Source: an uncultured Bacteroidales bacterium (lineage in GTDB: Bacteria; Bacteroidota; Bacteroidia; Bacteroidales; Bacteroidaceae). Taken from it: DNA of 64,000 nt. The DNA is taken from positions 22,991-86,990 of the forward strand of contig CACZXN010000002.1 in assembly GCA_902785075.1 (NCBI GenBank), written 5' to 3'. The position numbers and the translations under genes are program-made. Of this stretch, positions 1 to 64,000 are shown piece after piece. Numbering within the stretch: position 1 is the first letter of the stretch; each line of letters opens with the position of its first letter. Under the pieces are notes generated by a model, which made no database searches, was not told where the DNA came from, and saw nothing but the letters and a program-made list of their open reading frames with translations.

Positions 1-1490
1 ATCATTACAATGTAAACTATACCACCACATCTGTTCCAACAACCAACTATGTGTTTGAACCCATGTGGGCAGCAAAGAGCGAAAAACTGCTTCGTAGCGA
101 CAAAAAAGGGTTTGCAACTGCTGCATACGGTATAGATAACAATATGTTAGGACGTATTGCATACGGAATCGACCTATCCGAGAACGACGAACTGAACTTC
201 GACTTCTCTACACGAGGTCACAACAGCGAAACTGATCATATCAGCGGTACAAACAAATGGATGAACCGCTTTTTCACCAGTCATTTCAAGGCGGGCTTTG
301 AGCATCGTTTCGATGCGACTTCATCGCTACTGATTGATGCAAGTTATGGTACTGATGTATTTAACTATCAATCGCCTATAGGCGGATTAGGATATACAGA
401 CAAACAGCATAATGACTTGATGGATGTCGGCATAGAACTCACTCCTTATTCATTTGGTAAGTTTGGATTAGGAGCAAGTGCTGCAATTACGTTGTTCAAC
501 CAAAAATATGTTACTTCATTGGTCGATAAGGCAAAAGAGGTCGCCTTAAGCGGAACACTTACGCCATCATATCAGTTTAACGATGATGTAAGTATAGACC
601 TTGAGGCATGCATCGATTACACTAATTATCCGATGACAGGCTTTGGCAATGGAACAACATTCGATTTCACTCCTCATCTCTATTGGAAAAACGATGTCGT
701 CGATTTAAAAGCTGGAGTATATGTAGATAATGATTTGCATATAGCACCTGATGTAAATGCCACTTTCCACGTGAACCCAAGATTCGACATCTATCTGCAA
801 GCAGAAGGAGGAAGAGTATATAACGATTTCAAAAGTTTTGCCCAAATGACTCCATACTGGTGTCTGGACATTGCTGATGGTGACTTTAACGATCAATTCG
901 ATCAACTGAGAGCACAGGGAGGTATCCGAATGCGACCTATTGACGGTCTCTATGCCGACTTGAGTGCTGGATATGATATTTCAAAAGATAGAGCCGAAAT
1001 AGCAGACTTTCTGATGGATCGTACCACAAATTGTACGTATGCACCTATCATGTTTGCTGACGGAAAGAATTTCTTTGTGAATGCTAATATCAAATACGAC
1101 TATCGAAACCTATTCATGATAGACCTGAACGGCAGATATAATCATTGGTCGACAGATTACAAGCCGACTGGATATATAGGCATCAATACAACGAATTGGG
1201 ACCAGATTCTTTGGAGACCACAACTGGAACTTGATTGCTGCATTAGGGTTCAACCTATTGAACGCCTGACAATTGGAGCAGATTTCCTATTTGAGTCGTT
1301 TCAGAATAAGACCAACCGCTACGAACGTCCAAACACTTTGGACTTAGGAGCGACTATCAGTTATACATTCCCATTCAGACTTACCCTTTATGCCAAAGGT
1401 GACAACTTGCTGAACAAGAAGTACGACCAATATATGATGTACCGCTCACCTGGTATCAATTTCCTGGCAGGAGCAGCGATTACTTTCTAA
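1..1490 (+). CDS. outer-membrane beta-barrel protein, 5'-truncated by window edge
   Basis: The frame of the 51..1490 ORF stays open back to base 3 with no stop, so the true start lies upstream of the window. Strand-like alternating pattern rich in Y/F/D/N/G. C-terminus ...GAAITF ends in Phe, as is typical for OMP barrels. Confidence 0.55.
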   Translation, partial: HYNVNYTTTSVPTTNYVFEPMWAAKSEKLLRSDKKGFATAAYGIDNNMLGRIAYGIDLSENDELNFDFSTRGHNSETDHISGTNKWMNRFFTSHFKAGFEHRFDATSSLLIDASYGTDVFNYQSPIGGLGYTDKQHNDLMDVGIELTPYSFGKFGLGASAAITLFNQKYVTSLVDKAKEVALSGTLTPSYQFNDDVSIDLEACIDYTNYPMTGFGNGTTFDFTPHLYWKNDVVDLKAGVYVDNDLHIAPDVNATFHVNPRFDIYLQAEGGRVYNDFKSFAQMTPYWCLDIADGDFNDQFDQLRAQGGIRMRPIDGLYADLSAGYDISKDRAEIADFLMDRTTNCTYAPIMFADGKNFFVNANIKYDYRNLFMIDLNGRYNHWSTDYKPTGYIGINTTNWDQILWRPQLELDCCIRVQPIERLTIGADFLFESFQNKTNRYERPNTLDLGATISYTFPFRLTLYAKGDNLLNKKYDQYMMYRSPGINFLAGAAITF

Positions 1491-1515
1491 CAAATGTCCT
1501 ATATCAACTATCTAT

Positions 1516-3105
1516 ATGACTCGAAAATTTGATTTTCTCATTATCGGTTCTGGAGTAGCAGGAATGAGTTATGCTCTAAAGGTGGCAAGAGCAAAAAAAG
1601 GAAAAATAGCCATTGTTTGCAAGACAACACTTGAAGAAGCAAATACAGCCAAAGCACAAGGCGGTATTGCGTCTGTGACAAATTTGTTAGTTGACAATTT
1701 TGAGAAGCATATTGAAGACACGATGATTGCTGGTGACTACATCAGCGATCGAGAAGCTGTTGAGCAAGTGGTCAGAAATGCTCCTGCCGGTATTCAAGAA
1801 CTGGTAGAATGGGGCGTGAACTTCGACAAAAAGGAAGACGGAACATTCGACCTACATAAAGAAGGGGGACACTCTGAGTTCCGAATCCTCCATCATGCTG
1901 ACGATACAGGAGCTGAAATACAGCGAGGACTGATGGCCGCTATCCGCAGTAACCCAGACATTGAAATTCTAGAGAACCATTTTGCTGTGGAAATCATAAC
2001 ACAACACCATCTTGGCATAAGGGTCACTCGACGTACTCCTGACATAGAATGCTACGGAGCTTACATATTAAATCCTGAGACAGGAAAAGTGGATACCTAT
2101 TTGTCACGTGTCACTATTATGGCCACAGGAGGTACAGGAGCTATCTATGCAACCACTTCAAACCCGAATATCGCTACAGGAGATGGTATAGCTATGGTAT
2201 ATCGCGCAAAAGGAAAAGTGAAGGATATGGAGTTTGTACAATTCCACCCCACAGTATTATACAACCCAAAGGAGACACATCCTGCGTACCTCATTACAGA
2301 AGCGATGCGTGGTTATGGCGGTATTCTGCGATTGCCAAACGGAAAGGAGTTTATGCAGAAATACGATGAACGACTGAGTTTAGCTCCAAGAGATATTGTT
2401 GCTCGCGCCATCGATAAAGAAATGAAAGTACATGGTCTGGATCATGTATGTTTGGATGTTACTCATAAAGACCCAGAGGAAACAAAACACCATTTCCCAA
2501 ATATCTATGCAAAATGTCTGTCGATTGGAATTGATATTACAAAGGAATACATTCCTGTATGCCCAAGTGCTCATTATATGTGTGGTGGTATCAAAGTAGA
2601 CCTCGACGGACAAACTAGTATTCGCAGATTATATGCTCTCGGAGAATGCTCTTGCACAGGACTACATGGAGGAAACCGTTTAGCAAGCAACTCGCTCATC
2701 GAAGCGGTTGTCTATGCCGACAAGGCAGCAAAACACTCTTTGGAAGTGATTGACAATTATGAATTTAATAATAAGGTGCCTCAATGGAATGATGAAGGCA
2801 CGATGACGAACGAAGAAAAGGTGCTGATTGCTCAAGACGTTAAAGAAGTGGGACAAATCATGTCAACCTATGTCGGAATTGTCCGTAGCGACCTACGCCT
2901 GCATCGAGCATGGGAACGATTGGATTTGCTCTATGAAGAGACAGAACATCTGTTTAAACGAGTGAAGCCAACACGAGACATCTGTGAGTTACGCAACATG
3001 ATTAACGTAGGATATCTCATCACTCGCCAAGCTCTTGAACGTAAAGAAAGTCGTGGATTACACTTTACTGTAGACTACGAGAAACATGCATTAGATAAAA
3101 AATAA
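1516..3105 (+). CDS. nadB: L-aspartate oxidase
   Basis: 529 aa. N-terminal FAD fold DFLIIGSGVAGMSYA. HYMCGGIKVD and GECSCTGLHGGNRLASNSL motifs of the NadB/SdhA flavoprotein family. Length fits NadB. Confidence 0.88.
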   Translation: MTRKFDFLIIGSGVAGMSYALKVARAKKGKIAIVCKTTLEEANTAKAQGGIASVTNLLVDNFEKHIEDTMIAGDYISDREAVEQVVRNAPAGIQELVEWGVNFDKKEDGTFDLHKEGGHSEFRILHHADDTGAEIQRGLMAAIRSNPDIEILENHFAVEIITQHHLGIRVTRRTPDIECYGAYILNPETGKVDTYLSRVTIMATGGTGAIYATTSNPNIATGDGIAMVYRAKGKVKDMEFVQFHPTVLYNPKETHPAYLITEAMRGYGGILRLPNGKEFMQKYDERLSLAPRDIVARAIDKEMKVHGLDHVCLDVTHKDPEETKHHFPNIYAKCLSIGIDITKEYIPVCPSAHYMCGGIKVDLDGQTSIRRLYALGECSCTGLHGGNRLASNSLIEAVVYADKAAKHSLEVIDNYEFNNKVPQWNDEGTMTNEEKVLIAQDVKEVGQIMSTYVGIVRSDLRLHRAWERLDLLYEETEHLFKRVKPTRDICELRNMINVGYLITRQALERKESRGLHFTVDYEKHALDKK

Positions 3106-3124
3106 TAAAAGAACTAATTACACT

Positions 3125-5524
3125 ATGAATTTTCCCATTAAGTATCCAGAAAACAACGGCGGCATGAATGATCGCATCAAGCGTCTTCATGAACAGAGTT
3201 TAAATACTCCTGCTACCCTGACAATTGAACGTGCTTTGATTGAAACGGCATTCTATAAAGAAAACGAAGGTAAAATGCCTATTGCCGTATTACGTGCACG
3301 TAACTTCTATGAAATATGTAAAAAGAAAACCATCTACATTGGTGATGACGAACTGATTGTAGGTGAACGAGGTCCTGTTCCAAAAGCAGTTCCAACATTC
3401 CCCGAGTTGACTTGTCACAGCGTGGAGGACCTACATGTGCTCAATACACGTGAATTACAACCTTATTATATCAGCCAAGAAGACATTGACACCTATGCAC
3501 GAGAGGTCATTCCTTATTGGAAAGGCAAGACTCAACGTGAACGAATCTTCAATCATGTAAGTAAAGAATGGGAAGAAGCTTACCATAATGGTGTCTTTAC
3601 TGAATTTATGGAGCAACGGGCTGCTGGACATACAGCAATGGATGGTAAGATGTACCATCGTGGATTGTTGGATGTAAAGGCTATGATTGCCGATGAAATC
3701 GCAGCTTTGGATTATATTAACGACCCACAAGCAACTGATAAGGAACATGAATTGACAGCAATGTCTATCAGCTGTGATGCAGCTATATTATTTGCCGAAC
3801 GTCATGCCGAATTAGCTGAACAGAAGGCCAAAGAATGTAACAATCCACAACGTAAAGCAGAATTGCTTCAGATAGCTGAGGTGTGTCGCTGGGTCCCAGC
3901 TAATGCTCCTCGAAACTTTTGGGAGGCTATACAGATGTATTGGTTTGTGCACCTTGGAACAGTAACAGAACTGAATGGCTGGGACAGTATGAATCCAGGA
4001 CATATCGACCAACACTTACGCCCATTCTATGAGAAAGGCATTGAGAACGGAACGCTGACACGCGACAAAGCAAAGGAATTGCTGTCATGTCTTTGGATAA
4101 AATTCAATAACCAACCTGCACCTCCGAAAGTTGGAATCACTGCTTTGGAATCAGGAACGTATAACGACTTTACGAATATCAACATCGGTGGTATCGATAA
4201 AGAAGGTAACGATGCATCAAATGAGTTATCGTACATGATTTTGGAAATCCAGGAAGAACTTCACGAACTTCAACCAGGTTTATCCATTCATATAAGCAAA
4301 GTTACAAATGACGATTTCCTGCTAGCAGGTTGTAGAGTTATCCGTGAGGGGAATGGTTATCCTTCAGTATTCAATCCTGATGTTTATGTACAAGAGCTTG
4401 TTCGTCAAGGAAAATCGTTGGAAGATGCACGTGAAGGCGGTTGCTCTGGATGCATTGAAGTAGGTGCTTTTGGCAAAGAAGCCTATCTGCTTACGGGCTA
4501 TCTGAACACTCCAAAGATATTGGAAATAACTCTCCATAATGGTGTAGATCCTAATTCTGGAAAGAAACTCGGATTGGAAACAGGCGACCCTCGAGATTTC
4601 AAATCATATGAGGAACTCTATGATGCATGGAAGAAGCAGATGGTGTACTTCGTCAACATGAAGTTAGCTGTCAATAACTATATAGAACGCATGTTCTCAC
4701 TTTATGCACCAGCAACATTCCTTAGTCTATTTATTGATGATTGTATCAAGAACGGTAAGGATTATTATAGCGGGGGCGCACGCTATAACACCCAGTATAT
4801 ACAATGTACGGGACTAGGTACTATCACTGACAGTCTATCAACCATCAAGAAACATGTGTTTGAAGATAAGCGCTACACAATGGATGAGTTGCTAAAGGCA
4901 GTAGACAAAAACTTCGAAGGGGAGGAGAAGATGCGACTATACATCCGCAACCACACTCCGTTCTTCGGAAATGATGACGATTATGCCGATGAAATCGCTG
5001 TAAAAGTCTATAATGACTTGGTCGGGGCAATTGAAGGACACCCAAACACACGTGGAGGAAAGACTTACCTGAATATGTTGAGTACAACATGCCATAACTA
5101 TTTCGGATCGGTTTGTTGTGCTACTCCAAACGGTCGATTGGCTCATTTCGCAATCAGCGATGGAACGTCTCCATCTCATGGAGGCGATTCGAATGGTCCG
5201 ACTTGTGTTATCAAATCATTAGGCAAGCTTGACCACACTAAGAGTGGAGGAACCTTGTTGAACTTACGTTTTGTACCAAAATTACTACAACGTGACGATG
5301 ATTTGAAGAAATTTGCGTCACTCATCCGAACTTATTTTGCTTATGGAGGTCATCATGTACAGTTCAATATCGTAGATACCCAGACACTATTAGATGCTCA
5401 AGCAAATCCAGACGACTATAAGGATTTGTTGGTACGTATGGCTGGCTATTCTGATTACTTTAACGATATGAACCTGCAACTCCAAAACGAAGTAATTGCT
5501 AGAACAGAAAACGACGAATTATAA
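3125..5524 (+). CDS. glycyl radical enzyme (PFL2/glycerol-dehydratase-like eliminase family), substrate unknown
   Basis: 799 aa. C-terminal glycine-radical motif RMAGYSDYF. Cys-loop GCSGCIEVG (G-C-x-E) typical of GRE eliminases. TAATG overlap with the downstream activase. Confidence 0.88.
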   Translation: MNFPIKYPENNGGMNDRIKRLHEQSLNTPATLTIERALIETAFYKENEGKMPIAVLRARNFYEICKKKTIYIGDDELIVGERGPVPKAVPTFPELTCHSVEDLHVLNTRELQPYYISQEDIDTYAREVIPYWKGKTQRERIFNHVSKEWEEAYHNGVFTEFMEQRAAGHTAMDGKMYHRGLLDVKAMIADEIAALDYINDPQATDKEHELTAMSISCDAAILFAERHAELAEQKAKECNNPQRKAELLQIAEVCRWVPANAPRNFWEAIQMYWFVHLGTVTELNGWDSMNPGHIDQHLRPFYEKGIENGTLTRDKAKELLSCLWIKFNNQPAPPKVGITALESGTYNDFTNINIGGIDKEGNDASNELSYMILEIQEELHELQPGLSIHISKVTNDDFLLAGCRVIREGNGYPSVFNPDVYVQELVRQGKSLEDAREGGCSGCIEVGAFGKEAYLLTGYLNTPKILEITLHNGVDPNSGKKLGLETGDPRDFKSYEELYDAWKKQMVYFVNMKLAVNNYIERMFSLYAPATFLSLFIDDCIKNGKDYYSGGARYNTQYIQCTGLGTITDSLSTIKKHVFEDKRYTMDELLKAVDKNFEGEEKMRLYIRNHTPFFGNDDDYADEIAVKVYNDLVGAIEGHPNTRGGKTYLNMLSTTCHNYFGSVCCATPNGRLAHFAISDGTSPSHGGDSNGPTCVIKSLGKLDHTKSGGTLLNLRFVPKLLQRDDDLKKFASLIRTYFAYGGHHVQFNIVDTQTLLDAQANPDDYKDLLVRMAGYSDYFNDMNLQLQNEVIARTENDEL

Positions 5525-6432
5525 TGGCGTTGATATTCGACATAAAACGATACTCAGTAAATGATGGTCCTGGAATCAGGACCACCATCTTTCTGAAGGG
5601 GTGTCCTCTGAGGTGCGTGTGGTGTCATAATCCTGAAGGGTTAGAGACAAAACCTCAGCGGATGTACACTAAGTCGAAGTGCATAGGATGCAAAAGTTGT
5701 ATTGAAGTTTGTGGACACGATGTCTTGACACTTACACCAGATGGTATAAAAGCTGATGAAAGCAAATGTGTGCTGTGTCAGCAATGTGCTGATGTTTGCC
5801 CATCGCTGGCAATGAAGTTTGGTGGAAAAGATTGGAAGATGGATGAACTGATGGCCGTCATTGAAAAAGAACGTCAAGTAATGGAAGATAGCGGAGGTGG
5901 AGTAACAATTTGTGGCGGTGAACCATTGATGCATCATAAGTACACTCTTGAGATACTCGAAGAATTGAAAAAACACCGATTTCATCGGACTGTTGACACT
6001 ACTTTATTTGCAAATTCAAATATCGTTAAAGAAATTGCAGCTAACTGTGAACTCTTTCTTGTTGATCTCAAGCTGATGGATTCAAAACAACATAGGTTCT
6101 ATACAGGAGTTCCCAACGAAACCATACTTGACAACATCCGCATGATTGCAGAGATGGGATGTGATTTCTTTATTCGGATTCCATTGATTGACGGAGTGAA
6201 TGCTGATGAGAAAAACATCGATGAATCCGCACGTTTTTTAGCTTCAATCCCTTGGAATCGCAAGATAGTGAATCTGTTACCATATCATGATATTGGAAAA
6301 GGTAAACATGAGAAACTAGGTACAACTTACAATCCTGATGCAATCTATATGGCTACACCATCCATAGAAATTCAGAACAGGTGTATTGCCCAATTCGAGA
6401 AATATGGCATCAAAGCAACAATTGGTGGTTAA
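5524..6432 (+). CDS. glycyl-radical enzyme activating protein (radical SAM)
   Basis: CPLRCVWCHNPE (CX3CX2C). Two ferredoxin-like clusters, CIGCKSCIEVC and CVLCQQCADVCP. 302 aa, translationally coupled to the GRE. Confidence 0.9.
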   Translation: MALIFDIKRYSVNDGPGIRTTIFLKGCPLRCVWCHNPEGLETKPQRMYTKSKCIGCKSCIEVCGHDVLTLTPDGIKADESKCVLCQQCADVCPSLAMKFGGKDWKMDELMAVIEKERQVMEDSGGGVTICGGEPLMHHKYTLEILEELKKHRFHRTVDTTLFANSNIVKEIAANCELFLVDLKLMDSKQHRFYTGVPNETILDNIRMIAEMGCDFFIRIPLIDGVNADEKNIDESARFLASIPWNRKIVNLLPYHDIGKGKHEKLGTTYNPDAIYMATPSIEIQNRCIAQFEKYGIKATIGG

Positions 6433-6456
6433 AAAGGTTAGAAGGAACAATATGTT

Positions 6457-7521
6457 ATGAAAGAAAGAAACCATGCATTCGACTTTTTATGCGGAATTTG
6501 TATCATCCGGATGATTCTTTACCATATCACTGGTTTTTGTAATATGTCTGAAGATGAGGGGTGGATGATTATTATGCATTGGACCTTCTTTTTCATGTCA
6601 TTCTTCTTCTTTAAGGCTGGATACTTTAACAAAACTGTAGATGGTAACTCATGGGAGTTTACTAAGAAGAAATTCAAGCAACTGATGATTCCTTATTTTG
6701 TATGGGGCTTTATTGGATGCATAATCTATTTTACTTTTGCTTGGTTTATTCTAGATCCGAGAAACGTAATGGTTAAAGACATAACCATCAAGCACCTTTG
6801 GGAAACAAGCGGTTTTTATGGAAATGGTCCCTGCTGGTTCCTATTTTCTTTTTTTGTGGCATATATAGCAATGCACTTGTTCAGCAAGTGCCCATCTATA
6901 GCTATACCTGTCACCCACAATCGAAGTTTCAGAATCAAGATACATTGGGTTGTTTTTATATTCCCGTTTATTAGCTATCTGCTTTACGAGCAAGGTAATC
7001 CATTGTGGCTTAATTTAAACAATGTTTTCTGGGGCATCTTCCTATTTTTCCTTGGACGAGTTTGGAGGGTTGCAATTGAACGACTACGTCCTCAAAAGAT
7101 GATCATTTTGTCGAGTATGATGATTATCGTATTCATCGTACTCAACATTATCGATTCTAGCAAATATACAATGAGCTCAAACGAATGGGAGGGTAATTTC
7201 CCCATCTTAATTAGTAAACTCATTCTGTCTAGCTGCGGACTATCTGGCTTATTCCTATCATTTTCATTCCCTCGTATACCTATTATTAATTATATCGGCC
7301 AACATTCAATGGTGTTTTTTGTAGCTCATTATCCAATCATTACATTTTATAAAATGTTACGTTCAGCATGTGTCCATTCTCTCAAAGGGAAAATTGACGA
7401 CCTCATCATCATGTCTATACTGACTTTTATCGTTTGTGCATGGTTGGTTCCTTACATTGAACAGATACCTTGGTTAAGTGGTAGATTTAATCAAAAGCAA
7501 TCGAATTCCTTAACAAAATAG
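6457..7521 (+). CDS. acyltransferase family 3 (O-acyltransferase-like) integral membrane protein
   Basis: 354 aa with about 10 hydrophobic helices. N-terminal pattern RNHAFDFLCGICIIRMILYH resembles the acyltransferase_3 family. Confidence 0.6.
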   Translation: MKERNHAFDFLCGICIIRMILYHITGFCNMSEDEGWMIIMHWTFFFMSFFFFKAGYFNKTVDGNSWEFTKKKFKQLMIPYFVWGFIGCIIYFTFAWFILDPRNVMVKDITIKHLWETSGFYGNGPCWFLFSFFVAYIAMHLFSKCPSIAIPVTHNRSFRIKIHWVVFIFPFISYLLYEQGNPLWLNLNNVFWGIFLFFLGRVWRVAIERLRPQKMIILSSMMIIVFIVLNIIDSSKYTMSSNEWEGNFPILISKLILSSCGLSGLFLSFSFPRIPIINYIGQHSMVFFVAHYPIITFYKMLRSACVHSLKGKIDDLIIMSILTFIVCAWLVPYIEQIPWLSGRFNQKQSNSLTK

Positions 7522-7643
7522 CGATTTATCACCCGATGTTACAAATCTGCAAAAAGAATTATCATTATAGCAACGTTTTTCTAAAGAAAAAAGGTTACTT
7601 TGCAAACTGAAATTAATACAAATCAATAATTATCATTTTTAAC

Positions 7644-9062
7644 ATGGAAACAAATCAAACGAATGTAAACAGCTCAAAGGGATTCTTCAAGCTGAATTGG
7701 ATGCAACGCATCGGTTTCGGTTCTGGTGACTTGGCTCAGAACCTCATCTTCCAAACAGTGGCGACCTATTTAATGATATACCTTACAACGGTATTAAAGA
7801 TAAATCTCGCCTTTGTCAGTGGATTGATTCTCACTGTTCGACTTGTCGACTGTTTTTGGAGTCCTATCGTGGGGCGTTATATTGACAACCGCAATCCTAA
7901 ACTAGGCAAGTATCGTGCATACCTTCTTTATGGTGGTATTCCCCTAACAATCGCCGCTTGCCTATTGATGCTTCCTCAGGCAGCTTCATGGTCTATGCCG
8001 ATGAAAATGATCTATGCTGCTGTCAGTTATACCGTGTTGAGCATGATTTATTCAGTCGTAAATATACCTTATGGCTCAATCATGGCTAGTATGACACGTG
8101 ACAATAATGAAGTACTTATCCTTACTTCTACACGTATGGTATGTGCCAATATTGGCCAGATTGTGGTTCAGGCAGGTTTCCCAATTGGACTTGCCATGTG
8201 CGTTCATACTGCTATTGACTGGAATCAGGCAACATTTATGGCTATTGGCACCATCCCCGCTTTTATCATCCTACCATCTCTGCCAATATTAAAAAAATGG
8301 TTAGGCAAAAAAGGGTTATATTATACACTTCTCTCTATTGGCTTAGTAGGATTTGCCGCCTTGTTCGTTATTGGTAAGTTCTTTGATATTGAGAGTTGCA
8401 CTACAATTATTCAGGTTGCAAAAGTGATGACAGGTGTGGGCCTGCTAGTTGGTTCGCTGATGTGGGCACTCGTTCCTGAGGTCATTACTGAAGCCGAATA
8501 TCGTACTGGTAACAGACCCGCAGCTACAGTTAATGCATTGGCTGGTGTTGCTTTTAAGGCAGGATTCTCAATTGCAGGTTGGATTACACCTTTGGTAATG
8601 GGTATGATAGGTTTTAACTTCGTAAATGAAGAGTCAGCCTTGCCAACAGACCCAAGTGCTTGGTTCATGGTAACATGTGTTTTTGCACTTGTTGGTTTTG
8701 TGCTCTTAATGTTCTGCTTTATGGGTAGCAAAGAAAATATCACTACAACACCAGATAAACCTGTCTCATTTGCAGAAATGTGGCAGGAGTTCAAGGTTAA
8801 CAAATGCCTTCAGTTAGTTCTTGGTATCTTTGTTGTCGTGTTCTTGGCATCATTTATCAGTGCACCCGTTAATGCATATTATGTGAAGTTGGCCAATTAT
8901 TCTGAAATAGCACAGAATGCCATTCTTATGTTCACAACCATTATCCCTGGCCTACTTCTCGTCATTGTAGGCTACCTAGTATACAAGTATCCTCTTACAG
9001 ATGAGAAACTTGATGAAATCAACCACGAGATTGAGGCTCGTTCTGCAAAAGAACATGCATAA
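7644..9062 (+). CDS. glycoside-pentoside-hexuronide (GPH):cation symporter, MFS superfamily
   Basis: 472 aa, about 12 TM. N-terminal GFGSGDLAQNLIFQ motif characteristic of GPH/MelB/XynT-type transporters. Sits directly upstream of xylanolytic genes. Confidence 0.8.
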   Translation: METNQTNVNSSKGFFKLNWMQRIGFGSGDLAQNLIFQTVATYLMIYLTTVLKINLAFVSGLILTVRLVDCFWSPIVGRYIDNRNPKLGKYRAYLLYGGIPLTIAACLLMLPQAASWSMPMKMIYAAVSYTVLSMIYSVVNIPYGSIMASMTRDNNEVLILTSTRMVCANIGQIVVQAGFPIGLAMCVHTAIDWNQATFMAIGTIPAFIILPSLPILKKWLGKKGLYYTLLSIGLVGFAALFVIGKFFDIESCTTIIQVAKVMTGVGLLVGSLMWALVPEVITEAEYRTGNRPAATVNALAGVAFKAGFSIAGWITPLVMGMIGFNFVNEESALPTDPSAWFMVTCVFALVGFVLLMFCFMGSKENITTTPDKPVSFAEMWQEFKVNKCLQLVLGIFVVVFLASFISAPVNAYYVKLANYSEIAQNAILMFTTIIPGLLLVIVGYLVYKYPLTDEKLDEINHEIEARSAKEHA

Positions 9063-9136
9063 ATCCATTTAACCATCAATTCCTCTTGTTCCTAAGGGGC
9101 AAGAGGAATTTTATCACTCTCTCAAAATAATATAAA

Positions 9137-10240
9137 ATGAAACAAAACCGTTTATTACTATTTCTACTTTTCTCATTTAGTGTAGTCTCAATCTACGCTC
9201 AAAACACTATGCGTGAGGCATTCAAGGATAAGTTCCTGATTGGAGCCGCTGTCAATATTCGGCAGGTGAAGAGTAAAGATCCAAAGATTCAGAAGGTCAT
9301 CAAGGAGCAGTTTAGTGCATTGGTACCTGAGAATTGCATGAAACCTGAAGAAATACACCCCAAGCAGTATCTGTGGGACTTCAGCGATGCTGATGCTATT
9401 GTAAAGTTAGCTCAGAAAAACAAACAGGCCATCACAGGTCACTGTCTAGTTTGGCATTCCCAAGTTCCTTACTGGTTCTTCAAGGACGATATGGCTCAAC
9501 CAGTCACCAAAGAAGAGTTGATCAATCGTATGCGCGACCATATCCATACCGTGGTAGGTAGATACAAGGGAAAAATCAAAGGATGGGATGTAGTGAATGA
9601 AGCCATCCTTGACAACGGACAGATGCGCAATACCCAGTTTTATAATACCATCGGACCAGAATACATTCGCCTTGCTTTCCAGTTTGCTCATGAAGCAGAC
9701 CCTAATGCAGAGCTTTATTATAATGACTACAGCATGGATAACCCAGCAAAACGCCAAACAGTCGTTAATATCATTCGTGACTTGAAGGCTCATGGATGTA
9801 GAATTGATGGCGTAGGTATGCAATCTCATGTATCATTCTCTACTAACCTAGCAGAATATGAGAAGAGTATCGAGACCTTTGCAGCTGAGGGTGTTAAGGT
9901 GATGGTGACCGAACTTGATCTTAGTGTCCTTCCTTGGCCAAGTGGGAATTATGGCGCAGCCGTAGAAACAAACTTTGAATATCAGAAATCGATGAATCCA
10001 TACACAGACGGTCTTCCTGCAGACAAGGCTAAGGAGCAGACCGATTTCTTTGTGAAACTATTCAAGATCTATTTAAAGCATGCCGATGTCATCGACCGTG
10101 TCACCTTCTGGGGACTTACAGATGGTGACAGTTGGAAGAACGGATGGCCTATGGCAGGTAGAACAGATTATCCCTTGGCTATCGATCGCAATTACAATCC
10201 CAAACCATTTGTGGAAGAAATCATTAAATTAGCTAAATAA
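9137..10240 (+). CDS. endo-1,4-beta-xylanase, GH10, secreted
   Basis: Signal peptide MKQNRLLLFLLFSFSVVSIYAQ. GH10 catalytic motifs WDVVNEA (acid/base) and VTELDL (nucleophile). Confidence 0.9.
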   Translation: MKQNRLLLFLLFSFSVVSIYAQNTMREAFKDKFLIGAAVNIRQVKSKDPKIQKVIKEQFSALVPENCMKPEEIHPKQYLWDFSDADAIVKLAQKNKQAITGHCLVWHSQVPYWFFKDDMAQPVTKEELINRMRDHIHTVVGRYKGKIKGWDVVNEAILDNGQMRNTQFYNTIGPEYIRLAFQFAHEADPNAELYYNDYSMDNPAKRQTVVNIIRDLKAHGCRIDGVGMQSHVSFSTNLAEYEKSIETFAAEGVKVMVTELDLSVLPWPSGNYGAAVETNFEYQKSMNPYTDGLPADKAKEQTDFFVKLFKIYLKHADVIDRVTFWGLTDGDSWKNGWPMAGRTDYPLAIDRNYNPKPFVEEIIKLAK

Positions 10241-10270
10241 TCAAATCATTACAATTAAACATTAGAAACA

Positions 10271-11308
10271 ATGAAACCTAAAAAACATTATCTTTTCCCT
10301 TCTGATTACATGGCCGATCCTGCGGCACACGTGTTTAATGGTAAAATCTACATCTACCCTTCTCATGACTGGGAGGCTGGTGCAGAAGAAGATGACGATG
10401 GTGGTCACTTCCAGATGAAAGACTATCATGCATTATTACTCGAGGATCCTGAGAACGGAGAGGCAACGGACCTTGGTGTCATCTTTGACGTAAAAGATGT
10501 TCCATGGGCAGAAAAGCAGCTATGGGATAGCGATGTCGTTGAAAAGAACGGCAAGTATTATTATGTATTCTCTGGAAAGGGCTACGATGGTGTATTCCGT
10601 CTTGGAGTTGCTGTAGCCGACAAACCCGAAGGTCCTTTCGTTCCAGAAGCTCAGCCTATACGCGGTTCTTTCAGTATTGACCCTTGTGTTTTCAAGGATG
10701 ATGATGGTACCATCTACACCTATTTTGGTGGACTTTGGGGCGGACAGCTCCAATGGTGGCAGCCATATGCTCCAGGTTTTGCACCTATCACTGGCAAGCA
10801 CGGTGATGAAAATGGACTCACAGATATGGGGTCTGCTCCGACTCGTAAAGATGAACTCTTTGCACAGCCCGATGCTCCTGCTCTGCCAAGTTTCGTAGCG
10901 AAGATGAGTGATGATATGCTTCAGTTTGCAGAAGCACCACGTAGAGTTGTTGTTATTGACAAGGATGGTCAACCGCTGAAAGTCAGCGACCCACATCGTT
11001 TCTTCGAAGCAAGTTGGGTATTCAAGAAGAACGGAAAATACTATTTCACCTACTCTACAGGTGATAGTCATTTCCTATGCTATGCAATTGGTGACAATCC
11101 TTATGGCCCATTCACTTATCAGGGTATCATCATGACTCCAGTTGTTGGATGGACAACCCACCATTGTATCCTAGAGTACAAAGGCAAGTGGTATCTCTTC
11201 CATCACGATTGTGTTCCATCTGATGGCAAAACATGGCTTCGTTCATTGAAGATTTGTGAACTGGAATTTGATGGAGATTTGATTAAGACTATCGATGGTA
11301 TTGACTAA
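10271..11308 (+). CDS. GH43 beta-xylosidase/alpha-L-arabinofuranosidase, no signal peptide
   Basis: 345 aa. N-terminal ADPAAHVFNGKIYIYPSHD (GH43 catalytic Asp context). Repeated five-bladed propeller W/Y-rich blades. No signal peptide. Confidence 0.8.
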   Translation: MKPKKHYLFPSDYMADPAAHVFNGKIYIYPSHDWEAGAEEDDDGGHFQMKDYHALLLEDPENGEATDLGVIFDVKDVPWAEKQLWDSDVVEKNGKYYYVFSGKGYDGVFRLGVAVADKPEGPFVPEAQPIRGSFSIDPCVFKDDDGTIYTYFGGLWGGQLQWWQPYAPGFAPITGKHGDENGLTDMGSAPTRKDELFAQPDAPALPSFVAKMSDDMLQFAEAPRRVVVIDKDGQPLKVSDPHRFFEASWVFKKNGKYYFTYSTGDSHFLCYAIGDNPYGPFTYQGIIMTPVVGWTTHHCILEYKGKWYLFHHDCVPSDGKTWLRSLKICELEFDGDLIKTIDGID

Positions 11309-11309
11309 T

Positions 11310-13358
11310 ATGATAAAGTGTTATAAAAGGGTGGCAATCGCCACCCTCTTGGTTTTACAGGTAATTGGTGCACATGCCATCGATGGGTATGATTTATGGC
11401 TAAGAATGCCTTTGGTGACAGATGGAGCTAAAGTGACAATCGATAATCCTCAAATCCCTGAAACAGCTAATTTCGCCCCGCAGTTTGCCCCTATTGTCAT
11501 CTCACGTAGTGAGTTGAATACCTTTCTCCATAACACAGGTAGGGAGGTACATCTTGCCATCGATGCCAAAGCTCCTGCAAACGACGGTTTTACTATCAAA
11601 TATGGAGCAAACCGTATTGACATCAAGTCAGCATCAGCTGTTGGCGTGCTTTATGGTGCTTACCATCTGCTTCGTCTTCAGCAGACAGGACACCTGCCTA
11701 AGAATGGGCAGACCATTAAGGAGATACCTATGTCCAAATACCGTCTCCTCAACCACTGGGATAACCTTAACGGTACCATCGAACGTGGTTTTGCCGGTCG
11801 TTCCATCTTTTGGAGCAGCAAAGGAGATATAGTTGATGAGAATAGTGCACGGATTCAATTGTATGCACGTGCCAATGCTTCAATCGGTATTAACGGTACC
11901 GTTCTCAACAATGTGAATGCCAGTCCTCAGATGTTGACCTCCGAACGTCTTGATCAGGTCAGGCGAATTGCCCGTATTCTTGCCCCTTATGGTATTAAGG
12001 TATATCTCTCTGTCAACTTTGCGTCACCCAGGGCATTGGGCGATGTATCGACAGCCGACCCTCTTGACCCAGATGTAATCCGTTGGTGGAAGAACAAGGT
12101 GAAGGAAATCTATGATGCTATCCCCAATTTCGGTGGATTCCTCGTCAAGGCCAATAGTGAGGGTGAGCCAGGGCCACAGGACTTTGGACGCACTCATGTC
12201 GATGGTGCCAACATGTTGGCTGATGCACTCAAGCCATATGGCGGAATTGTCATGTGGCGCGCTTTCGTTTACGCAGCAGATAGTCCAGATCGTGCAAACC
12301 AAGCTTACGATGAATTCATGCCTTTCGATGGAAAGTTCCGCGATAACGTTATTTTGCAAGTCAAGAATGGCCCTATTGATTTCCAACCACGCGAACCTGT
12401 ACATCCTTTGTTCTACTCAATGAAACATACAAAAGTGATGCCTGAGTTTCAGATTACACAGGAATACCTCGGAGAGTCTGTACACTCTGTCTACTTAGCT
12501 CCAATGTGGAAAGAAGTAACTGATGAAATCGATATGAGTATCGGTGCTGCAGGTGTTTCAAATGTTGGTGATTCCAAAAACTGGTGTGGCAACGATTTGA
12601 TACAAGCCAACTGGTACGCATACGGCCGTCTGGCATGGGACAAACGTCTTTCATCCAAACAAATAGCCGATGAATTCGTGCGTCAAACTTTCACAAAAGA
12701 TGAACAAGGTGTACAGACACTTACTGACTTGATGCTCGCCACCCACGAAGCATGCGTCAACTACATGATGCCGATGGGCATCCACCACATCTTTGCAGGT
12801 GGACACCACTATGGACCAGAGCCTTGGTATGCTCCTCGTGGAGTGAGAGTCGATTGGACACCTCCTTATTATCATAAAGCTGATGCAAATGGTATGGGAT
12901 TCGATCGTACGACAAAGGGGTCAAACAATGTATCCCAATACCCAAAGAAGTTGGCCAAATTGTTTAATAATGTGAATACATGCCCAGAGAAATATCTTCT
13001 GTGGTTCCATCATGTCGGGTGGACACAGAAACTGCCTTGTGGTGAAACCCTTTGGGATCGTCTTTGTCATAAATATGATGAAGGTGTACGTACGGCAGAA
13101 GGATTTGTTCGTACATGGGAGGTTCTCAAACCTTATATAGATGAAGAACGCTATATGGCATTGAAAATAAAGTTCGATCGTCAGGCTAAGGATGCATGGT
13201 GGTGGCGAGACGCCTGCCTGCTCTATTTCCAAACGTTCTCAAAATTGCCGTTCCCCAAAGACTGCCCACCTGCTCGTCATGACTTGCAAACCCTAATGCA
13301 ATATCATCTTAGAATGGACAACTATACAGCAGCGCCCATTGATCAACTCCCCGATTAA
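11310..13358 (+). CDS. aguA: alpha-glucuronidase, GH67
   Basis: About 682 aa counted from the ATG at 11310 (MIKCYKRVAIATLLVLQVIGAHA signal). LLNHWDNLNGTIERGFAG and FLVKANSEGEPGP blocks recalled from GH67. The ORF-track start at 11295 overlaps the GH43 stop. Confidence 0.8.
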   Translation: MIKCYKRVAIATLLVLQVIGAHAIDGYDLWLRMPLVTDGAKVTIDNPQIPETANFAPQFAPIVISRSELNTFLHNTGREVHLAIDAKAPANDGFTIKYGANRIDIKSASAVGVLYGAYHLLRLQQTGHLPKNGQTIKEIPMSKYRLLNHWDNLNGTIERGFAGRSIFWSSKGDIVDENSARIQLYARANASIGINGTVLNNVNASPQMLTSERLDQVRRIARILAPYGIKVYLSVNFASPRALGDVSTADPLDPDVIRWWKNKVKEIYDAIPNFGGFLVKANSEGEPGPQDFGRTHVDGANMLADALKPYGGIVMWRAFVYAADSPDRANQAYDEFMPFDGKFRDNVILQVKNGPIDFQPREPVHPLFYSMKHTKVMPEFQITQEYLGESVHSVYLAPMWKEVTDEIDMSIGAAGVSNVGDSKNWCGNDLIQANWYAYGRLAWDKRLSSKQIADEFVRQTFTKDEQGVQTLTDLMLATHEACVNYMMPMGIHHIFAGGHHYGPEPWYAPRGVRVDWTPPYYHKADANGMGFDRTTKGSNNVSQYPKKLAKLFNNVNTCPEKYLLWFHHVGWTQKLPCGETLWDRLCHKYDEGVRTAEGFVRTWEVLKPYIDEERYMALKIKFDRQAKDAWWWRDACLLYFQTFSKLPFPKDCPPARHDLQTLMQYHLRMDNYTAAPIDQLPD

Positions 13359-13367
13359 CAGAAATAC

Positions 13368-14684
13368 ATGGATATACGAGAATACTTCTACATCAGCATT
13401 ACACGTAGCGACGAACAAGATATTATCGAGTCCGTTAAGAAAGGAATTGTATTTAAGGGATTCAATCTCTGGGTACTAGTTTTTGCCATCTTCGTCGCAT
13501 CATTAGGACTCAATGTTAACAGTACAGCAGTCATCATCGGCGCTATGCTCATCAGTCCCCTTATGGGTCCAATTATCGGCATGGGACTTGCGGTCGGCAT
13601 CTCCGATTTCGAAATGCTAAAACGATCGTTCAAACACTACGCATTGAGTGCAGGAGTATCCGTTATCACTGCGACCATCTATTTCCTACTATCGCCTATC
13701 AACGAAGCGCAATCAGAACTCTTAGCACGCACCAGCCCAAACATCTACGATGTACTTATCGCTTTCTTTGGTGGTATGGCTGGTGTTGTTGCTATCTGTG
13801 CCAAAGAGAAAGGTAACGTCATCCCAGGTGTAGCAATCGCCACAGCATTGATGCCACCTCTCTGCACCGCAGGTTTTGGACTGGCACAAGGCGAATGGAT
13901 GTTCTTCCTTGGAGCTCTATATCTATTTTTCATCAACACCGTCTTCATCAGTCTTGCCACCTACCTAGGTATACGTTTCTTCCGTTTCCAACGTTATACA
14001 TATGTGGATAAGAAACGAGGAAAACTTGTGAATCGATACATTATGGCCATTGTCATTTTAACCATCATCCCAGCCATCTTTACAACTATCAGTATTGTAC
14101 GAGAATCGATGTTCATGAGTAGAGCCAATAGTTTTATTAACAACGAACTAAGTTTTTCTGGTACCCAAGTCATACAGCGCGATATATCATGGGGAGATAA
14201 TGCCATCAAGGTCATTCTCATAGGGAAAAAAGTACATGAAGCGAACATCGATTCTGCTCGTTCCAACCTTAGATATTACCACCTAGGTGAGACCAATCTA
14301 ACAGTTACTCAAGGATTTGATGCAGACTCACTAAACCTTCTTTCACTAGAGAATGCTTCTATCGAAGCCCTCTACAAACAGGACGAACAAACTATTGAGG
14401 AGTTAAAGTTGCGTTTGTCTAAGTTAGAGCAAGAAACAGCTTCCTACCGGAAAATTAATAGTCTGTCAGAAGTTGTCACCAAAGAATTGAATACTCTATT
14501 CCCAAATATCTTATCTGTGGCTATTGGTCAATCCATACGCAACTATACAGACAATCAAACTCCAGATACCATTTGTCAAGTACATCTCAACACAAAAGGA
14601 AAGCTTGCTGCTATAGATTACCAAAGAATTACTTCATGGCTCCAAACACGGTTAGAGACCCAACAACTCGAAGTCATTGAATAG
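13368..14684 (+). CDS. DUF389-like integral membrane protein with C-terminal soluble extension
   Basis: GAMLISPLMGPIIGMG motif and multiple TM helices, as recalled for DUF389/TIGR00341. C-terminal roughly 190 aa is hydrophilic with a coiled-coil-like stretch. Confidence 0.55.
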   Translation: MDIREYFYISITRSDEQDIIESVKKGIVFKGFNLWVLVFAIFVASLGLNVNSTAVIIGAMLISPLMGPIIGMGLAVGISDFEMLKRSFKHYALSAGVSVITATIYFLLSPINEAQSELLARTSPNIYDVLIAFFGGMAGVVAICAKEKGNVIPGVAIATALMPPLCTAGFGLAQGEWMFFLGALYLFFINTVFISLATYLGIRFFRFQRYTYVDKKRGKLVNRYIMAIVILTIIPAIFTTISIVRESMFMSRANSFINNELSFSGTQVIQRDISWGDNAIKVILIGKKVHEANIDSARSNLRYYHLGETNLTVTQGFDADSLNLLSLENASIEALYKQDEQTIEELKLRLSKLEQETASYRKINSLSEVVTKELNTLFPNILSVAIGQSIRNYTDNQTPDTICQVHLNTKGKLAAIDYQRITSWLQTRLETQQLEVIE

Positions 14685-14778
14685 TTCGTATTTCTTTCAA
14701 ATGAGGTTATAATGCAAGAATTATCAACACTAATGATTCTTTTTGCTGTTTCATATATGGTGTTTCATTAAAATTTCG

Positions 14779-14786
14779 TATCTTTG
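14779..14786 (+). promoter_or_regulatory. Bacteroidota -7 box TATCTTTG (TAnnTTTG)
   Basis: Exact match to the TAnnTTTG consensus, 22 nt upstream of the ATG at 14808. This shows the ORF-track TTG start at 14784 lies inside the promoter. Confidence 0.55.
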
Positions 14787-14807
14787 CAAATTATAAGAAA
14801 ACGGCTT

Positions 14808-15929
14808 ATGAAGATAGGTTTTGATGCAAAAAGACTATATAATAATTTTACTGGCTTAGGGAATTACAGCCGAACAACAATCGACATACTAACGGAGTAC
14901 GTCCCTCAAAACCAGTATTTATTGTATAGTCCCTCTTTAACAGAGAATCATGTTACGACACCTTATCTTCATCACAAATTGTGCAAAACTATTACACCTT
15001 CTGGTCTTCTGAAGGGAAGTCTTTGGCGAACAGTAGGATTATCTGCCGCTGGTCATCACGATGAAATAGATCTTTTTCATGGACTAAGTAATGAAATACC
15101 ATTTGGCTTATCAAGTCACAATATTCCATCTGTTGTAACAATACATGATGTAGCATTTAAAACTTTTCCTGATATGTACTATTGGCATGATCGCATCATA
15201 TATCATCAAAAGTGGAATTATGCCTGTAAACATGCTAATCGCATTATTGCTATCAGTGAGAGTACAAAGAAAGACATAATACGCTTTTATAATGTACCTG
15301 AAGAAAAAATCAGTGTAGTCTATCAACCTGTCAATCAGACATATTACACGCCAAGTGAAAATATACAGGCCACAGATTTTACTCCTTATATGTTATATGT
15401 AGGTTCTGTTAACTCTCGTAAAAACCTACTTGGAATTGTTCGGGCTATGGAACAAGTCCCTAGTGATTTACAGATTCCATTAACTATCGTTGGTAACGGA
15501 GGAACCTACAAACACAAGGTGGAAGAATATATTGAAATGCATCAAATGACTCATCTGTTTAAATGGGTCTCTGCCATAGATAGTGCTCAATTGCAACAAC
15601 TATATGCAAACGCAGCTGTGTTTCTTTATCCGTCATTTTACGAAGGATTTGGCTTGCCAGTCGTTGAGGCGCTCCTTTCTTGTTGCCCTGTTATCACGAG
15701 CAATATCAGCAGTCTGCCAGAAGCAGGCGGTCCTTCTACCCTTTATGTGAACCCTTATGACGTTGAAGATATTCGCAACAGTATTGTTAACGTACTTACT
15801 GATACTACATTGCGAAACAAGATGACTCACGATGGATACCAATATGCAATGAATAAGTTTCACCCAGAAACATTAGCGCATCAGTTATCGGAAGTGTATA
15901 AAAAGACTATCAATGAATATAACAATTGA
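14808..15929 (+). CDS. glycosyltransferase family 4 (GT-B)
   Basis: C-terminal EGFGLPVVEA (E-x7-E) motif. About 373 aa counted from MKIGFDAKRLYNNFTGLGNY. Confidence 0.8.
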   Translation: MKIGFDAKRLYNNFTGLGNYSRTTIDILTEYVPQNQYLLYSPSLTENHVTTPYLHHKLCKTITPSGLLKGSLWRTVGLSAAGHHDEIDLFHGLSNEIPFGLSSHNIPSVVTIHDVAFKTFPDMYYWHDRIIYHQKWNYACKHANRIIAISESTKKDIIRFYNVPEEKISVVYQPVNQTYYTPSENIQATDFTPYMLYVGSVNSRKNLLGIVRAMEQVPSDLQIPLTIVGNGGTYKHKVEEYIEMHQMTHLFKWVSAIDSAQLQQLYANAAVFLYPSFYEGFGLPVVEALLSCCPVITSNISSLPEAGGPSTLYVNPYDVEDIRNSIVNVLTDTTLRNKMTHDGYQYAMNKFHPETLAHQLSEVYKKTINEYNN

Positions 15930-15946
15930 TAGAAACATCTAAATGA

Positions 15947-17275
15947 ATGTATATAAATGATAATATGGCAAAAAAAGTGTATTTAGGCATGATTGGTGAT
16001 ATCATGCATCCAGGACTAATTAACATCATCAATGAAGGTGCGAAATATGGTGACGTGATTATTGGTCTGTTTACAGACAAAGCAATTGCGAATCATAGGC
16101 GACTACCATACCTCACATGGGAACAGCGCAAAACTGTAATCGAACATATTATAGGAGTATCATCTGTCGTCCCTCAAGATGAGTGGAGTTATGTAGAAAA
16201 CCTAAAGCGGTACAAACCGGATTATATTATTCATGGAGACGACTGGCAATACGGACCTGATAAATATATCCGCGATGAGGTATTCAAAACCATGGAGCGT
16301 CTCGGTGGTGAAGTAATTGAAATACCCTATACAAAAGGAATATCAGATTCTAGTTTGAAAGAAGAGATTGACGCTTTAGGAGTTACCCCACAGGCACGAC
16401 TATCCTCACTTCGACGATTGATTTCTGCCAAACCTGTTGTTCGCATTCTAGAATCCCACAATGGTCTCACAGGTCTTATTGCAGAACATACCTCAGTTGA
16501 AGTCAATGGTCAACATCGTGAATTCGATGGTATGTGGGCTAGTTCTTTAACAGACTCTACATCTAAAGGAAAGCCCGACATCGAAGCAGTTGACCTCACT
16601 ACCCGTCTACACGATTTAAATGACACATTGGAGGTAACAACTAAACCTTTTATCTTCGATGGCGATACTGGTGGAAAAATTGAGCATTTCGGTTTTACAG
16701 TACGAACATTGGAACGCTTGGGTATATCTGCTGTCATTATTGAAGATAAGGTAGGCTTAAAGCAGAATTCACTCTTTGGTACAGATGCTATTCAAACACA
16801 AGACACCATCGAAGGATTTTGTAATAAAATCAAAGCGGGCAAAGAATCTCAGATTACTAGAGACTTTATGATTATTTCTCGTTGTGAATCACTCATTGCA
16901 GGCAAATCCGTGGATGATGCCCTTGAACGTTGCCTCGCTTATGTGGCTGCAGGTGCTGATGGTGTGATGATTCATAGTAAGAACAAAAGTGGAGAAGACA
17001 TTAAAGAGTTCTGCTTGCGTTTCCGTGAGAAGGACCCCCATACGCCTATTGTGGCAGTTCCTACCACCTATAATCAATTCACTGAAGAGGAATTAGCTAC
17101 ATGGGGTATAAACGTTGTCATCTATGCCAATCACATGCTACGTAGCGCCTATCCAGCAATGGTAAAGTGTGCCGAAACCATATTGGAAACCTCTCGCAGT
17201 CTTGAGGCATCTGATAAGTATTGTATGCCTATCAAACAAATATTGAATTTAATTCCAGGAACAAAGAAAAAATAA
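15947..17275 (+). CDS. aepX: phosphoenolpyruvate phosphomutase with N-terminal cytidylyltransferase-like domain
   Basis: PepM signature EDKxxxxxNS present as IIEDKVGLKQNSL. N-terminal roughly 130 aa is a TagD-like nucleotidyltransferase fold (VYLGMIGDIMHPGLINII). Alternative start at 15965 (MAKKVYLG). Confidence 0.85.
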   Translation: MYINDNMAKKVYLGMIGDIMHPGLINIINEGAKYGDVIIGLFTDKAIANHRRLPYLTWEQRKTVIEHIIGVSSVVPQDEWSYVENLKRYKPDYIIHGDDWQYGPDKYIRDEVFKTMERLGGEVIEIPYTKGISDSSLKEEIDALGVTPQARLSSLRRLISAKPVVRILESHNGLTGLIAEHTSVEVNGQHREFDGMWASSLTDSTSKGKPDIEAVDLTTRLHDLNDTLEVTTKPFIFDGDTGGKIEHFGFTVRTLERLGISAVIIEDKVGLKQNSLFGTDAIQTQDTIEGFCNKIKAGKESQITRDFMIISRCESLIAGKSVDDALERCLAYVAAGADGVMIHSKNKSGEDIKEFCLRFREKDPHTPIVAVPTTYNQFTEEELATWGINVVIYANHMLRSAYPAMVKCAETILETSRSLEASDKYCMPIKQILNLIPGTKKK

Positions 17276-17277
17276 AT

Positions 17278-18414
17278 ATGATTAGACCGTCATTCTTTTA
17301 TGATACCCTAAAAAGCTATGGTATAGATTTCTATACAGGTGTCCCAGATTCCCTCTTGAAGAATCTTTGTGCTTATATTACCGATCATGCAGATGCTACC
17401 CATCATGTAATTGCAGCCAATGAGGGTGGTGCTATGGGTTTAGCGGCTGGTCATTATTTAGCCACTAACCACATACCTGTTGTCTATATGCAAAACTCAG
17501 GACAAGGAAACACAATCAATCCACTTGCTTCTTTAACAGATCCTGATGTTTACCACATTCCCGTTCTACTCGTTATCGGTTGGCGAGGAAAGCCCGGTAT
17601 TCACGATGAGCCCCAACATGTAAAACAGGGAAAAGTAACAACAGGGTTGCTCAATTTGATGGGTATTGATTATACAGTTCTCGCGAAGGAAGAAGAAAAG
17701 GCTGCCATACAGATTCAAAAAGCTGTGCAGTATATGCAAAACACCAATAACTGTTATGCTTTGGTGATTGAAAAAGACACATTCGATGCTTATACACTTC
17801 AAAATAGCATTAACAATTCCTTAACTCTTTCACGAGAGGAAGCAATCGAGACAGTCGTAGAAACATTGCAACCCACAGCAACTGTAGTTTCAACAACAGG
17901 CATGATTTCTCGTGAATTATTTGAGATTCGGGAAAAGAGAGCCGAAGGGCACCAATGTGATTTTCTTACGGTAGGTTCTATGGGGCATGCTTCTCAGATC
18001 GCTTTAGGTATTGCTCTGGAAAAGCCAGATCGTCATATTTGGTGCTTTGATGGCGATGGTGCCAGTATCATGCACATGGGTAACATGGCAATTGTAGCAC
18101 AAAAAGCACCTAAGAATTATATACATGTAATTTTTAATAATGGAGCACATGATTCTGTAGGAGGCCAACCAACAGTTGGTCTTTCCATTGATTTTCCTGC
18201 TATTGCAAAAGCAATAGGATACAAGGCTACTTTCTGCGTAAGTGATAAAGAGGAGTTGAAAAAGGCACTCTCGATTATCAATACATCCTCTTCGTCCCTA
18301 GAAGGACCTATTTTCTTAGAGGTTAAAGTTAAAAAGGGTAATAGAAAAGACTTAGGGCGCCCAACAACCACTCCAGAACAGAACAAAGAGGCTCTTATGT
18401 CTTTCTTGAAATAA
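17278..18414 (+). CDS. aepY: phosphonopyruvate decarboxylase (ThDP-dependent)
   Basis: ThDP motif GDGASIMHMGN...NNGAHDS. Lies immediately after PEP mutase, 2-nt gap. The ORF-track start at 17221 overlaps aepX; the ATG at 17278 (MIRPSFFYD) is preferred. Confidence 0.85.
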   Translation: MIRPSFFYDTLKSYGIDFYTGVPDSLLKNLCAYITDHADATHHVIAANEGGAMGLAAGHYLATNHIPVVYMQNSGQGNTINPLASLTDPDVYHIPVLLVIGWRGKPGIHDEPQHVKQGKVTTGLLNLMGIDYTVLAKEEEKAAIQIQKAVQYMQNTNNCYALVIEKDTFDAYTLQNSINNSLTLSREEAIETVVETLQPTATVVSTTGMISRELFEIREKRAEGHQCDFLTVGSMGHASQIALGIALEKPDRHIWCFDGDGASIMHMGNMAIVAQKAPKNYIHVIFNNGAHDSVGGQPTVGLSIDFPAIAKAIGYKATFCVSDKEELKKALSIINTSSSSLEGPIFLEVKVKKGNRKDLGRPTTTPEQNKEALMSFLK

Positions 18415-18444
18415 ATAGTCAACAATCATATTGAAAGCAATAGT

Positions 18445-19167
18445 ATGAAAGTAAAGACGGCTGTAATTATGGCAGCAGGTATGGGAACACGTTTCGGTAA
18501 TATGACCGAAAAGATGCCAAAAGGTTTTATCCCATTTAAAGGCAAACCAATGATAGTACGTAGCATTGAGACATTGATTTCATGTGGGATTGAACGAATC
18601 ATTATTGGTACAGGCTATAAAAAAGAAGCATACGAAGAATTAGCCCAAAGATATACACAAATACAATGTGTATTTTCTCCCCTCTATGCTGAGACAAACA
18701 GCATGTACACACTCTACAATAACAGGGAGGCAATAGGTAATGATGACTTTCTGCTATTAGAGTCTGATTTAGTATTTGAAAAAAAGGCAATTCTTGAGCT
18801 GATTAATTGTCCCTTTTCGTCTGCAATGTTAATTACACCAGTAACTAAATTCCAAGACCAATATTATGTAGAGATGAACAATCGATGTGAACTTATCAAT
18901 TGTTCAACAAACAAAGACAGCATTACACCATCAGGAGAACTTGTTGGTATTCACAAACTTAGTAATAGTTTCTATAAAACTTGCATTTCTGAATATGCAA
19001 AACAATTAATAGAGAAACCAAAGTTAGGTTACGAATATCAATTGCTCTACGTCTCACAGAACATTACTCCAATGCATGTTCTTCGATTAGACTCTCTACA
19101 ATGGTATGAAATCGATGATATAAACGACCTGCGTTATGCAGAACAAAATGTGGAAATCGACTTATGA
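18445..19167 (+). CDS. LicC-like nucleotidyltransferase (candidate AEP/phosphocholine cytidylyltransferase)
   Basis: N-terminal AVIMAAGMGTRFG (GxGTR) NTP-transferase motif. 240 aa. Position directly after aepXY. Confidence 0.7.
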   Translation: MKVKTAVIMAAGMGTRFGNMTEKMPKGFIPFKGKPMIVRSIETLISCGIERIIIGTGYKKEAYEELAQRYTQIQCVFSPLYAETNSMYTLYNNREAIGNDDFLLLESDLVFEKKAILELINCPFSSAMLITPVTKFQDQYYVEMNNRCELINCSTNKDSITPSGELVGIHKLSNSFYKTCISEYAKQLIEKPKLGYEYQLLYVSQNITPMHVLRLDSLQWYEIDDINDLRYAEQNVEIDL

Positions 19168-20117
19168 ACTTACTCTTAGACAAAGATCTCACAGCATGTA
19201 AAGAGATACTACTCCAGTCACTTCAACAGGAAAGCAACCCACTCCTCGGTCAGGTATTGGATTTAGTAAAAACTCGAACAGGTAAGATGATGCGCCCACA
19301 AATGGTGCTGCTGTCAGCAAAACTATTTGGCTCCGTTACTCCTGCAGTTTATGCAGTAGCTGTAGCTTTTGAAGCGCTCCACACCGCCAGTTTGATACAT
19401 GACGATGTTGTGGATGAGAGTGATGAACGTAGGGGTCAAGAGTCTGTCAATTATGCTCAGACCAATCGTGTGGCTATTCTTTCTGGGGATTATATCTTGG
19501 GTGAAGCACTCCGGCTAATTGCCTCTGTTAATGATCCTCGGATTGTACTACTCATGTCAAAAGCTTCAAAAGCATTAGCAGACGGAGAATTGCTGCAACT
19601 TCATACCATTCAGTCAGAAGACTTATCTGAGGCAACTTATATGCATGTTATCACCAACAAAACAGCTGTGCTCTTTGCTTCTTGTGCTGCATCTGGAGCC
19701 ACCCTTGTTGGAGCCACACAAGCTGATATTAATAATATCTATCGATTTGCAGAACAAGTAGGGTTGTGCTTCCAAATAAAAGACGACATTCTGGATTTTG
19801 TTGGTGGTGATATTGGGAAACCCCAAGGAAATGATCTCAAAGAAGGGAAAATTACGCTACCTTTACTCTATGCACTTCAAGGACACGAGCAAGAAATGAA
19901 ACCACTTATTCGCTCTGTAAAGGAGGGCACAACAACTCCAGAGGACATCAGCTATCTTATCAATTTTACACAAGAGAATGGTGGAATTGACTATGCAGAA
20001 TCTGTTATGAACAAAATTGCCAATCAAGCTCGACAACTTCTTGATAAATATCCCGAAAGCCCAGTGAAGGTTGCACTCAACGAATATGTCGACTATGTCA
20101 TTGAACGGAAGAAATAG
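19164..20117 (+). CDS. trans-polyprenyl diphosphate synthase
   Basis: FARM LIHDDVVDESDERRG and SARM KDDILDF motifs. ATGA overlap with the preceding NTase gene. Confidence 0.85.
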   Translation: MNLLLDKDLTACKEILLQSLQQESNPLLGQVLDLVKTRTGKMMRPQMVLLSAKLFGSVTPAVYAVAVAFEALHTASLIHDDVVDESDERRGQESVNYAQTNRVAILSGDYILGEALRLIASVNDPRIVLLMSKASKALADGELLQLHTIQSEDLSEATYMHVITNKTAVLFASCAASGATLVGATQADINNIYRFAEQVGLCFQIKDDILDFVGGDIGKPQGNDLKEGKITLPLLYALQGHEQEMKPLIRSVKEGTTTPEDISYLINFTQENGGIDYAESVMNKIANQARQLLDKYPESPVKVALNEYVDYVIERKK

Positions 20118-22326
20118 CTGTTTATCCCTCCTCCTTTTTACTCTCTCATTCTGTTGTTTTCGGCTTCATGCTCAAGAACCGATGGAATGGGATGATTTTA
20201 TGCGTGACATCTATGAGGAATATATAGAAAGTGACGATGAATTGGGGGAAAATTCTTATGCTACCACACAAGAGGAAGATAATGCAACTGACGCTCTACT
20301 TGAGGAATTATATACACTTCACCTATCACCTATCAATTTAAATGATCTAAGAATTGTAAAGGATGCAGAGGAACAAATGATAAACACAAAAGCACGTCTT
20401 CGACAATTACCTTTTCTTAGCGACCAACAAATCGAGGCAATTGTTTATTACGTCAATAATAACTATCCTATGCAATCATTGGGCGAATTGATGCTTATAC
20501 GAGAACTCGATTACCAGACACGCTCCCGATTGCCTTTGTTCTGTTATGTTGGCGAACCTACCGTTCAAAATAAAGATAATATTCTGAAATTACTACGCTA
20601 TGCAAATCATGAAGTTATCGCTCGTACAACTATTCCTTTTTACACCAAAGATGGTTTCTTGGACAAACCCCAAAACATAATTGACGCTTCTCCAAATAAG
20701 ATTTATCGAGGTAATAACAATTATCATTCGCTTCGTTACCAACTTCGTTCCAGACAGCAAAAGCGGTCAAACGGTATTTCACAACAATTAATCGCAGGTT
20801 TTTCTATAGAAAAAGATGCTGGAGAAGATTATTTCGACTACTTGTCTGGCTATGTAATGATGAATGGTTTAGGGAAAATTCGTACATTAATTATAGGAGA
20901 TTACAAACTAAACTATGGATTAGGTCTGATTGTAAATAACAGTTTTAATCTTGGAAAAAATACCATGGGAGTATTATCGAATGCTCCGATATCTAGACAT
21001 GGTATACGTCCACATGCATCTACAGCAGAATCCAATTACTTTCGAGGCATCGCTATCGATTATTCTCTTTGCAGATCTGCTCATCTTTCAGCATTTGTAT
21101 CATATCACGATATTGATGCCACCAAAGATCAAAATTCTGCTATTCCATCTATCACCTCTCTGAAGACTGATGGTTTACATCGGACTTTGCTTGAAAAAAG
21201 CAAGAAAGGTATTGTTCAAGAGTTATCTGGGGGATGTAATCTTAGTTTTTTCCATCGTGGACTTCAGGTTGAATTGACAGGAATAGCCTCGCACTTCTCT
21301 ATACCGCTTAAACCTAAGTACAATACGCCCGCTACAGAATACCGCAAATATAACTTACAAGGCGATAATTTTGGTTCAATCGGATTATTCTATCGATACA
21401 TGACTAATCGATGGAATCTACAAGGAGAATATGCTGTAAGTTTTTCAAATGCGGAAGACAAAGCAATGAATATAGACCATCCCAATAATGGTTTTGCGTT
21501 TGTCAATAACCTACGTTTCCTTGTAGATAACCAGACATCTTTATCTGCTATCGTCAGGTATTATAATCCCAAATATGCTACTCTATATGGCAAATCCTTC
21601 GGAGAGAATTCTCGTCCGCAGAATGAGTTGGGTCTTTTAGTTGGGATTGCAACAGAACCTTGGACACATTTTCATCTTGAGGCTTATGTTGACGGTTTCA
21701 TATTCCCCAAAAAACGCTATCATGCTGCAGCAGGCTCAAAGGGGATAGATGGGCTATTAAAAATGACTTATTCTCCTAACCAAAAATCTTCATGGCAATT
21801 ACGTTATCGAGTGAAATCCAAGGAACAAGACTGTAAAATTGAGCAAGACAAGACAGAACTGTTTTTTAATACCCGTCAAGACTTGCGGCTTCAATGGAAT
21901 TATAAGCTCAACAACTATCTAACTATTCGCACTACAGGCGGATTTGTATATCGTTGGAATGCAGATAGCAACGATGAAATGGGCTATTTATTCAGTCAAC
22001 ATATACGACACGAACGAACATTGGCTCGCCAAAAAGGAAGACAGCGAATAGACGTGATGCTAGCCTATTTCCATACAGATTCATATGCTGCAAAGGTCTA
22101 CACAACATCTCCTTCACTTCTTTACACATTCGGAATGAACTCCTTATATGGCCAAGGAATCAATGCTGTTGCCATGTTTTCGAGAAGTCTTTCGCGAAAT
22201 CTCTTTGCTATTTGCAAGCTATCAGTTACAAAATACTTCGACCGAAACACAATTGGTACAGGATTGGACATGATAAACGCATCTCATAAAGAAGATATAC
22301 AACTACAATTAAGATGGAAAATATAA
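20095..22326 (+). CDS. helix-hairpin-helix domain / predicted beta-barrel protein, unknown function
   Basis: Signal-like MSLNGRNSCLSLLLFTLSFCCFRLHAQ. ComEA-like HhH segment LRQLPFLSDQQIEAIVYY...LGELMLIRELD. The remaining roughly 550 aa has an alternating beta-strand pattern rich in Y/G/N. The start was chosen downstream of the ORF-track TTG at 20071. Confidence 0.55.
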   Translation: MSLNGRNSCLSLLLFTLSFCCFRLHAQEPMEWDDFMRDIYEEYIESDDELGENSYATTQEEDNATDALLEELYTLHLSPINLNDLRIVKDAEEQMINTKARLRQLPFLSDQQIEAIVYYVNNNYPMQSLGELMLIRELDYQTRSRLPLFCYVGEPTVQNKDNILKLLRYANHEVIARTTIPFYTKDGFLDKPQNIIDASPNKIYRGNNNYHSLRYQLRSRQQKRSNGISQQLIAGFSIEKDAGEDYFDYLSGYVMMNGLGKIRTLIIGDYKLNYGLGLIVNNSFNLGKNTMGVLSNAPISRHGIRPHASTAESNYFRGIAIDYSLCRSAHLSAFVSYHDIDATKDQNSAIPSITSLKTDGLHRTLLEKSKKGIVQELSGGCNLSFFHRGLQVELTGIASHFSIPLKPKYNTPATEYRKYNLQGDNFGSIGLFYRYMTNRWNLQGEYAVSFSNAEDKAMNIDHPNNGFAFVNNLRFLVDNQTSLSAIVRYYNPKYATLYGKSFGENSRPQNELGLLVGIATEPWTHFHLEAYVDGFIFPKKRYHAAAGSKGIDGLLKMTYSPNQKSSWQLRYRVKSKEQDCKIEQDKTELFFNTRQDLRLQWNYKLNNYLTIRTTGGFVYRWNADSNDEMGYLFSQHIRHERTLARQKGRQRIDVMLAYFHTDSYAAKVYTTSPSLLYTFGMNSLYGQGINAVAMFSRSLSRNLFAICKLSVTKYFDRNTIGTGLDMINASHKEDIQLQLRWKI

Positions 22327-22384
22327 GGCATCTAGACCTTGAACTTTGAGACCTTCCGAACAATCACTTTTGGATTCCCATTAA

Positions 22385-22530
22385 TGGAAATTTTTGCAGC
22401 CCCTAGGGGAAAAAGCTTTTTCCCTTAAGGGGAATTTCTGTTGCAGGTCGTGCAACGTACGTTGCAGGTCGTGCAACATAAGTTGCACGACCTGCAACAG
22501 AAAAAACCCCTAGAGGAAATAAAAAAACTT
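22385..22530. repeat. composite palindromic element between convergent genes (17-mer x3 plus chained palindromes)
   Basis: GTTGCAGGTCGTGCAAC at 22441-22457 and 22461-22477. Its reverse complement GTTGCACGACCTGCAAC at 22482-22498. All are separated by 4-bp spacers. Upstream lies CCCCTAGGGG / GGGAAAAAGCTTTTTCCC / CCCTTAAGGG. Confidence 0.85.
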
Positions 22531-22609
22531 CCTTAATAGCGGCAAAAAAAAGGCTAAGGATTAGCGGGAGAAATCATGTTTTAAAAGTCGGGATTTCAAG
22601 CGATAATTC

Positions 22610-23314
22610 TTATTTACCCCTGACTTTACACATGAAATAAGTGAAATATAAACGTGGGAGCAAACGCAACTGGTCGCCAACCTTATCAACCTCCCTAATA
22701 ACACGAATATTATCCATGAGACCCTTGGAGCGATGAACATTGGAGACTCCTTTTACATCATAATCAGTAATCGTAACAGGAATATGGCGGAACGTCTTCC
22801 CTGCTTGGAACAATTGCTTGGACTGCTTGAAATCTGCAGACATCGGATGATTCAGGTCAAATGGATATTCGCGAAGACATTGAGTACGGGTAAACACAGC
22901 TTGATGGCAATAATACATTTTATGGCTGTTGTGTGGCTCTTTCGCTACAATTAAGTTTCCCTTTTTAAGTATATCTCCATAAACGACATCAGCAGTTAAT
23001 CCCTGTGTAATCACATCAGCAAGCACATGAGGGTTAGCAAACGTATCTGCAGCATTGAGAAAGATGCAATAGTCTCCATGAACCATCTCTACCGCTTTAT
23101 TCATTGCATCATAGATGCCTCGATCGGGAGCAGAAGTATAAAATAAAGGAATTGATGGCTTTAGAGTTGCAAGATACTCAGGAGTTCCGTCAGTAGAAGC
23201 ACCATCCACCACAATACACTCCACATCTGGGTAAGTTTGTTCCCAGACACTCTGAAGCGTCCTCTTTAAAGAAGGTAACGCATTGTATGTGACCGTAATG
23301 ACAGAAATGAGCAT
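22610..23314 (-). CDS. glycosyltransferase family 2
   Basis: N-terminal ISVITVTYNALPSLKRTLQSV...VVDGASTDGT, typical of GT2 (GT-A). 234 aa. Confidence 0.8.
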   Translation of the reverse strand: MLISVITVTYNALPSLKRTLQSVWEQTYPDVECIVVDGASTDGTPEYLATLKPSIPLFYTSAPDRGIYDAMNKAVEMVHGDYCIFLNAADTFANPHVLADVITQGLTADVVYGDILKKGNLIVAKEPHNSHKMYYCHQAVFTRTQCLREYPFDLNHPMSADFKQSKQLFQAGKTFRHIPVTITDYDVKGVSNVHRSKGLMDNIRVIREVDKVGDQLRLLPRLYFTYFMCKVRGK

Positions 23315-23332
23315 GTAGTAAGAAGAAGTTGC

Positions 23333-24160
23333 CTATTTGAAAACTCTGGTATCCTGATAGTCATGATACGAATGGTCAAAATCGACATAATCAAACCCAT
23401 GAATACGACGATGGTTTTCAGGCGGTAGCTTCATATAATCGCCAAACAAACATTTCAAATATGTGTCAGGATGCTCCACACCCAACAATTCATGTCCCTC
23501 GAACATGATCGGGGTTGGTGTTCCCATTACCTCGCGTGGCATAGTGCTACGATCACCACTATCATAGTCAGCAATCAGTGGAGCCGTTTCGTAATCGTAG
23601 GCTGTCTGTATGCGTTTTTGTAAACGCTGTAAAGTGATATTTTTAACTGTAGCTTGTAGCAATCGAGGCAACCATGAAGTATAACCATGACCACGTTTAT
23701 ATGGATCTCTGTTACGCAAATACACCCATGTCTTTACCATATGAACCAACCCGATACGTAGCTTACGACGCCATCGCTGAGCAGGAATACCGTCGATAGG
23801 ACAAACATCAATATATACACCACCTATTTGATTGAGCGACCATCGCTCAATGAGTGTTGTACTACCATCAATCACCTTCAGCAGAGCACAACTGCTGTTT
23901 TCGTCTAATTCAAAAGTCTGTAGTTCGAATGGTTTAGGCAACCATTCAGAACCATGCTCAATAAATCGCTGAAAATCTGGGCGAGGCATTGCTATATCAG
24001 CATCATCATCCCAAGGAATAAAGCCTCCATGACGCACAGCTCCTAACATAGTACCATCTGAGAGCCAATAGCGTATGCCATGCTCACGACAAACCTTATC
24101 CACAACTACCAGAATGTTCAAAATACGCTGGTGGATATCTTCTATTTTGTAATTGGCCAT
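23333..24160 (-). CDS. licD: LicD-family phosphotransferase (phosphocholine/phosphonate transferase to glycan)
   Basis: DGTMLGAVRHGGFIPWDDDADIAM, the LicD nucleotidyltransferase-fold motif. 275 aa. Confidence 0.8.
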   Translation of the reverse strand: MANYKIEDIHQRILNILVVVDKVCREHGIRYWLSDGTMLGAVRHGGFIPWDDDADIAMPRPDFQRFIEHGSEWLPKPFELQTFELDENSSCALLKVIDGSTTLIERWSLNQIGGVYIDVCPIDGIPAQRWRRKLRIGLVHMVKTWVYLRNRDPYKRGHGYTSWLPRLLQATVKNITLQRLQKRIQTAYDYETAPLIADYDSGDRSTMPREVMGTPTPIMFEGHELLGVEHPDTYLKCLFGDYMKLPPENHRRIHGFDYVDFDHSYHDYQDTRVFK

Positions 24161-24181
24161 TGTTTTCTCTTATTTTTACTG

Positions 24182-24229
24182 CAAAGATACAACAAAATTT
24201 TGTTCTTTCAATTATTTTTTATAACTTTG
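24182..24229. promoter_or_regulatory. divergent promoter pair (CAAAGATA for licD strand; TAACTTTG for DegT strand)
   Basis: Reverse-complement TAnnTTTG box at 24182-24189, 22 nt upstream of the licD start. Forward TAACTTTG at 24222-24229, 21 nt upstream of the ATG at 24250. Confidence 0.5.
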
Positions 24230-24249
24230 TGGCATAAAAAGGTATTTAT

Positions 24250-25359
24250 ATGATTAGATTATCTAAATCTGTGGTTGGAAAGGCAGAATCAGATGCAGTC
24301 GCGCATGTGATTGAAGACATTGGCTACTTAGGAATGGGAGCCATTGTGGGTGAGTTTGAGCATCAGCTAGAGCAGTATATCGGTGGAAACCGTCGTGCCA
24401 TCTGTGTCAACAGCGGAACAGCAGCATTACATTTATCTATTCAAGCAGTAACCAAACCTGGTGATGAAGTACTGGTACCGTCGTTCACATTTGTGGCAAC
24501 CTATCAAGCCATCAGGGCTGCCGGATGTACACCTGTCAGTTGTGACATTCGCCCAGACACCTTGACGCTCGACCTTAAAGATGCAGAGCGCCGTATCACC
24601 CCTCGCACCACAGCCATGATGCCAGTATACTATGCCAGCAATTGCTGTATGGCCAAAGACTACCAAGCTTTTGCGAAAGAACATGGTTTACGATTAGTAG
24701 AAGATGCTGCCCATAGTTTTGGTTGTACTTGCCAAGGACAGAAAATCGGCTCCTTTGGAGATGTGGTCTGTTTCTCATTCGATGGAATTAAGAACATCAC
24801 AACAGGTGAAGGAGGAGCTATTTTCACAGCAGACGAAGATATCATCCAAAAAGTCAGTGATGCCCGCTTGCTTGGCGTTCAAAAAGACTCTGAGAAACGT
24901 TATGCAGGAAAGCGCAGTTGGAATTTTGATGTTGTGGATCAAGGCTACCGCTATCACATGAGTAACATTTTTGCAGCTATCGGCCAAGTTCAGCTCTCTA
25001 GATTTGAAAAGGAGTTTGCTCCACGCCGTCGTTATATTGCTCAACGCTATTGTGAGTTGCTCAAAGATACTCCTTATGTCAAATTGACACCTATGGATTA
25101 CGAGCACGAAATAGTGCCCCATATCTTTGCTTTGCAAATTCTGGAAGGAAAACGTCCACAATTAGAGCAGTTGTTGAAAGACAATGACATCCAATATGGC
25201 ATACAATATGCCCCAAATCATCATCTCACCCTCTTCCATGAGGATGTAGAACTGCCTGTTACCGATGAGGTTTACTCGCGCATCATTTCCATACCTATGC
25301 ATCCAGAATTAAGCGAGGATGACATTCAACTGATTTGTAAACTAATTAACAGCCTATGA
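24250..25359 (+). CDS. DegT/DnrJ/EryC1/StrS-family PLP-dependent sugar aminotransferase
   Basis: 369 aa. Family blocks GTAALHLS, VPSFTFVAT, FSFDGIKNITTGEGG (Lys in the DGIK context). ATGA overlap with the next gene. Confidence 0.8.
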   Translation: MIRLSKSVVGKAESDAVAHVIEDIGYLGMGAIVGEFEHQLEQYIGGNRRAICVNSGTAALHLSIQAVTKPGDEVLVPSFTFVATYQAIRAAGCTPVSCDIRPDTLTLDLKDAERRITPRTTAMMPVYYASNCCMAKDYQAFAKEHGLRLVEDAAHSFGCTCQGQKIGSFGDVVCFSFDGIKNITTGEGGAIFTADEDIIQKVSDARLLGVQKDSEKRYAGKRSWNFDVVDQGYRYHMSNIFAAIGQVQLSRFEKEFAPRRRYIAQRYCELLKDTPYVKLTPMDYEHEIVPHIFALQILEGKRPQLEQLLKDNDIQYGIQYAPNHHLTLFHEDVELPVTDEVYSRIISIPMHPELSEDDIQLICKLINSL

Positions 25360-26129
25360 AAACAATCATCTTAGCTGGAGGTTTCGGCACTCGCCTATCA
25401 GAATACACAAAACAGATTCCCAAGCCTATGGTAGAGATTGGCGGAAAGCCAATCCTATGGCACATTATGAACCACTACGCCCACTATGGTTACAAGGATT
25501 TTATTGTAGCTTTAGGCTATAAGGGAGAAGTTATCAAGGACTATTTCCTGCAGTATTATGCTCGGAATAATGATTTCACAATCGACTTAAGCAGCGGATC
25601 CATTCATTATATTAATGAACATGCTCGTGACTGGCGAGTGACACTTGTTGACACAGGCGCAGCCTCAATGACAGGTGGACGCGTACTCAGATTAAAAGAT
25701 TACATAGGTCAGGAAGACTTTATGTTGACTTACGGTGATGCAGTCAGTGATGTAAATATAAGTGAACTCGTAAATCGTTATCATCAATCAAATTGTCTGG
25801 CTATGGTGACTGCCGTACACCCAACAGCCCGTTTTGGTGAACTACAAATCGATTCAGAAGACTATGTTCGTTCCTTCAAAGAGAAACCCCAGGTCAATCA
25901 AGGATGGATTAACGGCGGTTTCTTCGTACTCAGTCCTAAAGTGTTTAACTATATTGAAAATGATCTAACCACATTCGAGGCAGAACCTTTGGAGCGCTTG
26001 GCAGTAGAAGGGCAGTTGGTAACATACCGTCATGAAGGTTTCTGGCAATGTATGGATACTGTCCGCGACCGCGATTTGCTGAACAAACTGTGGGACGAGA
26101 ATCGGGCACCTTGGAAACTTTCTGTCTAA
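25356..26129 (+). CDS. rfbF: glucose-1-phosphate cytidylyltransferase-like NTP transferase
   Basis: MKTIILAGGFGTRLSEYT..PKPMVEIGGKPILWHIM. 257 aa, typical RfbF length and N-terminus. Confidence 0.75.
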   Translation: MKTIILAGGFGTRLSEYTKQIPKPMVEIGGKPILWHIMNHYAHYGYKDFIVALGYKGEVIKDYFLQYYARNNDFTIDLSSGSIHYINEHARDWRVTLVDTGAASMTGGRVLRLKDYIGQEDFMLTYGDAVSDVNISELVNRYHQSNCLAMVTAVHPTARFGELQIDSEDYVRSFKEKPQVNQGWINGGFFVLSPKVFNYIENDLTTFEAEPLERLAVEGQLVTYRHEGFWQCMDTVRDRDLLNKLWDENRAPWKLSV

Positions 26130-26166
26130 CTAAGAACGAAATTGATTATTCAAATTAAAACAAAAA

Positions 26167-27255
26167 ATGAATATACTACAAAATGACATCAAACACACGC
26201 TCAATGGTCTCACGACTGCAGAACGTGCTAAATTCAACGGCTCTACTGTACTTATCACAGGTTGTGCTGGTTTTTTAGGTTATTATATGATGCAGTTCTT
26301 TGCTGCCGAATGCGAAGAGTTGGGCATCAAAAAGATTATTGGACTCGATAACTTCATGTTAGGCCAACCAGGATGGATTAAGGAATTGGAGAAGAATCCC
26401 AAAGTAGCCCTACGTAAGTTCGACATCATCAAGGACAACATTGCAGATATAGAAGGAGCATCAGAAGCAGACTTCATCATTCACATGGCTTCAATTGCTT
26501 CACCAATGTTCTACCGCAAATATCCTATTGAGACCTTAGACGCAAACATCTGGGGACTTCGTTCACTACTTGATTACTATTCCACACGTAACATCAAAGG
26601 ATTCTTGTTCTTCTCTTCAAGCGAGTTGTATGGCGACCCCGACCCTGCACATGTACCAACATCTGAGGACTATAATGGAAATGTTTGCGCTACAGGTCCA
26701 AGAGCTTGCTATGACGAGTCTAAACGTTTTGGAGAGACGATGTGCATGCTCTTTGCTCAAAAATACAATATGCCAATCGGCGTAGCACGTCCTTTCAACA
26801 ATTATGGTCCAGGTATGCGTATCGGAGACAAACGAGTCCCTGCAGATTTCGCTTTAGCCATTATGGAGAACAGAGATATCGAGATACTCAGCAATGGAAC
26901 TCCGACACGTACGTTCTGCTATATCGCAGATAGTGTATGCGGTTATTTCAAGATTCTGTTGCATGGGCAATATGACTTCTTCAACATCGGTATCGAAAAA
27001 CCAGAGATTACCATCGCGCAACTGGCAGAGATATATGTTGAGGCAGGACGGGAATTATTCGGATACAAAGGTGAGGTACGCTATGCTGTATCAGAAGACA
27101 AAGAGTATCTCACAAATAATCCTCAACGTAGATGCCCTTGCATCGACAAGGCTCGTAAGTTGTTGGGCTATAACCCCACCATCTTAGTTGATGAGGGTGT
27201 ATCACGTTTCTTGATGTACCTCAAGGAGAGTAACGAAGAAGAATACAAATGGTAG
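26167..27255 (+). CDS. NAD-dependent epimerase/dehydratase (extended SDR; UDP-glucuronate decarboxylase/ArnA-C-like)
   Basis: Rossmann motif ITGCAGFLGYY. Catalytic YDESKR (YxxxK). 362 aa. Confidence 0.7.
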   Translation: MNILQNDIKHTLNGLTTAERAKFNGSTVLITGCAGFLGYYMMQFFAAECEELGIKKIIGLDNFMLGQPGWIKELEKNPKVALRKFDIIKDNIADIEGASEADFIIHMASIASPMFYRKYPIETLDANIWGLRSLLDYYSTRNIKGFLFFSSSELYGDPDPAHVPTSEDYNGNVCATGPRACYDESKRFGETMCMLFAQKYNMPIGVARPFNNYGPGMRIGDKRVPADFALAIMENRDIEILSNGTPTRTFCYIADSVCGYFKILLHGQYDFFNIGIEKPEITIAQLAEIYVEAGRELFGYKGEVRYAVSEDKEYLTNNPQRRCPCIDKARKLLGYNPTILVDEGVSRFLMYLKESNEEEYKW

Positions 27256-27285
27256 AGAAATAGGAAGAAGCAAATCATCAGCAAT

Positions 27286-28545
27286 ATGACAATCACAGTA
27301 TTTGGATTGGGGTTTGTAGGTCTGACCACATCGTTGGGCTTCGCAGAGTATGGACATACAGTCTATGGTGTAGAAATAAATAGCGAGCGATTAGAAACCA
27401 TTAAAGGTGGACGATTGCCTTTTCTTGAACCAGGTCTTGACGAGGTCTTACTTCGTCATCTTGGTAATCGATTCCATCCAATTGGTATAAATGAACTGGA
27501 AAAGGCTGTCAGTCAGAGTGATTGCATCTATTATTGTGTTGGAACACCGTATGGAAAGGACGGACAAGCGGATCTCACCTATCTCTTCAGCGCCCTTGAT
27601 CAAACACTTAACGTGCGGCCCAATAATAAATATCAAGTTTTGGTTGTTAAGTCTACCATTCCCCCATCGACTACTTCACAAAAAATCATTCCATATTTAG
27701 AAGAAAAGGGCCTCAATGTAGGACAAGACTTAGGGGTGGCCAACAACCCAGAATTCTTGCGTGAGGGTCATTGCTGGGATGACTTCATTAAAGCAGACCG
27801 TATAGTCCTTGGTGTTAGTGACGAACGCTCTGCAGAAATGCTTCGTAAGGTATATGCCACCATCCAAGAACCTATACATTGTGTATCATTGAATACTGGT
27901 GAGTTTATCAAGTATTTGTCAAATACACTCCTTGCTACTCTAATCAGCTACAGCAATGAGATGAGCCTTGTAGCAGATACGATTGGTGGCATTGATGTTG
28001 CTGCGGCTTTCCGTATCCTTCATGAAGACAAGAGGTGGGGTGGTGCTACGATGGCAAGTTATGTTTATCCAGGCTGTGGATATGGAGGTTACTGCCTGCC
28101 CAAGGATACCAATGCTCTATATGCTGTAGCTAATACCGCAGGGTTTGACGCGCAAATACTCAAAAATGTCATAAGTATAAATAACCAAATGCCTGCTCAG
28201 ATTGCCCAAAAAGTAGCTAAAATTGTTGGAACAGACAAACAGCGTATCATTGGCATTCTAGGTTTGTCATTTAAACCAGGCAGCGATGACGTACGTGATA
28301 CTCCGTCAGCAAAAATCATTAAACAACTGCGACTATTAGGCTATACCAACATTATTGGATATGACCCCGTAGCCAATGCAGAGTTCGATCGCTATTATTC
28401 AGATTTAGCTATTAGCTATGAGCAGAGTTATGGCGAATTGATTCGAAAAGCAGAAGTATTGGTTATCACCACTGCTTGGCAAGAGTTTGCTAACATCAAA
28501 CAGCTTACTCAAAAGCCTGTTGTAGATTGTCGCTACATGTTATAG
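27286..28545 (+). CDS. nucleotide-sugar 6-dehydrogenase family (UDP-glucose/GDP-mannose dehydrogenase-like)
   Basis: N-terminal ITVFGLGFVGLTTS. Catalytic-Cys context GYGGYCLPKD. 419 aa. Confidence 0.8.
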   Translation: MTITVFGLGFVGLTTSLGFAEYGHTVYGVEINSERLETIKGGRLPFLEPGLDEVLLRHLGNRFHPIGINELEKAVSQSDCIYYCVGTPYGKDGQADLTYLFSALDQTLNVRPNNKYQVLVVKSTIPPSTTSQKIIPYLEEKGLNVGQDLGVANNPEFLREGHCWDDFIKADRIVLGVSDERSAEMLRKVYATIQEPIHCVSLNTGEFIKYLSNTLLATLISYSNEMSLVADTIGGIDVAAAFRILHEDKRWGGATMASYVYPGCGYGGYCLPKDTNALYAVANTAGFDAQILKNVISINNQMPAQIAQKVAKIVGTDKQRIIGILGLSFKPGSDDVRDTPSAKIIKQLRLLGYTNIIGYDPVANAEFDRYYSDLAISYEQSYGELIRKAEVLVITTAWQEFANIKQLTQKPVVDCRYML

Positions 28546-28612
28546 CCCCTATCCATAATTGTATATAGGGCAGAAACTATTCCCAAGTACTTAGGGATGT
28601 GCTGTTATTTCC

Positions 28613-29728
28613 TTATCGAGGAACAGGAATTCCGATTGTCTCAAGGGCTTCTTTAAATACCACAAAGAAGTCTTTGATGTCTTGTGGATATATTTTTCCT
28701 AAGGCGCAGAGTCGGAAGGTATTGGTGGTACTTATCTTACCTGGGTAGATTGTGAATCCTCGCTCGTAACAGTAATCGTGCACCTTTTCAAAACTCCAGT
28801 TTGGATTATCTGGGTATTTTACAGATACCACTAATCCTGACTCGATATTACGATCGATGGCTGTATCCAGTCCCAGTTTGTCCAATCCTTCGTGGATAGC
28901 TTCGTACACAGCTCTATGGCGAGCAAACTTAGCTTCTTCACCTTCTTCGAAGTATTCCTTCAATGCCTGAATCGTAGCATAGATGGTCTGTACAGGAGGA
29001 GTGAAGTGCATTTCACCCGTCTTCTCGAAGTACTCATACTGTAGATAGAGATTGCAATAGTATGATCGAGTGGGATAGTTTTTGCTTGCCTTGATTATAT
29101 CTGTCTTACCAATGATAAAGCTTAATCCCGACATTGCCATTAGACCCTTCTGAGCGGAAGCCATACAGAAATCTACATTATCTTTCACCACATCGAGAGG
29201 AATCATACCCAAAGAGGCAGTTGTATCTGTGATGAAGATGGCTCCATGCTTGTGAGCCAGGTCTCCAATCTCACGAATAGGATTCAGGATGCCTGTACCC
29301 GTTTCGTGATGGCAGCAATACACAACTGCAACATCTGGGTTTTCCTTCAGTGTTTGCTCCACCTTGCTCAAATCGGGTTGTTCATAAACAGAGAACTTGA
29401 GATCGATATGAGGGATGTGGTACATCTGACAAACCTCAACAGCACGAGTATTGTAGGCTCCATTATTGACCACCAGTATTTTCTTTCCTTCAGGTACGAG
29501 AGAGTTGATGCAGACATCAATATTGATTGTACCCGAACCACAGAATAGTACAGAAGTATATTGGTCTGCTGGAGCATGAACTACTTTTAGCAGGTCTGCA
29601 CGCAGACCTTTCATCAGTCCTGCAAACTCTTTCTCACGAGGACAAATATCTGGTACTACTTGCGCCATTTTCACCGTATCTGTTGTGGTGGCGGGACCTG
29701 GATTCAGTAAAACGTTTCGTTTGATCAT
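28613..29728 (-). CDS. phnW: 2-aminoethylphosphonate:pyruvate aminotransferase (class V)
   Basis: LLNPGPATTT N-terminus. PLP-Lys context ASAQKGLMAMSG. 371 aa. It is the only class-V aminotransferase in a window that also encodes aepX/aepY. Confidence 0.75.
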   Translation of the reverse strand: MIKRNVLLNPGPATTTDTVKMAQVVPDICPREKEFAGLMKGLRADLLKVVHAPADQYTSVLFCGSGTINIDVCINSLVPEGKKILVVNNGAYNTRAVEVCQMYHIPHIDLKFSVYEQPDLSKVEQTLKENPDVAVVYCCHHETGTGILNPIREIGDLAHKHGAIFITDTTASLGMIPLDVVKDNVDFCMASAQKGLMAMSGLSFIIGKTDIIKASKNYPTRSYYCNLYLQYEYFEKTGEMHFTPPVQTIYATIQALKEYFEEGEEAKFARHRAVYEAIHEGLDKLGLDTAIDRNIESGLVVSVKYPDNPNWSFEKVHDYCYERGFTIYPGKISTTNTFRLCALGKIYPQDIKDFFVVFKEALETIGIPVPR

Positions 29729-29785
29729 TGCAATTATTTCGTTATTACGTTATATCGGTATTACGTTATTTTATGATGACAGTCA

Positions 29786-31174
29786 TTAATAAAGCCCGAA
29801 TGCTCCAAGGAGGAGGATGGCCATGATGACAGGCACAACATACTTCAACATGATGACATACATGGTTTTGCGATAGAAGCTATAACCATTGAGACGCATC
29901 TCACCCACAAGCAACTTAGGCGTTACAACCCATCCAATTAGGAGACAAGTACAGATTGACAGGAACGGCATCAGGACATTGTTGCTGACATAGTCGAAGA
30001 TATCCAGAATCTGACCTACTGCACCATTGGGCAAGGTATACTCGAAGTAGAGGTCGTTGTAGCCTCGGCATACGAGGAATGAGAACAAGGCTCCCAGAGC
30101 TGCGAGAATGCAGACAGAACGTCTGCGCGACCAGTGAAAACGGTCTATCACGCTTGTTACACAGGCTTCCAAGATAGATACTGCGCTAGTAAGAGCTGCA
30201 AAGAGTACCATCAAGAAGAATAGTATACCCAAAATGGGACCAAAGAATCCTAGGGAGTCAAACACCTTTGGAAGGGCAACAAACATCAGGCCAGGACCTG
30301 CGGACATACCTTCTGTGCCCATAAATACGTAGACACTTGGGATTATCATCAATCCGGCAAGAACAGCAATCAAGGTGTCACATACCTCTATATTATCAAC
30401 CGCCTTTCCTAAGTTTACATCTTTCTTCATATAGGATCCGTATGCCACCATGATGCCCATCGCAATTGAGAGCGAGTAGAACAACTGGCCTGCTGCATCC
30501 ATCGTAATCATCAGGAATCGCTTCAGGGTGATTCCCTCAAAGTTGGGGATTAAGTAGATTGCAGCTCCTTGTAAGCCTGTACGTGTGGTTCCATCTTCAT
30601 CCGTATGTGAGATGAAGAGTGAATAGATACTGATGAAAACGATAATAACTAGGAGTGCAGGCATGAGGATGCGCGAGTACTTCTCGATACCTTTCTCAAC
30701 ACCTCTATATACAATATGGAAACAGAGGGCTGCGAATACCAGCATAAAGAGCACAGGAGTCCACTCTGAAGTGATAAATTGGGTGAAAAAGCCATCCTGT
30801 ACGGCATCTTCTCCTTGCAAGGTTGCATAAGTACAAAGATATTTCAACACCCAACCACCTATTACGCAGTAGTAGGGATAGATGATGCAAGGCACGATGA
30901 ACGACAAGTGACCAATAAAGCCCCATTTCTTGTTGAAGAACTTGTAAGCCGTAAGTGGTCCTTGCTGCGAACGTCTGCCAATTGCAATCTCAGTAATCAG
31001 CAAAGTGAAGCCAAACGTAAGCGCCAGCACTACATAAATCAAGAGGAACAATCCGCCGCCATCGCGTGCTGCCAGATAAGGAAAACGCCAGATATTACCC
31101 AGTCCTACGGCACTTCCTGCTGCTGCAAGTACAAACCCCAAAGAACTGCTGAATGAATTACGATTATCTGCCAT
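29786..31174 (-). CDS. sodium-dependent transporter, SNF (neurotransmitter:sodium symporter) family
   Basis: GLGNIWRFPYLA signature. About 11-12 TM, 462 aa. Confidence 0.85.
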   Translation of the reverse strand: MADNRNSFSSSLGFVLAAAGSAVGLGNIWRFPYLAARDGGGLFLLIYVVLALTFGFTLLITEIAIGRRSQQGPLTAYKFFNKKWGFIGHLSFIVPCIIYPYYCVIGGWVLKYLCTYATLQGEDAVQDGFFTQFITSEWTPVLFMLVFAALCFHIVYRGVEKGIEKYSRILMPALLVIIVFISIYSLFISHTDEDGTTRTGLQGAAIYLIPNFEGITLKRFLMITMDAAGQLFYSLSIAMGIMVAYGSYMKKDVNLGKAVDNIEVCDTLIAVLAGLMIIPSVYVFMGTEGMSAGPGLMFVALPKVFDSLGFFGPILGILFFLMVLFAALTSAVSILEACVTSVIDRFHWSRRRSVCILAALGALFSFLVCRGYNDLYFEYTLPNGAVGQILDIFDYVSNNVLMPFLSICTCLLIGWVVTPKLLVGEMRLNGYSFYRKTMYVIMLKYVVPVIMAILLLGAFGLY

Positions 31175-31242
31175 TATTTGTTATTATCTGCTATTTGAGT
31201 TGCAAAGATACAAAAAATAATTCAATTGTAAACTTTTTCTTT

Positions 31243-31280
31243 GAAAAAACAGCAGGTAGCTATATGCCACCTGCCGTTTT
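31243..31280 (-). terminator. hairpin plus T-run downstream of lipoprotein paralogue A
   Basis: GCAGGT (31252-31257) pairs with ACCTGC (31269-31274). On the minus strand it is followed by TTTTTT (complement of 31244-31249). Confidence 0.45.
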
Positions 31281-31309
31281 CTTTATTTAATAATAAGGTA
31301 TTATATACG

Positions 31310-32160
31310 TTACTTCGTATAAATTTCGTTGAAATTAGCTGGGCTCTTACCGTTGTTAACCTGGACTTTTGTCCATTCATTTGATGGAGAAACGATACAA
31401 TCCCATGCGTTCTTGTCTCCAACAAACTCCTTAAATGTACCATCATCATTTGCTACCCAATATTGGCTTGCAAGCAGATTGTCAGTTGGAGTTTCGCTGA
31501 TAACTCTACCTTCAGCATTGGTAGTAACATCCAACAAGTAAGGTTTGTTGTCCTTCATATAAACATGAAGGTCTAACTTCTGATAGTCATACAGCATTGC
31601 AAATGCATTTACATAATACTCTGGATGCTCTTCTGAAGTAAATGTTACTGTAGATTCATCAAACATCGGTTTGAGGTCTTCACGAGTGACAGGAATAGTT
31701 TCGGTTGGGTTTTCTTTATTAACGATTTCGCTATTGAAGTAGTTCCATACCTCGAAGGTAATACCATCCTGATATGTGTACTGCAGATAGTCGAGAGCGG
31801 CTTGAGAAATACCCTCAGTAGTTACACGGATACCACCATCTTCATACTGTACCTTTACCTTTATTTCTTCGTTGGCTGTCTTGGTTTCACCATCCTTTTT
31901 ATATTCACCTGTTACAGTATAAATATAGGTGAAGCTACCACCTTCGTATGTTGCGTCCTTTCCAGGATTAGAATACTGATAATTTGGATCCAATTGGTGG
32001 CTATATACAATTGCCATATCGTCAACATCGCAATAGTAATCCTTTGCTACAGGGATGTATACCTCAACATCAGTCAATGCGCGTACATGGATAGACAACT
32101 TAGTTGCGATATAGTCATCCACTTCCTTCTCATCATTAACTGAGAAATTAATCTCTACTT
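31310..32160. repeat. high-identity duplicated block (C-terminal domain of paralogue A), partner 33747-34600
   Basis: Roughly 90% nucleotide identity by eye at a constant offset of 2440 bp. There are perfect runs of about 50 nt, e.g. 31580-31630 = 34020-34070. Confidence 0.85.
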
Positions 32161-33460
32161 CGTCTGCAGGAACAATGTCTGTGATATGCTCTTCAATTTC
32201 TTCACCACCACCACCATTATCACCTTCTGCTGGGATCAGCTTAATTACCCAGTCATTGAATACCTTGTCGCCTGGTAAGTATTCGCCAGAGTTCTTCTTT
32301 GTTTGGTAATCATAACAGAGATACAGGTTCTTCTCACCATTGAATTCAATCACATAGAATCTGTAAGCATCATGCTTTGTATTTTCTGTATCACCCCATG
32401 AATCATGATAGGTAGGATCTTCTACAGGAACATTGATGAGAAGTGCACGTGGGCCACCCACTGCGTTATAGTCGTTACGATGTTTTGAGAAGGCTACAAA
32501 ATCCATCTGCTGACTACCTACTACGTCATGTGATGCACCATTGTGGTCTTTCAAAGTTGGGAATTGCGAGCATTTATATTCAAAGAAGCTACCACCCACA
32601 TTCTGGATGAAATAAGTAGTTAGGTTACAAGTCAAGCCACCCTCGTCTGGATGCGCTGCAAGGTATGCCATTACATAGTCGTACTCAGCCTGAGAAACAT
32701 TTTCACCACGATCAGTCTTTGCTGGAGCCTTGTCAACATATTTTGCATATTCAGCAGGCATGTGCTCCTTTGTAGTGTTTTCCCAGTCTTGTACCTTGTA
32801 GTAGTTGCTATTTACAACAACGTCTGTGCCAGAACCACCTTGACCCGCAGTTGCTGGAGTAACCTTGAACACCCAATCATTGTAAACATTATCATCATCT
32901 CCATCCAAACCAAGATAAATGCTGCCACTTATATCAAACAATTTGTACTTGTTGGAAACAGTTGCACCATTCTTATCAAATGTTACATTTGTTAGTGGAG
33001 TATTGATAAACACGACATCATTCCAATAATATTGGTTTGAACTACTAACTAAAAGTCCATTTATAGTGAAATTTGTTAATCCTACAGGATTGCCTCCCAC
33101 CCACTGAACATAAAAATCTGTTACATCAGTAGTTGTCTCTGTAGCAGATGTTATAGCTGATAAAGCAGCCTGCTTTTCTGAATCTGACAAGTCATTAGGA
33201 AAATTATAACCTTCTGGAGCATTCCATGAATAACAAACTGCTGCTGCACCTTCTCCTCTTGTTTCAGCTTTAGTAGTTAATGTACTAGCAAGTACATTTC
33301 CGTCAGAGTAGACAACGAAATCAGGTGTCTTTACGATTTGCATAGTAAAACCTTGTCGTCTGTAGAAATCTTCAAGAGTGTCGTCGCTTTTACATGCGAA
33401 GAACACATTAGCACAAAGAGTAGCAATAGCTAAACTCCACAATACATAGATTTTCTTCAT
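31310..33460 (-). CDS. surface lipoprotein paralogue A (unknown family), 716 aa
   Basis: The ATG at 33460 gives MKKIYVLWSLAIATLCANVFFAC, a lipobox. The N-module and the C-terminal roughly 280 aa are shared with 33747..35606. The ORF-track start at 33541 lies in the 5' leader. Confidence 0.8.
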   Translation of the reverse strand: MKKIYVLWSLAIATLCANVFFACKSDDTLEDFYRRQGFTMQIVKTPDFVVYSDGNVLASTLTTKAETRGEGAAAVCYSWNAPEGYNFPNDLSDSEKQAALSAITSATETTTDVTDFYVQWVGGNPVGLTNFTINGLLVSSSNQYYWNDVVFINTPLTNVTFDKNGATVSNKYKLFDISGSIYLGLDGDDDNVYNDWVFKVTPATAGQGGSGTDVVVNSNYYKVQDWENTTKEHMPAEYAKYVDKAPAKTDRGENVSQAEYDYVMAYLAAHPDEGGLTCNLTTYFIQNVGGSFFEYKCSQFPTLKDHNGASHDVVGSQQMDFVAFSKHRNDYNAVGGPRALLINVPVEDPTYHDSWGDTENTKHDAYRFYVIEFNGEKNLYLCYDYQTKKNSGEYLPGDKVFNDWVIKLIPAEGDNGGGGEEIEEHITDIVPADEVEINFSVNDEKEVDDYIATKLSIHVRALTDVEVYIPVAKDYYCDVDDMAIVYSHQLDPNYQYSNPGKDATYEGGSFTYIYTVTGEYKKDGETKTANEEIKVKVQYEDGGIRVTTEGISQAALDYLQYTYQDGITFEVWNYFNSEIVNKENPTETIPVTREDLKPMFDESTVTFTSEEHPEYYVNAFAMLYDYQKLDLHVYMKDNKPYLLDVTTNAEGRVISETPTDNLLASQYWVANDDGTFKEFVGDKNAWDCIVSPSNEWTKVQVNNGKSPANFNEIYTK

Positions 33461-33606
33461 AATAATTGATTTGTATAAGAAAAAATAATTTGATTGATAT
33501 TCGTCATTTTTCGTTTTAGTGATTCTGCACTTCAATCTCACAAGTTGTTCATCAGATTCAACCGATTACATCAGCACTTTCAATCTTCTGCCTTTCAATT
33601 GGTTTG

Positions 33607-33614
33607 CAAAGTTA
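33607..33614 (-). promoter_or_regulatory. -7 box for paralogue A (TAACTTTG on minus strand)
   Basis: CAAAGTTA on the plus strand, about 150 nt upstream of the start at 33460. The context is conserved with the paralogue B promoter. Confidence 0.5.
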
Positions 33615-33678
33615 CAACTTTTTTGGTTACCCAAACATAATTATTCTTTTTTTTTGCATTTCAGAGTCAAAATATATA

Positions 33679-33712
33679 CAAAAAATGGCAGATTGCTAAT
33701 ACCATCTGCCAT
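33679..33712 (-). terminator. intrinsic terminator of paralogue B
   Basis: ATGGCAGAT (33685-33693) pairs with ATCTGCCAT (33704-33712). On the minus strand it is followed by TTTTT. Confidence 0.65.
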
Positions 33713-33746
33713 CTTTATATATAAATAAGGTAAAACCTTACTTACG

Positions 33747-35606
33747 TTACTTCTTGTAGATTACATTGAAGTCTGCTGGAGTAGTACCAGTGTGAGTTGT
33801 TTCAACTGTGTAAGCAGCAGGAGGAGTAACTGTGCAATCCCAAGCATTCTTATCACCTACGAATTTCTTGAATGTACCATCATCATTAGCTTCCCAGTAC
33901 TTCGTATCGAGCAGATTACTTGTTTTAGTTTCAGAGATGATATTACGATTAGCATCACGAACAACATCCAACAGATAAGGTTTATTATCATCACCCATGT
34001 AAACATCGAGATCAACCTTCTGATAGTCATACAGCATTGCAAATGCATTTACATAATACTCTGGATGCTCTGTTGAGGTAAATTTGACTGTAGATCCATC
34101 AAACATCGGTTTGAGGTCGTCACGAGTTACAGGAATTGTTTCGGTTGGGCTATCTTCCTTAACGATTGCGCTATTGAAGTAGTTCCATACCTCGAAGGTA
34201 ATACCATCTTGGTACTTGTAATTCAGATAGTCAAGAGCTGCTTGAGAAATACCCTCGGTAGTTACACGGATGCCACCTTCTTTATACTCTACCTTTACCT
34301 TTATTTCTTTGTTGACTGTCTTGGTTTCACCATCCTTTTTATATTCACCTTTTACAGTATAAATATAGGTGAAGCTACCACCTTTGTATGTTTCGGTCTT
34401 TCCAGGATTAGAATACTGGTAGTTTGGATCCAATCTGTGGCTATATACAATTGCCATATCGTCAACATCGCAATAGTAATCCTTTGCTACTGGGATGAAT
34501 ACCTCAACATCAGTCAGAGCACGAATGTGGATTGACAGTTTAGTTGCGATGTAATCGTCCTTCTCCTTCTTGTCGTTTACTGAGAGGTTGATCTCAACTT
34601 CGTCAGTAACAACCGAAGTAGTATTTTCTCCACCTTCATTTTCTCCTTCGTTTCCTCCTTCTTCATTTTCATTGTCGTCATCAGGAACAGTAATATCTGT
34701 ACCATCAGCATGAGTGATCTTGATTACCCAGTCATCATAAACACCATCACCAGGATATACGAATGGGTTACCAAAATCATCAGTCTTTGACATACGATAG
34801 TCGAAGCAGAGATAACAACTCATCTTGCCTTCATACTCAATATAGTAGTACGTAAATGCATCATGATTCCAATTTGCTAAATCGCCGTACATTGCCTTAT
34901 AACTAGGTTTAGTCAAAGGAATTTTGTCATAGAAGCATAACAGACGATGTCCCTGGTGTGAAGTATAAGGATGAGATTCGCCAGCAATATGAATATTATC
35001 AAAATACAGGTAATTCATCACATTTCCACCAATATAGGTCTCTGTGCGATATCCCGTATGATTCCAATTCGGAATTTGGAAATCATACTTAGTGTCACTT
35101 GAACCTACATTTTGTACGAAGTAATCCTTCTCAACGGTACATTTATCCTTTGCTTCCTCAGGATGTTCTTTAATATACTTCATCACATAAGCATATTCAG
35201 CTCCAGAAACCCCCTCTACACCACTTTTACCATCATTAGATTTCAAAGGTGCATTAGCAGCATATGGAGCATAAACGTCTGGTATTTCTTTATAACCTGT
35301 AGTATGCCAAATTCCATTAATCGATCCTCTATAATCATAAGCCTCAACTAAAAAGTAATCTACACCTTCCACAGGTTCAACAATATCACCTTCACCACGA
35401 GTTTCAGCACGAGTAGTAGTAGATAATGTGCTAGCAAGTACATTTCCGTCAGAGTACACAACGAAATCAGGTGTCTTTACGAGTTGCATCGTAAAACCCT
35501 GCCGTCTGTAGAAATCTTCGAGTGTGTCGTCGCTCTTACATGCGAAGAACACATTTGCAAAAAAAGTAGCAATAGCTAAACTCCATAAAACATAGATTTT
35601 CTTCAT
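33747..35606 (-). CDS. surface lipoprotein paralogue B (unknown family), 619 aa
   Basis: MKKIYVLWSLAIATFFANVFFAC lipobox. Shares the N-module and C-terminal domain with A. Acidic linker DDDNENEEGGNEGENEGGEN precedes the conserved domain. Confidence 0.85.
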   Translation of the reverse strand: MKKIYVLWSLAIATFFANVFFACKSDDTLEDFYRRQGFTMQLVKTPDFVVYSDGNVLASTLSTTTRAETRGEGDIVEPVEGVDYFLVEAYDYRGSINGIWHTTGYKEIPDVYAPYAANAPLKSNDGKSGVEGVSGAEYAYVMKYIKEHPEEAKDKCTVEKDYFVQNVGSSDTKYDFQIPNWNHTGYRTETYIGGNVMNYLYFDNIHIAGESHPYTSHQGHRLLCFYDKIPLTKPSYKAMYGDLANWNHDAFTYYYIEYEGKMSCYLCFDYRMSKTDDFGNPFVYPGDGVYDDWVIKITHADGTDITVPDDDNENEEGGNEGENEGGENTTSVVTDEVEINLSVNDKKEKDDYIATKLSIHIRALTDVEVFIPVAKDYYCDVDDMAIVYSHRLDPNYQYSNPGKTETYKGGSFTYIYTVKGEYKKDGETKTVNKEIKVKVEYKEGGIRVTTEGISQAALDYLNYKYQDGITFEVWNYFNSAIVKEDSPTETIPVTRDDLKPMFDGSTVKFTSTEHPEYYVNAFAMLYDYQKVDLDVYMGDDNKPYLLDVVRDANRNIISETKTSNLLDTKYWEANDDGTFKKFVGDKNAWDCTVTPPAAYTVETTHTGTTPADFNVIYKK

Positions 35607-35776
35607 AAATTCAAAATGATATAAAAGTTAATAATTAGTGTTTTTTTTGATTCTTCAAATTTTGTTTTTAATGGTTCAGCACTTCATTCCTAACAAGTAG
35701 TTCATCAAGTTCATCAAACTCACAGATTCAATCGATGACACCAGCACTTTCAATCTTCTGTCTTTCTATTAGGTTG

Positions 35777-35784
35777 CAAAGGTA
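35777..35784 (-). promoter_or_regulatory. -7 box for paralogue B (TACCTTTG on minus strand)
   Basis: CAAAGGTA on the plus strand, about 170 nt upstream of the start at 35606. Confidence 0.5.
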
Positions 35785-35901
35785 ACACCTTATTATATTA
35801 TAACCAAATGTTTTTGAACAAATTTATAGAAAAAATGTAAAATTGGCATATATCACCACGAATTTTGTCACCTTTTGAAACAAAAGGTCAAATTGTGTCA
35901 C

Positions 35902-37044
35902 TTATTCTCTATCGATATAGTAGATGTTGTAGTTATCGGGCAATTGATAGTATTTCGTCTCAACATCATAAGGAACGTCAGCATTGTTCTCGTGTACTAA
36001 TGGATATTGTTCGCCACTAAATTTGACGGTACAATCCCATTCGTTCTTATGTCTGAGCAGGAGATAATCTTTCGAAGGTGACCCATCGCTACGTGCTGGT
36101 CGTACCCAATACTTAGAATCGAGCAATTCGGTACATTCTTTATCTTTATAAGGTATTTGCATTCCTGTTTCTGAATCCACCTTGCTATACACGGTTTCCT
36201 GGCAATTGTTGACTCTTTTGAATTCATTCACATAGATATAGGGCCGCTCAGAGAAATCGATGGTAGCTCCACGATTGAAATTATCGCGCAAAGCATCGCG
36301 TGTTATCGTTGGCATGAAATAATTCCATATATCAATCTGAATACCCTCATTGAAGGCACGCTTCAGATAAGCAATCACATTATCGGTCACACCCGTGATG
36401 GTAACCTCAACACCTTCTGTTCCATTTTCAATACGCCCATAACCTACTTTTGCAACAACCGTGTCACTGCTAACAAGACAAGTCATCGATGCTTCACCAT
36501 AGATAGTTTTCAGTTTTGAGATGTGATTTGATGGTTGAATCGATGAGACGTAAGACTTAGCCATCATGTCCAAAGCATGTCGATTGTTATATGTGAAATA
36601 CTGAGCACTTAGCGGCAGAAATACAGCTACATCAGTAGGTGTACGGAAATAGAGAGACAGCAGAACAGCTCTGAAATCCGTTTCGTCCCAAGTTCGCAGG
36701 GCTTCGAACATATCGTTATCAGCAGCCACATAGAGCCTGGCAGAAACTTGATCCGTCACTTCCATTCGCTCACCATTAGAAAGAGTGATATGCTCTTTTT
36801 CAGCACGAGTTTCGAGAGTGTTTGTTGTGCTCGAAAGTACAAAGTCTGAACATTTGAATACAAAATCAGGAATGGCTACAACCCTCATTTTCTGATTGAT
36901 ATAGGCATCAGAATCATCTGTGTCATCACAAGCCAACAAACTGCCCGTCAACGCAACAACTGCAATAACGGCTATCGTATTTTGAAGAAGTGTCTTTGCA
37001 TATCGCAACATCACTTTTGAGGATTTTAACAAATTCGCTTTCAT
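35902..37044 (-). CDS. surface lipoprotein paralogue C (divergent, core-only), 380 aa
   Basis: Lipobox ...ALTGSLLAC. Shares the blocks IPDFV...ETR, IWNYF and NEWDCTV with A and B. Alternative start at 37011. Confidence 0.75.
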   Translation of the reverse strand: MKANLLKSSKVMLRYAKTLLQNTIAVIAVVALTGSLLACDDTDDSDAYINQKMRVVAIPDFVFKCSDFVLSSTTNTLETRAEKEHITLSNGERMEVTDQVSARLYVAADNDMFEALRTWDETDFRAVLLSLYFRTPTDVAVFLPLSAQYFTYNNRHALDMMAKSYVSSIQPSNHISKLKTIYGEASMTCLVSSDTVVAKVGYGRIENGTEGVEVTITGVTDNVIAYLKRAFNEGIQIDIWNYFMPTITRDALRDNFNRGATIDFSERPYIYVNEFKRVNNCQETVYSKVDSETGMQIPYKDKECTELLDSKYWVRPARSDGSPSKDYLLLRHKNEWDCTVKFSGEQYPLVHENNADVPYDVETKYYQLPDNYNIYYIDRE

Positions 37045-37089
37045 AATTGCAACTCTTATTTAAAGAAGAGATGTAAGTTAATTATGATG

Positions 37090-37211
37090 CAAAGATACAA
37101 TAATTTTTCCAAATAAATGAATATTTACGGCAGAAAACTACTGAAACGCAGCGAAATAGGTGTGTTTTTTGAGAGAATGCATTGAAAGTTAGGAATTATT
37201 TGTTATCTTTG
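37090..37211. promoter_or_regulatory. divergent promoter region (CAAAGATA for paralogue C; TATCTTTG for the Cys-rich gene)
   Basis: Reverse-complement TAnnTTTG box at 37090-37097. Forward box at 37204-37211, 25 nt upstream of the ATG at 37236. Confidence 0.5.
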
Positions 37212-37235
37212 CAGAAGAAATCAAACAATCTATCT

Positions 37236-37670
37236 ATGCCAAAGAAGTTTTACCGTTCTACCCCGATTGATTACGCCGTGTGCCAATATGCAGATTGCCC
37301 TTTGGCTGCCAAATGTCTGCATCAGTTGACCTATCAGCCTTTGTTGGCAGAAGTAACGATTTTGAAATTATTGAATCCCAATAAATGTTCGAAAGACGAA
37401 ACATGTGAGTTCTTTCGCGACTCAAAACCCGTGATGTATGCACGCGGATTCAAGCATTTTCAGCAACAGCTGTATCCTGAACAATATAAGCGTTTTTCTA
37501 TCCGATTGATGGGCGAATTCGGGCGTACAGGCTTCTACGAACGGCGTAGAGGCGAAACTGCCCTTTCGCCAAAAGAACAGCAAATCGTACTCTCTGTGCT
37601 TCAGGAAGTTGGAGCGACTGGCGAATTCAAGTTCAGCTCGTACGAGGAGAATTACAATTGGTTTGATTAG
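37236..37670 (+). CDS. small Cys-rich cytoplasmic protein, unknown function
   Basis: 144 aa from MPKKFYRSTPIDYAVCQYADCPLAAKCLH, with further Cys in NKCSKDETCEFF. No signal peptide. The ORF-track TTG start at 37182 overlaps the promoter box. Confidence 0.65.
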   Translation: MPKKFYRSTPIDYAVCQYADCPLAAKCLHQLTYQPLLAEVTILKLLNPNKCSKDETCEFFRDSKPVMYARGFKHFQQQLYPEQYKRFSIRLMGEFGRTGFYERRRGETALSPKEQQIVLSVLQEVGATGEFKFSSYEENYNWFD

Positions 37671-37709
37671 CCTCTCAATGCAGGCATAGTACGTCAGCCA
37701 AAATACTCG

Positions 37710-37774
37710 AGTACGCCTTAAGGCGCACTCGAGTGCGCCCTAAGGCGAACTGCAGTGCGCCCTAGGGCGCACTA
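37710..37774. repeat. 65-bp palindrome-chain repeat, copy 1 (inverted partner at 55215-55279)
   Basis: AGTACGCCTTAAGGCGCACTCGAGTGCGCCCTAAGGCGAACTGCAGTGCGCCCTAGGGCGCACTA is the exact reverse complement of 55215-55279. Confidence 0.95.
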
Positions 37775-37952
37775 ATCTCCGCACCTATCGTTTCGTATCG
37801 AAAGCTTGGAGAACAAATGCGAAATGCGCTTAAAGTGCGAAACAACCCCTATCTTGCTATACGAGGAGATGGTTTTCTGCTACCTTCGAACCATTATACC
37901 AATCGCTTGGTCGATTTTGCCGAAAATATTTTGTAGGGTCGGTCAGATGTTG

Positions 37953-37960
37953 TAACTTTG
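37953..37960 (+). promoter_or_regulatory. -7 box TAACTTTG upstream of the M16 peptidase gene
   Basis: Consensus match, 113 nt upstream of the ATG at 38074. Confidence 0.45.
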
Positions 37961-38073
37961 CACAGCTAATTATAGAATTTTAGCTGTTGAAGTGAAAAAA
38001 ACACCATTTTTCTGTAGTGAATGATTGTTATTTGCGTCAAACGGACAAAAAGCTTTTAATGTTAAATAAAGAA

Positions 38074-40902
38074 ATGAAAAAAATCATGATGTCGTTAGCA
38101 TTGGTGCTGACCATGCTGACAAGTGCGAATGCACAACAATTGCAAATACCCAACCTGCCGCTCGACCCAGCAGTGAAGATGGGTACATTGGATAATGGGT
38201 TGACTTATTACATCCGCCACAACGAATGGCCTGAGCAGCGTGCCAACTTCTACATCGCTCAGAAGGTAGGTTCGATGCAGGAGGAGGACGACCAGCGAGG
38301 ATTGGCTCACTTCCTTGAGCACATGTGTTTCAACGGAACCACTCACTTCCCAGGTAATGCCCTGAAAACTTACTTGGAAACTATTGGTGTGAAATTCGGT
38401 GAGAACCTGAACGCTTACACCAGCTTCGACGAAACAGTTTATAATATAGATAATGTGCCAGTTATCTCCAACCCTCAGTCGATCGACTCTTGTCTGCTGA
38501 TTCTGCACGACTGGAGCCACGACCTGTTGCTCGAAGGCAAGGAAATCGACAAGGAGCGTGGTGTGATTGAAGAAGAGTGGCGTATGCGTAGCAGCGCCCA
38601 GCAGCGTATTCTCGAAAAGGCGCTACCGGTATTGTTCGAGGGCAGCAAATATGCTCATCGTATGCCAATCGGCACGATGGAAATCGTAAAGAACTTCCCT
38701 TATGAGACCATCCGCAAGTACTACAGAAAGTGGTATCGTCCTGATCTCCAGGCAATTGTAGTAGTGGGCGATGTGGATGTAGATGCTATCGAAGCAAAGA
38801 TTAAGAGCATCTTCTCAGACATCAAACCAGCTCCAGCTGATGCAGCTAAGCGTGAGTATTTCACAGTAGCAGAAAACAAGGAGCCTATTTTCTCTGTTCA
38901 CAGCGACAAGGAACAGCAGCGTTCACAGATGAACATCCTGTGGAAACACGAAGCCTTCCCTCGTGAGATGAAAAATACAGCACTGAACTATGCCCAAAAC
39001 TATCTCATGGGTGCTATGGGAGGTATGCTTCGCACCCGTATAGCAGAACTGATGCAGAAGGAAAACCCACCGTTCCTAGGTGGAGGCATTTCGTTTAACG
39101 ACGACTATCTGGTAACCAACGCAATGGCTTGTTCGGGTTTCTCAATCGCATTTGCTGACAATCAGCACAAGCGCGCCATCGAAGCGATGTATCGTGAAAT
39201 GCTCAGAGCAGAACGATTCGGTTTCACTGTCAGCGAGTACGAGCGCTATCGTGAAGAGTACAAGGCAAGTATTGAAAATATGTACGAGCGTCGTGACAAA
39301 ATCAGCAACAACTCTTATGTAAACGAATACATACGTCACTTCCTCGACAACGAGGCAGCTCCAGGTATCGAATGGGAACACACCAACCTCATTCAGATTG
39401 CTGATCAAGTGAGCGTTGAAGCTATCAATCAGGCACTTGAACAACTGGTTAACGACCGCAAAGGGGCAGCTCCTGTCATCTTCGGTATGTTCCCAGAAAA
39501 AGAAGGACTCACCCTGCCTACCAAAGACGAAGTGCTGGCCATCCTCAAGGCTGTCGAAGCAGAAGAAATCGAAGCCTACAAGGAAGAAGTGTCAGACGAA
39601 CCAATCCTTGACGAAAGCAAGCTGAAAGGCAGCAAAATCAAGAAAACAGAAAAAGCTGCATTCGACTTCACAAAACTGACACTCGCAAACGGTATCGAAA
39701 TCTTCGTACGCAAGACCGACTTCACACCAAACAACATCTCAATGTCAGCTCAAAGCTGGGGTGGAACCTCCCTGTATGGTGAAAAAGACTATCTCGACAT
39801 CAGCAACGCATCAAGCATCAGCATGGGCGGTTGGGGCAACTTCTCTGCAATCGATATGAGCAAGAAACTCGCAGGAATCAAAGCCAGCGTAGGTCCTTCA
39901 ATCGGCACACGCTCAGAAGGAATGAGTGGTAGCTGTGTGACCAAAGACTTCGAAACCATGCTGAAGCTCACTTATCTGGCCTTCACCTCTCCACGTAAAG
40001 ACGAAGAAGTGTTCAAATCAACAATGGCTCGCTCAAAGGCACAAATTGAGAATGCAGAACTCAACCCACAGACAGCACTCTCAGATACCGTGCAGCATGT
40101 CATCTATAACAACCACTATATGGTTCGCCGCACAAAGCCAGCTGATATCGACAAACTCAACTACGACCACATGATTCAGCTCTACAAGGAACGCTTTGCT
40201 GATGCAAACGACTTCCAGTTCTACTTCATCGGCGACATCGATATCGAAGCAGCTAAACCTCTGTTCGAGAAGTATCTGGGTAGCCTTCCTACACTCAAAT
40301 CGAAGGAGACATACAAGGTAGTCGACCTTAAGATGGCAACAGGTAAGAAAGAAAACATCTTCACCAAAGAGCAGGAAACTCCAAATGCAATCGTAATCGA
40401 ACTCTACCACGCTCCAATGCAGGAAAACCTGAAGAATATCCTCGCAGTCGACATGCTGGAACAAAGCCTCCAGATGCTCTTCACAGAAACTGTTCGTGAA
40501 GACGAAGGAGGAGCATACGGAGTAGGTGTCAATGCAGGCATATCTGACTATCCAGAGAAACGTGCCCAGCTCGTCATTCAGCTCCCAACAGCACCAGAGA
40601 AGCGTGCCCGCATGATGGAAATCATCGATAAAGGACTTGCCGATATGGCTGCAAACGGTCCGAAAGCAGAAGACATGCAGAAGATCAAGGAATACATGCT
40701 TCGCAGTCATGACGAAAGCCTCAAGACAAACGGCTACTGGATGGGAGCAATCCAGAACCTGGTTCGTGAAAACAAGAACTATGTGGACGGCTATGTTGAC
40801 GCAGTCAATAGCATCACAATCAAAGATGTACAGCAGGTAGCCAAGACCATTATCGAAAGCGGAAACCGCATCGTAGTCGGTATGACAAGCCCAGTGAAAT
40901 AA
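38074..40902 (+). CDS. M16-family zinc metallopeptidase (insulinase-like), secreted
   Basis: Signal MKKIMMSLALVLTMLTSANAQ. Inverted zinc motif HFLEHMCF (HxxEH). About 940 aa, two-halves M16 architecture. Confidence 0.85.
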   Translation: MKKIMMSLALVLTMLTSANAQQLQIPNLPLDPAVKMGTLDNGLTYYIRHNEWPEQRANFYIAQKVGSMQEEDDQRGLAHFLEHMCFNGTTHFPGNALKTYLETIGVKFGENLNAYTSFDETVYNIDNVPVISNPQSIDSCLLILHDWSHDLLLEGKEIDKERGVIEEEWRMRSSAQQRILEKALPVLFEGSKYAHRMPIGTMEIVKNFPYETIRKYYRKWYRPDLQAIVVVGDVDVDAIEAKIKSIFSDIKPAPADAAKREYFTVAENKEPIFSVHSDKEQQRSQMNILWKHEAFPREMKNTALNYAQNYLMGAMGGMLRTRIAELMQKENPPFLGGGISFNDDYLVTNAMACSGFSIAFADNQHKRAIEAMYREMLRAERFGFTVSEYERYREEYKASIENMYERRDKISNNSYVNEYIRHFLDNEAAPGIEWEHTNLIQIADQVSVEAINQALEQLVNDRKGAAPVIFGMFPEKEGLTLPTKDEVLAILKAVEAEEIEAYKEEVSDEPILDESKLKGSKIKKTEKAAFDFTKLTLANGIEIFVRKTDFTPNNISMSAQSWGGTSLYGEKDYLDISNASSISMGGWGNFSAIDMSKKLAGIKASVGPSIGTRSEGMSGSCVTKDFETMLKLTYLAFTSPRKDEEVFKSTMARSKAQIENAELNPQTALSDTVQHVIYNNHYMVRRTKPADIDKLNYDHMIQLYKERFADANDFQFYFIGDIDIEAAKPLFEKYLGSLPTLKSKETYKVVDLKMATGKKENIFTKEQETPNAIVIELYHAPMQENLKNILAVDMLEQSLQMLFTETVREDEGGAYGVGVNAGISDYPEKRAQLVIQLPTAPEKRARMMEIIDKGLADMAANGPKAEDMQKIKEYMLRSHDESLKTNGYWMGAIQNLVRENKNYVDGYVDAVNSITIKDVQQVAKTIIESGNRIVVGMTSPVK

Positions 40903-41124
40903 ACATCGAACAGATAACAACTTTCTTTATTATATAATAAGGTGTGGTGAGAAACTGCACCTTATTATTTATATAGCAGCACCAATAGGAATTTTTCTAT
41001 AGCGTTTAGGAATTCCCCTATTTTTCCCAATCTTTTTATTTTTGCTTTAAACCTTTTAAACTCCCAACTATCAAAAGGATGCAAAGTTGAAATTCATTAT
41101 TAACAATTCAAACATTAAAGCATT

Positions 41125-41640
41125 ATGAAAAAATTAGTTATCGCACTCGTAGCAATGATGATTACTACATGCAGTTTTGCTCAGGCTCCTCAGGGCATGG
41201 GCGGTGGTATGAGACAGTTCAACCCAGAAGACATGGCTAAGCGTCAGGCAGACCGTATGAAGGAAACTTGTGGCCTCAACGATGAGCAGTACAAGAAAGT
41301 AACTGAATACTACGTAGAGCAGTCAAAGGCTCAGATGGAGCAGATGCAGAAGATGATGCAAGGTGGCCAAGGTGGTGGTCAGATGGACTTCCAGGCTATG
41401 CAGAAGCAGATGCAGGAGCGTCAGGAAGCTCAGAACAAGTTCTTGAAGGGTGTGCTCACAGAAGATCAGTTCAAGAAGTACGAGAAGGCTCAGGAAGAGC
41501 AGCGTCGTAACTTCCAGGGATTCGGTGGCGGTCAAGGCGGTCCTCAGGGACAGCGTCCACAAGGTCAGCGTCCACAGGGACAGCGTCCTCAGGGTGGTGG
41601 CTTCCCAGGCGGTGGCTTCCCAGGCGGCGGTCAGCAATAA
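41125..41640 (+). CDS. periplasmic LTXXQ-motif (Spy/CpxP-like) protein with Q/G/M-rich repeats
   Basis: Signal peptide ending SFAQA. LNDEQYKKV and LTEDQFKKY match LTXXQ-like motifs. C-terminal GQRPQ x3 and GGFPGG x2. Confidence 0.6.
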   Translation: MKKLVIALVAMMITTCSFAQAPQGMGGGMRQFNPEDMAKRQADRMKETCGLNDEQYKKVTEYYVEQSKAQMEQMQKMMQGGQGGGQMDFQAMQKQMQERQEAQNKFLKGVLTEDQFKKYEKAQEEQRRNFQGFGGGQGGPQGQRPQGQRPQGQRPQGGGFPGGGFPGGGQQ

Positions 41641-41660
41641 ACTCAATAAGTATATAAGGT

Positions 41661-41708
41661 TCTCAAAGACTTTGAGAGAGGTCAATGCAGTTAGCATTGA
41701 CCTTTTTT
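41661..41708 (+). terminator. tandem hairpins plus T-run
   Basis: TCTCAAA gac TTTGAGA, then GGTCAATGC agtta GCATTGACC, followed by TTTTTT (41703-41708). Confidence 0.75.
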
Positions 41709-41821
41709 ATTCACTGATACCCTCGAACTTTAAAGAAGAGAAAGAAAATGATAGCATAAAGATAGAAAAAAAGCAAATTGTAAATAGTAAATGCTAAATA
41801 ATTCGTATCTTTGCACTCAAA

Positions 41822-43348
41822 ATGAAGCAAAGCTATATGGAACAGAATCTTTTGATATATAACACACTGACTCGGCAAAAAGAATTATTCCGCCCACTCA
41901 ATGCACCACATGTAGGGATGTATGTATGCGGACCTACTGTATATGGTGATGCCCACCTAGGACATGCACGCCCAGCTATTACGTTCGACATCGTATTCCG
42001 CTACCTACAGCATCTTGGCTACAAAGTAAGATATGTGCGCAATATTACAGATGTAGGACATTTGGAGCATGATGCCGATGAAGGAGAGGATAAGATAGCG
42101 AAAAAAGCACGTTTGGAACAATTGGAACCAATGGAAGTGGCTCAGTATTACACTAACCGTTTCCATGATGCAATGGCTGCCTTGAACGTATTACCACCAT
42201 CTATCGAACCACATGCTACTGGTCACATCATCGAACAGGAACAATTGGTACAGGAAATCCTCGATAACGGATTCGCATACGAATCGAACGGTTCTGTCTA
42301 TTTCGATGTAGAAGCCTACAATAAAAAACATAAGTACGGAATCCTATCCGGACGTAATCTCGATGACATCATCAACAACTCACGCGAGTTGGCTGGTGTC
42401 GGCGAAAAGAAAAACCAAGCAGACTTTGCCTTGTGGAAAAAGGCATTACCCGAACATATCATGCGCTGGCCATCAAAGTGGAGCGACGGATTCCCTGGAT
42501 GGCACTGCGAGTGCACAGCAATGGGACGTAAATATCTTGGAAACCATTTCGACATACATGGAGGCGGTATGGACCTCATCTTCCCACACCATGAATGCGA
42601 AATAGCACAGGCGGTTGCCAGCCAAGGTGACCAAATGGTACACTACTGGGTACACAACAACATGATTACCATCAATGGGCAAAAGATGGGAAAGAGTCTT
42701 GGGAATTTCATCACCTTGCAAGAATTCTTTGACGGCAGTCATAAGGATAAAGATGGTAACGAAATGCTGACACAGGCCTATGCACCTATGACAATTCGAT
42801 TCTTCATCCTTCAAGCTCACTACCGCAGTACTGTTGACTTCAGCAACGATGCACTTATCTCGGCAGAGAAAGGCCTGGAACGATTGATGGATGCTCACAA
42901 AGCATTAAAATCTATCCAACCGACAAACGAAGGAACTGTAGATATGGCATTTGTTGATGACCTACGCCAAAAATGCTATGAAGCATTGAACGACGATTTC
43001 AACACCCCAATAGTTATCAGCAACCTTTTCGATGCCACACGTGTCATCAATCAGATTGTCGACAAGAAAGCCACTATTACAGCTGCCGTTTTGGAAGAAC
43101 TTACCAAGGTATTCGAGTTGTTTACCTTCGATCTGTTAGGCTTGAAGTCATCCGTAAGCGGACAGAATGGAGGCGCTGCACGCGAAGAAGCATTTGGTAA
43201 AGTGGTGGATATGCTACTTGAGCAACGTATGAAGGCAAAAGCCAACAAGGACTGGGCTACTAGCGACATGATTCGTGACCAATTAGCAGCATTAGGCTTC
43301 GAGGTTAAAGATACGAAAGACGGATTCACTTGGAAACTGAACAAATAA
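41822..43348 (+). CDS. cysS: cysteine--tRNA ligase
   Basis: HIGH motif ([10 protein letters not shown]) and KMSKS variant (QKMGKSLGN). 508 aa. The -7 box TATCTTTG at 41806-41813 makes the ATG at 41837 (MEQNLLIY) a plausible true start. Confidence 0.9.
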
Positions 43349-43388
43349 TCTCTATAGCACTAAAGAATAAGAACCTATTCCAAATGAT

Positions 43389-43589
43389 ATGAGCAAATTC
43401 CAAAGAATACTACAAAAATCACAGAAGATACTGATGTTCACATCCTTATTCTTCTTGGTCGTTTGCTTAGGTGCCTCGATTTGGGCCGCTAATGTCTTAA
43501 ACGATAATTCTCTGTACTTATACTCAGCAGTTTTTGTACTAGCAATTATCTGGTTCAGTATCACCATCTATCGAAGTTATAAAAAATAA
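43389..43589 (+). CDS. small two-TM membrane protein (hypothetical)
   Basis: 66 aa with two clear hydrophobic helices (MFTSLFFLVVCLGASIWAA and LYSAVFVLAIIWFSITIY). Sits between cysS and a strong terminator. No other support. Confidence 0.4.
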   Translation: MSKFQRILQKSQKILMFTSLFFLVVCLGASIWAANVLNDNSLYLYSAVFVLAIIWFSITIYRSYKK

Positions 43590-43602
43590 GTGATGCGAAA
43601 AC

Positions 43603-43647
43603 AAAAATCCTCCCTTGAACGCTTAATTCAAGGGAGGATTTCTTTTT
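43603..43647. terminator. bidirectional intrinsic terminator
   Basis: 14-bp perfect stem, AATCCTCCCTTGAA (43606-43619) with TTCAAGGGAGGATT (43627-43640). Flanked by an A-run upstream and TCTTTTT downstream. Lies between convergent genes. Confidence 0.85.
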
Positions 43648-43656
43648 GGAAATTCA

Positions 43657-46600
43657 CTATTCCAATAATTTCATTAAAGTATTATCATCAGGATGTTCCG
43701 AATAGTAAGCGATAAACTCCTTAGGCGTCATACCAAAGTAATCACGGAACGTATTACTAAAATGAGAGTGAGACGAGAAACCAACTCGATAGGCTACTTC
43801 AGACACATTCACATTATTGTTTATCAAAAGGTATGCTGCTTGTTTCAAACGATAAGAACGAATGAAGTTATTTGGCGATACACCATAGCGGTCTTTCATT
43901 TTCCTATTCAGATGAACTCGGCTGATTCCTACTATGTTTGCCAACTCGTTCACTCCAAATGAGGAATCATCAAGGTTCTTCTTCAAACTCTCATTGATAC
44001 GTGCAAACAACTTATCATCAGCACTATCGATTGTTTTTTCTGTGTAGTCATAATCAACTTCTGTACGACGCATCTTACCCATCATTTTCTCACGTACCTT
44101 GATACCTTGAATAATTGCACTCTTCAGTTTCAACACATTGAATGGCTTACTGATGAAATGATCGACTTGCAGATTCAAACTATTTATCTCAGCCATATCA
44201 CTATTCTCGCTAGTCAGCATGATGATAGGGATACTATCCGTCTCAGGATTGGACTTAATTCGTTTGCTTAACTCAATACCATTTCCGTCAGGCATCCGAA
44301 TATCTGTCACAACAGCATCAGGGCGAGTCTTCAGAATCTCCTGCCAAGCTTCGTTACCACTATTAGCAGTAAACACGTTAAATGCATCGCTGATTTGCGT
44401 TTTTATGTAAAGGCACAAGTTCTTATCATCATCGACAACCAAGACCGTCTTCTTTGTTTTGTCAACATTGTCAGATTCTTCATCTGTTTCTTGCTCCATT
44501 TCTATATTTGCAAACAAATCATCCTTTGTTTGGAATTCAGAGTCTTCTTCGCCTCGGGGTGACAGTTCCTCTTCTGTTAGATGAATCTTATGTAATGGGA
44601 ATCGCAAGACAAACTCAACACCGTCTGGTTCCATATTATGAACATTTATAGTACCGTGATGTAAGTTTACGAGTTCGTTTACAAGATTCAATCCGATACC
44701 TGAGCCTATCGTCTCATTAGTCACATTATTTGCTTGGAAGAACCGTTCAAAGACATGAGGAATATCCTCCTCTGAGATATACGAACCACTATTGTATATT
44801 CTAATCTCGAACCAATCTATTGCATCTTCCATAAGACTCTTAGTCCTTACGAGTATACGTCCGTTTTCGGGTGTATATTTAAAAGCATTTGACAGAATAT
44901 TCGAAAGGATCTTCTCAAAATGTACCTTATCAACCCATAATGTCTCACTCGGATTGAGGTGGTCGATACGATAATCGATATTCTTGGCTTTCGCATATGA
45001 TGAGAAAGAATCAAACACATCCTTCGAATAGTCGTTGAAATTCACTTCCGAGAAATGAAGATGGAATTGTCCATTATCAATTTTACGTATATCAGTTATC
45101 TGTTTTACGGTCGTAATCAAACGGTCACAATTCAATTTCATAACATTATACATTCCCAACAGACCTTGATCAGTGGTCGAAGCTATCAATTGGGAAAGTG
45201 GGGAGACAATCATCGTCAACGGAGAACGGAGTTCGTGAGCAATGCTGGTAAACATCCTTAATTTAGCTTCTTTCAGGTTTTCTTCCTGTCTGACTGCCAA
45301 CAACAACTGTTGCTGACGTTTCCGCTCCGCATAGATTCTAAAGCCAAAATAGCCAAGAATAAAGAGTACAATGAAATAGGTTAACCATGCAGCGACAGTA
45401 TTGTACCATGGTTGATGGATATTGATTAGCAATGTCTTTTCTATAGCAGATTGTTCGTTGTTCTCCAAATAAGCTTTAAGATGAAGCTTATATGAACCTG
45501 GCGGCAGGTTTGGATAATTAGCCTCCAGGTCAGCACTTGCAAGATGCCATTCTTGGTCATACCCTTCAAGATAATATTGGAAGCGCACTTGATTTGGAGT
45601 TGCAAACTCAGGAACACCAAACGATACTGCAACAGAGTTTTGATCGTGCGACAAAGATAGTTCCGACAGAGCAATTACATTGGCATTCATCGCATTCTGA
45701 TGCTTAAATGGTATATAGCGGATAGGCGCTCCATTAATCCTCACAGACGTAAAGCTAATATCATGAATCAATTTCTTCGGCACTCTCATCAATGTCGCAT
45801 TAAACTTGATGATTCCATTATCACCACCAAATACAATATCATGCGAAGGGGTCATAACGTGAGCATTACGATGGAACTCTCCAATATAGTATCCGTCAAA
45901 CGATGAATAGCTATAGGACTTCATCGATTGCTTGTCAATACGCATGACCGATTTTGATGTTGTCAGCCAAATATCTTTGTCAGCAACTTCAATTGATTTA
46001 ACATTCTCTTCAGGGAGAATCTCAAACGACTCGCCATTCTGTATATTATAAGAGATAAGCCCCTGATTCGTTCCTACCAATAGGGTTTTGTTCATGATGG
46101 CAATACACTGAGGCATCAGGATACTCGATTTAGGGAATTTCACTTCCTCACCTTTCTTGGTTTCGATGTTATAAGAGAAAATACCTTGTGCAGTTCCTAT
46201 CCAAAGTGTACCAAAGTCATCACAACATAGCGAATAAATCCACCCATTGAACGACATCGTAGAAAATAGGTTGGTAACCGTTTTGTTAATCAAATCAACA
46301 ACAAAGACTCCCTGTCCATTCGTACCGACAAACAACAAGTCTTTTTGTGGATAGTATTTTAACATCATTACAAAACTGGTTGATAGGAACTTTAGCCAAT
46401 CTGGCGTCACAAACTGGTTTCCTTGTAGGTATTGTAAACCTCCACCATACGAACCTACCCAAACCGTATTTCGCTTATCGATAGCAATCGTTTGAACTAA
46501 AGAAGATGCTAATCCATTAGAATAGGGTGTAGTGGTTTGGTTTCTTCCTTTAATTTCAAGTTTGAACACTCCACAGCCGTCTGTTCCTACCCAAAATGCA

Positions 46601-47715
46601 TGGTTGTCGTATGCAATAGATGTCACACTTGTTGCATTTAGTTTGTTGTCGTTTGGAGAGAATGCATAATAGCCAATCTCGTTTCTATTTCTTGGTACGA
46701 CAAACACTCCTTTCTGCGCAAACCCAATAATCAGATTACCCTCTTTGTCAGCCGCAAAGGATCTAACTTTGGCAAACTCGATATTCATGCTTGGATCATT
46801 ATAGTGGAATGACGACAACGTTTCCTCTGAAGTCATTTGCCACAATCCATGATTATCTGTTCCTACGAGTATTTTATTGTTCTGATCTTCAAACAAGGTG
46901 GTTATCGGCATCGGGTTGGTGAGCGCATTTGGTGTCGCTCTCAAGATTTTCTGCTGATTATCATATACCAAAATACCATGTCCCGTACCGAAATAAATAT
47001 TCTTGTTTTTATGGCTTTGGATTATAGAGGTGACATTATTAGTCATAAGAATACGATCCACATCAGGAGTGGTTTGATATGTTTGCAAAGTCATCGATTT
47101 CAGGTCAATCTTGAATACTTGTCGAAAAACCACACACCCCCAAAGATTACCATCTGAGTCAATATATATCTGTGAACAGAAAGGGAATGGGGCAATTTTT
47201 CGTAGTTTCCTCGTGATGACAGTATCTACTTCCTGTGTCTCTGTGTTAAAGACAAACAAGCCATTACCTTCAGTCGAAATCAATTTCATATCAGGTTCTA
47301 TATAATCAATGATATGATTCACAGAATAACCCATTACAGAATCCTCATCCACACTCAGTATCTTATGCTCGAGGGTGCAATTTCTTCCGTTCAACAAATA
47401 CAGACCATTACTCGTTGCTAACCAATACTGGTCGTCTCGAAATTCTACAACCTTTTTATAAGCATTAATAGCACTATGATTAGGGAATAGTTTTGTAACA
47501 TCATAAAAATGGGTACCATCGAACACGTTTATTTCTGAAACACAGGAAATCCATGCCAGTCCTTTTGAGTCAATATCTACAGAATACATGTCGCTGGAGG
47601 TCAAACCTGATTGTGTTGTGTAAAGTCTAGAAACTTGCGCAAATGTAACATTGCAGATTGGTAACATCAAACATAATACAGCAAATTTATGAATGATTAT
47701 TGAAAAGTATTTCAT
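43657..47715 (-). CDS. hybrid two-component system sensor kinase/response regulator (HTCS) with AraC-type HTH
   Basis: 1352 aa. Signal/anchor, periplasmic beta-propeller-like repeats and one TM (AAWLTYFIVLFILGYFGF). HisKA (FTSIAHELRSPLT), HATPase (GSGIGLNLV), receiver (VLVVDDD...DIRMPDGNG). C-terminal AraC HTH (SHSHFSNTFRDYFGMTPKEF). Confidence 0.9.
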   Translation of the reverse strand: MKYFSIIIHKFAVLCLMLPICNVTFAQVSRLYTTQSGLTSSDMYSVDIDSKGLAWISCVSEINVFDGTHFYDVTKLFPNHSAINAYKKVVEFRDDQYWLATSNGLYLLNGRNCTLEHKILSVDEDSVMGYSVNHIIDYIEPDMKLISTEGNGLFVFNTETQEVDTVITRKLRKIAPFPFCSQIYIDSDGNLWGCVVFRQVFKIDLKSMTLQTYQTTPDVDRILMTNNVTSIIQSHKNKNIYFGTGHGILVYDNQQKILRATPNALTNPMPITTLFEDQNNKILVGTDNHGLWQMTSEETLSSFHYNDPSMNIEFAKVRSFAADKEGNLIIGFAQKGVFVVPRNRNEIGYYAFSPNDNKLNATSVTSIAYDNHAFWVGTDGCGVFKLEIKGRNQTTTPYSNGLASSLVQTIAIDKRNTVWVGSYGGGLQYLQGNQFVTPDWLKFLSTSFVMMLKYYPQKDLLFVGTNGQGVFVVDLINKTVTNLFSTMSFNGWIYSLCCDDFGTLWIGTAQGIFSYNIETKKGEEVKFPKSSILMPQCIAIMNKTLLVGTNQGLISYNIQNGESFEILPEENVKSIEVADKDIWLTTSKSVMRIDKQSMKSYSYSSFDGYYIGEFHRNAHVMTPSHDIVFGGDNGIIKFNATLMRVPKKLIHDISFTSVRINGAPIRYIPFKHQNAMNANVIALSELSLSHDQNSVAVSFGVPEFATPNQVRFQYYLEGYDQEWHLASADLEANYPNLPPGSYKLHLKAYLENNEQSAIEKTLLINIHQPWYNTVAAWLTYFIVLFILGYFGFRIYAERKRQQQLLLAVRQEENLKEAKLRMFTSIAHELRSPLTMIVSPLSQLIASTTDQGLLGMYNVMKLNCDRLITTVKQITDIRKIDNGQFHLHFSEVNFNDYSKDVFDSFSSYAKAKNIDYRIDHLNPSETLWVDKVHFEKILSNILSNAFKYTPENGRILVRTKSLMEDAIDWFEIRIYNSGSYISEEDIPHVFERFFQANNVTNETIGSGIGLNLVNELVNLHHGTINVHNMEPDGVEFVLRFPLHKIHLTEEELSPRGEEDSEFQTKDDLFANIEMEQETDEESDNVDKTKKTVLVVDDDKNLCLYIKTQISDAFNVFTANSGNEAWQEILKTRPDAVVTDIRMPDGNGIELSKRIKSNPETDSIPIIMLTSENSDMAEINSLNLQVDHFISKPFNVLKLKSAIIQGIKVREKMMGKMRRTEVDYDYTEKTIDSADDKLFARINESLKKNLDDSSFGVNELANIVGISRVHLNRKMKDRYGVSPNNFIRSYRLKQAAYLLINNNVNVSEVAYRVGFSSHSHFSNTFRDYFGMTPKEFIAYYSEHPDDNTLMKLLE

Positions 47716-47755
47716 ACAATTCTTTGATTAGTCTTCTTTAAATAGTAATGCACTG

Positions 47756-47939
47756 CAAAGTTAATACATTTTCAGTATTTCAAAAAGTAAATAAGCAAAT
47801 TCTTCTATAAAAATTGTAAAAAATGTAACAAATAACGCAATTTGACAATAACTAATGGCATTATATTGTTTAAAATGCAAAAAACTCTTTCAAATTTGAA
47901 ACATTGGTTTGGCGCTATAAATTAAAATTTATACCTTTG
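47756..47939. promoter_or_regulatory. AT-rich divergent promoter region (HTCS and T9SS cargo gene)
   Basis: CAAAGTTA at 47756-47763 is a reverse-complement TAnnTTTG box for the HTCS. TACCTTTG at 47932-47939 lies 80 nt upstream of the ATG at 48020. Confidence 0.5.
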
Positions 47940-48019
47940 TACTTGGAATCCAAAATATATGACATTTTCAAATTTATATAACACCAATTTATTAATTTTT
48001 AATCAAAACAATTTTACGA

Positions 48020-51000
48020 ATGAAAAAAATTCTACTTTGTGCAGCATTTACAATTATAAGTTTTGCTGTATTTGCTCAAGATGTTCCAGACGCTTCTCAA
48101 TGGAAGGTTGGTGACGATGTTTCAGAAGCAGTAGGCTTTGGAAACTTGAGTTTCGAAAACGATCCTATGGATTATTGGAAAGTTAACTGTACGAAAGGCA
48201 ATCCAAATCAAACTGGTGGATTGTTTGAAATCTACGATGGATCGGGTGATGTGTTCCAATACCTTTATTTACCTGCAGGTATGTATGAGTTAAACTGTCA
48301 AGGTTACTATCGTTTTGGTACTTCTTGGGATGCGGACCCAAATTCTTACAACGATGGCACATGGAAGAACTTGTCTTTGCTCTATGCAACAGCAGGAACC
48401 TATGACATCACAAGCGAAGAATTCACTGAATCAGGTACTACATTCTCTAATCCCTTGATGCCTCGTTTGTTCGAAGGCGTAATGGAGCAGTTGTATGTTG
48501 GTCCAAAGGAAGGCGAAGATGGTTATCCTGGTTGGGATATGTCTGATGGAACATATTTGGATGGTCGTTGGGGACCTTGTTCTATTCCAGGTTCACTTGT
48601 TTGGTTTGCTTCAGACAAGTATCTTCCATTCGAAAGCGATGAAGATGAAACAGTATATAACAAAGTTACATTCTTTGTAACTGAAGCTTCCTGGGTCAAG
48701 GTTGGTGTTCAAAAGAATGAAACAAAAGATGCTGACTCTTTCATGGCTACCAACTTCCACCTTATTTATAAAGGTACAGCAGATGATGCAGCCAAGATTG
48801 CATTAGCATACAAATCACTTGAAATAGCACAGAAGAAGGCAGAAACGCTTGCTGACGAAATTATGGTTGATTATCAAGCTCTCGGCGCTATGCTTCTCGA
48901 TGCTATTATGGAGCTTGATTACGATGACACTACTGTTGAAGGTATTGAAGCTGCAACTATTGCTTTCAATGAATTATTCACCAATTACACTCAATACTAT
49001 CAAGAAGCAAAGCAACTTACGACAGCTATCGCCGCAATGGAAGAGTTGGCCGCAGCAACTGACTATGAAGGCAAGGAAGCTTTCCTTAAGGCTATCGATG
49101 ATGCTACAACTGTTGCTACAGCAACCGATTTTGACGCAGCAAGTAGCCCTGAAGCATATAAAGAAGCATATAACGCCTTGACAGAAGCAAGAGGTGCTTA
49201 TGTTTTGACTCGTCCTGCTATTGATGGTGTTTACAACTATTCTGACCTTATCAATCAACCATTCTTCTGCAACAATGAATTCAATCCAACATGGGATGAG
49301 GATTTGCAGCAGTATATCTTCAGCGATGAGATTGAAAGCAGTTGGTGTACTGTTACGGAAACTGGTTATAACGACTTGGTGAACGAACATGCTGACTGGA
49401 TTCCTATCTCTAGCAACGTAACTATCGCTTCAAGTGGTAATGATGAAGGTCGCTGGGTCATCAACTCAACTACTTGGCACGGGGGTGTTCCTGCTTCTGT
49501 AACTCTTCAGCACGGATATCCTGCTGTTGGTGGTTGGACCGCTGAGCCTACAGGCAATCCAGAACTTCTCCATCAGACAATAGTTAATCTGCCTAATGGT
49601 TACTATAGCATGAGTGCTCTTATGTGTAATGTACAGGCAATTTCTGATCTTCAGTATGTTTATATCGAAGGAACTGGTGGGGTACAGGAAAAAGCTAACC
49701 TAACCATGGGTGCCCAAGGATGGTGGGGCGGCTGGAGCCGTAACTCAATCTGGGAGAAACTTGAGACAGGTATGGTTGAAGTTACCGATGGTAAGGTTAC
49801 AATCGGTTCAAGCTCTGACTCATTCTATGGTGTTACAGGTTTCCAACTCTATTACTATGGTGAAAAGCCAGACTTCACAGCTATGATTCGTAAAAAACTT
49901 GAAGCCGTTTCTGAGGAAATGGAAAACCTTACATTCCCTGGTGACTTTACTTATGTTGAAGAACTGATGAAGACGATACCAGCTACAATCACTGGTTTCG
50001 AGGCATACGAGGCAGCAAATAAGACAATCGCAGAGATTTCTGAATACACAGCTACTGCATTTAATTATCTGAATAACTGGAATCTGGGCGACCGAATTGC
50101 AAATGCTCAAGTTAACTATGAACCAGATGCACCTGAATACAAGATTCTCGACAAGATGTTCGACTATTTCATGACTATCGGAACAAATGCAACTGATACT
50201 TATAAGACTGCTCAGGAGGCATCTGCACTTTATGACCAGTTAGAGGCTTATTTCACTTATCGTACTAAGGTTGCTGAATATGCTTCTTACTATCCTGCAA
50301 TCAATGATATCATCGCTGATCAGAACACAGGATTGATGGCTGGTATCACTTCAGAGAAGCTTGACAATTACACCAAGTCTCTCGAGGATGCAGAAGCTAT
50401 TGGTGCTGCTGCAGATATCGCTAAGATACTTGAACCTCTTGATTTGGACAAAGCTACTCCAGAGAACCCTGTTGACATCACACTGATTGTTAAAAATCCT
50501 ACATACGATGAAGGTAGTACAGGTTGGGAAGGAGCTATTACAGTAGATAATCGTCTCCACAATGCAGAGCGATTTAATACAAAGTTCGATGTTAGTCAAA
50601 CCATTAAATCTCTTCCTGCAGGATGCTACCTTGTAAAGGTTCAGGCATACTATCGTGACGGTGGTAGCGCAGGTGATGCAAACTCAGGCGTTTACTACAA
50701 TTGGAACGTAGCTGCCAACAAGAACATGGAATATTGGGATAACAAGAATGTTGAACTATATGCTCGCACAAATGAAGCTGAGCGCGTTGAATATGTTCAG
50801 TCACTTGCAAGTGTTCAATATACAGAACCTGGTACTTACAGAATCTTCAATACAACTGACGATTCAAATATCGAACAGGTTGTCGATGAACATGGAAATC
50901 CTGTCTATGATGACGAAGGTAAGGAGGTATGGACAGATCCAGATACTCTTTGGTACACTTACGACGATGCAGAAGTCTCTTGGACATTAGACCAGCGCGT

Positions 51001-51358
51001 TTATATTATCGAAGAGGGTGATACTATTGCAACTTACTACTATCCAAACTCTATGGAAGGTGCAAATGCCCGCTTCAACAAGACTCCTGAGGCATATCAG
51101 AACGAAGTTGTCATTATGGTTGAAGAAGGTAATAATCTCACATTCGGTATCCGCAAGTCAACAGAAATCGACAACGACTGGTGTATGTTCGACAATTGGA
51201 AACTCTTCTATCTCGGCAAGGACACACCTGAGGCTATCAATGAAATTGCAGGCGAAAAGAATGCTGTCAAGGCTATCTTCAACCTTGCTGGCCAACAGAT
51301 GAACGGTCTCCAGAAGGGTCTCAACATTGTTGATGGAAAGAAAGTGTTTGTGAAGTAA
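48020..51358 (+). CDS. large secreted multi-domain protein with T9SS C-terminal sorting domain, unknown function
   Basis: Signal MKKILLCAAFTIISFAVFAQ. Three internally repeated modules. C-terminal ...AIFNLAGQQMNGLQKGLNIVDGKKVFVK resembles a type A Por/T9SS CTD. Confidence 0.8.
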   Translation: MKKILLCAAFTIISFAVFAQDVPDASQWKVGDDVSEAVGFGNLSFENDPMDYWKVNCTKGNPNQTGGLFEIYDGSGDVFQYLYLPAGMYELNCQGYYRFGTSWDADPNSYNDGTWKNLSLLYATAGTYDITSEEFTESGTTFSNPLMPRLFEGVMEQLYVGPKEGEDGYPGWDMSDGTYLDGRWGPCSIPGSLVWFASDKYLPFESDEDETVYNKVTFFVTEASWVKVGVQKNETKDADSFMATNFHLIYKGTADDAAKIALAYKSLEIAQKKAETLADEIMVDYQALGAMLLDAIMELDYDDTTVEGIEAATIAFNELFTNYTQYYQEAKQLTTAIAAMEELAAATDYEGKEAFLKAIDDATTVATATDFDAASSPEAYKEAYNALTEARGAYVLTRPAIDGVYNYSDLINQPFFCNNEFNPTWDEDLQQYIFSDEIESSWCTVTETGYNDLVNEHADWIPISSNVTIASSGNDEGRWVINSTTWHGGVPASVTLQHGYPAVGGWTAEPTGNPELLHQTIVNLPNGYYSMSALMCNVQAISDLQYVYIEGTGGVQEKANLTMGAQGWWGGWSRNSIWEKLETGMVEVTDGKVTIGSSSDSFYGVTGFQLYYYGEKPDFTAMIRKKLEAVSEEMENLTFPGDFTYVEELMKTIPATITGFEAYEAANKTIAEISEYTATAFNYLNNWNLGDRIANAQVNYEPDAPEYKILDKMFDYFMTIGTNATDTYKTAQEASALYDQLEAYFTYRTKVAEYASYYPAINDIIADQNTGLMAGITSEKLDNYTKSLEDAEAIGAAADIAKILEPLDLDKATPENPVDITLIVKNPTYDEGSTGWEGAITVDNRLHNAERFNTKFDVSQTIKSLPAGCYLVKVQAYYRDGGSAGDANSGVYYNWNVAANKNMEYWDNKNVELYARTNEAERVEYVQSLASVQYTEPGTYRIFNTTDDSNIEQVVDEHGNPVYDDEGKEVWTDPDTLWYTYDDAEVSWTLDQRVYIIEEGDTIATYYYPNSMEGANARFNKTPEAYQNEVVIMVEEGNNLTFGIRKSTEIDNDWCMFDNWKLFYLGKDTPEAINEIAGEKNAVKAIFNLAGQQMNGLQKGLNIVDGKKVFVK

Positions 51359-51422
51359 TTTGTTTCTGACCTATAGGTCTAGGACTCATGAGACCTATAA
51401 GTCCTATAACTACTACATCAAG

Positions 51423-51459
51423 GTGCTCAGGCAGGCAATGTCTGGGCACTTGTTTTTTT
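51423..51459 (+). terminator. intrinsic terminator after the T9SS cargo gene
   Basis: GTGCTCAG (51423-51430) pairs with CTGGGCAC (51442-51449), including one G-U pair. Followed by TTGTTTTTTT. Confidence 0.65.
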
Positions 51460-51586
51460 CACATATAATGTGGCCATTATGGAATGCGCACTTATGTTAC
51501 AATCCATTAACGTTGCTATATATGCTTAAGAAAAGGGTCCCTCTTATATATAAAATAAGGTGTAAGAATCGTTTTTCTGCAAAAAA

Positions 51587-51614
51587 ATGATAAATGATAA
51601 ATGGTAAATGGTAA
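51587..51614. repeat. heptanucleotide tandem repeat (ATGATAA x2, ATGGTAA x2)
   Basis: Four contiguous 7-bp units read directly from the sequence. They lie 9 bp upstream of the TAACTTTG -7 box at 51623-51630. Confidence 0.9.
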
Positions 51615-51648
51615 TTATTTCGTAACTTTGCCCTGCTAAATATGTTTT

Positions 51649-52488
51649 ATGGCACAAAATGATGTTGATTTAAAGATAGATGTCGAAGCTATCGTCAAGA
51701 GCAAGGCGGGGAGTAAATACAAGTATTTCCCACGATTTATTGTTAATTGGCTCAAAAAAATCCTTCATCAGGATGAAGTGAACCGCTATCTTATGGGGCG
51801 TGCCAAAGGAAAGTTTGGACAGGATTTCCTTGATGAATGTGTGGCATATCTCGAAATGAATCTCGATGTCAGAGGGCTAGAGAAACTACCTTCGAACGAA
51901 GGCAATCGATACTACACCATCGTTTCTAACCATCCGCTGGGAGGTGAAGATGGTGTGGCCTTAGGCAGCATCTTGTGCCACAAATACGATAGCAAGATCA
52001 AGTATCTGGTCAACGATGTACTGATGAATCTGGAAGGATTAGCTCCGCTATGTATTCCCATCAACAAGACGGGTAACCAAAGCCGCAACTTCCCCAAGAT
52101 GGTCGATTTGGCGTTCCAATCTGAGAACAATGTGCTGATGTTCCCTGCTGGGCTTTGTTCGCGCAAGCAAAACGGAATCATTAGGGATTTGGATTGGAAG
52201 AAAACATTTATTAGCAAGAGTATCGAATACCAACGAGACGTGATTCCTGTGCATTTCTCAGGACAGAATTCAGAGCGGTTCTATCGCATTGCCAACATCT
52301 GCAAAGCATTGCATATAAAAGTGAATATCGCTATGTTGTTTCTCGTTGACGAGATGTATAAGAATGTAGGAAAATCATTTACCGTTACCTTTGGCGAACC
52401 AATTCCTTGGCAGACGTTCGACAAGTCGAAGTCGCATGCCGAGTGGGCACAATGGGTAAAGGATAAAGTATACGAATTAGATAAATGA
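51649..52488 (+). CDS. glsA: lysophospholipid/lyso-aminolipid O-acyltransferase (PlsC/OlsA-like; GlsA-like)
   Basis: 279 aa. Acyltransferase motif region SNHPLGGEDG and FPAGLCSR (PlsC block III-like). ATGA overlap with the downstream GNAT-type N-acyltransferase. Confidence 0.6.
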   Translation: MAQNDVDLKIDVEAIVKSKAGSKYKYFPRFIVNWLKKILHQDEVNRYLMGRAKGKFGQDFLDECVAYLEMNLDVRGLEKLPSNEGNRYYTIVSNHPLGGEDGVALGSILCHKYDSKIKYLVNDVLMNLEGLAPLCIPINKTGNQSRNFPKMVDLAFQSENNVLMFPAGLCSRKQNGIIRDLDWKKTFISKSIEYQRDVIPVHFSGQNSERFYRIANICKALHIKVNIAMLFLVDEMYKNVGKSFTVTFGEPIPWQTFDKSKSHAEWAQWVKDKVYELDK

Positions 52489-53495
52489 AAGAAATAATTG
52501 ATCCCATCAGCCGAGAGGTACTAAAATCGGAACTCACGGAAGACAAGCGTTTGCGATTCACCAATCGCAGCAATAACGAAATCTATATTGTCACTTGGCA
52601 GAATGCGCCCAATGTCGTGAAAGAGATTGGACGACTACGCGAGATTGCCTTTCGTGCGGCAGGAGGGGGAACAGGTAAGGATATGGATCTCGATGAGTTG
52701 GATGTATGCGACAACCCATACAAGCAACTGATTGTTTGGAATCCAGAAGAAGAGGAAATCATTGGCGGCTATCGCTATCTGTTGGGCACAGAAGTGGAAT
52801 TCGATGAAAAGGGACAACCTATTTTGGCTACCTCACACATGTTCCATTTTTCCGACACATTCATCCACGAATACCTTCCCTATACGGTAGAGTTGGGTCG
52901 TTCATTTGTGACATTAGAGTATCAAGCAACTCGCAGAGACACGAAAGCGCTGTTTGCCCTCGATAACCTGTGGGACGGTCTCGGAGCCTTGTCGGTTATC
53001 ATGCCAAACTGCAAGTATTTCTTTGGAAAGATGACCATGTATCCATCCTACAACCGTCGATGCAGAGACATGATTCTCTATTTCCTTAACAAGCATTTCC
53101 CCGACAAGGACAACCTGATTGTGCCGATGAAACCGTTAAAAATCGAACACGACCCAAAGGAATTTGAACAGCTGTTCTGCCACGATGACTTCAAGGACGA
53201 TTATGTCATCCTGAATCGTGAAATACGCAATAACGGGCTCGACATACCCCCATTGGTAAATGCTTACATGAGCCTGTCGCCAACGATGAAGATGTTTGGT
53301 ACAGCTATCAATGACGGGTTCGGCGATGTGGAGGAAACAGGCATCTTGATTGCTATCGACGAAATCATCGAGAGCAAGCGTATCCGCTATATCGACAATT
53401 TCGCAAAGGAACATCCCGAACTGGTCAATCAATCGCTCAAGGTGCTCTCTCACATTACCTCTGGAGTCAATAAAGTAAAGAAAAGAACAAAATAA
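52485..53495 (+). CDS. glsB: GNAT/hemolysin-like amino-acid N-acyltransferase (OlsB/GlsB-like)
   Basis: 336 aa. RLREIAFRAAGGGTGK block, as recalled for OlsB-like N-acyltransferases. The gene pairing matches the Bacteroidales glycine-lipid locus. Confidence 0.6.
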   Translation: MKEIIDPISREVLKSELTEDKRLRFTNRSNNEIYIVTWQNAPNVVKEIGRLREIAFRAAGGGTGKDMDLDELDVCDNPYKQLIVWNPEEEEIIGGYRYLLGTEVEFDEKGQPILATSHMFHFSDTFIHEYLPYTVELGRSFVTLEYQATRRDTKALFALDNLWDGLGALSVIMPNCKYFFGKMTMYPSYNRRCRDMILYFLNKHFPDKDNLIVPMKPLKIEHDPKEFEQLFCHDDFKDDYVILNREIRNNGLDIPPLVNAYMSLSPTMKMFGTAINDGFGDVEETGILIAIDEIIESKRIRYIDNFAKEHPELVNQSLKVLSHITSGVNKVKKRTK

Positions 53496-53626
53496 GACGG
53501 CTAAGCAAAAAAGAAGGAAAACAAAAAAATTAGAAAAAAATGCAATTTTTTTTGCATATTGTTTAAACCTTTTTCATTTTAGTCAGTCATAGCTTTAAAG
53601 TAGTAAATAGGTGTTTATCATTTTTT

Positions 53627-53667
53627 AGAGGACAATGGCACGAGAGTGTAATTATCCTCTTTTTTTG
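53627..53667 (+). terminator. intrinsic terminator 130-170 nt downstream of glsB
   Basis: AGAGGACAAT (53627-53636) pairs with ATTATCCTCT (53651-53660), one mismatch. Followed by T7 (53661-53667). Confidence 0.6.
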
Positions 53668-53707
53668 TCTAAATAAATCAGTAGTTAATCATTAAAAATT
53701 AAATGAT

Positions 53708-55051
53708 ATGATGGATTGGAATCAACTTATCTCAAACAAACGACTGGGGCAGGAAGACCTTCATTACCAGAAGAAAGACGACCGTACGGAATTTCATCGC
53801 GACTACGACCGCCTGATATTCTCCTCACCCTTCCGCCGTCTTCAGAACAAGACACAGGTGTTTCCGCTTCCAGGCAGCATCTTCGTACACAACCGCCTGA
53901 CTCATAGTTTGGAAGTAGCAAGTGTGGGACGTTCGTTGGGCGATGATGTCGCACGCCGATTGTCCGAAAAACACCCCGAACTGAAGGACTCTCACCTCTC
54001 TGAATGCGGATCTATCGTCAGCGCTGCCTGTCTTGCCCACGATATGGGTAACCCTCCGTTTGGGCATTCTGGCGAGCGAGCCATCGCTGCCTACTTCACA
54101 GAAGGGGCTGGTCAGAAATATCGTGAGTTGGTGACTCCAGAACAATGGAAAGACCTTGTTCTCTATGAAGGAAATGCGAATGCTTTCCGCTTGCTCACCC
54201 ATCAGTTCAAAGGACGTCGTCCAGGTGGATTCGTCATGACCTATTCCACCCTAGCATCCATCGTGAAATACCCCTATCCAGCCATTTATGCTGGCGAAAA
54301 GCAGAAATTCGGCTTCTTCCAAAGCGAGATAGATACCTATCGCAAGATAGCCAATGAATTGGGAATCCTCCAAACGAACGATAACGACTCACAACCCCGA
54401 TTCGCACGCTATCCGCTAGTTTATCTGGTAGAAGCAGCGGATGATATCTGCTACGAAATCATGGACATAGAAGACGCACACAAACTCAAGATACTCACCA
54501 CAAAGGAAACCCAAGAACTGCTGATCAACTATTTCGATGAAGAGCGGCAGAAGAGCATCAAAAGCGTATTAGAAAAAGTGACAGATGTCAACGAACAGAT
54601 TGTTTACCTGCGCTCATGCTGCATAGGAGCCTTAGAAGCAGCATGTGTTGATGTGTTCATCAAGAACGAAGAAGCCATCCTCAACGGTACCTTCGACGGT
54701 TCGCTTGTCAAGCATATCGAAGGACGTATCGGCGATGCTTACAAGGCGTGTGAAAAAACCTCCTACGACCACATCTACCGTAGTAAGGACGTGGTTGACA
54801 TCGAGTTGGCTGGTTACAAAATCATCAGCACCCTTATCGACCTTTTTACCACAGCAGCTATGACGCCTGACGGAGCCTACTCCAAGCTGTTGCTCGAACG
54901 AGTATCGAAACAATACGAAGTCATCGATGAAGGCGAAAACAATGTCTATCGCCGCATCATGGCTGTACTCGACTACATCTCAGGCATGACTGATGTTTAC
55001 GCTCTCGATCTTTTCAGGAAAATCAACGGAGAGAGTATCCCAATTATCTGA
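53708..55051 (+). CDS. dgt: dGTP triphosphohydrolase-like HD-domain protein
   Basis: RLTHSLEVASVGRS and CLAHDMGNPPFGHSGE (HD motif). DRLIFSSPFRRLQNKTQVF N-terminal block. 447 aa. Confidence 0.85.
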   Translation: MMDWNQLISNKRLGQEDLHYQKKDDRTEFHRDYDRLIFSSPFRRLQNKTQVFPLPGSIFVHNRLTHSLEVASVGRSLGDDVARRLSEKHPELKDSHLSECGSIVSAACLAHDMGNPPFGHSGERAIAAYFTEGAGQKYRELVTPEQWKDLVLYEGNANAFRLLTHQFKGRRPGGFVMTYSTLASIVKYPYPAIYAGEKQKFGFFQSEIDTYRKIANELGILQTNDNDSQPRFARYPLVYLVEAADDICYEIMDIEDAHKLKILTTKETQELLINYFDEERQKSIKSVLEKVTDVNEQIVYLRSCCIGALEAACVDVFIKNEEAILNGTFDGSLVKHIEGRIGDAYKACEKTSYDHIYRSKDVVDIELAGYKIISTLIDLFTTAAMTPDGAYSKLLLERVSKQYEVIDEGENNVYRRIMAVLDYISGMTDVYALDLFRKINGESIPII

Positions 55052-55214
55052 TGAGAACGGATAAAAACACGATGAAATGGGGAAAAACACAATAAAAACT
55101 GCAAAATACGATGAAACGGAAAAAAAACGATGAATACGTTAAAAAACAAAGAAAAACGGGCATATTTCTCAGTTTTTCTCCAAACGCACGTATTAGATAT
55201 ATAGGTGCTGAGAA

Positions 55215-55279
55215 TAGTGCGCCCTAGGGCGCACTGCAGTTCGCCTTAGGGCGCACTCGAGTGCGCCTTAAGGCGTACT
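55215..55279. repeat. 65-bp palindrome-chain repeat, copy 2 (inverted partner of 37710-37774)
   Basis: TAGTGCGCCCTAGGGCGCACTGCAGTTCGCCTTAGGGCGCACTCGAGTGCGCCTTAAGGCGTACT is the exact reverse complement of copy 1. Confidence 0.95.
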
Positions 55280-55514
55280 ATTTCAAGTGGCTAATGACGA
55301 TAGAATGATTGCTTCGACCTGAAGGTTGGAGCATTTTTTGACTTTTTATCCCAAACTTTCCACCCCCTCAAGAAGCTGAAAAGGGCACAAAACATAGGCC
55401 ACAAGCTATTATAAGTTGGTTTTTTGTAATTTGAAACTTTCCACCCCTTTTGCTTGTTCGGAACAGAAAAAACTTGTAACTTTGCAGCCGAAAATAATAA
55501 TTATTTGCAAATTT

Positions 55515-56753
55515 ATGAGAACATTTGGTATTTCAGTGGTAATGATGTGTTGCTCTGTTTCGTTTGCACAAGGTCCTACAAATTATGACTATCCAAGCGA
55601 ATTGGCAATCCCCATTCACGAGTGGCTTGTACCTTGTGAAGATGTGTGTAAAGTACAAAAAGAAGGAAAGCTCGACTTCAGGACGGAGAAATTTCGCCTT
55701 TTAGTTCCAGAAACTGCGAGCTTCGGATTTGTGTATGATCCATCGATGTTTCGAGAGTGTGCTTTGGTGTATGATTCTGTAGCTCATTCACTTGTCTATA
55801 GCATGCCTGGAACTGAAAAAAAGTACGATTCCATCGAGATGCACTATCTTAGCGCCAAAAGACGAGATATTGAGAAGAAGCCAATTATTCATGGGAACGA
55901 TACTATCAAAGTCGTCGAAAGTGTATTTTTGGATGTTCCTATCAATTATAAGGAACCAGAAGTAAGCAGGTTTTCTGTCCCAATCTCTGATGCTGCAGCA
56001 AAGAGTTTGCGACAGTTATGGGACGGAGCCGTGAAAACAGCTAAGATACCTGAGGAACCTTGGATCAGGTTCAACGATGAGAGTTGGGATTTGAATTATT
56101 ATATGCCACCAATGGTGTTGGATGGAGAGACGTATGACATTTTCATAGGCAAGAGATGTGCGAAACAATGGGCGCCTCAGGTTACAGGAAAGGTTCAGAT
56201 GCTGCTGATGTTCTTAGACCAACTAGGCGAAGCCGTGCATCAGGAAAACAAGGCAAGGGTGGATTCACTGGTAATGGTTTCAGAGTTTTTCGCACCATTG
56301 TTCAAATCAAATAGTTACAATCCCGAGGGACCTCATTATGCACGAGATAAGCAGATAACACCCAAGACCCATCTCAGCCAATTGGACGAAACGCAACGAA
56401 ACAACTATCTCAGAAACAAGGCGCTTGAGGTAGTGAAAATGTTTTCGAATGAATCAAGATCTAAGACAAGTGTAGAAATCACTGGAATACAGACACTTAA
56501 CCCAAACTACTCTTTATCGCCAGAAATGCGAGCATGTTACGGCAGACAGTTCTATGAGGTTATCATTCGTTATGACGAAGAACTACATGTTGATGTGAAA
56601 TGGCCGTATAAGGCAAAAGTTGCGATATGGGAAAGCGACGGAGAGCCAATGGGTGTGGTATTCGGCAACAAATGGGGTCATCATTTCTTCGCAAATCCGT
56701 ATCGTGAATGGGTAAGTCACGAACCAACACAACTAATGAGTATTCCACGTTGA
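55515..56753 (+). CDS. secreted hypothetical protein
   Basis: The ATG at 55515 follows a TAACTTTG box (55477-55484). Signal MRTFGISVVMMCCSVSFAQG. 412 aa, no recognisable motif. Confidence 0.6.
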   Translation: MRTFGISVVMMCCSVSFAQGPTNYDYPSELAIPIHEWLVPCEDVCKVQKEGKLDFRTEKFRLLVPETASFGFVYDPSMFRECALVYDSVAHSLVYSMPGTEKKYDSIEMHYLSAKRRDIEKKPIIHGNDTIKVVESVFLDVPINYKEPEVSRFSVPISDAAAKSLRQLWDGAVKTAKIPEEPWIRFNDESWDLNYYMPPMVLDGETYDIFIGKRCAKQWAPQVTGKVQMLLMFLDQLGEAVHQENKARVDSLVMVSEFFAPLFKSNSYNPEGPHYARDKQITPKTHLSQLDETQRNNYLRNKALEVVKMFSNESRSKTSVEITGIQTLNPNYSLSPEMRACYGRQFYEVIIRYDEELHVDVKWPYKAKVAIWESDGEPMGVVFGNKWGHHFFANPYREWVSHEPTQLMSIPR

Positions 56754-56828
56754 TGGAAAACGCCCAATAATCATCATTAACAAAAAATGAGGAATAATCG
56801 CATTTGTTCTGTAAAAAATACAAAAAGT

Positions 56829-57716
56829 ATGAATAGTTCTATACATAAGATGTTACAGCATTTGATTGCTTGCCTGTTTGTTTCCTTCATCACAATAAGT
56901 GCGCAAGCTACAGGTCAGGAAGGTGATATCATCACCATCGAAGGCACAGAATGGAACCTGATGGGAAAACCCATCGATTACGATTCCGTACTTTATCATC
57001 GACTGTTGGATATTTTGCCCAAAGACAGATCATATTCAACAGCCAACTGGGATGGCTACAAAGCCTATTGGAGCATCCGAAACGACTACCTATGTCTTGA
57101 CCGCATCGAGGTAGAATTTTATAATGCAGAAACGCGAGAGAGACGGACAGCCAATATCCCAGAGGCTGATTTGCAACGAGTGTTTGGCAAGTATTCGAAG
57201 CCACAAGGCATCGTAGCTTCGTGGTTCAATAGGGACATTAGGGCCACTAGGGGCAAACTGCTATACTATGTTCACGACGATTACTTCCGCAACTTGGAGT
57301 ATGAACAAATCCTGACTATCAAGCAAGGGAAAATCACTCGTCGACAATCCTATCACAATAAGGTTGTCATAGAGGAAGGTTTTGACTTTAATATGGTTAA
57401 AGGACAGGAGGATATCCATCGACTCTTCCCTCTCCATACGCAATATTATCCCGAGTTGGCTGGCAGTAGGCGAATCGTTATTACCATCTCAAAGGTGAAA
57501 TTGGACGCGAAAGGCAACCTTGTGGATTGTAGCGTATCTGTATCAGGCAAGGATGGCAAAATAGAAGGTTTGGCTCAAGAGGTGAAAACGCTTCTGAAAC
57601 AAACCCACCCTTGGAAGACACTCTATATCAACGGCGAATATGTATCAACCCGCTACCACGAAAGTATTAAGTTTCCTTACAATCTGAAAGAGAAGAGCGT
57701 CAATTCTGCCAAATAA
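56829..57716 (+). CDS. secreted hypothetical protein with possible TonB-C-like C-terminal domain
   Basis: Signal-like MNSSIHKMLQHLIACLFVSFITISAQA. The C-terminal roughly 80 aa (VKLDAKGNLVDCSVSVSGKDGKIEGLAQEVKTLLKQTHPWKTLYINGEYV) resembles the TonB_C pattern. Confidence 0.55.
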   Translation: MNSSIHKMLQHLIACLFVSFITISAQATGQEGDIITIEGTEWNLMGKPIDYDSVLYHRLLDILPKDRSYSTANWDGYKAYWSIRNDYLCLDRIEVEFYNAETRERRTANIPEADLQRVFGKYSKPQGIVASWFNRDIRATRGKLLYYVHDDYFRNLEYEQILTIKQGKITRRQSYHNKVVIEEGFDFNMVKGQEDIHRLFPLHTQYYPELAGSRRIVITISKVKLDAKGNLVDCSVSVSGKDGKIEGLAQEVKTLLKQTHPWKTLYINGEYVSTRYHESIKFPYNLKEKSVNSAK

Positions 57717-57934
57717 TGTATCACAAAGTTTCGAACACTATCAATCTCCAAAAGGAGATTAATAAACCTCAATAATTAGCACCAAACCATTGCAAAAACG
57801 CAGATAATAGCATTATTTCTGCATGAAAATGCGGAAAAGTGGGATTTGTGACTTGCAAACTCAGGAAAAAGCATTATTTTTGCAAGTTAAGAATAATGTT
57901 TACCCTCGGTTTGTGGGTGAAGATCATAAAAACT

Positions 57935-59848
57935 ATGTCAGAAGAGAATAACGAATTCACGCTATTATCGAAAATAGAATATCCGGAGGACTTAAGAAAG
58001 CTGAGACTCGGACAGTTGCCTCAGTTGTGCAAGGAACTCCGTACAGACATCATTGAAGAGTTGTCGGTCAATCCAGGACACTTAGCTTCAAGTTTGGGAG
58101 TGGTTGAAATCACTGTGGCGTTGCATTATGTGTTTGACACACCTAACGACCGCATCGTGTGGGATGTAGGGCATCAGGCTTATGCACACAAGATTTTGAA
58201 AAAAAGAAAAAAACGTTTTGGTACCAATCGTAAGTTTCACGGATTGAAACCGTTCCCCTTCCCAACAGAAAGCGAATATGACACCTTCTGTTGCGGACAC
58301 GCTTCAAATTCAATTTCTGCAGCATTAGGTATGGCTGTAGCTGCTCGCCAGCAAGGCATCGACAGGAAAATCGTAGCCGTAATCGGCGACGGAGCAATGA
58401 GTGGAGGTTTAGCTTTTGAAGGCCTCAACAACGTGTCAAGCACACCCAACGACATGCTCATCATCCTCAACGACAACAACATGTCGATTGACCAAAGTGT
58501 GGGCGGAATGCGCGAATACCTGCTCGACCTCACCACCAACAGCACCTACAACTCGTTGCGCTACAAGGCTTCGCTAAAACTCTATGAACTGGGAATCCTT
58601 AACGACAAGCGCAAGAAAGGACTGATAAGGTTCAACAACAGTATGAAATCATTGCTGACCAGTCAGCAGAACATCTTCGAAGGACTCGACATCCGATATT
58701 TTGGTCCTGCCAACGGGCATAAGGTGACAGAACTAGTTAAGATTCTGCGTGCCATCAAGGACATGAAAGGGCCAAAGATACTACACCTTCACACCATCAA
58801 AGGAAAAGGATATGCTCCAGCAGAACAAAACGCAACAGTGTGGCATGCACCAGGCAAGTTCGACTATGAATCAGGTGAGCGTATCGAAACCAATTCGAAC
58901 GTGCCTCAACCTCCTAAGTTCCAAGATGTATTCGGCAACACTTTGCTCGAACTGGCACAGAAGAACGATAAAATTGTAGGTGTGACACCAGCTATGCCAA
59001 CAGGATGCTCGATGAACATCATGATGAAAGCAATGCCAAACCGAACCTTCGACGTAGGTATCGCAGAGGGACATGCGGTTACTTTCTCAGGCGGAATGGC
59101 CAAAGACGGATTAATGCCTTTCTGCAACATCTACTCGTCGTTCATGCAACGCGCTTACGACAACATCATTCACGATGCAGCCATCATGAACCTGAATATG
59201 GTGTTGTGTCTGGATCGAGCCGGAATCGTTGGAGAAGACGGACCAACCCATCATGGAGCATTCGATATGGCCTTTCTGCGTCCGATTCCTAACCTCACCA
59301 TCGCTTCACCTTTCGATGAACACGAGTTGAGAAAGCTGATGTACACAGCTCAATTGCCCAACAAAGGCACGTTTGTCATACGCTATCCACGCGGAAAAGG
59401 GTCGCAGATTGACTGGAAATGTCCCTTCGAGGAAATCCCTATCGGCAAAGGTCGGAAACTGAAAGACGGTACCGACTTAGCCATCCTAACCATCGGACCT
59501 ATTGGAACAGAAGCAAGTAATGCCATACTCATGGCAGAAATGAATGCAGCCAACGCAGGCAGGAAACTGAGTGTGGCACACTATGATATGCGCTTCCTGA
59601 AACCACTCGACACAGCCATCCTCGACGAGGTATGCGAGAAGTTCAATCGCATCATCACTGTAGAAGACGGAATTCTGAACGGTGGATTCGGTAGTGCGGT
59701 ACTCGAATATATCAACGACCACAATCGTGATGTGAAAGTAGAACGCATGGGCATTCCTGACAAATTTGTGGAACACGGATCTGTAAAAGAACTCAGAAAA
59801 CTCATCCACCTGGATGCAGATGCAATATGTAAACAGATAGAACAATGA
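57935..59848 (+). CDS. dxs: 1-deoxy-D-xylulose-5-phosphate synthase
   Basis: ThDP motif [16 protein letters not shown]. Typical N-terminus [14 protein letters not shown]. The -7 box TATTTTTG at 57875-57882 excludes the ORF-track start at 57839. Confidence 0.9.
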
Positions 59849-61218
59849 AGATAGTTATCGCAGGAGCTGGTGCTGTAGGTACCCACCTGGCACAGATGCT
59901 CTCCAAAGAAAACTTGGACATCGTCCTGATAGACGAACAAGAAGACCGTCTTGCCAAGCTCAACAACGACCTTGACATCATGACGCTATGTTGTTCGCCT
60001 ACCTCTATCAAAGGACTGCAACAGTCGGGTATCGAAAATGCCAACCTGTTTATCGCAGTCACTCCTAACGAGAGTGAAAATCTCCTGTGCTGTATACTTG
60101 CTAAACAACTGGGTGCCCAACGAACAGTTGCTCGTATAGATAATTATGAGTATCTGTCAGAAGAAAACAAGCAGCTATTTGAGAACGCAGGCATCAGCTC
60201 GCTCATCTATCCAGAGTATCTTGCAAGCAAAGAACTGGCAGCATCCATCGGCTACAGCTGGGTAAGACAGCTATGGGAGTTCGATGGCGACCTGATTCTG
60301 CTGAGTGTTAAGATGCATGCCATCAATCCACTCGATAAACAACAGAAAACAAATGCCAAGAACCAACTGATAGGCCGTACTCTGAAAGAAATCGGTATGG
60401 ACGGGCACAGGTTTCATGTAGTAGCCATCAAGCGTAGAGACGAAACCATCATACCAAGCGGTGATGAGAAAATCCAATCGCGCGACCTCGTATTCTTCAT
60501 GACCACCCGTGACCAGATTAACAACATACGCCACCTGACAGGAAAGGATAATTATCCACAAGTGAAACATGTGATGATTATCGGTGGAGGAAAGTTAGCT
60601 GTGAGAACGGATGGAGCCATCCCCGACAACTACTCAGTAAAGATTATCGAGAAAGATGCTGCACGATGTGAGGAATTGGGAAAAATCACGAAACATCGCA
60701 CAATGATTCTAAACGGAGACGGTTATGATCTCGACCTCTTACAGGACGAAGGCTACAACCACATCGAAGCCTTTGCTGCCCTTACGAACAACGATGAGAA
60801 AAACATTTTGGCTTGTATGGCAGCTCGTAGAAACGGTATCTGCAACACGTATGCCCAAGTGGAGAATCTGGCCTTCCTCGATATGGTGGAATCACTTGAC
60901 GTAGGTACCGTCATCAACAAAAAGATGGTTGCAGCAAGCCACATTTACCAAATGCTGCTGAAAGCCGATGTAAACAATGTAAAGATGCTTACTGTGGCTG
61001 ATGCAGACGTTGCTGAATTTATTGTAAAAGAAGGCTCAAAGGTAACCAAGAAGCCAATCATGAATATCGGTATTCCAAACAATGTGAACATCGGAGGCAT
61101 GATACGTAATGGTCGAGGCGAATTGGTTTCTGGTAAGACTCAATTACAGGCAGGCGACAGAGTCGTTGTGTTCTGCGGAAGTTTGGCACTAAAAAAGTTA
61201 GAAAAATACTTTTCGTAA
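59845..61218 (+). CDS. trkA: Trk potassium uptake system NAD-binding subunit
   Basis: [16 protein letters not shown] Rossmann motif, with a second RCK half ([10 protein letters not shown]). 457 aa. ATGA overlap with dxs. Confidence 0.85.
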
Positions 61219-61221
61219 CGC

Positions 61222-62727
61222 ATGATTAACTGGCGACAAATATTCAAAGTGCTTGGCATGCTCCTCTTCATCGAAGCAGGCCTCTTGATGATTACGATGA
61301 TTGTTGCATTGATTTATCAAGAAAACATTATGCCATACGTGTGGACACTCGTTATCACACTCGTATTAGGCATATTAGGAAGAGGAATCGGCTGGGGAGC
61401 AGGAAAGAATATGGGACGAAGAGACGGTTACTTGATTGTATCGCTGGTGTGGCTTATTTTTTCACTCATCGGTATGATTCCTTTCATTCTGACTGAGAGT
61501 GTGCCAGATGTATCAAGCGCTTTTTTTGAAGCGATGTCTGGTTTTACTTCGACAGGAGCAACCATCATGGACGATATTGACTCTCTACCAAGGGGAATCA
61601 TCTTCTGGCGTAGTACAACACAGTGGATTGGAGGTATAGGAATCATCTTCTTCACTTTAGCAATCCTGCCTGCATTCGGAGTTGGAGAAGTCAAATTGTT
61701 TGCAGCAGAAGCCACAGGACCCTTACACGAAAAGATTCACCCTCGCATCAGCGTTGCCGTAAAGTGGATTGGTACAGTGTATTTGCTGCTGACTGTCCTA
61801 TGCATCGCTTCCCTGTTTTTATGTGGAATGGAATTCTTTGACGCTGTCAATATAGCAATGACAACAACTGGAACAGGTGGATTCTCGCCACATGCAGCAT
61901 TCTTTCATGACCAATGGCACTCACCCGCAATAGAATATGTGACCACCATCTTCATGCTCCTCTCCGGAATGAACTACACATTATTATTTTATACAATACT
62001 CAAAGGACGATTCCGTAAACTCTTCCAAAATCCAGAGTTAAGGGTTTACATGTTCATCGTCTTCATAACGACTGCGGCTTGTACTGTATTCATCATGATT
62101 CACAACAATAATGGAGATTTGGAGTTATCGTTCAGAGAGGCAATCTTTACTACTGTATCTATTCAGACAACCACAGGATTTGCTTCTTGCGACTATACAT
62201 TATGGCCACAGATGCTGATGCCCGTATTATTGTTCCTGATGTTTGCAGGAGCCTGTTCCGGTTCAACATCAGGAGGTTTCAAATGTATCCGTTGGGCCAT
62301 TTTGTGGGAAGGGTTACACAACGAATTCCGTAAAATTCTTCATCCAAGAGTTGTTGCACCTGTCAAGCTAAATAATGAAGTGATTCCTACATCCGTTCAA
62401 AAAACACTACTGGCATTCTGCGTATTATTTGTAGGATCATTATTCTTAGGTGCCTTCATATTAATCCTCTGTGGAGTAGATACAAACTACATAGCAACTC
62501 ATGACCAAACAATAGTGCTTCGACAAGACTTCACTGAAGCCTTCAGTCTCTCACTCTCCTCATTAAGTAATGTAGGACCTGCAATGGATTACTACGGACC
62601 AGCACATTCATGGGCAGTTATCAGCCCACTAGCAAAAATTGTTTGTGCTTTCCTGATGCTGATTGGACGTCTCGAGATATTCCCAATTCTCATATTATTC
62701 ACAAAAGGATTTTGGAAAAAAGAATAA
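61222..62727 (+). CDS. trkH: Trk-type potassium transporter membrane subunit
   Basis: 501 aa polytopic protein with repeated selectivity-filter-like segments (SGFTSTGAT, TTTGTGGFS, QTTTGF, SNVGP). Follows trkA. Confidence 0.85.
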   Translation: MINWRQIFKVLGMLLFIEAGLLMITMIVALIYQENIMPYVWTLVITLVLGILGRGIGWGAGKNMGRRDGYLIVSLVWLIFSLIGMIPFILTESVPDVSSAFFEAMSGFTSTGATIMDDIDSLPRGIIFWRSTTQWIGGIGIIFFTLAILPAFGVGEVKLFAAEATGPLHEKIHPRISVAVKWIGTVYLLLTVLCIASLFLCGMEFFDAVNIAMTTTGTGGFSPHAAFFHDQWHSPAIEYVTTIFMLLSGMNYTLLFYTILKGRFRKLFQNPELRVYMFIVFITTAACTVFIMIHNNNGDLELSFREAIFTTVSIQTTTGFASCDYTLWPQMLMPVLLFLMFAGACSGSTSGGFKCIRWAILWEGLHNEFRKILHPRVVAPVKLNNEVIPTSVQKTLLAFCVLFVGSLFLGAFILILCGVDTNYIATHDQTIVLRQDFTEAFSLSLSSLSNVGPAMDYYGPAHSWAVISPLAKIVCAFLMLIGRLEIFPILILFTKGFWKKE

Positions 62728-64000
62728 TGATAGCAAAGATTGATTCTGCCACCCTTCAAGGACTAGAAGCCCTTCCTGTCACGATAGAAGTAAATGTATG
62801 TGCAAGCCCACAACCCCGTTTTACGATAGTTGGCTTGCCTGACGCTGCTGTAAGAGAGAGCCAGGAACGTGTACTCTCTGCTTTAACGACGAATAACTAT
62901 AAAATCGCCATGAAGCAGATAATTGTCAATATGGCTCCTGCAGACGTCAAGAAAGAAGGTTCGGGATTTGATCTGCCAATTGCTATTGGAATATTGCTCT
63001 CTATGGAATCCATTGAGACAGACAATATTGGCAAATATATGTTTGTAGGTGAACTAAGCCTAGATGGTTCCATTCAACCCATTAAGGGTGTGTTGCCAAT
63101 TGCCATCAAGGCAAGAGAGATGGGATATGAAGGACTATTTGTTCCAGAGAGCAATGTGAGGGAAGCTGCAGTTGTAAACAGAATTAAGGTATATGGAGTC
63201 AAACACATCCTTGATGTGGTTGGTTTCTTGTCTGGTACCACACAACTCGAACCAACCATCATCAATACCCGCGAAGAATTCTATGCAAACCAATCGACTT
63301 TCAATTTTGATTTCGATGAGGTGAAAGGTCAGGAAAACGTAAAAAGAGCTTTTGAGGTAGCTGCGGCTGGTGGGCACAACATCATTCTTGTAGGTAGCCC
63401 TGGTTGCGGAAAATCTATGATGGCAAAACGTCTGCCATCCATCCTACCACCCTTATCTCTTGCAGAAAGTTTGGAAACAACTCAGATACATAGTGTAGCA
63501 GGAAAACTGAGTAGCACGACATCACTTATCACTCAGCGACCTTTCCGGGCACCTCATCATACCATCTCCGATGTTGCCCTTGTGGGGGGTGGTACCAATT
63601 TCTTACCAGGCGAAATATGTCTGGCTCATAATGGGGTTCTATTCCTTGACGAATTCACAGAATTTTCTAAATCTGTATTGGAAACCCTCCGACAACCTCT
63701 AGAAGATAGGGTGATATCAATCTCAAGGGCGAAATATAACATTACCATGCCTTGTTCGTTCATGTTGGTTGCATCGATGAATCCTTGTCCATGTGGATAC
63801 CATAATCACCCTACACACCCTTGTGTATGTACTCCTGGACAAATTCAGAAATATATGAACAAAATCAGCGGACCTCTCATGGACCGTATTGATATACAAG
63901 TTGAGGTAGCAAGTGTACCTTTTGAAGATATTGCCCAAGCTCCCAAGGGAGAATCGTCAGAAACAATCAGACAACGTGTCATTAATGCACGGAAGATTCA
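62727..64000 (+). CDS. comM: YifB/ComM-family Mg-chelatase-like AAA+ ATPase, 3'-truncated by window edge
   Basis: Not in the ORF track because no stop falls within the window. The ATG at 62727 (TAATG overlap with trkH) gives MIAKIDSATLQGLEALPVTIEVNV. Walker A GSPGCGKSMMAKRLP and the block FLDEFTEF follow. The frame is open to base 64000. Confidence 0.85.
   Translation, partial: MIAKIDSATLQGLEALPVTIEVNVCASPQPRFTIVGLPDAAVRESQERVLSALTTNNYKIAMKQIIVNMAPADVKKEGSGFDLPIAIGILLSMESIETDNIGKYMFVGELSLDGSIQPIKGVLPIAIKAREMGYEGLFVPESNVREAAVVNRIKVYGVKHILDVVGFLSGTTQLEPTIINTREEFYANQSTFNFDFDEVKGQENVKRAFEVAAAGGHNIILVGSPGCGKSMMAKRLPSILPPLSLAESLETTQIHSVAGKLSSTTSLITQRPFRAPHHTISDVALVGGGTNFLPGEICLAHNGVLFLDEFTEFSKSVLETLRQPLEDRVISISRAKYNITMPCSFMLVASMNPCPCGYHNHPTHPCVCTPGQIQKYMNKISGPLMDRIDIQVEVASVPFEDIAQAPKGESSETIRQRVINARKI

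Follow-up and report, generated by a model that had tools for sequence, protein, structure and literature searches.

A composite locus of a rumen Prevotella-type bacterium that probably combines a 2-aminoethylphosphonate cassette and a CDP-sugar cassette in LicD-type surface-glycan decoration

The Lic1 system, composed of LicC and LicD, places phosphocholine on the lipooligosaccharide of Haemophilus and commensal Neisseria and on pneumococcal teichoic acid. The Arn pathway (Ugd, ArnA, ArnB, ArnC and ArnT) attaches 4-amino-4-deoxy-L-arabinose to lipid A. For 2-aminoethylphosphonate (AEP), the closest described systems are the Pnt clusters of Treponema denticola, Atopobium rimae and Olsenella uli (Rice et al. 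2019, PMC6697681) and the polysaccharide B locus of Bacteroides fragilis, which carries aepX, aepY and aepZ and has a PF01467-fused Ppm (GCF 743; PMC8942020).

The locus described here belongs to a rumen Prevotella-type bacterium and was found in a 64,000-nucleotide stretch of DNA, the whole of which is referred to as the window. Its features are the following:

14808-15929, plus strand: GT4 glycosyltransferase, heading the operon (Pfam PF00534/PF13439)
15947-17275, plus strand: PEP mutase with a fused N-terminal cytidylyltransferase domain (TIGR02320, PF01467)
17278-18414, plus strand: phosphonopyruvate decarboxylase, Ppd/AepY (TIGR03297)
18445-19167, plus strand: LicC-like nucleotidyltransferase, assigned as a PntC-type AEP cytidylyltransferase (PDB 6pd1)
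19164-20117, plus strand: polyprenyl diphosphate synthase (PF00348)
20086-22326, plus strand: signal-peptide protein of 746-751 aa, probable outer-membrane barrel (no Pfam family above cut-off)
22610-23314, minus strand: GT2 (WcaE-like) glycosyltransferase (PF00535, TIGR04009-like)
23333-24160, minus strand: LicD-family phospho-head-group transferase (PF04991)
24161-24249, no strand: divergent LicD/DegT promoter region (-7 box on either strand)
24250-25359, plus strand: ArnB-like sugar 4-aminotransferase of the DegT family (PF01041, PDB 8sng)
25356-26129, plus strand: glucose-1-phosphate cytidylyltransferase, RfbF (TIGR02623)
26167-27255, plus strand: UXS/ArnA-like NDP-glucuronate decarboxylase, SDR (PDB 2b69)
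27286-28545, plus strand: NDP-sugar 6-dehydrogenase (TIGR03026)
28613-29728, minus strand: AEP transaminase, AepZ/PhnW-type (TIGR03301)
29786-31174, minus strand: SNF-family transporter, a flanking core gene outside the system (orthologues occur without pepM)

Every gene that a preliminary description had listed is present at these positions, and the family calls are not due to chance, as the scores are well above the curated cut-offs. The "HhH" label given earlier to the barrel protein proved weak (PF12836, 16.8 bits, E-value 0.0075, below the cut-off). A Bacteroidetes -7 box, tatctttg, is present at 14781-14788, about 20 nt upstream of GT4, and in the 24161-24249 region DegT is preceded by taactttg and LicD by the reverse complement of caaagata. 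The locus is a composite rather than a single pathway. The explanation of the whole that we favor, with a probability of roughly 55%, is that two head-group supply cassettes have been combined in a LicD-type surface-glycan decoration system. The locus most likely makes CMP-AEP as well as a CDP-aminopentose, one or both of which the single LicD would transfer to the GT4/GT2 glycan.

The first cassette provides a full route of AEP synthesis and CTP activation in a glycan-decoration setting, as had been proposed: PepM, Ppd, AepZ and PntC are all present. The PEP mutase domain (residues ~148-442 of the 15947-17275 product) scores 405 bits with TIGR02320 (cut-off 319.6), and the fused protein matches PDB entries 5x3d (E-value 3.8e-43) and 5unc (3.3e-44). 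Ppd scores 513 bits with TIGR03297 (cut-off 312.5). Both signatures reported earlier are in place, that of aepX as EDKVGLKQNS at residue 266 of the PEP mutase and that of aepY as GDG-x24-NN starting at residue 278 of a 397-aa frame. AepZ scores 470 bits with TIGR03301, an AepZ-type model (cut-off 361); its orthologues, 81-88% identical, sit within compact pepM operons of other genomes, and none was found in the five genomes without pepM that were searched. AepZ acts in biosynthesis alongside PepM and Ppd. In the proposed mechanism, the PepM domain would convert PEP to phosphonopyruvate, Ppd would turn this into phosphonoacetaldehyde and AepZ would produce AEP, from which the stand-alone PntC and CTP would give CMP-AEP.

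The Pnt clusters share with the window a Ppm-nucleotidyltransferase fusion, Ppd, an AEP transaminase and a separate PntC making CMP-AEP, with LicD-like transferases and glycosyltransferases nearby. However, in the window the fused domain, of the PF01467 family, carries HPGL at the HxGH position, AepZ and PntC are separate proteins, housekeeping genes interrupt the cluster and the LicD is from a different, CDP-sugar-linked clade. The polysaccharide B locus, also of Bacteroidales and with its AEP on a surface glycan, has the PF01467-Ppm fusion, Ppd and an AEP transaminase in common with the window. In contrast to that locus, the comparative context here points to a small GT4/LicD decoration system and to lipopolysaccharide-core genes, and no capsule flippase (Wzx), polymerase (Wzy) or export/regulatory family was detected by Pfam/NCBIfam in the 20 genes of 9137-35606, two of which (31310-35606) matched no family. 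The AEP part is of a published, ordinary design, and it is the LicD-linked CDP-sugar cassette that constitutes the new lead.

This second cassette comprises DegT, RfbF, the SDR and the dehydrogenase. DegT matches PF01041 with an E-value of 1e-92 and has ArnB (8sng, 1.8e-55) as its best PDB match, its stop overlaps the RfbF start by 4 nt, and RfbF scores 367 bits with TIGR02623 (cut-off 300). The best PDB match of the SDR is a UDP-glucuronate decarboxylase (2b69, 8e-46), and the dehydrogenase scores 359 bits with TIGR03026 at the subfamily level. The CDP-glucose 4,6-dehydratase model gives just 4e-11 for the SDR, and the dehydrogenase stays far under the cut-offs of the UDP-glucose dehydrogenase equivalog models. 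Most likely, RfbF, the dehydrogenase, the UXS-like SDR and the ArnB-like DegT would lead from Glc-1-P through CDP-glucose, CDP-glucuronate and CDP-4-keto-pentose to CDP-4-amino-4-deoxypentose, with CDP rather than UDP as the probable carrier past CDP-glucose.

The dehydrogenase, decarboxylase and 4-aminotransferase logic of this cassette is that of the Arn pathway, as are its best PDB matches (UXS/ArnA and ArnB) and the lipid A/core genes that neighbor it in related genomes. Unlike Arn, the cassette begins with a CDP-glucose synthase, has RfbF as an integral member and LicD as its only transferase; formyltransferase, ArnC and ArnT were all absent among the scanned genes of the window. The cassette is widespread in pepM-less Bacteroidales, often near lipopolysaccharide-core genes, a context that derives from other genomes and not from the window itself: 21 loci have a WaaP-like kinase at most 8 kb away, 9 have LpxL/M, 7 MsbA and 5 GT9, and just 3 related loci have a PMT_2/ArnT-like gene close by. 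Of the 67 fetched loci with a true SDR match (L042-L108), 61 also hold RfbF. LicD lies within the cassette in 50 of these 61, and pepM genes occur in only 3-4. A literature search found no published description of the chemistry of this CDP-sugar/LicD cassette.

The locus has a single LicD (23333-24160, "type A"), which matches PF04991 with 139 bits (E-value 2.8e-40) and carries its acidic DxD motif as WDDDAD at residues 50-55. The earlier view of this protein as the AEP cassette's own transferase is not supported by its relatives. Orthologues with 77-88% identity stand divergently upstream of DegT in pepM-less loci, a PepM match is absent from four of the five genomes that carry them, and the window LicD nests in the type-A clade (SH-aLRT 100), which is tied to the DegT-RfbF-SDR-dehydrogenase cassette. 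It falls outside the group of AEP-cassette LicDs, and a transferase dedicated to CMP-AEP was not found in the locus. All other LicDs examined adjoin their own CDP-donor genes (LicD-CT, a TarI-like gene or an NTase::PLP fusion), the second LicD of the window's genome being paired with a TarI-like gene.

A contiguous GT4-PepM-Ppd-PntC-AepZ-LicD cluster exists in three sister species, with GT2 next in two of them, and further genomes share this compact layout. GT2 accompanies the AEP cassette there, as LicD-GT2 after AepZ in G016/L155 (GT2 identity 59%) and L182 (50%); here it lies downstream of LicD. GT4, a single-copy orthologue found in 17 of the 24 genus genomes, heads three alternative cassettes: LicD-CT, the compact AEP clusters and, in L056, the CDP-sugar cassette. 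The split layout is limited to the window's genome and four sister species (L110-L114). We propose that the single LicD would have arrived with the second cassette and that the AEP cassette's own LicD would have been lost in this lineage. LicD would then move the phosphono or phospho head group, with release of CMP, onto a glycan made by the conserved GT4 and GT2. Since members of its clade function in genomes lacking AEP, use of CMP-AEP by the window LicD is our assumption. It is based on there being no other candidate and on six substitutions specific to this LicD lineage, which include the otherwise invariant Y63 and F93 and represent one inherited event. AEP genes are intact and an AEP-type LicD is absent in a 94% complete genome (G018); the window's genome is 85.5% complete, and an AEP-type LicD could sit in its unassembled part.

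The best surviving alternative, which we consider unlikely, is that LicD serves the CDP-sugar cassette alone and moves aminopentose-1-phosphate to the lipopolysaccharide core, with CMP-AEP being used by a different, unrecognized transferase or by a LicD in the unassembled part of the genome. To our knowledge, LicD takes its head groups from CDP-alcohols and CMP-AEP-like compounds, and no LicD is known to use a CDP-sugar. In addition, all five split-layout species keep their AEP genes intact with no other transferase nearby, and the GT2 that trails the AEP-type LicD in compact clusters trails the window LicD too. These points have to be weighed against the agreement of LicD clades with cassette type, which places the window LicD in type A, and against the orthologues that work in genomes without detected PepM. 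The alternative also gains from genome G002, which has no other candidate cytidylyltransferase, and from the commonest cassette layout, DegT-RfbF-LicD-SDR-DH, in which LicD is the only transferase.

The window alone does not reveal the acceptor, as the preliminary description had it; judging from gene context in related genomes, it may be the lipopolysaccharide core. In this the system may resemble Lic1, where LicD likewise transfers a CTP-activated zwitterionic head group to a surface glycan. The differences from Lic1 are that LicA and LicB are missing, that the head groups would be made de novo (AEP and probably aminopentose phosphate) and that its PntC has a Glu where LicC has an Asp. Tentatively, and with more doubt than confidence, we suggest that the Bacteroidales cassette and its near-constant LicD form an undescribed route, in which CDP-glucose is converted via CDP-glucuronate to CDP-4-amino-4-deoxypentose and the sugar-1-phosphate is placed on the lipopolysaccharide core, and that this route has here been merged with the AEP cassette, the transferase being shared.

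Two cytidylyltransferase modules had been claimed for the locus, and both are present, but the fused one (residues ~10-141, Fom1-type) lacks the second His of the HxGH motif, and the pairing of a fused with a stand-alone enzyme is not distinctive, as this combination has already been published (PMC6697681). The fused domain scores 41 bits with PF01467 (cut-off 21). In Fom1 of fosfomycin biosynthesis (PDB 5x3d) the same domain is N-terminal to the PEP mutase, and the second signature (RTEGIST type) is kept in both as a YTxGIS motif (YTKGIS here, YTPGIS in Fom1). However, HPGH of Fom1 is HPGL here (residues 21-24), and the locus is without a gene for hydroxyethylphosphonate synthesis. HPGL is found in 8/8 genus orthologues and 71/80 related loci; HxGH is kept in 109 of 150 family representatives. 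Both HxGH histidines are described as critical for catalysis (PMC6060094). Hence, the fused domain is probably catalytically weakened or repurposed, and AEP activation probably falls to PntC. The stand-alone LicC-fold enzyme is, as judged from its sequence, a PntC-type AEP cytidylyltransferase: its best PDB match is Tde1415 PntC (6pd1, 7.6e-40, full length), LicC (1jyk) matches at only 1.1e-16 and over the N-terminal half, and Glu104 and Glu196, which bind the AEP amine in Tde-PntC, have aligned counterparts in its Glu106 and Glu197.

It is improbable that cytidylylation of AEP or hydroxyethylphosphonate is instead the work of the fused domain, with the stand-alone enzyme activating another substrate. 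Such a role would fit the ~60% identity of the domain to the active Fom1 CyTase domain and its strong conservation (75-94% identity across 80 related loci, Fibrobacter included), from which it follows that the domain has some role; the fused mutase occurs very commonly in rumen Prevotella and Fibrobacter. The Leu in place of the second His and the kinship of the stand-alone enzyme with an experimentally proven AEP-specific PntC, whose AEP-binding Glu residues it retains, argue otherwise, as does the lack of a phosphonoacetaldehyde reductase gene, needed for hydroxyethylphosphonate, in Pfam/NCBIfam scans of the locus.

The genes from aepY to aepZ had also been read as one pathway. In this integrated form, everything from GT4 to AepZ would be dedicated to it, with the polyprenyl product as a lipid carrier and the barrel as an exporter, a model that is now highly improbable because synteny already contradicts it. 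The 4-nt overlap of the PntC stop with the start of the co-directional polyprenyl synthase is in its favor. However, barrel-protein orthologues adjoin the polyprenyl synthase in 5/5 genus genomes, three without pepM and two with pepM on another contig; in pepM-less genomes the two belong to a DUF711-PPS-CN_hydrolase-barrel operon. The pair is missing from the compact AEP clusters, and the synthase is the sole close copy in the window's genome. Synthase and barrel protein alike are housekeeping passengers outside the phosphonate system, and the split layout is a rearrangement.

A catabolic AepZ (PhnW) that, together with the neighboring SNF transporter, would serve the uptake and breakdown of AEP from rumen ciliates is hardly tenable: AepZ does lie 57 bp downstream of the transporter on the same strand with no -7 box visible between them, but SNF orthologues (77-81%) exist in six pepM-less genus genomes, AepZ being absent from the five of these that were searched, its model is AepZ-type and its orthologues elsewhere are inside biosynthetic operons, and the window's genome gave no phosphonatase match above the cut-off.

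AEP, formerly a marker of rumen protozoa, occurs in rumen bacteria too, according to Ling and Buttery (1978) as cited in PMC4659874, and the AEP genes of this locus provide a genetic basis for that old finding. The analysis also singles out the widespread CDP-sugar/LicD cassette near lipopolysaccharide-core genes. If our reading of this cassette is true, it would add a new donor class to LicD and a cytoplasmic alternative to Arn/ArnT for envelope aminopentose phosphate. Zwitterionic and cationic envelope decorations influence antimicrobial-peptide resistance, phage adsorption and host recognition. LicD subfamilies sit beside their own CDP-donor cassettes, and one GT4 is combined with interchangeable cassettes; this pairing yields a rule by which the surface head groups of gut and rumen Bacteroidales may be predicted.

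A combined ORF listing and Pfam/NCBIfam scan of the window, which comes from a Prevotella-type Bacteroidales bacterium of the rumen, recovered every gene named in the preliminary description. Both signatures reported there were also found, EDKxxxxxNS as EDKVGLKQNS and GDG...NN as GDG-x24-NN. The HhH label of the barrel protein was the sole sub-threshold call among the named genes.

Genes of the locus (window positions; strand, where listed; assignment)
14808-15929, forward: GT4
15947-17275: PF01467 cytidylyltransferase domain fused to PEP mutase, PepM (TIGR02320, 405 bits, cut-off 319.6)
17278-18414: phosphonopyruvate decarboxylase, Ppd (TIGR03297, 513 bits)
18445-19167: LicC-fold nucleotidyltransferase, PntC
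19164-20117: polyprenyl synthase, 4-nt overlap with PntC
20086-22326: signal-peptide protein of ~750 aa (barrel protein), HhH match sub-threshold
22610-23314, reverse: GT2
23333-24160, reverse: LicD
24250-25359: DegT aminotransferase, ArnB the best solved relative
25356-26129: RfbF (TIGR02623, 367 bits, cut-off 300)
26167-27255: UXS/ArnA-like SDR
27286-28545: NDP-sugar dehydrogenase
28613-29728, reverse: AepZ-type transaminase (TIGR03301, 470 bits)

Bacteroidetes -7 boxes (TAnnTTTG) are present upstream of GT4, DegT and, on the opposite strand, LicD. The barrel gene and GT2 converge on a 283-bp spacer (22327-22609) that contains a palindromic 17-mer element, probably a bidirectional terminator.

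The AEP route is an ordinary example of a design that is already published (PMC6697681). About 60% of PEP mutases carry a fused nucleotidyltransferase, with PF01467 fusions at 23.6%; a fused and a separate nucleotidyltransferase can share one cluster, CMP-AEP is the product of PntC enzymes, and glycosyltransferases and LicD-like transferases are found near such clusters (Rice et al., PMC6697681). A PF01467 fusion is also listed for Bacteroides fragilis (PMC8942020). The stand-alone enzyme of the window is matched over its full length by the T. denticola PntC structure 6pd1 with an E-value of 7.6e-40, whereas LicC matches only its N-terminal half, at 1.1e-16, and both Glu residues contacting the amine of AEP are kept. 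We consider AepZ to be biosynthetic because its orthologues elsewhere sit within pepM operons, it was not found in five pepM-less genomes that retain the neighbouring SNF transporter, and no phosphonatase reached the cut-off in the window's genome. The SNF transporter was ruled out as an AEP importer, because orthologues of it are retained where AepZ or pepM is missing and because of the lack of a phosphonatase. No -7 box is visible in the SNF-AepZ spacer (29729-29785), so AepZ may be transcribed by read-through from SNF. The same spacer contains a direct repeat (cgttattacgttat...cggtattacgttatt).

Both of the proposed nucleotidyl-activation modules are present, but the fused one appears to be weakened or repurposed. 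Its domain is ~60% identical to the CyTase domain of Fom1 (5x3d, E-value 3.8e-43), and where Fom1 has HPGH the window reads HPGL. HPGL occurs in all eight genus orthologues of the fused mutase and in 71 of 80 related loci, the others reading HPGY (7), HHGY (1) and HPGH (1). HxGH is the motif in 109 of 150 representatives drawn from the wider domain family; 10 read HxGL and 5 HxGI, and most of the HxGL and HxGI representatives belong to the window's closest relatives. HPGL thus replaces a motif in which both histidines are reported to be catalytically critical across the superfamily (PMC6060094), and we infer that the enzyme activating AEP is PntC. Four 50%-identity representatives (P0134, P0140, P0142 and P0148) are full-length fusions of PF01467 to a mutase fold that lack EDKxxxxxNS, the defining motif of PEP mutase; P0134 also reads HPGI.

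Fused PEP mutases 85–89% identical to that of the window (15947-17275 protein as query) are carried by many Fibrobacter MAGs and by others labelled as Thermoguttaceae, Deltaproteobacteria and Clostridia, in contigs of up to ~470 kb (loci L134-L148, L153, L154, L159, L160 and L167). The Ppd of these loci reaches only 63–70% identity. This pattern suggests that the cassette has been exchanged among rumen bacteria of different phyla. Cultured carriers of the fused mutase include Prevotella sp. ne3005, Prevotellaceae bacterium HUN156 and Bacteroides intestinalis AF14-32.

LicD had been placed in the AEP pathway, but both its clade and its gene order tie it to the CDP-sugar genes. With the SDR as query, 68 loci were fetched, 67 of them true matches; RfbF and the SDR occur together in 61 of the 67, and LicD lies inside the cassette in 50 of those 61. 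The usual order is DegT-RfbF-LicD-SDR-dehydrogenase (type B), and in some loci LicD is divergent and upstream of DegT, as in the window (type A); this division was made partly by identity to the window's LicD, and gene order agrees with it. Among these loci, pepM genes are nearby only in the window's sister species. Type-A orthologues are 77–88% identical to the window's LicD, and in four of the five genomes that have them PepM was not found anywhere. A tree of 79 sequences places the window's LicD within type A, a clade with SH-aLRT 100. Single clades are also recovered for type B (99) and for the LicDs of GT4-LicD-cytidylyltransferase operons (100), and the LicDs of AEP cassettes stand apart from these clades. 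By its ancestry, then, the window's LicD is assigned to the CDP-sugar cassette.

In this lineage, no AEP-type LicD was found in five species in which AepZ lies apart from PepM-Ppd-PntC and the AEP genes are intact; in one of the genomes, G018 (94% complete), the only LicDs are one of type A and, on another contig, a distant one (32%). Type-A LicD possibly accepts CMP-AEP as well as the CDP-sugar, or accepts it in place of the CDP-sugar, or else a different transferase handles CMP-AEP. LicD of the window's lineage carries six fixed substitutions (Y63F, K85L, C89S, S91C, F93L and K250H), none of which is ever seen in type-A LicDs of pepM-less genomes; across the other 65 LicDs compared, Y63 never varies and F93 is kept in all but one. 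The six represent a single inherited event, and we treat them only as a lead.

Other LicDs examined adjoin their own cytidylyl-donor genes. The second LicD of the window's genome (contig C16; L191, 5329-8032) is divergent from an IspD/TarI-like cytidylyltransferase and an SDR, and the module looks like a CDP-ribitol-type head-group module. With these partners it is unlikely to be the AEP transferase, the more so as LicDs of similar (32–36%) identity occur in pepM-less genomes. In a pepM-less Prevotella (L196, 4513-8187), LicD stands together with an octopine-dehydrogenase-family gene and a fusion of a LicC-like nucleotidyltransferase to a PLP aminotransferase, a putative "opine-type head-group" module. 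Such fusions, having their own LicD and octopine-dehydrogenase-type partner, were ruled out as the donor source for type A. Genome G002 has a CDP-sugar cassette with embedded LicD, and neither pepM nor a LicC-like or TagD-like cytidylyltransferase was found in it.

Of 24 genus genomes, 17 have a single copy of the GT4 that heads the locus. In eight pepM-less genomes this GT4 heads a three-gene operon with LicD and a stand-alone 134-aa PF01467 cytidylyltransferase (L029-L037, e.g. L036, 5469-7904), whose surroundings are unrelated housekeeping genes that say nothing about the acceptor. Where AEP clusters are compact, the GT4 stands at the head of their AEP cassette. An orthologue at 60% identity leads DegT-RfbF-LicD-SDR-dehydrogenase in L056, where LicD, GT4, a WaaP-like kinase and a sulfatase-family gene come next, and in G002 the GT4 is alone, LicD and the cytidylyltransferase having been deleted. 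Gene order thus argues for one GT4 with interchangeable cassettes.

The fused mutase is present in 8 of 25 genus genomes. Three of them (G014, G016 and G023) have a contiguous GT4-PepM-Ppd-PntC-AepZ-LicD run, followed in G016 by GT2, and the layout recurs in further genomes of the 80-locus survey. The split form is limited to L110-L114 (the window's genome plus four sister species) and is best read as a local rearrangement: a DegT-to-dehydrogenase cassette would have inserted between AepZ and LicD of an AepZ-LicD-GT2 ancestor, and inversion of the whole block would have produced the present order. The preliminary interpretation is partly supported: it stands for the AEP route and fails for the polyprenyl synthase and barrel protein, which it had counted as pathway members. 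Each of the five genus genomes examined has this pair, and in the three without pepM it lies in a DUF711-synthase-CN-hydrolase-barrel operon. Since the window's genome also has no other close polyprenyl synthase, the two are passengers despite the overlap with PntC; synteny likewise rules out a carrier role for the synthase and an exporter role for the barrel protein. In pepM-less genomes (L019, 12582-17912) the CN-hydrolase gene lies between the pair and DUF711 ahead of it; in the window's lineage (19164-22326 of the window) both are absent from this position, and the end of the synthase gene overlaps the start of the barrel gene. Conservation across the composite is uneven. DNA identity to sister species L011-L014 (window 14808-31174) is 71–73% for GT4-PntC, 62–64% for the barrel gene and 82–86% for DegT-SNF. 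A recent exchange of the LicD-to-SNF block is weakly indicated by 82–86% against 71–73% in the left block, which stronger constraint would explain equally.

The closest solved relatives of the SDR are UDP-glucuronate decarboxylases (2b69, E-value 8e-46) and that of DegT is ArnB (1.8e-55); the dehydrogenase has a subfamily-level match only. RfbF matches CDP-glucose synthase at equivalog level and forms an integral part of the cassette, including Firmicutes versions without LicD. From these matches the route would run from CDP-glucose through CDP-glucuronate and a CDP-4-keto-pentose to a CDP-4-aminopentose. A literature search for CDP-glucuronate or CDP-xylose intermediates returned nothing relevant and no open paper. 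Carriers of the DegT-RfbF-(LicD)-SDR-dehydrogenase cassette (L047-L108, query 26167-27255) include Prevotella, Bacteroides, Muribaculaceae, Odoribacter and Parabacteroides, and LicD-less versions are present in Lachnospiraceae, Clostridia and Selenomonadales. Frequent neighbours of the cassette are WaaP-like kinase, LpxL/M, MsbA, GT9 and EptA-like genes.

The acceptor had been described as not readable from the sequence, and the window indeed gives no clue. Within 8 kb of the CDP-sugar cassette in other genomes, a WaaP-like kinase occurs in 21 loci, a second GT4 in 19, a Sulfatase/EptA-like gene in 11, an LpxL/M-like gene in 9, MsbA in 7 and GT9 in 5. Because of these neighbours, the other genomes point to the lipopolysaccharide core as the acceptor, by analogy with phosphocholine on Haemophilus lipooligosaccharide. 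Two features appear to be new here, the combination with a LicD-linked CDP-sugar cassette and the HxG(L) fused domain, and they would set this locus apart from the published AEP design.

Follow-up and report, generated by a model that had tools for sequence, protein, structure and literature searches.

Segmental recombination in a tandem array of probable surface lipoproteins from a rumen-type Bacteroidales bacterium

The window (the whole 64-kb stretch of DNA analyzed here) comes from a rumen-type Bacteroidales bacterium and contains three adjacent paralogous genes, A, B, and C, all on the minus strand. The features of the array and its surroundings are as follows.

About 31244 to 31276, minus strand: terminator 3' of gene A, hairpin plus T-run
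31310 to 33460, minus strand: gene A, ORF of a 716-aa lipoprotein (signal and lipobox, aa 1 to 23; N-module, 24 to 72; partial extra middle domain [Mid], about 75 to 215; full Mid, 228 to 414; Gly/Glu linker; C-domain, 433 to 716)
31313 to 32164, minus strand: C-domain of gene A, aa 433 to 716 (C-domain HMM match)
About 31556 to 32110, minus strand: tract of gene A about 90% identical to gene B in nucleotides, offset +2440
32816 to 33238, minus strand: extra module of gene A, aa about 75 to 215, ending in NDWVFKV (Mid HMM match at aa 129 to 204)
33607 to 33614, minus strand: promoter of gene A, TAACTTTG, Bacteroidetes-type -7 motif (TAnnTTTG)
About 33680 to 33716, minus strand: terminator 3' of gene B, hairpin plus T-run
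33747 to 35606, minus strand: gene B, ORF of a 619-aa lipoprotein (N-module, aa 24 to 72; Mid, 100 to 305; acidic linker, 306 to 334; C-domain, 335 to 619)
33912 to 34487, minus strand: recombinant A-type tract in gene B, aa 374 to 565 (triplet max-chi2 and dS)
34692 to 35309, minus strand: Mid domain of gene B, aa 100 to 305 (pLDDT mostly 85 to 97)
35777 to 35784, minus strand: promoter of gene B, TACCTTTG, TAnnTTTG motif
About 35861 to 35897, minus strand: hairpin without T-run, 3' of gene C
35902 to 37044, minus strand: gene C, ORF of a 380-aa short paralogue conserved between strains (lipobox; N-hairpin, aa about 60 to 72; TRA linker; C-domain, 96 to 380; no Mid)
37090 to 37097, minus strand: promoter of gene C, TATCTTTG, TAnnTTTG motif
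37182 to 37670, plus strand: DUF6078 gene, divergent to the array

The initial annotation had described three same-strand genes, each with its own TAnnTTTG promoter, a lipobox, and a hairpin plus T-run terminator (in C, a hairpin without the T-run), and all of this was recovered, the lipobox being NVFFAC followed by KSDD in A and B and GSLLAC followed by DDTDD in C. The mechanical ORF of gene A runs on to a GTG at 33541, and the 716-aa protein starts at MKKIYVLW; the leader of the gene, the ~145 nt that follow TAACTTTG, is about 83% identical to that of gene B.

Similarity among the three proteins was distributed unevenly. Identity between A and B was 92% in the first 73 aa and 58% beyond them, with only about 37% in the middle, and their C-domains reached about 80 to 90% only over roughly residues 335 to 520 of B, the last ~100 aa being about 65% identical. 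At the DNA level, we found 300 nt at 89% identity with an offset of 2440 and 192 nt at 92% with an offset of 2146. The perfect run reported earlier (31580 to 31630 = 34020 to 34070) was exact at 51/51 positions and lies inside a 55-nt run (31577 to 31631), with a second one of 54 nt at 31997 to 32050. The 90% identity claimed at an offset of 2440 bp applies to about 31556 to 32110 but not to the 3' ends of the genes, which showed only 27 to 35 matches per 100 nt at this offset and 71% at 2437. Both an N-module and a C-domain had been proposed as common to all three proteins. The C-domain is (B versus C, 30% identity, E value of 1e-21), and the N-module holds for A and B. In C, it gave only a weak match (35% over 62 aa, E value of 0.001) and none to the N-module HMM, although the family alignment revealed a PDF...S...L.ST...TRA motif common to C and other members. 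The middle regions of A and B, described as remotely similar, are better seen as one homologous domain existing in many allelic classes; that of B carries the GDGVYDDWVIKI motif at its end. The extra module of A, also noticed before, is real and corresponds to a partial internal duplicate of Mid, as indicated by motif alignment and by two matches of the Mid HMM (129 to 204 and 228 to 414). The same double-Mid architecture was found in L002, L087, L089, L090, and L093.

To place these proteins, we searched for homologues, and B as query gave 291 matches, while the C-domain profile matched 376 representative clusters, always at the C-terminal end of the protein in the best 150 listed. The family was found in 75 genome loci, nearly all labeled Bacteroidales. 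Neither Pfam nor NCBIfam matched A, B, or C, Pfam searches of 80 and then 52 family members produced nothing consistent, and sequence and profile searches found no match in PDB. AF2 models of B (mean pLDDT of 80.9 and 307 residues at or above 90) and C (pTM of 0.75 and 196 residues at or above 90) were confident, and Foldseek found no match for either in PDB or BFVD at an E value of ≤1e-3. These results agree with the initial annotation, which could assign no known domain, and the profile searches did not connect the proteins to any characterized family. The C-domain of the family (about 200 to 285 aa) is conserved, with a predicted fold that has no significant Foldseek match in PDB. In front of it lies a linker of low complexity, either acidic or Pro-rich, and before that, in most members, a beta-rich Mid of about 200 aa that ends in GDGVYNDWV; elsewhere Mid occurs twice, gives way to InlB B-repeat or DUF4114-like modules, or is missing. 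What is new here is this architecture (lipobox, export signal, hairpin, T-R/K-A linker, variable middle, and C-domain) together with the operon linkage described below.

The end of Mid, GDGVYNDWVIKL, resembles DNDYNDAVVVI of LecB (PA-IIL). However, the likeness of Mid to DUF4114 and LecB is limited to a 12-residue motif (hhalign, 12 columns, probability of 0.9%), and LecB was not among the best 50 Foldseek matches listed. DUF4114 had no matches among 80 close family members, its Pfam threshold being reached in one distant relative only and approached in others with an alternative middle. DUF4114 has been implicated in sugar binding (PMC9109919, PMC11934332).

The residues that follow the lipobox Cys fit the consensus C-S-(S/N)-(D/E)-D, and two or more acidic residues stand at positions +2 to +7 in 153 of 226 proteins. 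This acidic stretch resembles the lipoprotein export signal (LES) of Bacteroidetes, experimentally defined as K-(D/E)2, or SDDDD in B. fragilis (PMC5080379), and, judging from sequence, A, B, and C are probably surface-exposed lipoproteins. LES-bearing lipoproteins with tandem beta-rich modules, a variable number of domains, and high strain-level diversity recall the SusE/F-like SGBPs, but the family is not in a PUL, no SusC/D neighbor occurred in the loci examined, and no Pfam or fold likeness was found.

Another parallel is offered by the type V pilins, which are also lipoprotein precursors confined to Bacteroidales, with an N-terminal strand element and a conserved Arg/Lys plus small residue; FimA (~383 aa) is similar in size to gene C. 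In the model of C, the N-terminal beta-hairpin has a pLDDT of about 80 and the linker after it falls below 50. This linker has a conserved basic residue (74/80 and 29/32 sequences) with a small one after it (A in 29/32), and a short Mid-less paralogue adjoins long ones here, in L039, and in L074. An Arg/Lys-specific protease might thus mature the proteins as pilin-like subunits by cutting between the R/K and the A of the T-R/K-A motif and removing the lipidated N-hairpin, putatively docked on the C-domain, which would free the protein or expose a groove for strand exchange or oligomerization (e.g., of A/B with C). The FimA and Mfa1 precursors are cut by Arg-gingipain at Arg46/Arg49, opening the groove (PMC8512630). 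By this analogy, the family may undergo cleavage and polymerization, yet we regard pilin-like subunits as an unlikely identity for it. The FimA/Mfa Pfam families did not match, no type V pilin, of which PDB contains many, appeared among the best 50 Foldseek PDB matches listed for either model, none of which reached an E value of ≤1e-3, and the conserved partners are exopolysaccharide genes rather than a fim/mfa-like operon.

A family gene adjoins a conserved exopolysaccharide operon in 34 of 74 loci (the other 40 are unlinked), with a gap of under 500 bp and the same direction in 28 of the 34, and the linked loci come from Prevotellaceae, Paludibacteraceae, Muribaculaceae, and Coprobacter. By Pfam and NCBIfam, the operon encodes a PgaC/IcaA-like processive GT2 synthase (TIGR03937 at an E value of 4e-36, short of the equivalog cutoff), a large TPR protein, a DUF4838 protein with a GH20-like hexosaminidase fold, a DUF1573 lipoprotein, and a membrane HEAT-like protein. 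In PgaABCD of E. coli, PgaC is the synthase, PgaA a TPR-porin, and PgaB a lipoprotein. The family genes are codirectional with the synthase, the TPR gene, and the DUF4838 gene, but the family has no sequence or fold likeness to PgaB or PgaA. GH163/GH185 enzymes have DUF4838 as their catalytic domain (PMC10570127).

Given this partnership, the most likely role of the family would be at the cell surface, in binding, tethering, or processing the exopolysaccharide made by the synthase, although we could show neither a carbohydrate-binding nor an enzymatic domain in it. Alternatively, instead of serving in binding or tethering, the C-domain could itself be an enzyme acting on the operon polysaccharide (e.g., a hydrolase, lyase, or deacetylase), with C as a catalytically degenerate paralogue. 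Long forms have a strictly invariant polar cluster on adjacent predicted strands (E338, N340, S358, H360, R362, D366, D382, E472, N475, and Y476), C-type proteins lack E338, N340, and H360, and the linked operon includes a synthase and a GH20-like protein. However, the PDB searches and Foldseek found no sequence or fold likeness to known enzymes, the operon already has a glycosidase-like protein (DUF4838), and a polar patch on a sheet would equally fit ligand binding, making catalysis doubtful. In the window, no operon genes were found in the 64 kb, and the array is detached from any such operon. Hence, the transfer of this function to A, B, and C rests on 30 to 40% identity and a shared architecture, from which we infer their association with exopolysaccharide.

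Gene B of the window has a B-type N-terminus and middle, an A-type segment at residues 374 to 565, and B-type sequence again in the last ~55 residues. Triplet max-chi2 gave 117:25 inside this tract versus 26:387 outside (chi2 of 320), and in all three triplet breakpoint tests the observed chi2 was reached by 0/200 permutations. The dS of the tract was 1.0 to 1.2 to the B orthologues versus 0.17 to gene A of the window, its closest sampled relative being this adjacent gene. Between near-identical strains, dS was 0.03 for B 566 to 619 and 0.14 to 0.28 for Mid, and flanking genes (0.04 to 0.11) were about ten times below the switched tract. Among nine proteins with Mid type 2, the one from the window alone had an A-type C-domain segment. 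Instead of identical, nonchimeric alleles, strain comparison showed chimeric ones: the window and L081 share flanks that are 97 to 98% identical in nucleotides and amino acid identities of 96% for A and 98% for C, but only 69% for B, while L001 and L086 have 94 to 100% nucleotide identity (mostly 98 to 100%) in the N-terminus and C-domain and 48 to 83% in Mid. Therefore, the gene conversion or cassette exchange proposed in the initial annotation is supported for A and B, which have been reshuffled between paralogues and strains by recombination, but not for C, a stable, conserved distant paralogue (dN/dS of 0.13) that is not mosaic and is too diverged for homologous exchange with A or B.

The part played by the conserved ends has to be revised. 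The N-module is under purifying selection throughout the family, and its dS of 0.42 between A and B indicates constraint rather than recent conversion. The extreme C-terminal ~55 to 100 aa of A and B are not alike; it is a tract within the C-domain that is recombinant. This constraint, and perfect runs of ~50 nt that are not improbable at 89 to 90% identity (estimated P of about 0.3 over the tract), are what one would also expect if A and B were old duplicates with N-module and C-domain kept alike by purifying selection alone and the strain differences were due to rapid divergence by point mutation. That possibility is extremely improbable, being contradicted by the sharply segmental dS, by the switch of affinity at defined breakpoints, and by the finding of all four combinations of segment types in several type quartets.

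The comparison set is made up mostly of metagenome contigs or MAGs, which may contain strain chimeras, and ~90% repeats can mislead short-read assemblers, so the mosaics might have come from collapse or strain switching in the ~550-nt A/B repeat. We consider such artifacts very unlikely. The A-type tract of B differs from A by 8 to 10% in nucleotides and so is not a collapsed copy. The exact A, B, and C proteins were each found on six contigs (NCBI and ENA), which for B argues against a one-off assembly chimera, and independent mosaics occur in several unrelated contigs (L079_A, L081_B, and L001/L086). The same 8 to 10% divergence means that to speak of "ongoing" conversion within this genome goes beyond the data; the tract reflects either conversion inside the genome long ago or import from a strain that is not in the sample.

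Segmental gene conversion is well known in variable surface families such as Vlp/Vsp of Mycoplasma, Vmp/VlsE of Borrelia, pilE/pilS of Neisseria, and TprK of Treponema. A and B share with them paralogous (predicted) surface proteins with swapped internal segments, mosaic alleles, and conserved anchoring ends. Unlike them, the array has no silent cassettes, every copy having its own promoter and a full ORF, the exchange is known at the population level, as seen among strains, and neither sequence nor predicted fold relates its proteins to theirs. We found neither phase-variation repeats nor invertible elements.

Taken together, we favor, with a probability of about 0.6, that A, B, and C belong, as stand-alone paralogues, to an unannotated Bacteroidales family of exopolysaccharide-associated surface lipoproteins, with A and B recombining and C left out. 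Family proteins consist, in order, of the signal peptide with its lipobox Cys, the acidic stretch, a short beta-hairpin N-module, a disordered linker with the T-R/K-A motif, a variable middle (absent from C), a low-complexity linker, and the conserved C-terminal domain, and operon-linked members in relatives would handle exopolysaccharide at the surface. In the lineage of the window, the family would have expanded into the three-gene array with a promoter per gene. RecA-type segmental homologous recombination, acting between A and B as well as across strains, would swap segments of their Mid and C-domain and generate mosaic alleles, C being excluded by its divergence, and these mosaics might persist under diversifying pressure from phage, toxins, host antibody, or predators.

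The divergent DUF6078 gene, which a single-sequence search did not detect beside family members in other loci, is a syntenic neighbor of the array in its closest relatives, L079 and L081.

Genes A, B and C are arranged head-to-tail on the minus strand, each with a Bacteroidetes-type TAnnTTTG promoter motif on its 5' side:

31310-33460, minus strand, gene A, 716 aa counted from the MKKIYVLW start
33607-33614, TAnnTTTG promoter motif of A
33747-35606, minus strand, gene B, 619 aa
35777-35784, TAnnTTTG promoter motif of B
35902-37044, minus strand, gene C, 380 aa
37090-37097, TAnnTTTG promoter motif of C

The initial annotation had proposed one promoter per gene, a hairpin with a T-run 3' of A and B, a hairpin alone 3' of C, and a lipobox signal in all three products (...VFFAC in A and B, ...SLLAC in C), and all of these features were located. 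The leaders of A (33461-33625) and B (35607-35795), about 145 to 170 nt from motif to start codon, are about 83% identical outside one 17-nt indel. An RNA element in these long conserved leaders was considered and dropped, since Rfam gave nothing for either at E ≤ 0.1; they may have been copied merely along with the duplicated unit, or may have a regulatory role. On one side the array is bordered by an SNF-family transporter, a class-V aminotransferase and polysaccharide-biosynthesis genes, and on the other by a divergent DUF6078 gene, an M16 peptidase, CysRS and a hybrid two-component regulator. The DUF6078 gene was discarded as a conserved partner because the synteny is limited to the closest relatives.

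Several other features of the window were recorded. The G+C fraction dips to 0.37-0.38 over A and B (32001-36000), versus 0.42-0.47 in the flanking 2-kb bins. Beyond the transporter and aminotransferase, positions 22610-28545 hold a polysaccharide-biosynthesis block (GT2, LicD, DegT-type aminotransferase, NAD-dependent epimerase/dehydratase and UDP-glucose/GDP-mannose dehydrogenase), and a long run of genes occupies the plus strand at 51-22326. The hybrid regulator (43657-47715, minus strand; Reg_prop/Y_Y_Y, HATPase, receiver and AraC HTH) stands beside a 1112-aa ORF, a candidate SusC-like transporter (48020-51358, plus strand), and the two possibly form a PUL unconnected with the array.

The N-module and most of the C-domain are indeed alike in A and B, as originally proposed, but the last ~250 nt at the 3' end are much less so. 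Identity is 92% across the first 73 residues and about 80-90% in the C-domain, the latter limited to roughly residues 335-520 of B, while the middle regions are only remotely similar (about 37%), as had been noted. At the DNA level, the tract of about 90% identity at a 2440-bp offset is real but confined to about 31556-32110 (89% over 300 nt), and a second repeat lies at offset 2146 (92% over 192 nt). The perfect run of about 50 nt reported earlier is exact and belongs to a 55-nt run, with a further 54-nt run close by; by our own estimate such runs are not significant alone as proof of conversion, and triplet and dS tests were used instead. The extra module of A, ending in NDWVFKV, proved to be a partial internal duplicate of Mid (matches to the Mid HMM at residues 129-204 and 228-414 of A), a double-Mid architecture seen again in several relatives. 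Gene C shares the C-domain with B (30% identity, E = 1e-21), and its N-module match is weak.

A and B are recombination-diversified paralogues with statistically supported breakpoints. Comparison loci came from a metagenome scan, and four of them (L079, L080, L081 and L083) are syntenic with the window; L081 and L079 have the order DUF6078, C, B and a second long gene, and L080 and L083 carry related arrays. The flanks of L081 are 97-98% identical to the window in nucleotides, and its A and C proteins are 96% and 98% identical. The alleles themselves are not identical across strains, with the B protein of L081 only 69% identical (aa) to that of the window; taken by 40-residue blocks, its identity varies in patchwork fashion between 27% and 100%. 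Segment-wise identity matrices place the segments of window B discordantly:

Type and identity of the segments of window B
N-module: B-type, 99% to B of L079, versus 94% to window A
Mid: B-type, 91% to B of L079, versus 37% to window A
Residues 401-520: A-type, 83% to window A, versus 56-58% to B orthologues
Residues 521-619: B-type, 87%, versus 65% to window A

In a three-sequence maximum-chi-square test, the A-type tract of window B extended over residues 374-565 (chi2 of 320, reached by 0 of 200 permutations), with informative sites favoring window A over B of L079 by 117:25 inside the tract and by 26:387 outside it. The second gene of L079 is A-type at residues 333-476 only (55:1). In L081, residues 162-302 of B match window B rather than B of L079 at 23 of 28 informative sites, with 100% nucleotide identity to window B over about residues 217-275, and its C-domain is of the L079 B type. 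The loci L001 and L086 repeat the pattern, being 94-100% (mostly 98-100%) identical in nucleotides over the N-terminus and C-domain and 48-83% over Mid.

Set against L081 or L079, the flanking genes of the window show dS of 0.04-0.11 and dN/dS of at most 0.04, except the short DUF6078 gene (0.10 versus L081). Against its orthologues, window B has dS of 0.03 at residues 566-619 and of 1.0-1.2 at residues 374-565, and residues 374-520 differ from window A at dS of 0.17. This segmental pattern indicates exchange and not fast mutation, and together with the breakpoint tests it contradicts a history of divergence without recombination. The same two lines of evidence contradict an origin of the mosaics as assembly artefacts, as does repeated recovery of the same allele: proteins identical to A, B and C were found on 6 contigs each, which argues against an assembly chimera. 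Across 47 close relatives we distinguished 15 types of Mid, 12 of C-domain segment 2, 14 of segment 3 and a single type of the first C-domain segment, and in several segment-type quartets all four combinations are present. Of the nine proteins with Mid type 2, window B alone carries an A-type segment. The closest sampled relative of its tract is the neighboring gene A (86% aa), making intragenomic A-to-B conversion the simplest source; as the tract is 8-10% diverged from A in nucleotides, either the event was not recent or the tract came from an unsampled strain. The gene conversion or cassette exchange proposed for the array is supported for A and B, by breakpoints, dS and segment types, but not for C, which is not mosaic: from strain to strain its protein keeps 97-98% identity (dN/dS of 0.12-0.13), and its 90%-identity cluster contains 50 sequences, versus 4 for A and 2 for B.

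Exchange would most simply proceed by general homologous recombination across conserved junctions at the N-module, over the ~40 residues with which the C-domain opens, and over the last ~55 residues of the protein. Neither site-specific machinery nor convincing inverted repeats were found at the array: no recombinase is present in the 12 neighboring genes scanned, the inverted repeats are short, AT-rich and imperfect, and an invertible promoter or shufflon was rejected on these grounds. Judging by the strain-level mosaicism, phage, bacteriocin-like toxins, antibody or protozoa are likely to exert diversifying pressure on A and B, whose segment types could serve as strain markers.

A gene of about 481 aa is present at all four syntenic loci and absent from window positions 31175-31245, the gap between the terminator of A and the promoter of the SNF transporter. 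The product belongs to the CotH family (PF08757, E = 6e-27) and has a C-terminal tail that is putatively T9SS-CTD-like. Its distribution implies a clean deletion of about 1.5 kb in the window or an insertion elsewhere.

Positions of the CotH-family gene
L081, 12220-13789
L079, 7978-9467
L080, 11991-13445
L083, 9888-11409

The lack of an assignable domain in A, B and C was borne out by Pfam and NCBIfam, both empty for all three. A search with B retrieved 291 homologues, named solely "hypothetical protein" or "putative lipoprotein" and all without a Pfam domain, and Pfam, run on 80 relatives one by one and later on 52, showed no consistent match. PDB sequences yielded nothing by phmmer or profile hmmsearch. 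The AlphaFold2 model of B has a mean pLDDT of 80.9 (307 residues at 90 or more), with low confidence in the signal peptide, the TRAETRGEG linker, the acidic linker and one loop; that of C has a pTM of 0.75, a pLDDT of about 80 in the N-hairpin (residues 60-72) and below 50 in the linker at 76-95 (TRAEKE...). The Foldseek check suggested for such models gave no match to the PDB at E ≤ 1e-3 for either B or C. Likeness to viral receptor-binding proteins was likewise dropped, as B gave nothing against BFVD at E ≤ 1e-3. Weak recurring matches, not counted as evidence, were to CBM3-like sandwiches (probability ≤ 0.6) and, for the C-domain, to Mog1/PsbP/DcrB-like folds, which were set aside at a probability of ≤ 0.33. 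The C-terminal sorting domains of T9SS cargo (TIGR04183 and TIGR04131) were likewise not matched in NCBIfam, and the signals are of lipoprotein, not SPI, type. In Mid we looked for the Ca2+/sugar-binding acidic motif D-x-D-Y-N-D-x-V of LecB/DUF4114; hhalign paired GDGVYNDWV with TDNDYNDAV of LecB over 12 columns only, at a probability of 0.9%, and this homology was reduced to a lead. DUF4114 (PF13448) matched 0 of 80 close members at E ≤ 0.1 and was seen only in distant relatives with alternative middles, with 28.8 bits at L032 (cutoff 27) and scores below cutoff at L065 and L071.

From domain HMMs built on an alignment of 80 members, the canonical protein has 450-550 aa and the order signal peptide with lipobox Cys, acidic stretch, N-module ((K)xPDFxxYSGxxxLxST), T-[R/K]-[A/G/S] motif, Mid, a low-complexity linker that is acidic or Pro-rich, and C-domain. 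Mid begins with the helix VSxxEYxxVxxYIKxHP and ends with GDGVYNDWVIKL. A lipobox-like Cys was present in 226 of 260 proteins, followed by the consensus C-S-(S/N)-(D/E)-D, with at least two acidic residues at +2 to +7 in 153 of the 226. The stretch agrees with the experimentally defined lipoprotein export signal (LES) of Bacteroidetes, which is K-(D/E)2, or SDDDD in B. fragilis (PMC5080379). In A and B (C-K-S-D-D) and in C (C-D-D-T-D-D), a polar or basic residue precedes at least two acidic ones at +2 to +6 past the lipidated Cys, and we infer from these residues that the three proteins are probably lipidated and displayed on the surface in an LES-dependent way.

The C-domain profile had 376 matches at E ≤ 1e-3 among 1.84 billion representative proteins; in the 150 best of these it is always C-terminal, in proteins of roughly 170-900 aa. 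Long relatives have other inserts in place of Mid, of which a few are InlB B-repeats (Flg_new_2), a few are DUF4114-like and most match nothing, and short relatives such as C have no middle region at all. By record labels the family belongs to Bacteroidales nearly throughout (Prevotellaceae including Segatella bryantii, S. baroniae and S. cerevisiae, Paludibacteraceae, Muribaculaceae and rumen MAGs labelled Bacteroidaceae), with three exceptions (two Oscillospiraceae and one unclassified "bacterium"). An invariant polar cluster marks the C-domain (E338, N340, S358, H360, R362, D366, D382, E472, N475 and Y476), from which C-type proteins lack E338, N340 and H360; we regard an enzymatic C-domain as improbable. 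At L076 (Segatella baroniae DSM 16972, AUFQ01000006.1, 10711-17716), three large genes lie downstream of a family member (998 aa, 572 aa and at least 2726 aa), and Pfam found nothing in them.

The linker motif has its basic residue in 74 of 80 and 29 of 32 aligned sequences (>90%), in a segment modeled by AlphaFold as disordered, and looks like a short linear motif or protease site:

A, aa 64-70, linker segment with T-[R/K]-[A/G/S] past the N-module
B, aa 66-72, the same
C, aa 79-81, the same

Membership in the type V pilins (FimA/Mfa1) had been suspected on account of the conserved Arg, the lipobox and an N-module of ~45 aa. The lipoprotein signal peptide and lipobox Cys are common to both groups, and the Arg/Lys processing site that follows the N-terminal strand of FimA/Mfa1 has a putative counterpart in T-[R/K]-[A/G/S], within the linker of pLDDT <50. 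For the two transthyretin-like beta-sandwich domains and the FimA/Mfa Pfam families no counterpart was found: these families match neither A, B and C nor 80 relatives, and pilins are absent among the 50 best Foldseek-PDB matches listed for the B and C models. Membership was rejected on this absence of pilin matches for two AF2 models. Neither was a fim/mfa-type operon with anchor and tip subunits found; the array genes have their own promoters, and the conserved neighbors of family genes elsewhere are exopolysaccharide genes. Type V pilins are retained as a mechanistic analogy only. By analogy with FimA/Mfa1 (PMC8512630), the proteins might be matured at the conserved R/K of the disordered linker, past a putatively docked N-hairpin. 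Membership fails on both fold and operon, and as a mechanism we consider such maturation improbable.

ORFs within 6 kb of a family gene were clustered for 75 genome loci, and a conserved operon was found at 34 of 74, with the nearest operon gene co-directional and <500 bp away at 28. Two orders occur, FAM - c2 - GT2 - TPR - DUF4838 and (c2) - GT2 - TPR - (DUF4838) - DUF1573 - FAM, where FAM is the family gene and c2 encodes a membrane protein, one region of which is weakly HEAT-like. The GT2 (~471 aa) is of processive type (Glyco_tranf_2_3 / Glyco_trans_2_3), and its best NCBIfam match is the PgaC/IcaA poly-beta-1,6-GlcNAc synthase (E = 4e-36, under the equivalog cutoff). The TPR protein has 780-990 aa, the DUF4838 domain was matched at E = 1e-37, and the small DUF1573 lipoprotein, in the representative scanned, just missed the Pfam cutoff (E = 1.7e-5; 25.2 bits versus 26.1). 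In GH163 and GH185 the catalytic domain is DUF4838, which bears a distant likeness to GH20; the GH185 enzyme that has been characterised acts as a 6-sulfo-beta-GlcNAcase (PMC10570127). The linked loci come from Prevotellaceae, Paludibacteraceae, Muribaculaceae and Coprobacter:

Loci with the operon
L009, L014, L016, L018, L020-L023, L025-L031, L033, L036-L038, L042, L047, L048
L051, L055-L058, L060, L061, L066, L071, L072, L074, L075

The whole looks like a so far undescribed synthase-dependent exopolysaccharide system, and searches of the literature by accession and topic gave nothing on the family or on the operon in Prevotella. HAN051, SUG853, SUG860 and S. cerevisiae have one operon-linked copy plus stand-alone paralogues; in S. 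cerevisiae DSM 100619 a linked copy is that of L025. As no operon gene lies within the 64-kb window, A, B and C belong to the stand-alone class.

By association, the family would bind, tether or process the exopolysaccharide made by the synthase. The variable Mid would be the outward, ligand-facing part and the C-domain, with its polar cluster, the constant one; C-type proteins may be structural or regulatory partners and, more speculatively, phage, toxins, antibody or predators would keep the mosaics. We give a probability of roughly one in four to a further reading, in which the family is a fold-novel outer-surface part of a Bacteroidales-specific PgaC-like exopolysaccharide secretion system, matured pilin-style between the R/K and A of T-R/K-A, with ligand-facing modules that recombination reshuffles combinatorially among tandem stand-alone paralogues. 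If this reading is true, Prevotellaceae of the rumen and gut would be expected to show strain-specific matrix, adhesion or phage-receptor phenotypes. Prevotellaceae and related Bacteroidales dominate the rumen and many gut communities, and little is known of their surface biology apart from PULs and capsules. Paralogous surface proteins of mosaic build are well known as a kind; as far as databases and the searchable literature show, this family, the folds predicted for it, the T-R/K-A motif of its linker and its link to a PgaC-like Bacteroidales operon have not been described. The family that emerges from this locus comprises a few hundred sequence clusters, is unnamed in domain databases and has no significant Foldseek match in the PDB; the operon provides a testable functional context for it, and operon-linked members are candidates for genetics in cultured Segatella carrying it.

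Some operon loci showed further variations. In some, a single protein of about 1241 aa combines GT2 and TPR. An aromatic residue closes the C-terminal third of the TPR protein, for which reason this third may be an outer-membrane barrel. In some Prevotella MAGs (L055, 5284-9152; L071, 7212-11029; L072, 5120-9134), two family paralogues stand ahead of the operon, separated by a conserved ORF of ~178 aa (cluster c29), and the first paralogue of L071 has a weak DUF4114-like middle region.

Follow-up and report, generated by a model that had tools for sequence, protein, structure and literature searches.

A conserved N-terminal hairpin module with a putative C11-type cleavage site in an unnamed family of predicted Bacteroidales surface lipoproteins

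The analysed window, a 64,000-nucleotide stretch of DNA from an uncultured Bacteroidales bacterium, carries three tandem paralogous genes, A, B and C, all on the minus strand. Gene A (31310–33460) encodes a 716-aa lipoprotein starting with MKKIYVLW. Gene B (33747–35606), read from its ORF and translation, encodes a lipoprotein of 619 aa that belongs to an unnamed family, and gene C (35902–37044) encodes a 380-aa lipoprotein in which the N-terminal module is joined straight to the C-terminal domain. The neighbouring genes in the window encode a DUF6078 protein, an M16 peptidase and an SNF symporter; no pilus accessory genes were found among them. An hmmscan search against Pfam-A at E ≤ 1 returned no family for A, B or C, and searches of NCBIfam and of PDB sequences with A, B, C and the family profile yielded nothing meaningful. 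A PDB sequence match to 8b6a was discounted, as it spans the signal peptide and export signal only. Family members are named "hypothetical protein" in the source databases. We refer to A, B and C as members of an unnamed family of Bacteroidales lipoproteins, predicted to be displayed at the surface.

All three proteins begin with a predicted lipoprotein signal. In B, the signal peptide and lipobox read from the sequence are MKKIYVLWSLAIATFFANVFFA-C23 (35538–35606, minus strand), with the Cys23 codon at 35538–35540. The predicted lipobox Cys is residue 23 in A, residue 23 in B and residue 39 in C, and at least 90% of 100 family proteins have a Cys aligned with it. The residues following it are acidic (CKSDD in A, CKSDD in B and CDDTDD in C), and the family consensus at this position is C-[ST]-[SN]-[DE]-[DE]. 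The export signal of Bacteroidota lipoproteins has been described as K-(D/E)2 or SDDDD after the Cys (PMC5080379). The acidic residues of A, B and C fit this signal, and on these sequence features the three proteins are predicted to be surface-exposed. In B, the acidic export signal and a flexible tether occupy residues 24–39 (KSDDTLEDFYRRQGFT; 35490–35537, minus strand). The flexibility of this segment is reflected in its predicted structure, with a mean pLDDT of 52–55 in 10-residue blocks over residues 21–40 and values below 50 at residues 20–25 and 37–39. Generic export-signal lipoproteins of the Bacteroidota share with the family the lipobox Cys followed by K/S/D-(D/E)n (PMC5080379), but that signal covers positions +2 to +6 only, whereas the hairpin and T-R-A motif described below lie 20–45 residues further on and are family-specific.

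Downstream of the tether, B carries a β-hairpin module (MQLVKTPDFVVYSDGNVLASTL, residues 40–61; 35424–35489, minus strand), delimited from the family consensus and the structural model. It is followed by a disordered loop with two basic sites, STTTR66/AETR70/GEG (35388–35423, minus strand; slashes mark the putative cuts), in which the Arg codons are 35409–35411 for R66 and 35397–35399 for R70. The hairpin module and loop of A lie at 33257–33343 (minus strand) and read MQIVKTPDFVVYSDGNVLASTLTTK64/AETR68/, then GEG, with the R68 codon at 33257–33259. In C, the hairpin module (MRVVAIPDFVFKCSDFVLSS, residues 53–72) is located at 36829–36888 and the disordered loop (TTNTLETRAEKE), containing T79-R80/A81, at 36793–36828, both on the minus strand; the R80 codon is 36805–36807, and the segment reads MRVVAIPDFVFKCSDFVLSSTTNTLETR80-AEKE. 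All three paralogues keep a basic site, with two adjacent sites in A, two in B and one in C (T79-R80-A81).

The original prediction had described a conserved segment after the lipidated Cys, closed by an invariant ETR, in all three paralogues. The peptides that it quoted are present exactly in the sequence, and its estimate of about 45 residues between the lipobox and the Arg agrees with the measured spacings of 45 (A), 47 (B) and 41 (C) residues. The range that it gave for B, 35395–35606, corresponds to residues 1–70. Of the ranges proposed as equivalent, 33250–33460 in A contains R68, but 36830–37011 in C ends about 25 nt short of R80. The word "invariant" also needs qualification. All three copies do carry ETR; however, A and B are near-identical over residues 1–60, so that the three copies amount to roughly two independent observations, and the conserved column lies elsewhere in these two proteins. 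In a family-wide alignment, the conserved T-[RK]-A column falls on TK64-A of A and on TR66-A of B, and the ETR Arg of A and B (R68 and R70) is a second basic site, 4 residues past this column.

To define the family, phmmer was run exhaustively with B, and 313 relatives were retrieved, nearly all of them lipoproteins with the same N-terminus. Word candidates swamped a profile search of an index of 5.8 billion proteins, in which just 3 further proteins were gained; the alignment was deepened from 79 genome loci. Database matches and ORFs from these 79 loci together formed a set of 258 proteins. The family layout is N-module, variable inserts and conserved C-terminal domain. The module consensus is LVKxPDhxhYSGxxxLGxTF, followed by a variable-length loop and then T-R-A. 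Column frequencies in the HMM alignment were 91% for S, 75% for G and 70% for P within the module. At the site, they were 74% for T (plus S, 9%), 75% for R (plus K, 7%) and 50% for A (A/S/G, 75%); once S and K are added, T/S reaches 83% and R/K 82% at the motif columns.

We then compared the frequency of the motif at the site with its frequency elsewhere in the same proteins. Of 190 non-identical N-termini, 145 (76%) carried the motif [ST][RK][ASG] within the 27 residues that follow the hairpin, compared with 3.2% of 3800 control windows, a 24-fold enrichment at the site. The motif was positioned 10–13 residues past the module S-G. About one quarter of the members have no recognisable [ST][RK][ASG] at this position. 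In the Pro/Asp/Glu-rich interdomain linkers that precede the C-terminal domain, a T-R-A-type motif was found in none of 194 proteins. Among orthologues of C, some of them 67% identical to it, [ST][RK]-A was present in every full-length sequence, and [ST][RK]-A-E was kept down to 45% identity. These results indicate that the pattern of module plus Arg motif far exceeds chance.

The near-identity of A and B at their N-termini could also suit a trivial explanation, namely that the shared segment is leftover identity of recent paralogues without functional constraint. C, however, is only 31–36% identical to A and B overall, yet it keeps the module, as the original prediction had stated for this divergent copy. 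In addition, the module HMM matches 220 of the 258 family proteins, which come from several Bacteroidales families and share 20–40% identity. This distribution refutes the trivial reading, whose probability we regard as practically negligible.

To place the module in a structural context, AlphaFold models of C and B were built from the 100-sequence family alignment (C: pLDDT 81.8, pTM 0.77; B: pLDDT 82.3, pTM 0.61). The hairpin strands were predicted at E60–65 and E68–72 in C (pLDDT 77–85) and at E47–52 and E55–59 in B (pLDDT 81–86). The Arg loop was disordered in both models, with pLDDT below 50 over residues 75–82 in C (TLETRAEK) and over residues 63–81 in B, the latter stretch including both Arg residues. 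In both of these independent models, the Arg site lies in the sole stretch with pLDDT below 50 that separates the hairpin from the body, themselves both confidently predicted. A modelled position in an exposed, disordered loop is plausible for a protease site.

The C-terminal α/β domain of B was delimited from alignments and starts with DEVEINLSV at residue 335 (33750–34604, minus strand); its equivalents lie at 31313–32164 in A and 35905–36753 in C, also on the minus strand. The C model is of α/β type, with helices of about 11 residues at positions 155–165, 221–231 and 249–259. A conserved strand, YNxIY, was found at the extreme C-terminus (E374–377 in C; E615–618 in B). When the C and B models were compared with 350,542 PDB chains using Foldseek, no match was obtained at E < 0.001. 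The best PDB matches had E values of 0.026 (C) and 0.0096 (B), with TM scores below 0.2 when query-normalised and at most about 0.3 when target-normalised. The C model likewise gave no match among the BFVD viral structures. The central sandwich of B gave a weak CBM3-like signal (Foldseek probability 0.69), and in the model this central domain weakly resembles a carbohydrate-binding module. Judged from the models, the family fold appears to be one without a solved relative in the PDB.

The original prediction had proposed, as a hypothesis, that these proteins mature like type V pilins. On this reading, a cut at the Arg would remove N-terminal strands and open a groove to be filled by a strand from another subunit or paralogue, giving a fibre or other surface assembly. 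Type V pilins are lipoprotein precursors with two transthyretin-like β-sandwich domains (PMC8512630, PMC13655056), and their N-terminal anchor strand is removed at an exposed Arg (FimA R46/A47, Mfa1 R49/A50; PMC13655056). The pili polymerise by strand exchange and include an anchor pilin without the site as well as accessory pilins (PMC8512630, PMC13655056). Several features of A, B and C resemble this system. Both groups belong to the class Bacteroidia, are made, for A, B and C by sequence prediction, as lipoprotein precursors and occur in multi-gene arrays, which in our family reach 3–5 copies in some Muribaculaceae. The order of lipoprotein precursor, N-terminal strands and exposed Arg-Ala-type site is that of FimA and Mfa1 (PMC8512630, PMC13655056), and the conserved YNxIY strand at the very C-terminus would also be compatible with strand exchange.

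The comparison with the genuine pilins of the same genome pointed the other way. PF13149 identified four genes for Mfa-like pilins in this genome, whereas A, B and C matched no pilin family in Pfam at E ≤ 1, which counts against pilin identity. The N-terminus of these Mfa-like pilins is also different, consisting of one strand followed by VARR 31–34 residues after the Cys. Structure prediction and fold comparison, the first half of the refutation test set in the original prediction, gave folds unrelated to type V pilins: the models are of α/β type with three helices of about 11 residues, as opposed to two transthyretin-like β-sandwiches. No pilin was present among the 50 best Foldseek PDB matches of C and B, a comparison made with no positive-control pilin model alongside; in sequence searches, the genome's own Mfa-like pilin had no PDB match either. 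At the N-terminus, the family has a hairpin of two strands where type V pilins have one removable strand, and the Cys-to-Arg distance is 41–47 residues in A, B and C compared with 27–29 in the pilins. Type V pili have an anchor subunit without the site, whereas the Arg is kept in all three paralogues, leaving no anchor-type subunit. Accessory pilins are encoded in type V pilus operons but not near A–C in the window, and none of the families that recur as neighbours at the 79 related loci consists of pilus genes; at 69 of these loci, the family gene is single-copy. Classification of A, B and C as type V pilins is thus not supported, and we consider a type V pilin-like maturation very unlikely. 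Pilin-like strand exchange on a different fold would be conceivable, but nothing specific was found in its favour beyond the N-terminal layout and the conserved C-terminal strand.

C11 peptidases are common in Bacteroidales. The genome under study encodes one (PF03415, E = 1.3e-50) as a 409-aa lipoprotein with CSKDDDSSEND, and from its sequence this enzyme is predicted to be surface-exposed, like fragipain. A C11 peptidase was also found in 5 of 5 other carrier genomes tested; because these enzymes are common in the order, their co-occurrence with the family is weak and non-discriminating evidence. A gingipain was also considered as the cutting protease and was rejected, the sole C25 match of the genome being PorU, the type IX secretion sortase.

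The known substrates of C11 proteases provide the closest comparison for the Arg site. Fragipain cuts BFT at QTR/A (PMC9308784), between R211 and A212 (PMC8406203), and Fab1 at R200-A201 (PMC8406203); many surface proteins of B. fragilis are reportedly released by it (PMC9308784, PMC8406203). The lipoprotein BcpT is cut by doripains after two LTR motifs, LTR65 and LTR199, and the first site, R65, lies 48 residues past the lipidated Cys (PMC9308784). BFT, Fab1 and BcpT resemble the family in being SpII lipoproteins whose Cys is followed by acidic residues, with an N-terminal pro-region ending in an x-T-R/A-type site, P2-P1-P1' being T-R-A. The Cys-to-site distance of BcpT is close to the 41–47 residues of A, B and C. 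In addition, the fragipain-type enzyme is itself a surface lipoprotein (PMC9308784, PMC8406203), and one is likewise encoded in this genome.

There are also clear differences. The pro-segment is a hairpin of 30 residues in the family but a pro-domain of 180–200 residues in BFT, Fab1 and BcpT. BcpT has a second site before its C-terminal domain, whereas none of the 194 family linkers contained one. An immunity-type small gene was not noticed. The likeness to the BFT and Fab1 toxins is one of site layout, and sequence comparison covered BcpT only, through a plasmid collection; tblastn of B against this collection gave no BcpT match, and pBCPT is possibly absent from it.

By analogy with these substrates, we put at about an even chance that a C11 protease cuts the N-terminal segment, which would serve as a tether or pro-segment; the cleavage, the responsible enzyme and the downstream outcome are all parts that we infer. 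The precursor would consist of five parts, namely an SpII signal peptide with the lipidated Cys, an acidic export signal and flexible tether of 15–25 residues, the hairpin, the loop, and a body made up of optional central domains and the conserved α/β C-terminal domain. The protein would reach the cell surface or outer-membrane vesicles before cutting. There, an Arg-specific surface protease, for which the clostripain-like C11 lipoprotein of the genome is the best candidate, would cut the disordered loop after the Arg. The cut would sever the covalent bond that joins the body to the lipid anchor and hairpin, and the body would then be either released or retained non-covalently by the hairpin in the manner of a pro-domain. 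The location of T-R-A in a disordered loop of variable length, together with the small P1' residue, argues for a recognition site rather than a packed residue. Since R/A is shared with the type V pilin sites, the motif alone identifies neither the protease nor the outcome.

The hairpin itself suggests a further role. Its alternating hydrophobic pattern is conserved and amphipathic, which implies that it packs on something, either the body, as a small pro-segment or clamp in the manner of the BFT, Fab1 and BcpT pro-domains, or a partner protein. Simple shedding would need no conserved hairpin, so the module is probably more than a tether. The chief rival to C11 cleavage holds that the hairpin and the T-R-A loop form a permanent structural or docking element, never cut, which might clamp its own C-terminal domain or bind a partner, for example an outer-membrane protein or a lipoprotein nearby, with the Arg conserved for binding. 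The hydrophobic pattern and the high pLDDT of the hairpin are in keeping with such an element, as is the finding that the hairpin accompanied the C-terminal domain in every protein sampled. Possible partners are also at hand. A DUF1573 lipoprotein, a HEAT-repeat membrane protein and TPR proteins were recurrent neighbours in the related loci, and many members of about 500 aa sit in a conserved block with these genes, the DUF1573 lipoprotein being of β-sandwich type. A permanently packed or bound Arg is, however, harder to reconcile with the disorder of T-R-A in both models and with a motif kept behind loops of different length. The restriction of P1' to small residues (A/S/G, 75%) is as in protease sites, and the site is duplicated in tandem in A and B. 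We consider the uncut docking element somewhat unlikely.

A more specific form of the cleavage proposal is that the hairpin acts as a removable plug on a new fold, and that a C11 cut at T-R/A frees or activates the body for vesicle release or strand-swap oligomerisation. We regard this as quite unlikely; if true, it would represent a second class, distinct from the pilins, in which a protease triggers the maturation of surface lipoproteins, spread across a whole uncharacterised gut and rumen Bacteroidales family.

Much of the working proteome of Bacteroidales is displayed or shed as surface lipoproteins. To our knowledge, protease-controlled maturation of such lipoproteins is understood in few cases, namely type V pili, BFT, Fab1 and BcpT. 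In the family studied here, several hundred proteins share a single fixed N-terminal module that contains a putative C11-type site. The libraries searched hold no description of the module, the family or the fold, while a protease-matured surface lipoprotein as such is a known kind of protein. Should cleavage be confirmed, C11 substrates could be predicted by a sequence rule, secretion engineering in Bacteroides would gain a natural release tag, and there would be a way into the function of a protein family that is abundant in rumen and gut. Otherwise, the module would still be a clean signature of the family and would deserve definition as a domain.

Finally, we assessed the distribution of the family. 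The loci derive from Prevotella/Segatella-type Bacteroidaceae, Muribaculaceae and Paludibacteraceae, mostly from rumen and gut MAGs. Occurrence was patchy: the family was found in 15 of 251 sampled genomes of the same GTDB family, including 6 of 13 of the same genus, and in 1 of 300 genomes of an even order-wide sample. To look for the module on other protein bodies, a 34-position profile of the N-module was run against 250 genomes from this GTDB family; this search, of low sensitivity, recovered almost only family genes, in 9 genomes. In the genome under study, we also observed a fourth, distant paralogue, which carries a degenerate module ending in FTK/A.

The genome that carries the window encodes a single C11 clostripain-like peptidase (L086:393-1622, contig C6). 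This protein is a lipoprotein bearing CSKDDDSSEND, and is therefore predicted to be surface-exposed; it is the candidate enzyme for processing the family lipoproteins. The same genome encodes a fourth, distant family paralogue of 409 aa (L083:778-2007, contig C26), which has a lipobox with CTNEEND and a degenerate N-terminal module ending in ...INYAFTK, followed by ADL.

Bona fide Mfa_like_1 pilins are also present in this genome (L104:423-1373, minus strand; L105:208-1197, plus strand). These pilins have one N-terminal strand and a VARR site located 31-34 residues past the lipobox Cys, an N-terminus unlike the T-R-A module of the family, in which a two-strand hairpin precedes a disordered loop with a putative C11 protease site.

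The central region was the main site of difference between paralogues A and B. In B (33747-35606), the central beta-sandwich (residues ~150-300) weakly resembled carbohydrate-binding modules of family 3 in a Foldseek comparison, which matched 1nbc with a probability of 0.69 and an E of 0.011.

A DUF6078 protein is encoded at 37182-37670 on the plus strand (Pfam E 3.8e-34), and its gene is transcribed divergently relative to paralogue C (35902-37044). DUF6078 was not found among the recurrent neighbour clusters of the related loci, for which the Pfam scan covered a few cluster representatives only.

In Muribaculaceae MAGs (L071:3391-14432, L074:3287-8948, L078:5687-13449), 3-5 paralogues of the family, differing in length, are arranged in tandem, similar to the A-B-C array (31310-37044). 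In Prevotella-type genomes, family members of ~500 aa lie within a recurrent same-strand block, in which a DUF1573 lipoprotein gene is followed by the family gene, a gene for a 428-aa HEAT-repeat membrane protein and genes for two TPR proteins of ~800 aa (L046:4301-4822, L058:3710-4993, L074:11954-14483). This block does not adjoin the A-B-C array, and equivalents occur at about 18-28 of the 79 related loci.

Follow-up and report, generated by a model that had tools for sequence, protein, structure and literature searches.

An inverted pair of 22-bp-phased palindromic arrays in a rumen Bacteroidales genome and the association of such arrays with DUF6078 genes

The locus and the anatomy of the repeat

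The window, by which we mean the whole stretch of 64,000 nucleotides analyzed here, originates from an uncultured Bacteroidales bacterium (GenBank assembly GCA_902785075.1, contig CACZXN010000002.1). It contains two 65-bp repeats in opposite orientation, here called copies A and B, which are separated by a 17.4-kb segment. The gene content of this segment was broadly as described in the earlier note, and includes an M16 peptidase, a DUF4890 protein, CysS, a hybrid two-component regulator, an acyltransferase and GNAT pair and an HD-domain dGTPase (dgt). No recombinase or transposase family was recognized in the ORFs flanking copy A or copy B, again as previously described. Copy A is located immediately downstream of a DUF6078 gene, and copy B between dgt and a gene for a 412-aa protein (Table 1). 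No known RNA family was detected in the window at the gathering threshold, nor any tRNA or tmRNA gene; around copy B there were only chance matches to miRNA hairpins (E > 0.07), and around copy A nothing.

Table 1. Positions of the repeat copies and the adjoining DUF6078 gene in the window
Feature	Position	Strand	Remarks
DUF6078 gene, 144 aa	37236..37670	+	Pfam PF19555, E = 3.8e-34; copy A lies in its 3' flank
Decayed fourth unit of array A, AGTACGTCAGCCAAAATACT, with linker CG	37688..37709	+	17 nt past the DUF6078 stop codon; homologous to AGTGCGTCCGCTAAAATACT at site C
Copy A core, three 20-bp palindromes	37710..37774	+	Units at 37710-37729, 37732-37751 and 37754-37773
Tail of element A, ATCTCCGCACCTAT...TTGGAGAACAAATGCGAAAT	37775..37834	+	Homologous to the tail of element B
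Tail of element B	55159..55214	-	Homologous to the tail of element A
Copy B core, three units	55215..55279	-	Orphan array without adjacent DUF6078 gene
Outer flank of B	55280..55322	-	Weak likeness to the stretch from the DUF6078 stop codon to array A; alone not significant

The two cores were confirmed to be exact reverse complements of each other over 65 bp, and a search for inverted repeats extended the arms to 79 nt with 97% complementarity (37710-37788 and 55201-55279). Each 65-mer consists of three tandem 22-bp units, a make-up absent from the earlier note, and each unit is composed of a 20-bp palindrome, AGTRCGCC-N4-GGCGNACT, and a 2-nt linker. The pattern AGTGCGCC-N4-GGCGCACT, with at most three mismatches, had six matches in the window, all within the two copies, as compared to a chance expectation of 0.04. 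The units start with AGT(A/G/C/T)C and end with ACT. Since they are arranged head to tail, a second palindrome, GNACT-NN-AGTNC, is centered on each linker and recurs every 22 bp, corresponding to approximately two helical turns.

The array core is embedded in about 125-165 bp of weaker homology, and the element is laid out as a spacer-less minisatellite, 2-4 units long, between conserved flanks of some 30-60 bp. The similarity that had been noted over about 60 bp inward of the cores proved significant, with 39 of 60 positions identical and an alignment score of 14 (shuffled sequences, -9.0 +/- 4.2, maximum 6), and the motif GCACCTAT-N17-TTGGAGAA was found solely at copies A and B. The similarity noted over about 40 bp on the outer side is present but weak, with 25 of 43 positions identical and a value some 1.5 sd higher than for shuffled sequences, and not significant alone, although the outer stretch at site A does hold an extra fourth unit, decayed, which has a counterpart at a third copy (site C). 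No terminal inverted repeats were observed outside the array at copies A and B, and the tetranucleotide TAGA, present at both ends of copy C, was not found at A or B in a check for target duplications.

Copy number, strain variation and orientation

The third copy, at site C, is near-identical and belongs to a different locus of the same rumen population, upstream of a DUF2461 gene and between divergently transcribed genes. Copies B and C carry an identical set of unit variants (TTAA, CTAA and CTAG; L143 and L138), and no remnant of a DUF6078 gene was found next to either of them. Related arrays were identified in further rumen Prevotella-type genomes, in MAG269 with three copies of an element of about 150 bp, and on at least 10 contigs of a genome labelled 'Clostridiales bacterium H07648'. 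We treated H07648 as a Muribaculaceae-like member of the Bacteroidales because its only named homologue is a Muribaculaceae protein with 60% identity; the label was judged wrong, and a distribution of the array across phyla was therefore rejected. The palindrome units are extragenic, all of those in the window, like those of the Prevotella-type loci, being located between called ORFs, where an over-long ORF call overlapping the array in L137 was read as having its true start beyond the array; several arrays at the GC-rich H07648 loci lie under long ORFs, which were taken as spurious. Searches with blastn of the element against plasmids and phages gave no match, a search of viral contigs gave one chance match inside a coding region, and a literature search with the repeat sequence gave none.

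The number of units varies among strains. At site B, three units are present in the window as well as in at least 12 further contigs, and three strains have two; in another DUF6078 lineage three versus seven units were found beside an identical protein. In L017, site A has a 72-bp deletion in which the decayed fourth unit is kept. This allele was considered as an empty site, which would indicate an insertion polymorphism, but was rejected as such since the homology between A and C spans both end points of the deletion, which is hence internal and secondary. In a related species at 77% nucleotide identity, site B was not alignable.

The array is under stronger conservation than its flanks. When 10-11 strain alleles were compared for each site, variation was confined to 3 of the 128 positions in the array, as compared to approximately 10% of the positions in the flanks, and all three represent a single arm position that is also variable family-wide. 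The array was identical in L141, a strain with 93% identity. One A/T polymorphism was common to A and B, which suggests that sequence has been exchanged between the two copies; in a comparison for concerted evolution within strains, A and B were equal in four contigs and 1 nt apart in NODE_574, and the contigs with the T variant reach one site only.

As one of two readings, the earlier note had proposed RecA-mediated inversion of the 17.4-kb segment, with the pair as its substrate or scar. A perfect inverted identity of 65 bp is longer than homologous recombination minimally requires, the polymorphism common to A and B is in line with recombination between the copies, and assembly breaks or gaps were observed at the array in L135 and L151. 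However, the comparison of related strains gave no support for this proposal: all contigs covering site A have the order DUF6078-array-M16, all those covering site B have the order dgt-array-412-aa gene, and no inverted junction was detected among about 30 contigs. At least four contigs (scaffold_809, Ga0247611_10000137, NODE_574 and scaffold_3126) cross both sites in the same arrangement as in the window. The gene order in the neighborhood of dgt is kept in the species with 77% nucleotide identity, there is no break in skew or GC content at the repeats, no recombinase gene is located nearby, and the copies are accounted for by a repeat family with further members elsewhere. We thus consider homologous inversion highly improbable, and its scar version is already largely refuted. 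A dedicated invertible DNA segment was also rejected, given the single orientation in about 30 contigs and flanking ORFs without a recombinase family.

Arrays downstream of DUF6078 genes

The earlier note lacked the decisive context of the pair, in that copy A is an instance of the array located beside the DUF6078 gene in each of the eight lineages examined. The DUF6078 protein of the window is identical on 22 contigs, and homologues were found in seven further lineages, giving eight lineages of Bacteroidales with 49-63% protein identity. In each of the eight, an array with a period of 22 bp and AGT...ACT unit ends begins 3-90 nt past the stop codon, in copy A with the decayed unit. The onset is at 3-26 nt in P0243, P0269, P0263, P0280, P0261 and P0245, and in H07648 a DUF6078 protein with 51% identity is followed by an array of five units. 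The array beside the gene is thus a constant companion of DUF6078 in the Bacteroidales (8/8 lineages).

The unit-end criterion, AGT/ACT, used for both the lineage and the background counts is partly circular. Tandem Repeats Finder, which is independent of this criterion, reported a period of 22 in the window and in six of the seven other lineages; the units in L154 and L163 were too diverged for the program. Chains of at least three units were absent from a control of about 0.7 Mb (696 kb from non-Bacteroidales loci plus 30 kb from related ones), and were located solely at A and B in the window and solely beside the gene at the DUF6078 loci. The unit ends and the 22-bp phase are conserved across lineages, whereas the inner arms differ. 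The type of array does not simply follow the similarity of the proteins: the window protein is nearer to those of lineages with AGTACTT arms than to that of H07648, which shares the AGTNCGCC arms.

DUF6078 proteins are widespread in gut and rumen Bacteroidales, with about 970 clusters at 50% identity, and are characterized by a length of about 144 aa and five conserved cysteines. The AlphaFold model has a pLDDT of 79 with a confidently modelled C-terminal domain, but Foldseek gave no match in PDB with E < 0.9, and no DNA-binding or nuclease fold was recognized. A sequence search against PDB gave no match, and no family was matched in NCBIfam, PADLOC or PHROGs. DUF6078 was not found in viral contigs or mentioned in the literature searched.

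The location just past the stop codon may suggest a purely local role for the array, as an RNA or DNA structure that would terminate the DUF6078 transcript or stabilize its 3' end (that of dgt at site B), with the copies being alike due to recent duplication. Consistent with such a role are the onset at 3-26 nt in most lineages, the very stable predicted hairpins (z = -4.3, for the core of copy A, and -5.3), the terminator-like hairpins marked within both copies by a consensus scan, and the location of the L093 array between convergent genes. However, the sense strand has no U-tract downstream of array A, and copy C lies between divergent genes, where no transcript ends. Nor do the hairpins show covariation, which was rejected since the sole variable arm position is not compensatory: it forms Watson-Crick pairs in 3 of the 49 H07648 units and in 5 of 13 units from the Prevotella-type arrays. 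Furthermore, the AGT/ACT ends and the 22-bp phase are kept in sequence while the inner arms change, which points to sequence recognition rather than to structure alone. We regard a terminator or 3'-end stabilizer as a distinctly unlikely explanation for the arrays.

A type III toxin-antitoxin system similar to ToxIN was also considered. In such systems the toxin gene is directly preceded, within one transcript, by tandem RNA repeats, and the candidate was rejected since the array is located downstream of the gene and orphan arrays occur without it.

Relation to known repeat families and interpretation

The REP, BIME and REPIN elements are described as short extragenic palindromes that are dispersed in the genome, with one single-copy RAYT gene adjoining the repeats (Nunvar 2010, PMC2817692; Bertels and Rainey 2011, PMC3116915; Di Nocera 2013, PMC3733652). 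The arrays resemble them in being clusters of extragenic palindromes of variable size, with alternating half-sites, short linkers and one linked gene, and the 20-bp units are within the 20-40 bp of imperfect REP palindromes. RAYT genes are bordered by REPs on both sides. The array, in contrast, is located solely 3' of its partner gene, which encodes DUF6078 rather than a Y1/HUH transposase, and it differs also in units of only 20 bp, in the strict 22-bp phase and in the lack of a GTAG/CGTC tag, with CGTC present in decayed units only. Classic GTAG REPs were caught by the same scan and look different from the array units. REP copies typically number dozens to hundreds per genome. It had been suggested that dozens of scattered copies would indicate an ordinary REP family; about three loci (A, B and C) were found in this population, by a metagenome scan that required two perfect units, and at least 10 contigs with arrays in H07648. 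The suggestion of a dispersed MITE- or REP-like family thus holds insofar as additional loci and genomes contain copies, but probably not as an ordinary high-copy REP in this species, with about three copies found and without tag, terminal inverted repeats or cognate RAYT.

Two other types of element share some of these features. PATEs are derived from IS200/IS605, rich in hairpins and without terminal inverted repeats. The array is similarly hairpin-rich, without such termini or a clear target duplication, and in one lineage an IS200-like tnpA gene is located beside DUF6078, but there is no tnpA at or near the copies in the window. The BrickBuilt MITE of Porphyromonas gingivalis is a spacer-less minisatellite of 1 to about 23 units of 23 nt between a leader and a tail, with 19 copies per genome; it has IS5-type terminal inverted repeats, GAGACCTTTGCA, and partial copies exist (Klein 2015, PMC4596501). 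BrickBuilt and the array are both intergenic elements of Bacteroidales with a minisatellite core between flanking segments (2-4 units here) and a unit number that varies by locus or strain. However, BrickBuilt has a much longer leader and tail, no palindromic units or dedicated neighbor gene have been reported for it, and its GAGACCTTTGCA termini were not found in either element, in a comparison of termini and layout.

These similarities raise the question of a selfish hairpin repeat of the REP/BIME or PATE type, whose mobility would depend on a RAYT- or IS200-type Y1 (HUH) transposase acting in trans, and for which the 3' flank of DUF6078 would be a preferred target or source copy and the protein itself would be uninvolved. 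The palindromic, extragenic units with their BIME-like alternating half-sites, the absence of terminal inverted repeats and of a clear target duplication, which fits Y1 transposition, and the multiple copies in H07648 and MAG269 are all in agreement with this explanation. The same applies to an IS200-like Y1_Tnp gene immediately upstream of DUF6078 in one lineage and to a RAYT-like gene in L118, at a distance of 680 bp to the array. However, the two versions of the Y1_Tnp gene beside identical DUF6078 genes share only 50% identity, pointing to separate insertions rather than to a lasting partnership, and no Y1_Tnp was found in the window or at the other Bacteroidales loci examined. The RAYT-like gene of L118 has a palindrome of its own at its flanks, 26 nt in length and different from the array, and the link was rejected. 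The tag is missing, about three copies only were found in this species, and a preference for certain targets would not by itself readily account for the strict placement at 3-90 nt in 8/8 lineages, with units specific to each lineage. We therefore find a selfish repeat rather unlikely.

A different analogy is provided by plasmid iterons and centromere sites of the ParR-parC type, in which short sites are arranged in tandem beside the gene of a small binding protein. The architecture is similar, with at least three sites in a phase of about two helical turns beside a small-protein gene, and with a sequence that differs while the architecture and the gene adjacency are kept across the eight lineages. 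Unlike these systems, the arrays are chromosomal, lack a partner ATPase or replication initiator and have distant orphan copies, and DUF6078, for which binding would be a prediction, has no known DNA-binding fold.

Based on these results we conclude, with a probability of roughly 0.6, that the two 65-mers are copies of one short non-coding element, in which A is the resident DUF6078 array and B and C are orphan duplicates of this 3'-flank module. That A and B face each other across nine genes would then be incidental. The arrays may be recognized in a sequence-specific manner by a protein, for which DUF6078 is the prime candidate. They may also be copied or homogenized between sites via gene conversion or another copy mechanism, and units may be gained and lost via slippage or hairpin-mediated deletion. 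Taken together, the array and DUF6078 appear to resemble the REP/REPIN elements with their single-copy RAYT gene, although built on a different protein. More tentatively, DUF6078 could be a repeat-associated protein that recognizes its own phased palindromic array and seeds or maintains the orphan copies, a Bacteroidales counterpart of RAYT-REPIN or of a centromere- or iteron-binding protein based on an unrelated protein. The adjacency could instead reflect co-mobility or a role in termination.

The bracketing of 17 kb by perfect inverted repeats is thus ordinary, the repeats being incidental copies of a small family without any flipping of the segment in the assemblies compared. For practical purposes, the arrays break or collapse short-read assemblies, as seen from two versus three units, N gaps and contig ends, and they could serve as strain markers. 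For DUF6078, the adjacency of the array provides a concrete hypothesis of function, the recognition of the 22-bp array, and the Bacteroidales may thereby hold a second case, beside RAYT and REP, of a single-copy gene that lives with its own repeat family.

The inverted repeat as two arrays of 22-bp units

The 65-mers at sites A and B, described in the earlier note as a perfect inverted repeat, were exact reverse complements on checking, and a repeat search stretched the inverted pair to 79 nt (97%). Tandem Repeats Finder resolved the 65-mer into three head-to-tail units with a period of 22 bp. Each unit consists of a 20-bp palindrome, AGT[A/G]CGCC-N4-GGCG[C/A]ACT, with a linker of two nucleotides (CG or GC) after it. 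As the units directly adjoin one another, every linker also forms the centre of a second palindrome, GGCGCACT-CG-AGTGCGCC. The unit pattern has six matches in the 64-kb window, all within arrays A and B, against a chance expectation of 0.04, and a profile search of the window with the whole element yielded no further copies, even decayed ones.

Weaker similarity had been noted on both sides of the 65-mers. The inward similarity was borne out, with 39 of 60 positions common to A and B (about 5 sd over shuffles) and a motif found nowhere else in the window but beside the two copies. The outward similarity is present but weak taken alone, and at site A it holds a decayed fourth unit. As previously stated, neither a recombinase nor a transposase family was found in the ORFs adjoining the arrays. 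The element showed no terminal inverted repeats, no match to any Rfam family and no match in plasmids, phages or viral contigs.

The window contains other repeats. A second, unrelated palindromic array (approximately 2.9 copies of GTTGCAGGTCGTGCAACATAA), nested within a 48-nt inverted repeat, appears to be either a composite bidirectional terminator or a member of a different repeat family. The direct repeat next to copy B (approximately 4.9 copies of GATGAAACGGAAAAAACAC) is kept in related strains. The paralogous gene pair contains direct repeats of 167-300 nt with 71-92% identity, spaced by approximately 2.4 kb; its ORFs of approximately 600 aa matched no Pfam family, and in related strains the region is just approximately 90% identical, or rearranged.

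Positions of the arrays and associated features in the window and in loci from other genomes or assemblies (L-numbers)
Feature	Sequence	Position	Details
DUF6078 (PF19555) gene	window	37236-37670	copy A at 3' flank
Array A	window	37710-37774	intergenic, between DUF6078 gene and M16 peptidase gene
Decayed fourth unit AGTACGTCAGCCAAAATACT	window		outward stretch, site A
Array B	window	55215-55279	intergenic, between dGTPase gene and 412-aa gene (function unknown)
Palindromic tandem array, period 21	window	22419-22519	between convergent genes 20071-22326 (+) and 22610-23314 (-)
Tandem paralogous gene pair	window	31386-35794	upstream of DUF6078 region
Direct repeat, 19-20 bp	window	55050-55148	begins at dgt stop codon, adjoins tail of copy B
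16.9-kb block missing from L017	window	40907-57813	DUF4890 gene to 295-aa gene
dxs directly after M16 peptidase gene	L017	7168-7281	related strain, 80-99% identity
IS with DDE_Tnp_1	L006	1800-3359	directly downstream of dgt
IS with DDE_Tnp_1	L008	1499-3160	directly downstream of dgt
IS200-like Y1 transposase gene, 151 aa	L165	2381-2836	directly upstream of DUF6078 gene
IS200-like Y1 transposase gene, 151 aa	L166	249-704	directly upstream of DUF6078 gene
Further period-22 array	L166	80-161	upstream of transposase gene
Site C	L143	830-975	compared with L138, reverse
RAYT-like gene, 260 aa, with palindromes	L118	2216-4597	Prevotella sp. RGIG10051
AAA-ATPase_like/PD-(D/E)XK gene	L023	4699-6429	just downstream of array
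AAA-ATPase_like/PD-(D/E)XK gene	L059	2285-3871	just downstream of array
AAA-ATPase_like/PD-(D/E)XK gene	L101	1121-2734	just downstream of array

Gene order and array variation among rumen strains

The window derives from an uncultured rumen organism that belongs to the Bacteroidaceae/Prevotella group. We compared approximately 30 contigs crossing site A and/or B, assembled independently from bovine and other rumen samples. The order was DUF6078-array-M16 in every contig crossing site A and dgt-array-412-aa gene in every contig crossing site B; the synteny comparison thus gave one order at each site and no rearrangement by inversion. Both sites are present together, arranged as in the window, on at least four contigs (scaffold_809, Ga0247611_10000137, NODE_574 and scaffold_3126). 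The gene order around dgt is the same in a species at 77% nucleotide identity, and GC content and skew display no break at either repeat. Since all of these agree with the window, there is no sign of an inverted isomer in the approximately 30 contigs, which are consensus assemblies that a rare isomer could escape. The proposal that the A-B pair is the substrate or scar of an inversion is therefore not supported.

Other changes were observed at these sites. In two loci from a related species (dgt 86% identical), an insertion sequence occupies the place where the window has copy B. In strain L017, dxs directly follows the M16 peptidase gene, and a block that includes cysS and copy B is absent from this place; a truncated TrkA_N gene precedes an HNH gene and small phage-like genes. 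It also lacks array A, with 72 bp gone, corresponding to three intact units plus six bases. We considered L017 as an empty site and rejected this, because copy A and a third near-identical array at another locus of the same population (copy C) are homologous across both end points, which makes the loss a secondary internal deletion. At least 12 contigs have three units at site B, whereas three contigs retain two, having lost the middle one; an N gap interrupts one scaffold at the array, and another contig stops inside it.

Within the species, only 3 of 128 array positions are variable, as compared to approximately 10% of the flanking intergenic positions (10-11 alleles per site), and the array is unchanged in a strain at 93% identity. 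The three variable sites all map to arm position 4 or to position 17, its mirror, the sole arm position that varies family-wide too. Some strains have an A/T polymorphism at position 17 of unit 2 in array A, and other strains have the same polymorphism in array B; four contigs carry identical A and B arrays, and one further contig has a single-base difference between the two. This pattern fits either gene conversion between the copies or selection. The variable position is Watson-Crick paired in 5 of 13 units of the Prevotella-type arrays and in 3 of 49 units of H07648, an array-rich genome. The changes are non-compensatory, and simple hairpin selection thus does not explain them.

Association of the array with DUF6078 genes

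A 144-aa DUF6078 ORF in H07648, 51% identical to that of the window, stops 69 nt before an array, the first in-register unit being at 89 nt. This finding led us to test directly the loci of six additional DUF6078 homologues with 49-63% identity. All six contain a 22-bp-period array of 2-7 units beginning 3-26 nt past the stop codon; the distance is 17 nt in the window. Thus, in the comparison of the window with seven additional lineages, the array is located 3' of the DUF6078 gene in 8 of 8. Tandem Repeats Finder, which makes no assumption about unit ends, reported a period of 22 in the window and six of the seven other lineages; the units of two lineages were too diverged for this program. 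Chains of at least three AGT-N14-ACT units at 22-bp spacing were absent from 696 kb of unrelated loci and 30 kb of related loci, and were found only at A and B in the window and only beside the gene in each DUF6078 locus, the unit-end criterion of both the lineage count and this control being partly circular.

The phase and the unit ends (AGT, usually AGTAC, ... G-N-ACT) are kept across lineages, and the junction palindrome GNACT-NN-AGTNC is therefore conserved. The inner arms vary by lineage (AGTGCGCC, AGTACTTC or AGTCCCNC), and in another lineage identical DUF6078 proteins are followed by three versus seven units. The gene neighbours also change between lineages, and include restriction enzyme, HNH, GmrSD, SWI2/SNF2, PfkB and M16 genes as well as an AAA-ATPase with a PD-(D/E)XK nuclease domain; upstream, they vary even between strains with identical DUF6078 proteins. 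A gene combining AAA-ATPase_like (PF09820) and PD-(D/E)XK (PF08011) domains lies just downstream of arrays at three loci in two genomes, more often than expected by chance.

An alternative reading is a selfish repeat of the REP/PATE type that a Y1 transposase mobilises, consistent with the IS200-like tnpA directly upstream of identical DUF6078 genes in two strains of one lineage. However, the two versions of this tnpA are only 50% identical, and the RAYT-like gene close to one array has another palindrome on its flanks (four 26-nt copies of GTAACAGAGGGACGGTTCTTTTGTTA). The spot upstream of DUF6078 may be an insertion hot spot or reflect a recurring partnership. The RAYT-like gene lies in a repeat-rich intergenic "junkyard" with a block of tandem repeats of approximately 42 bp each and one 22-bp array.

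DUF6078 forms approximately 970 clusters at 50% identity, nearly all of approximately 144 aa, with five conserved cysteines and a C-terminal domain modelled confidently by AlphaFold. It had neither a structural nor a sequence relative in PDB, no match in NCBIfam, PADLOC or PHROGs, and no mention in the literature searched.

Copies elsewhere and classification of the element

A metagenome scan requiring two intact units yielded eight stretches only, all in rumen-like DNA, which included sites A and B of related strains and copy C (L143 and L138). Copy C displays the three unit variants of A and B (loops TTAA, CTAA and CTAG); it also has a decayed fourth unit and the beginning of the tail, and is approximately 91% identical to A across approximately 100 bp. 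It is located upstream of a DUF2461 gene, with a divergently transcribed ABC-F-type ATPase gene on its other side in L138. The DUF2461 proteins of L143 and L138 are 98% identical, and the DNA adjoining the element of approximately 126 bp is unalignable on both sides, so that the element stands out as a homologous island where the locus is variable or rearranged. A fourth locus type (L137 and L139) has the array alone in common.

The matches listed from the genome scan were mostly unrelated classic GTAG REPs of GC-rich bacteria. The same 22-bp architecture was still present among the matches listed: in Prevotella sp. MA2016, RGIG8115 and RGIG10051, in a Bacteroidaceae MAG (an element of approximately 150 bp in at least three copies) and in H07648, where at least 10 contigs carry arrays of 5-8 units, all copy numbers being lower bounds. 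H07648 was treated as a member of the Bacteroidales, since its sole named protein homologue is from Muribaculaceae; "Clostridiales bacterium H07648-L1" (L023 and nine further CAVGTD01 loci) carries DUF6078, a Bacteroidales family, and its label is probably wrong. Prevotella-type arrays fall between called ORFs. The ORF call overlapping the array in L137 was read as over-long, with the real start beyond the array, and the long ORFs overlapping several arrays in GC-rich H07648 were taken to be spurious.

The suggestion of a dispersed MITE/REP-like family holds in that further copies exist elsewhere. The nearest analogue in logic is REP/BIME/REPIN with the RAYT gene (PMC2817692, PMC3116915, PMC3733652), but the element has neither the defining tag nor the Y1 transposase, and its copy number in this species does not appear to be high. 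In architecture, its nearest analogue among the Bacteroidales is BrickBuilt, a minisatellite MITE of P. gingivalis that carries terminal repeats of the IS5 type and for which no dedicated gene is reported (PMC4596501). Iterons and partition centromeres likewise have phased tandem sites beside a small-protein gene. Given the missing REP features and the BrickBuilt differences, we filed the element as a gene-associated extragenic palindromic repeat outside the REP/RAYT, BrickBuilt and iteron/centromere families. A role as terminator or 3'-end stabiliser would agree with the stable predicted hairpins, but no U-tract follows array A and the genes on either side of copy C are divergent.

We interpret copy A as the array resident at the DUF6078 gene. 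The same unit variants recur in copies B and C, which have neither a DUF6078 gene nor a remnant beside them and are therefore read as orphan duplicates of the 3'-flank module, possibly originating by gene conversion, through a Y1 transposase, or by duplication followed by gene loss. The inverted orientation of A and B around nine housekeeping-type genes is incidental. The strict adjacency to DUF6078, the phase and junction core kept while the rest of the unit changes by lineage, and the purifying conservation within the species argue that the arrays may be recognised sequence-specifically by a protein, for which DUF6078 would, from these sequence comparisons, be the obvious candidate.
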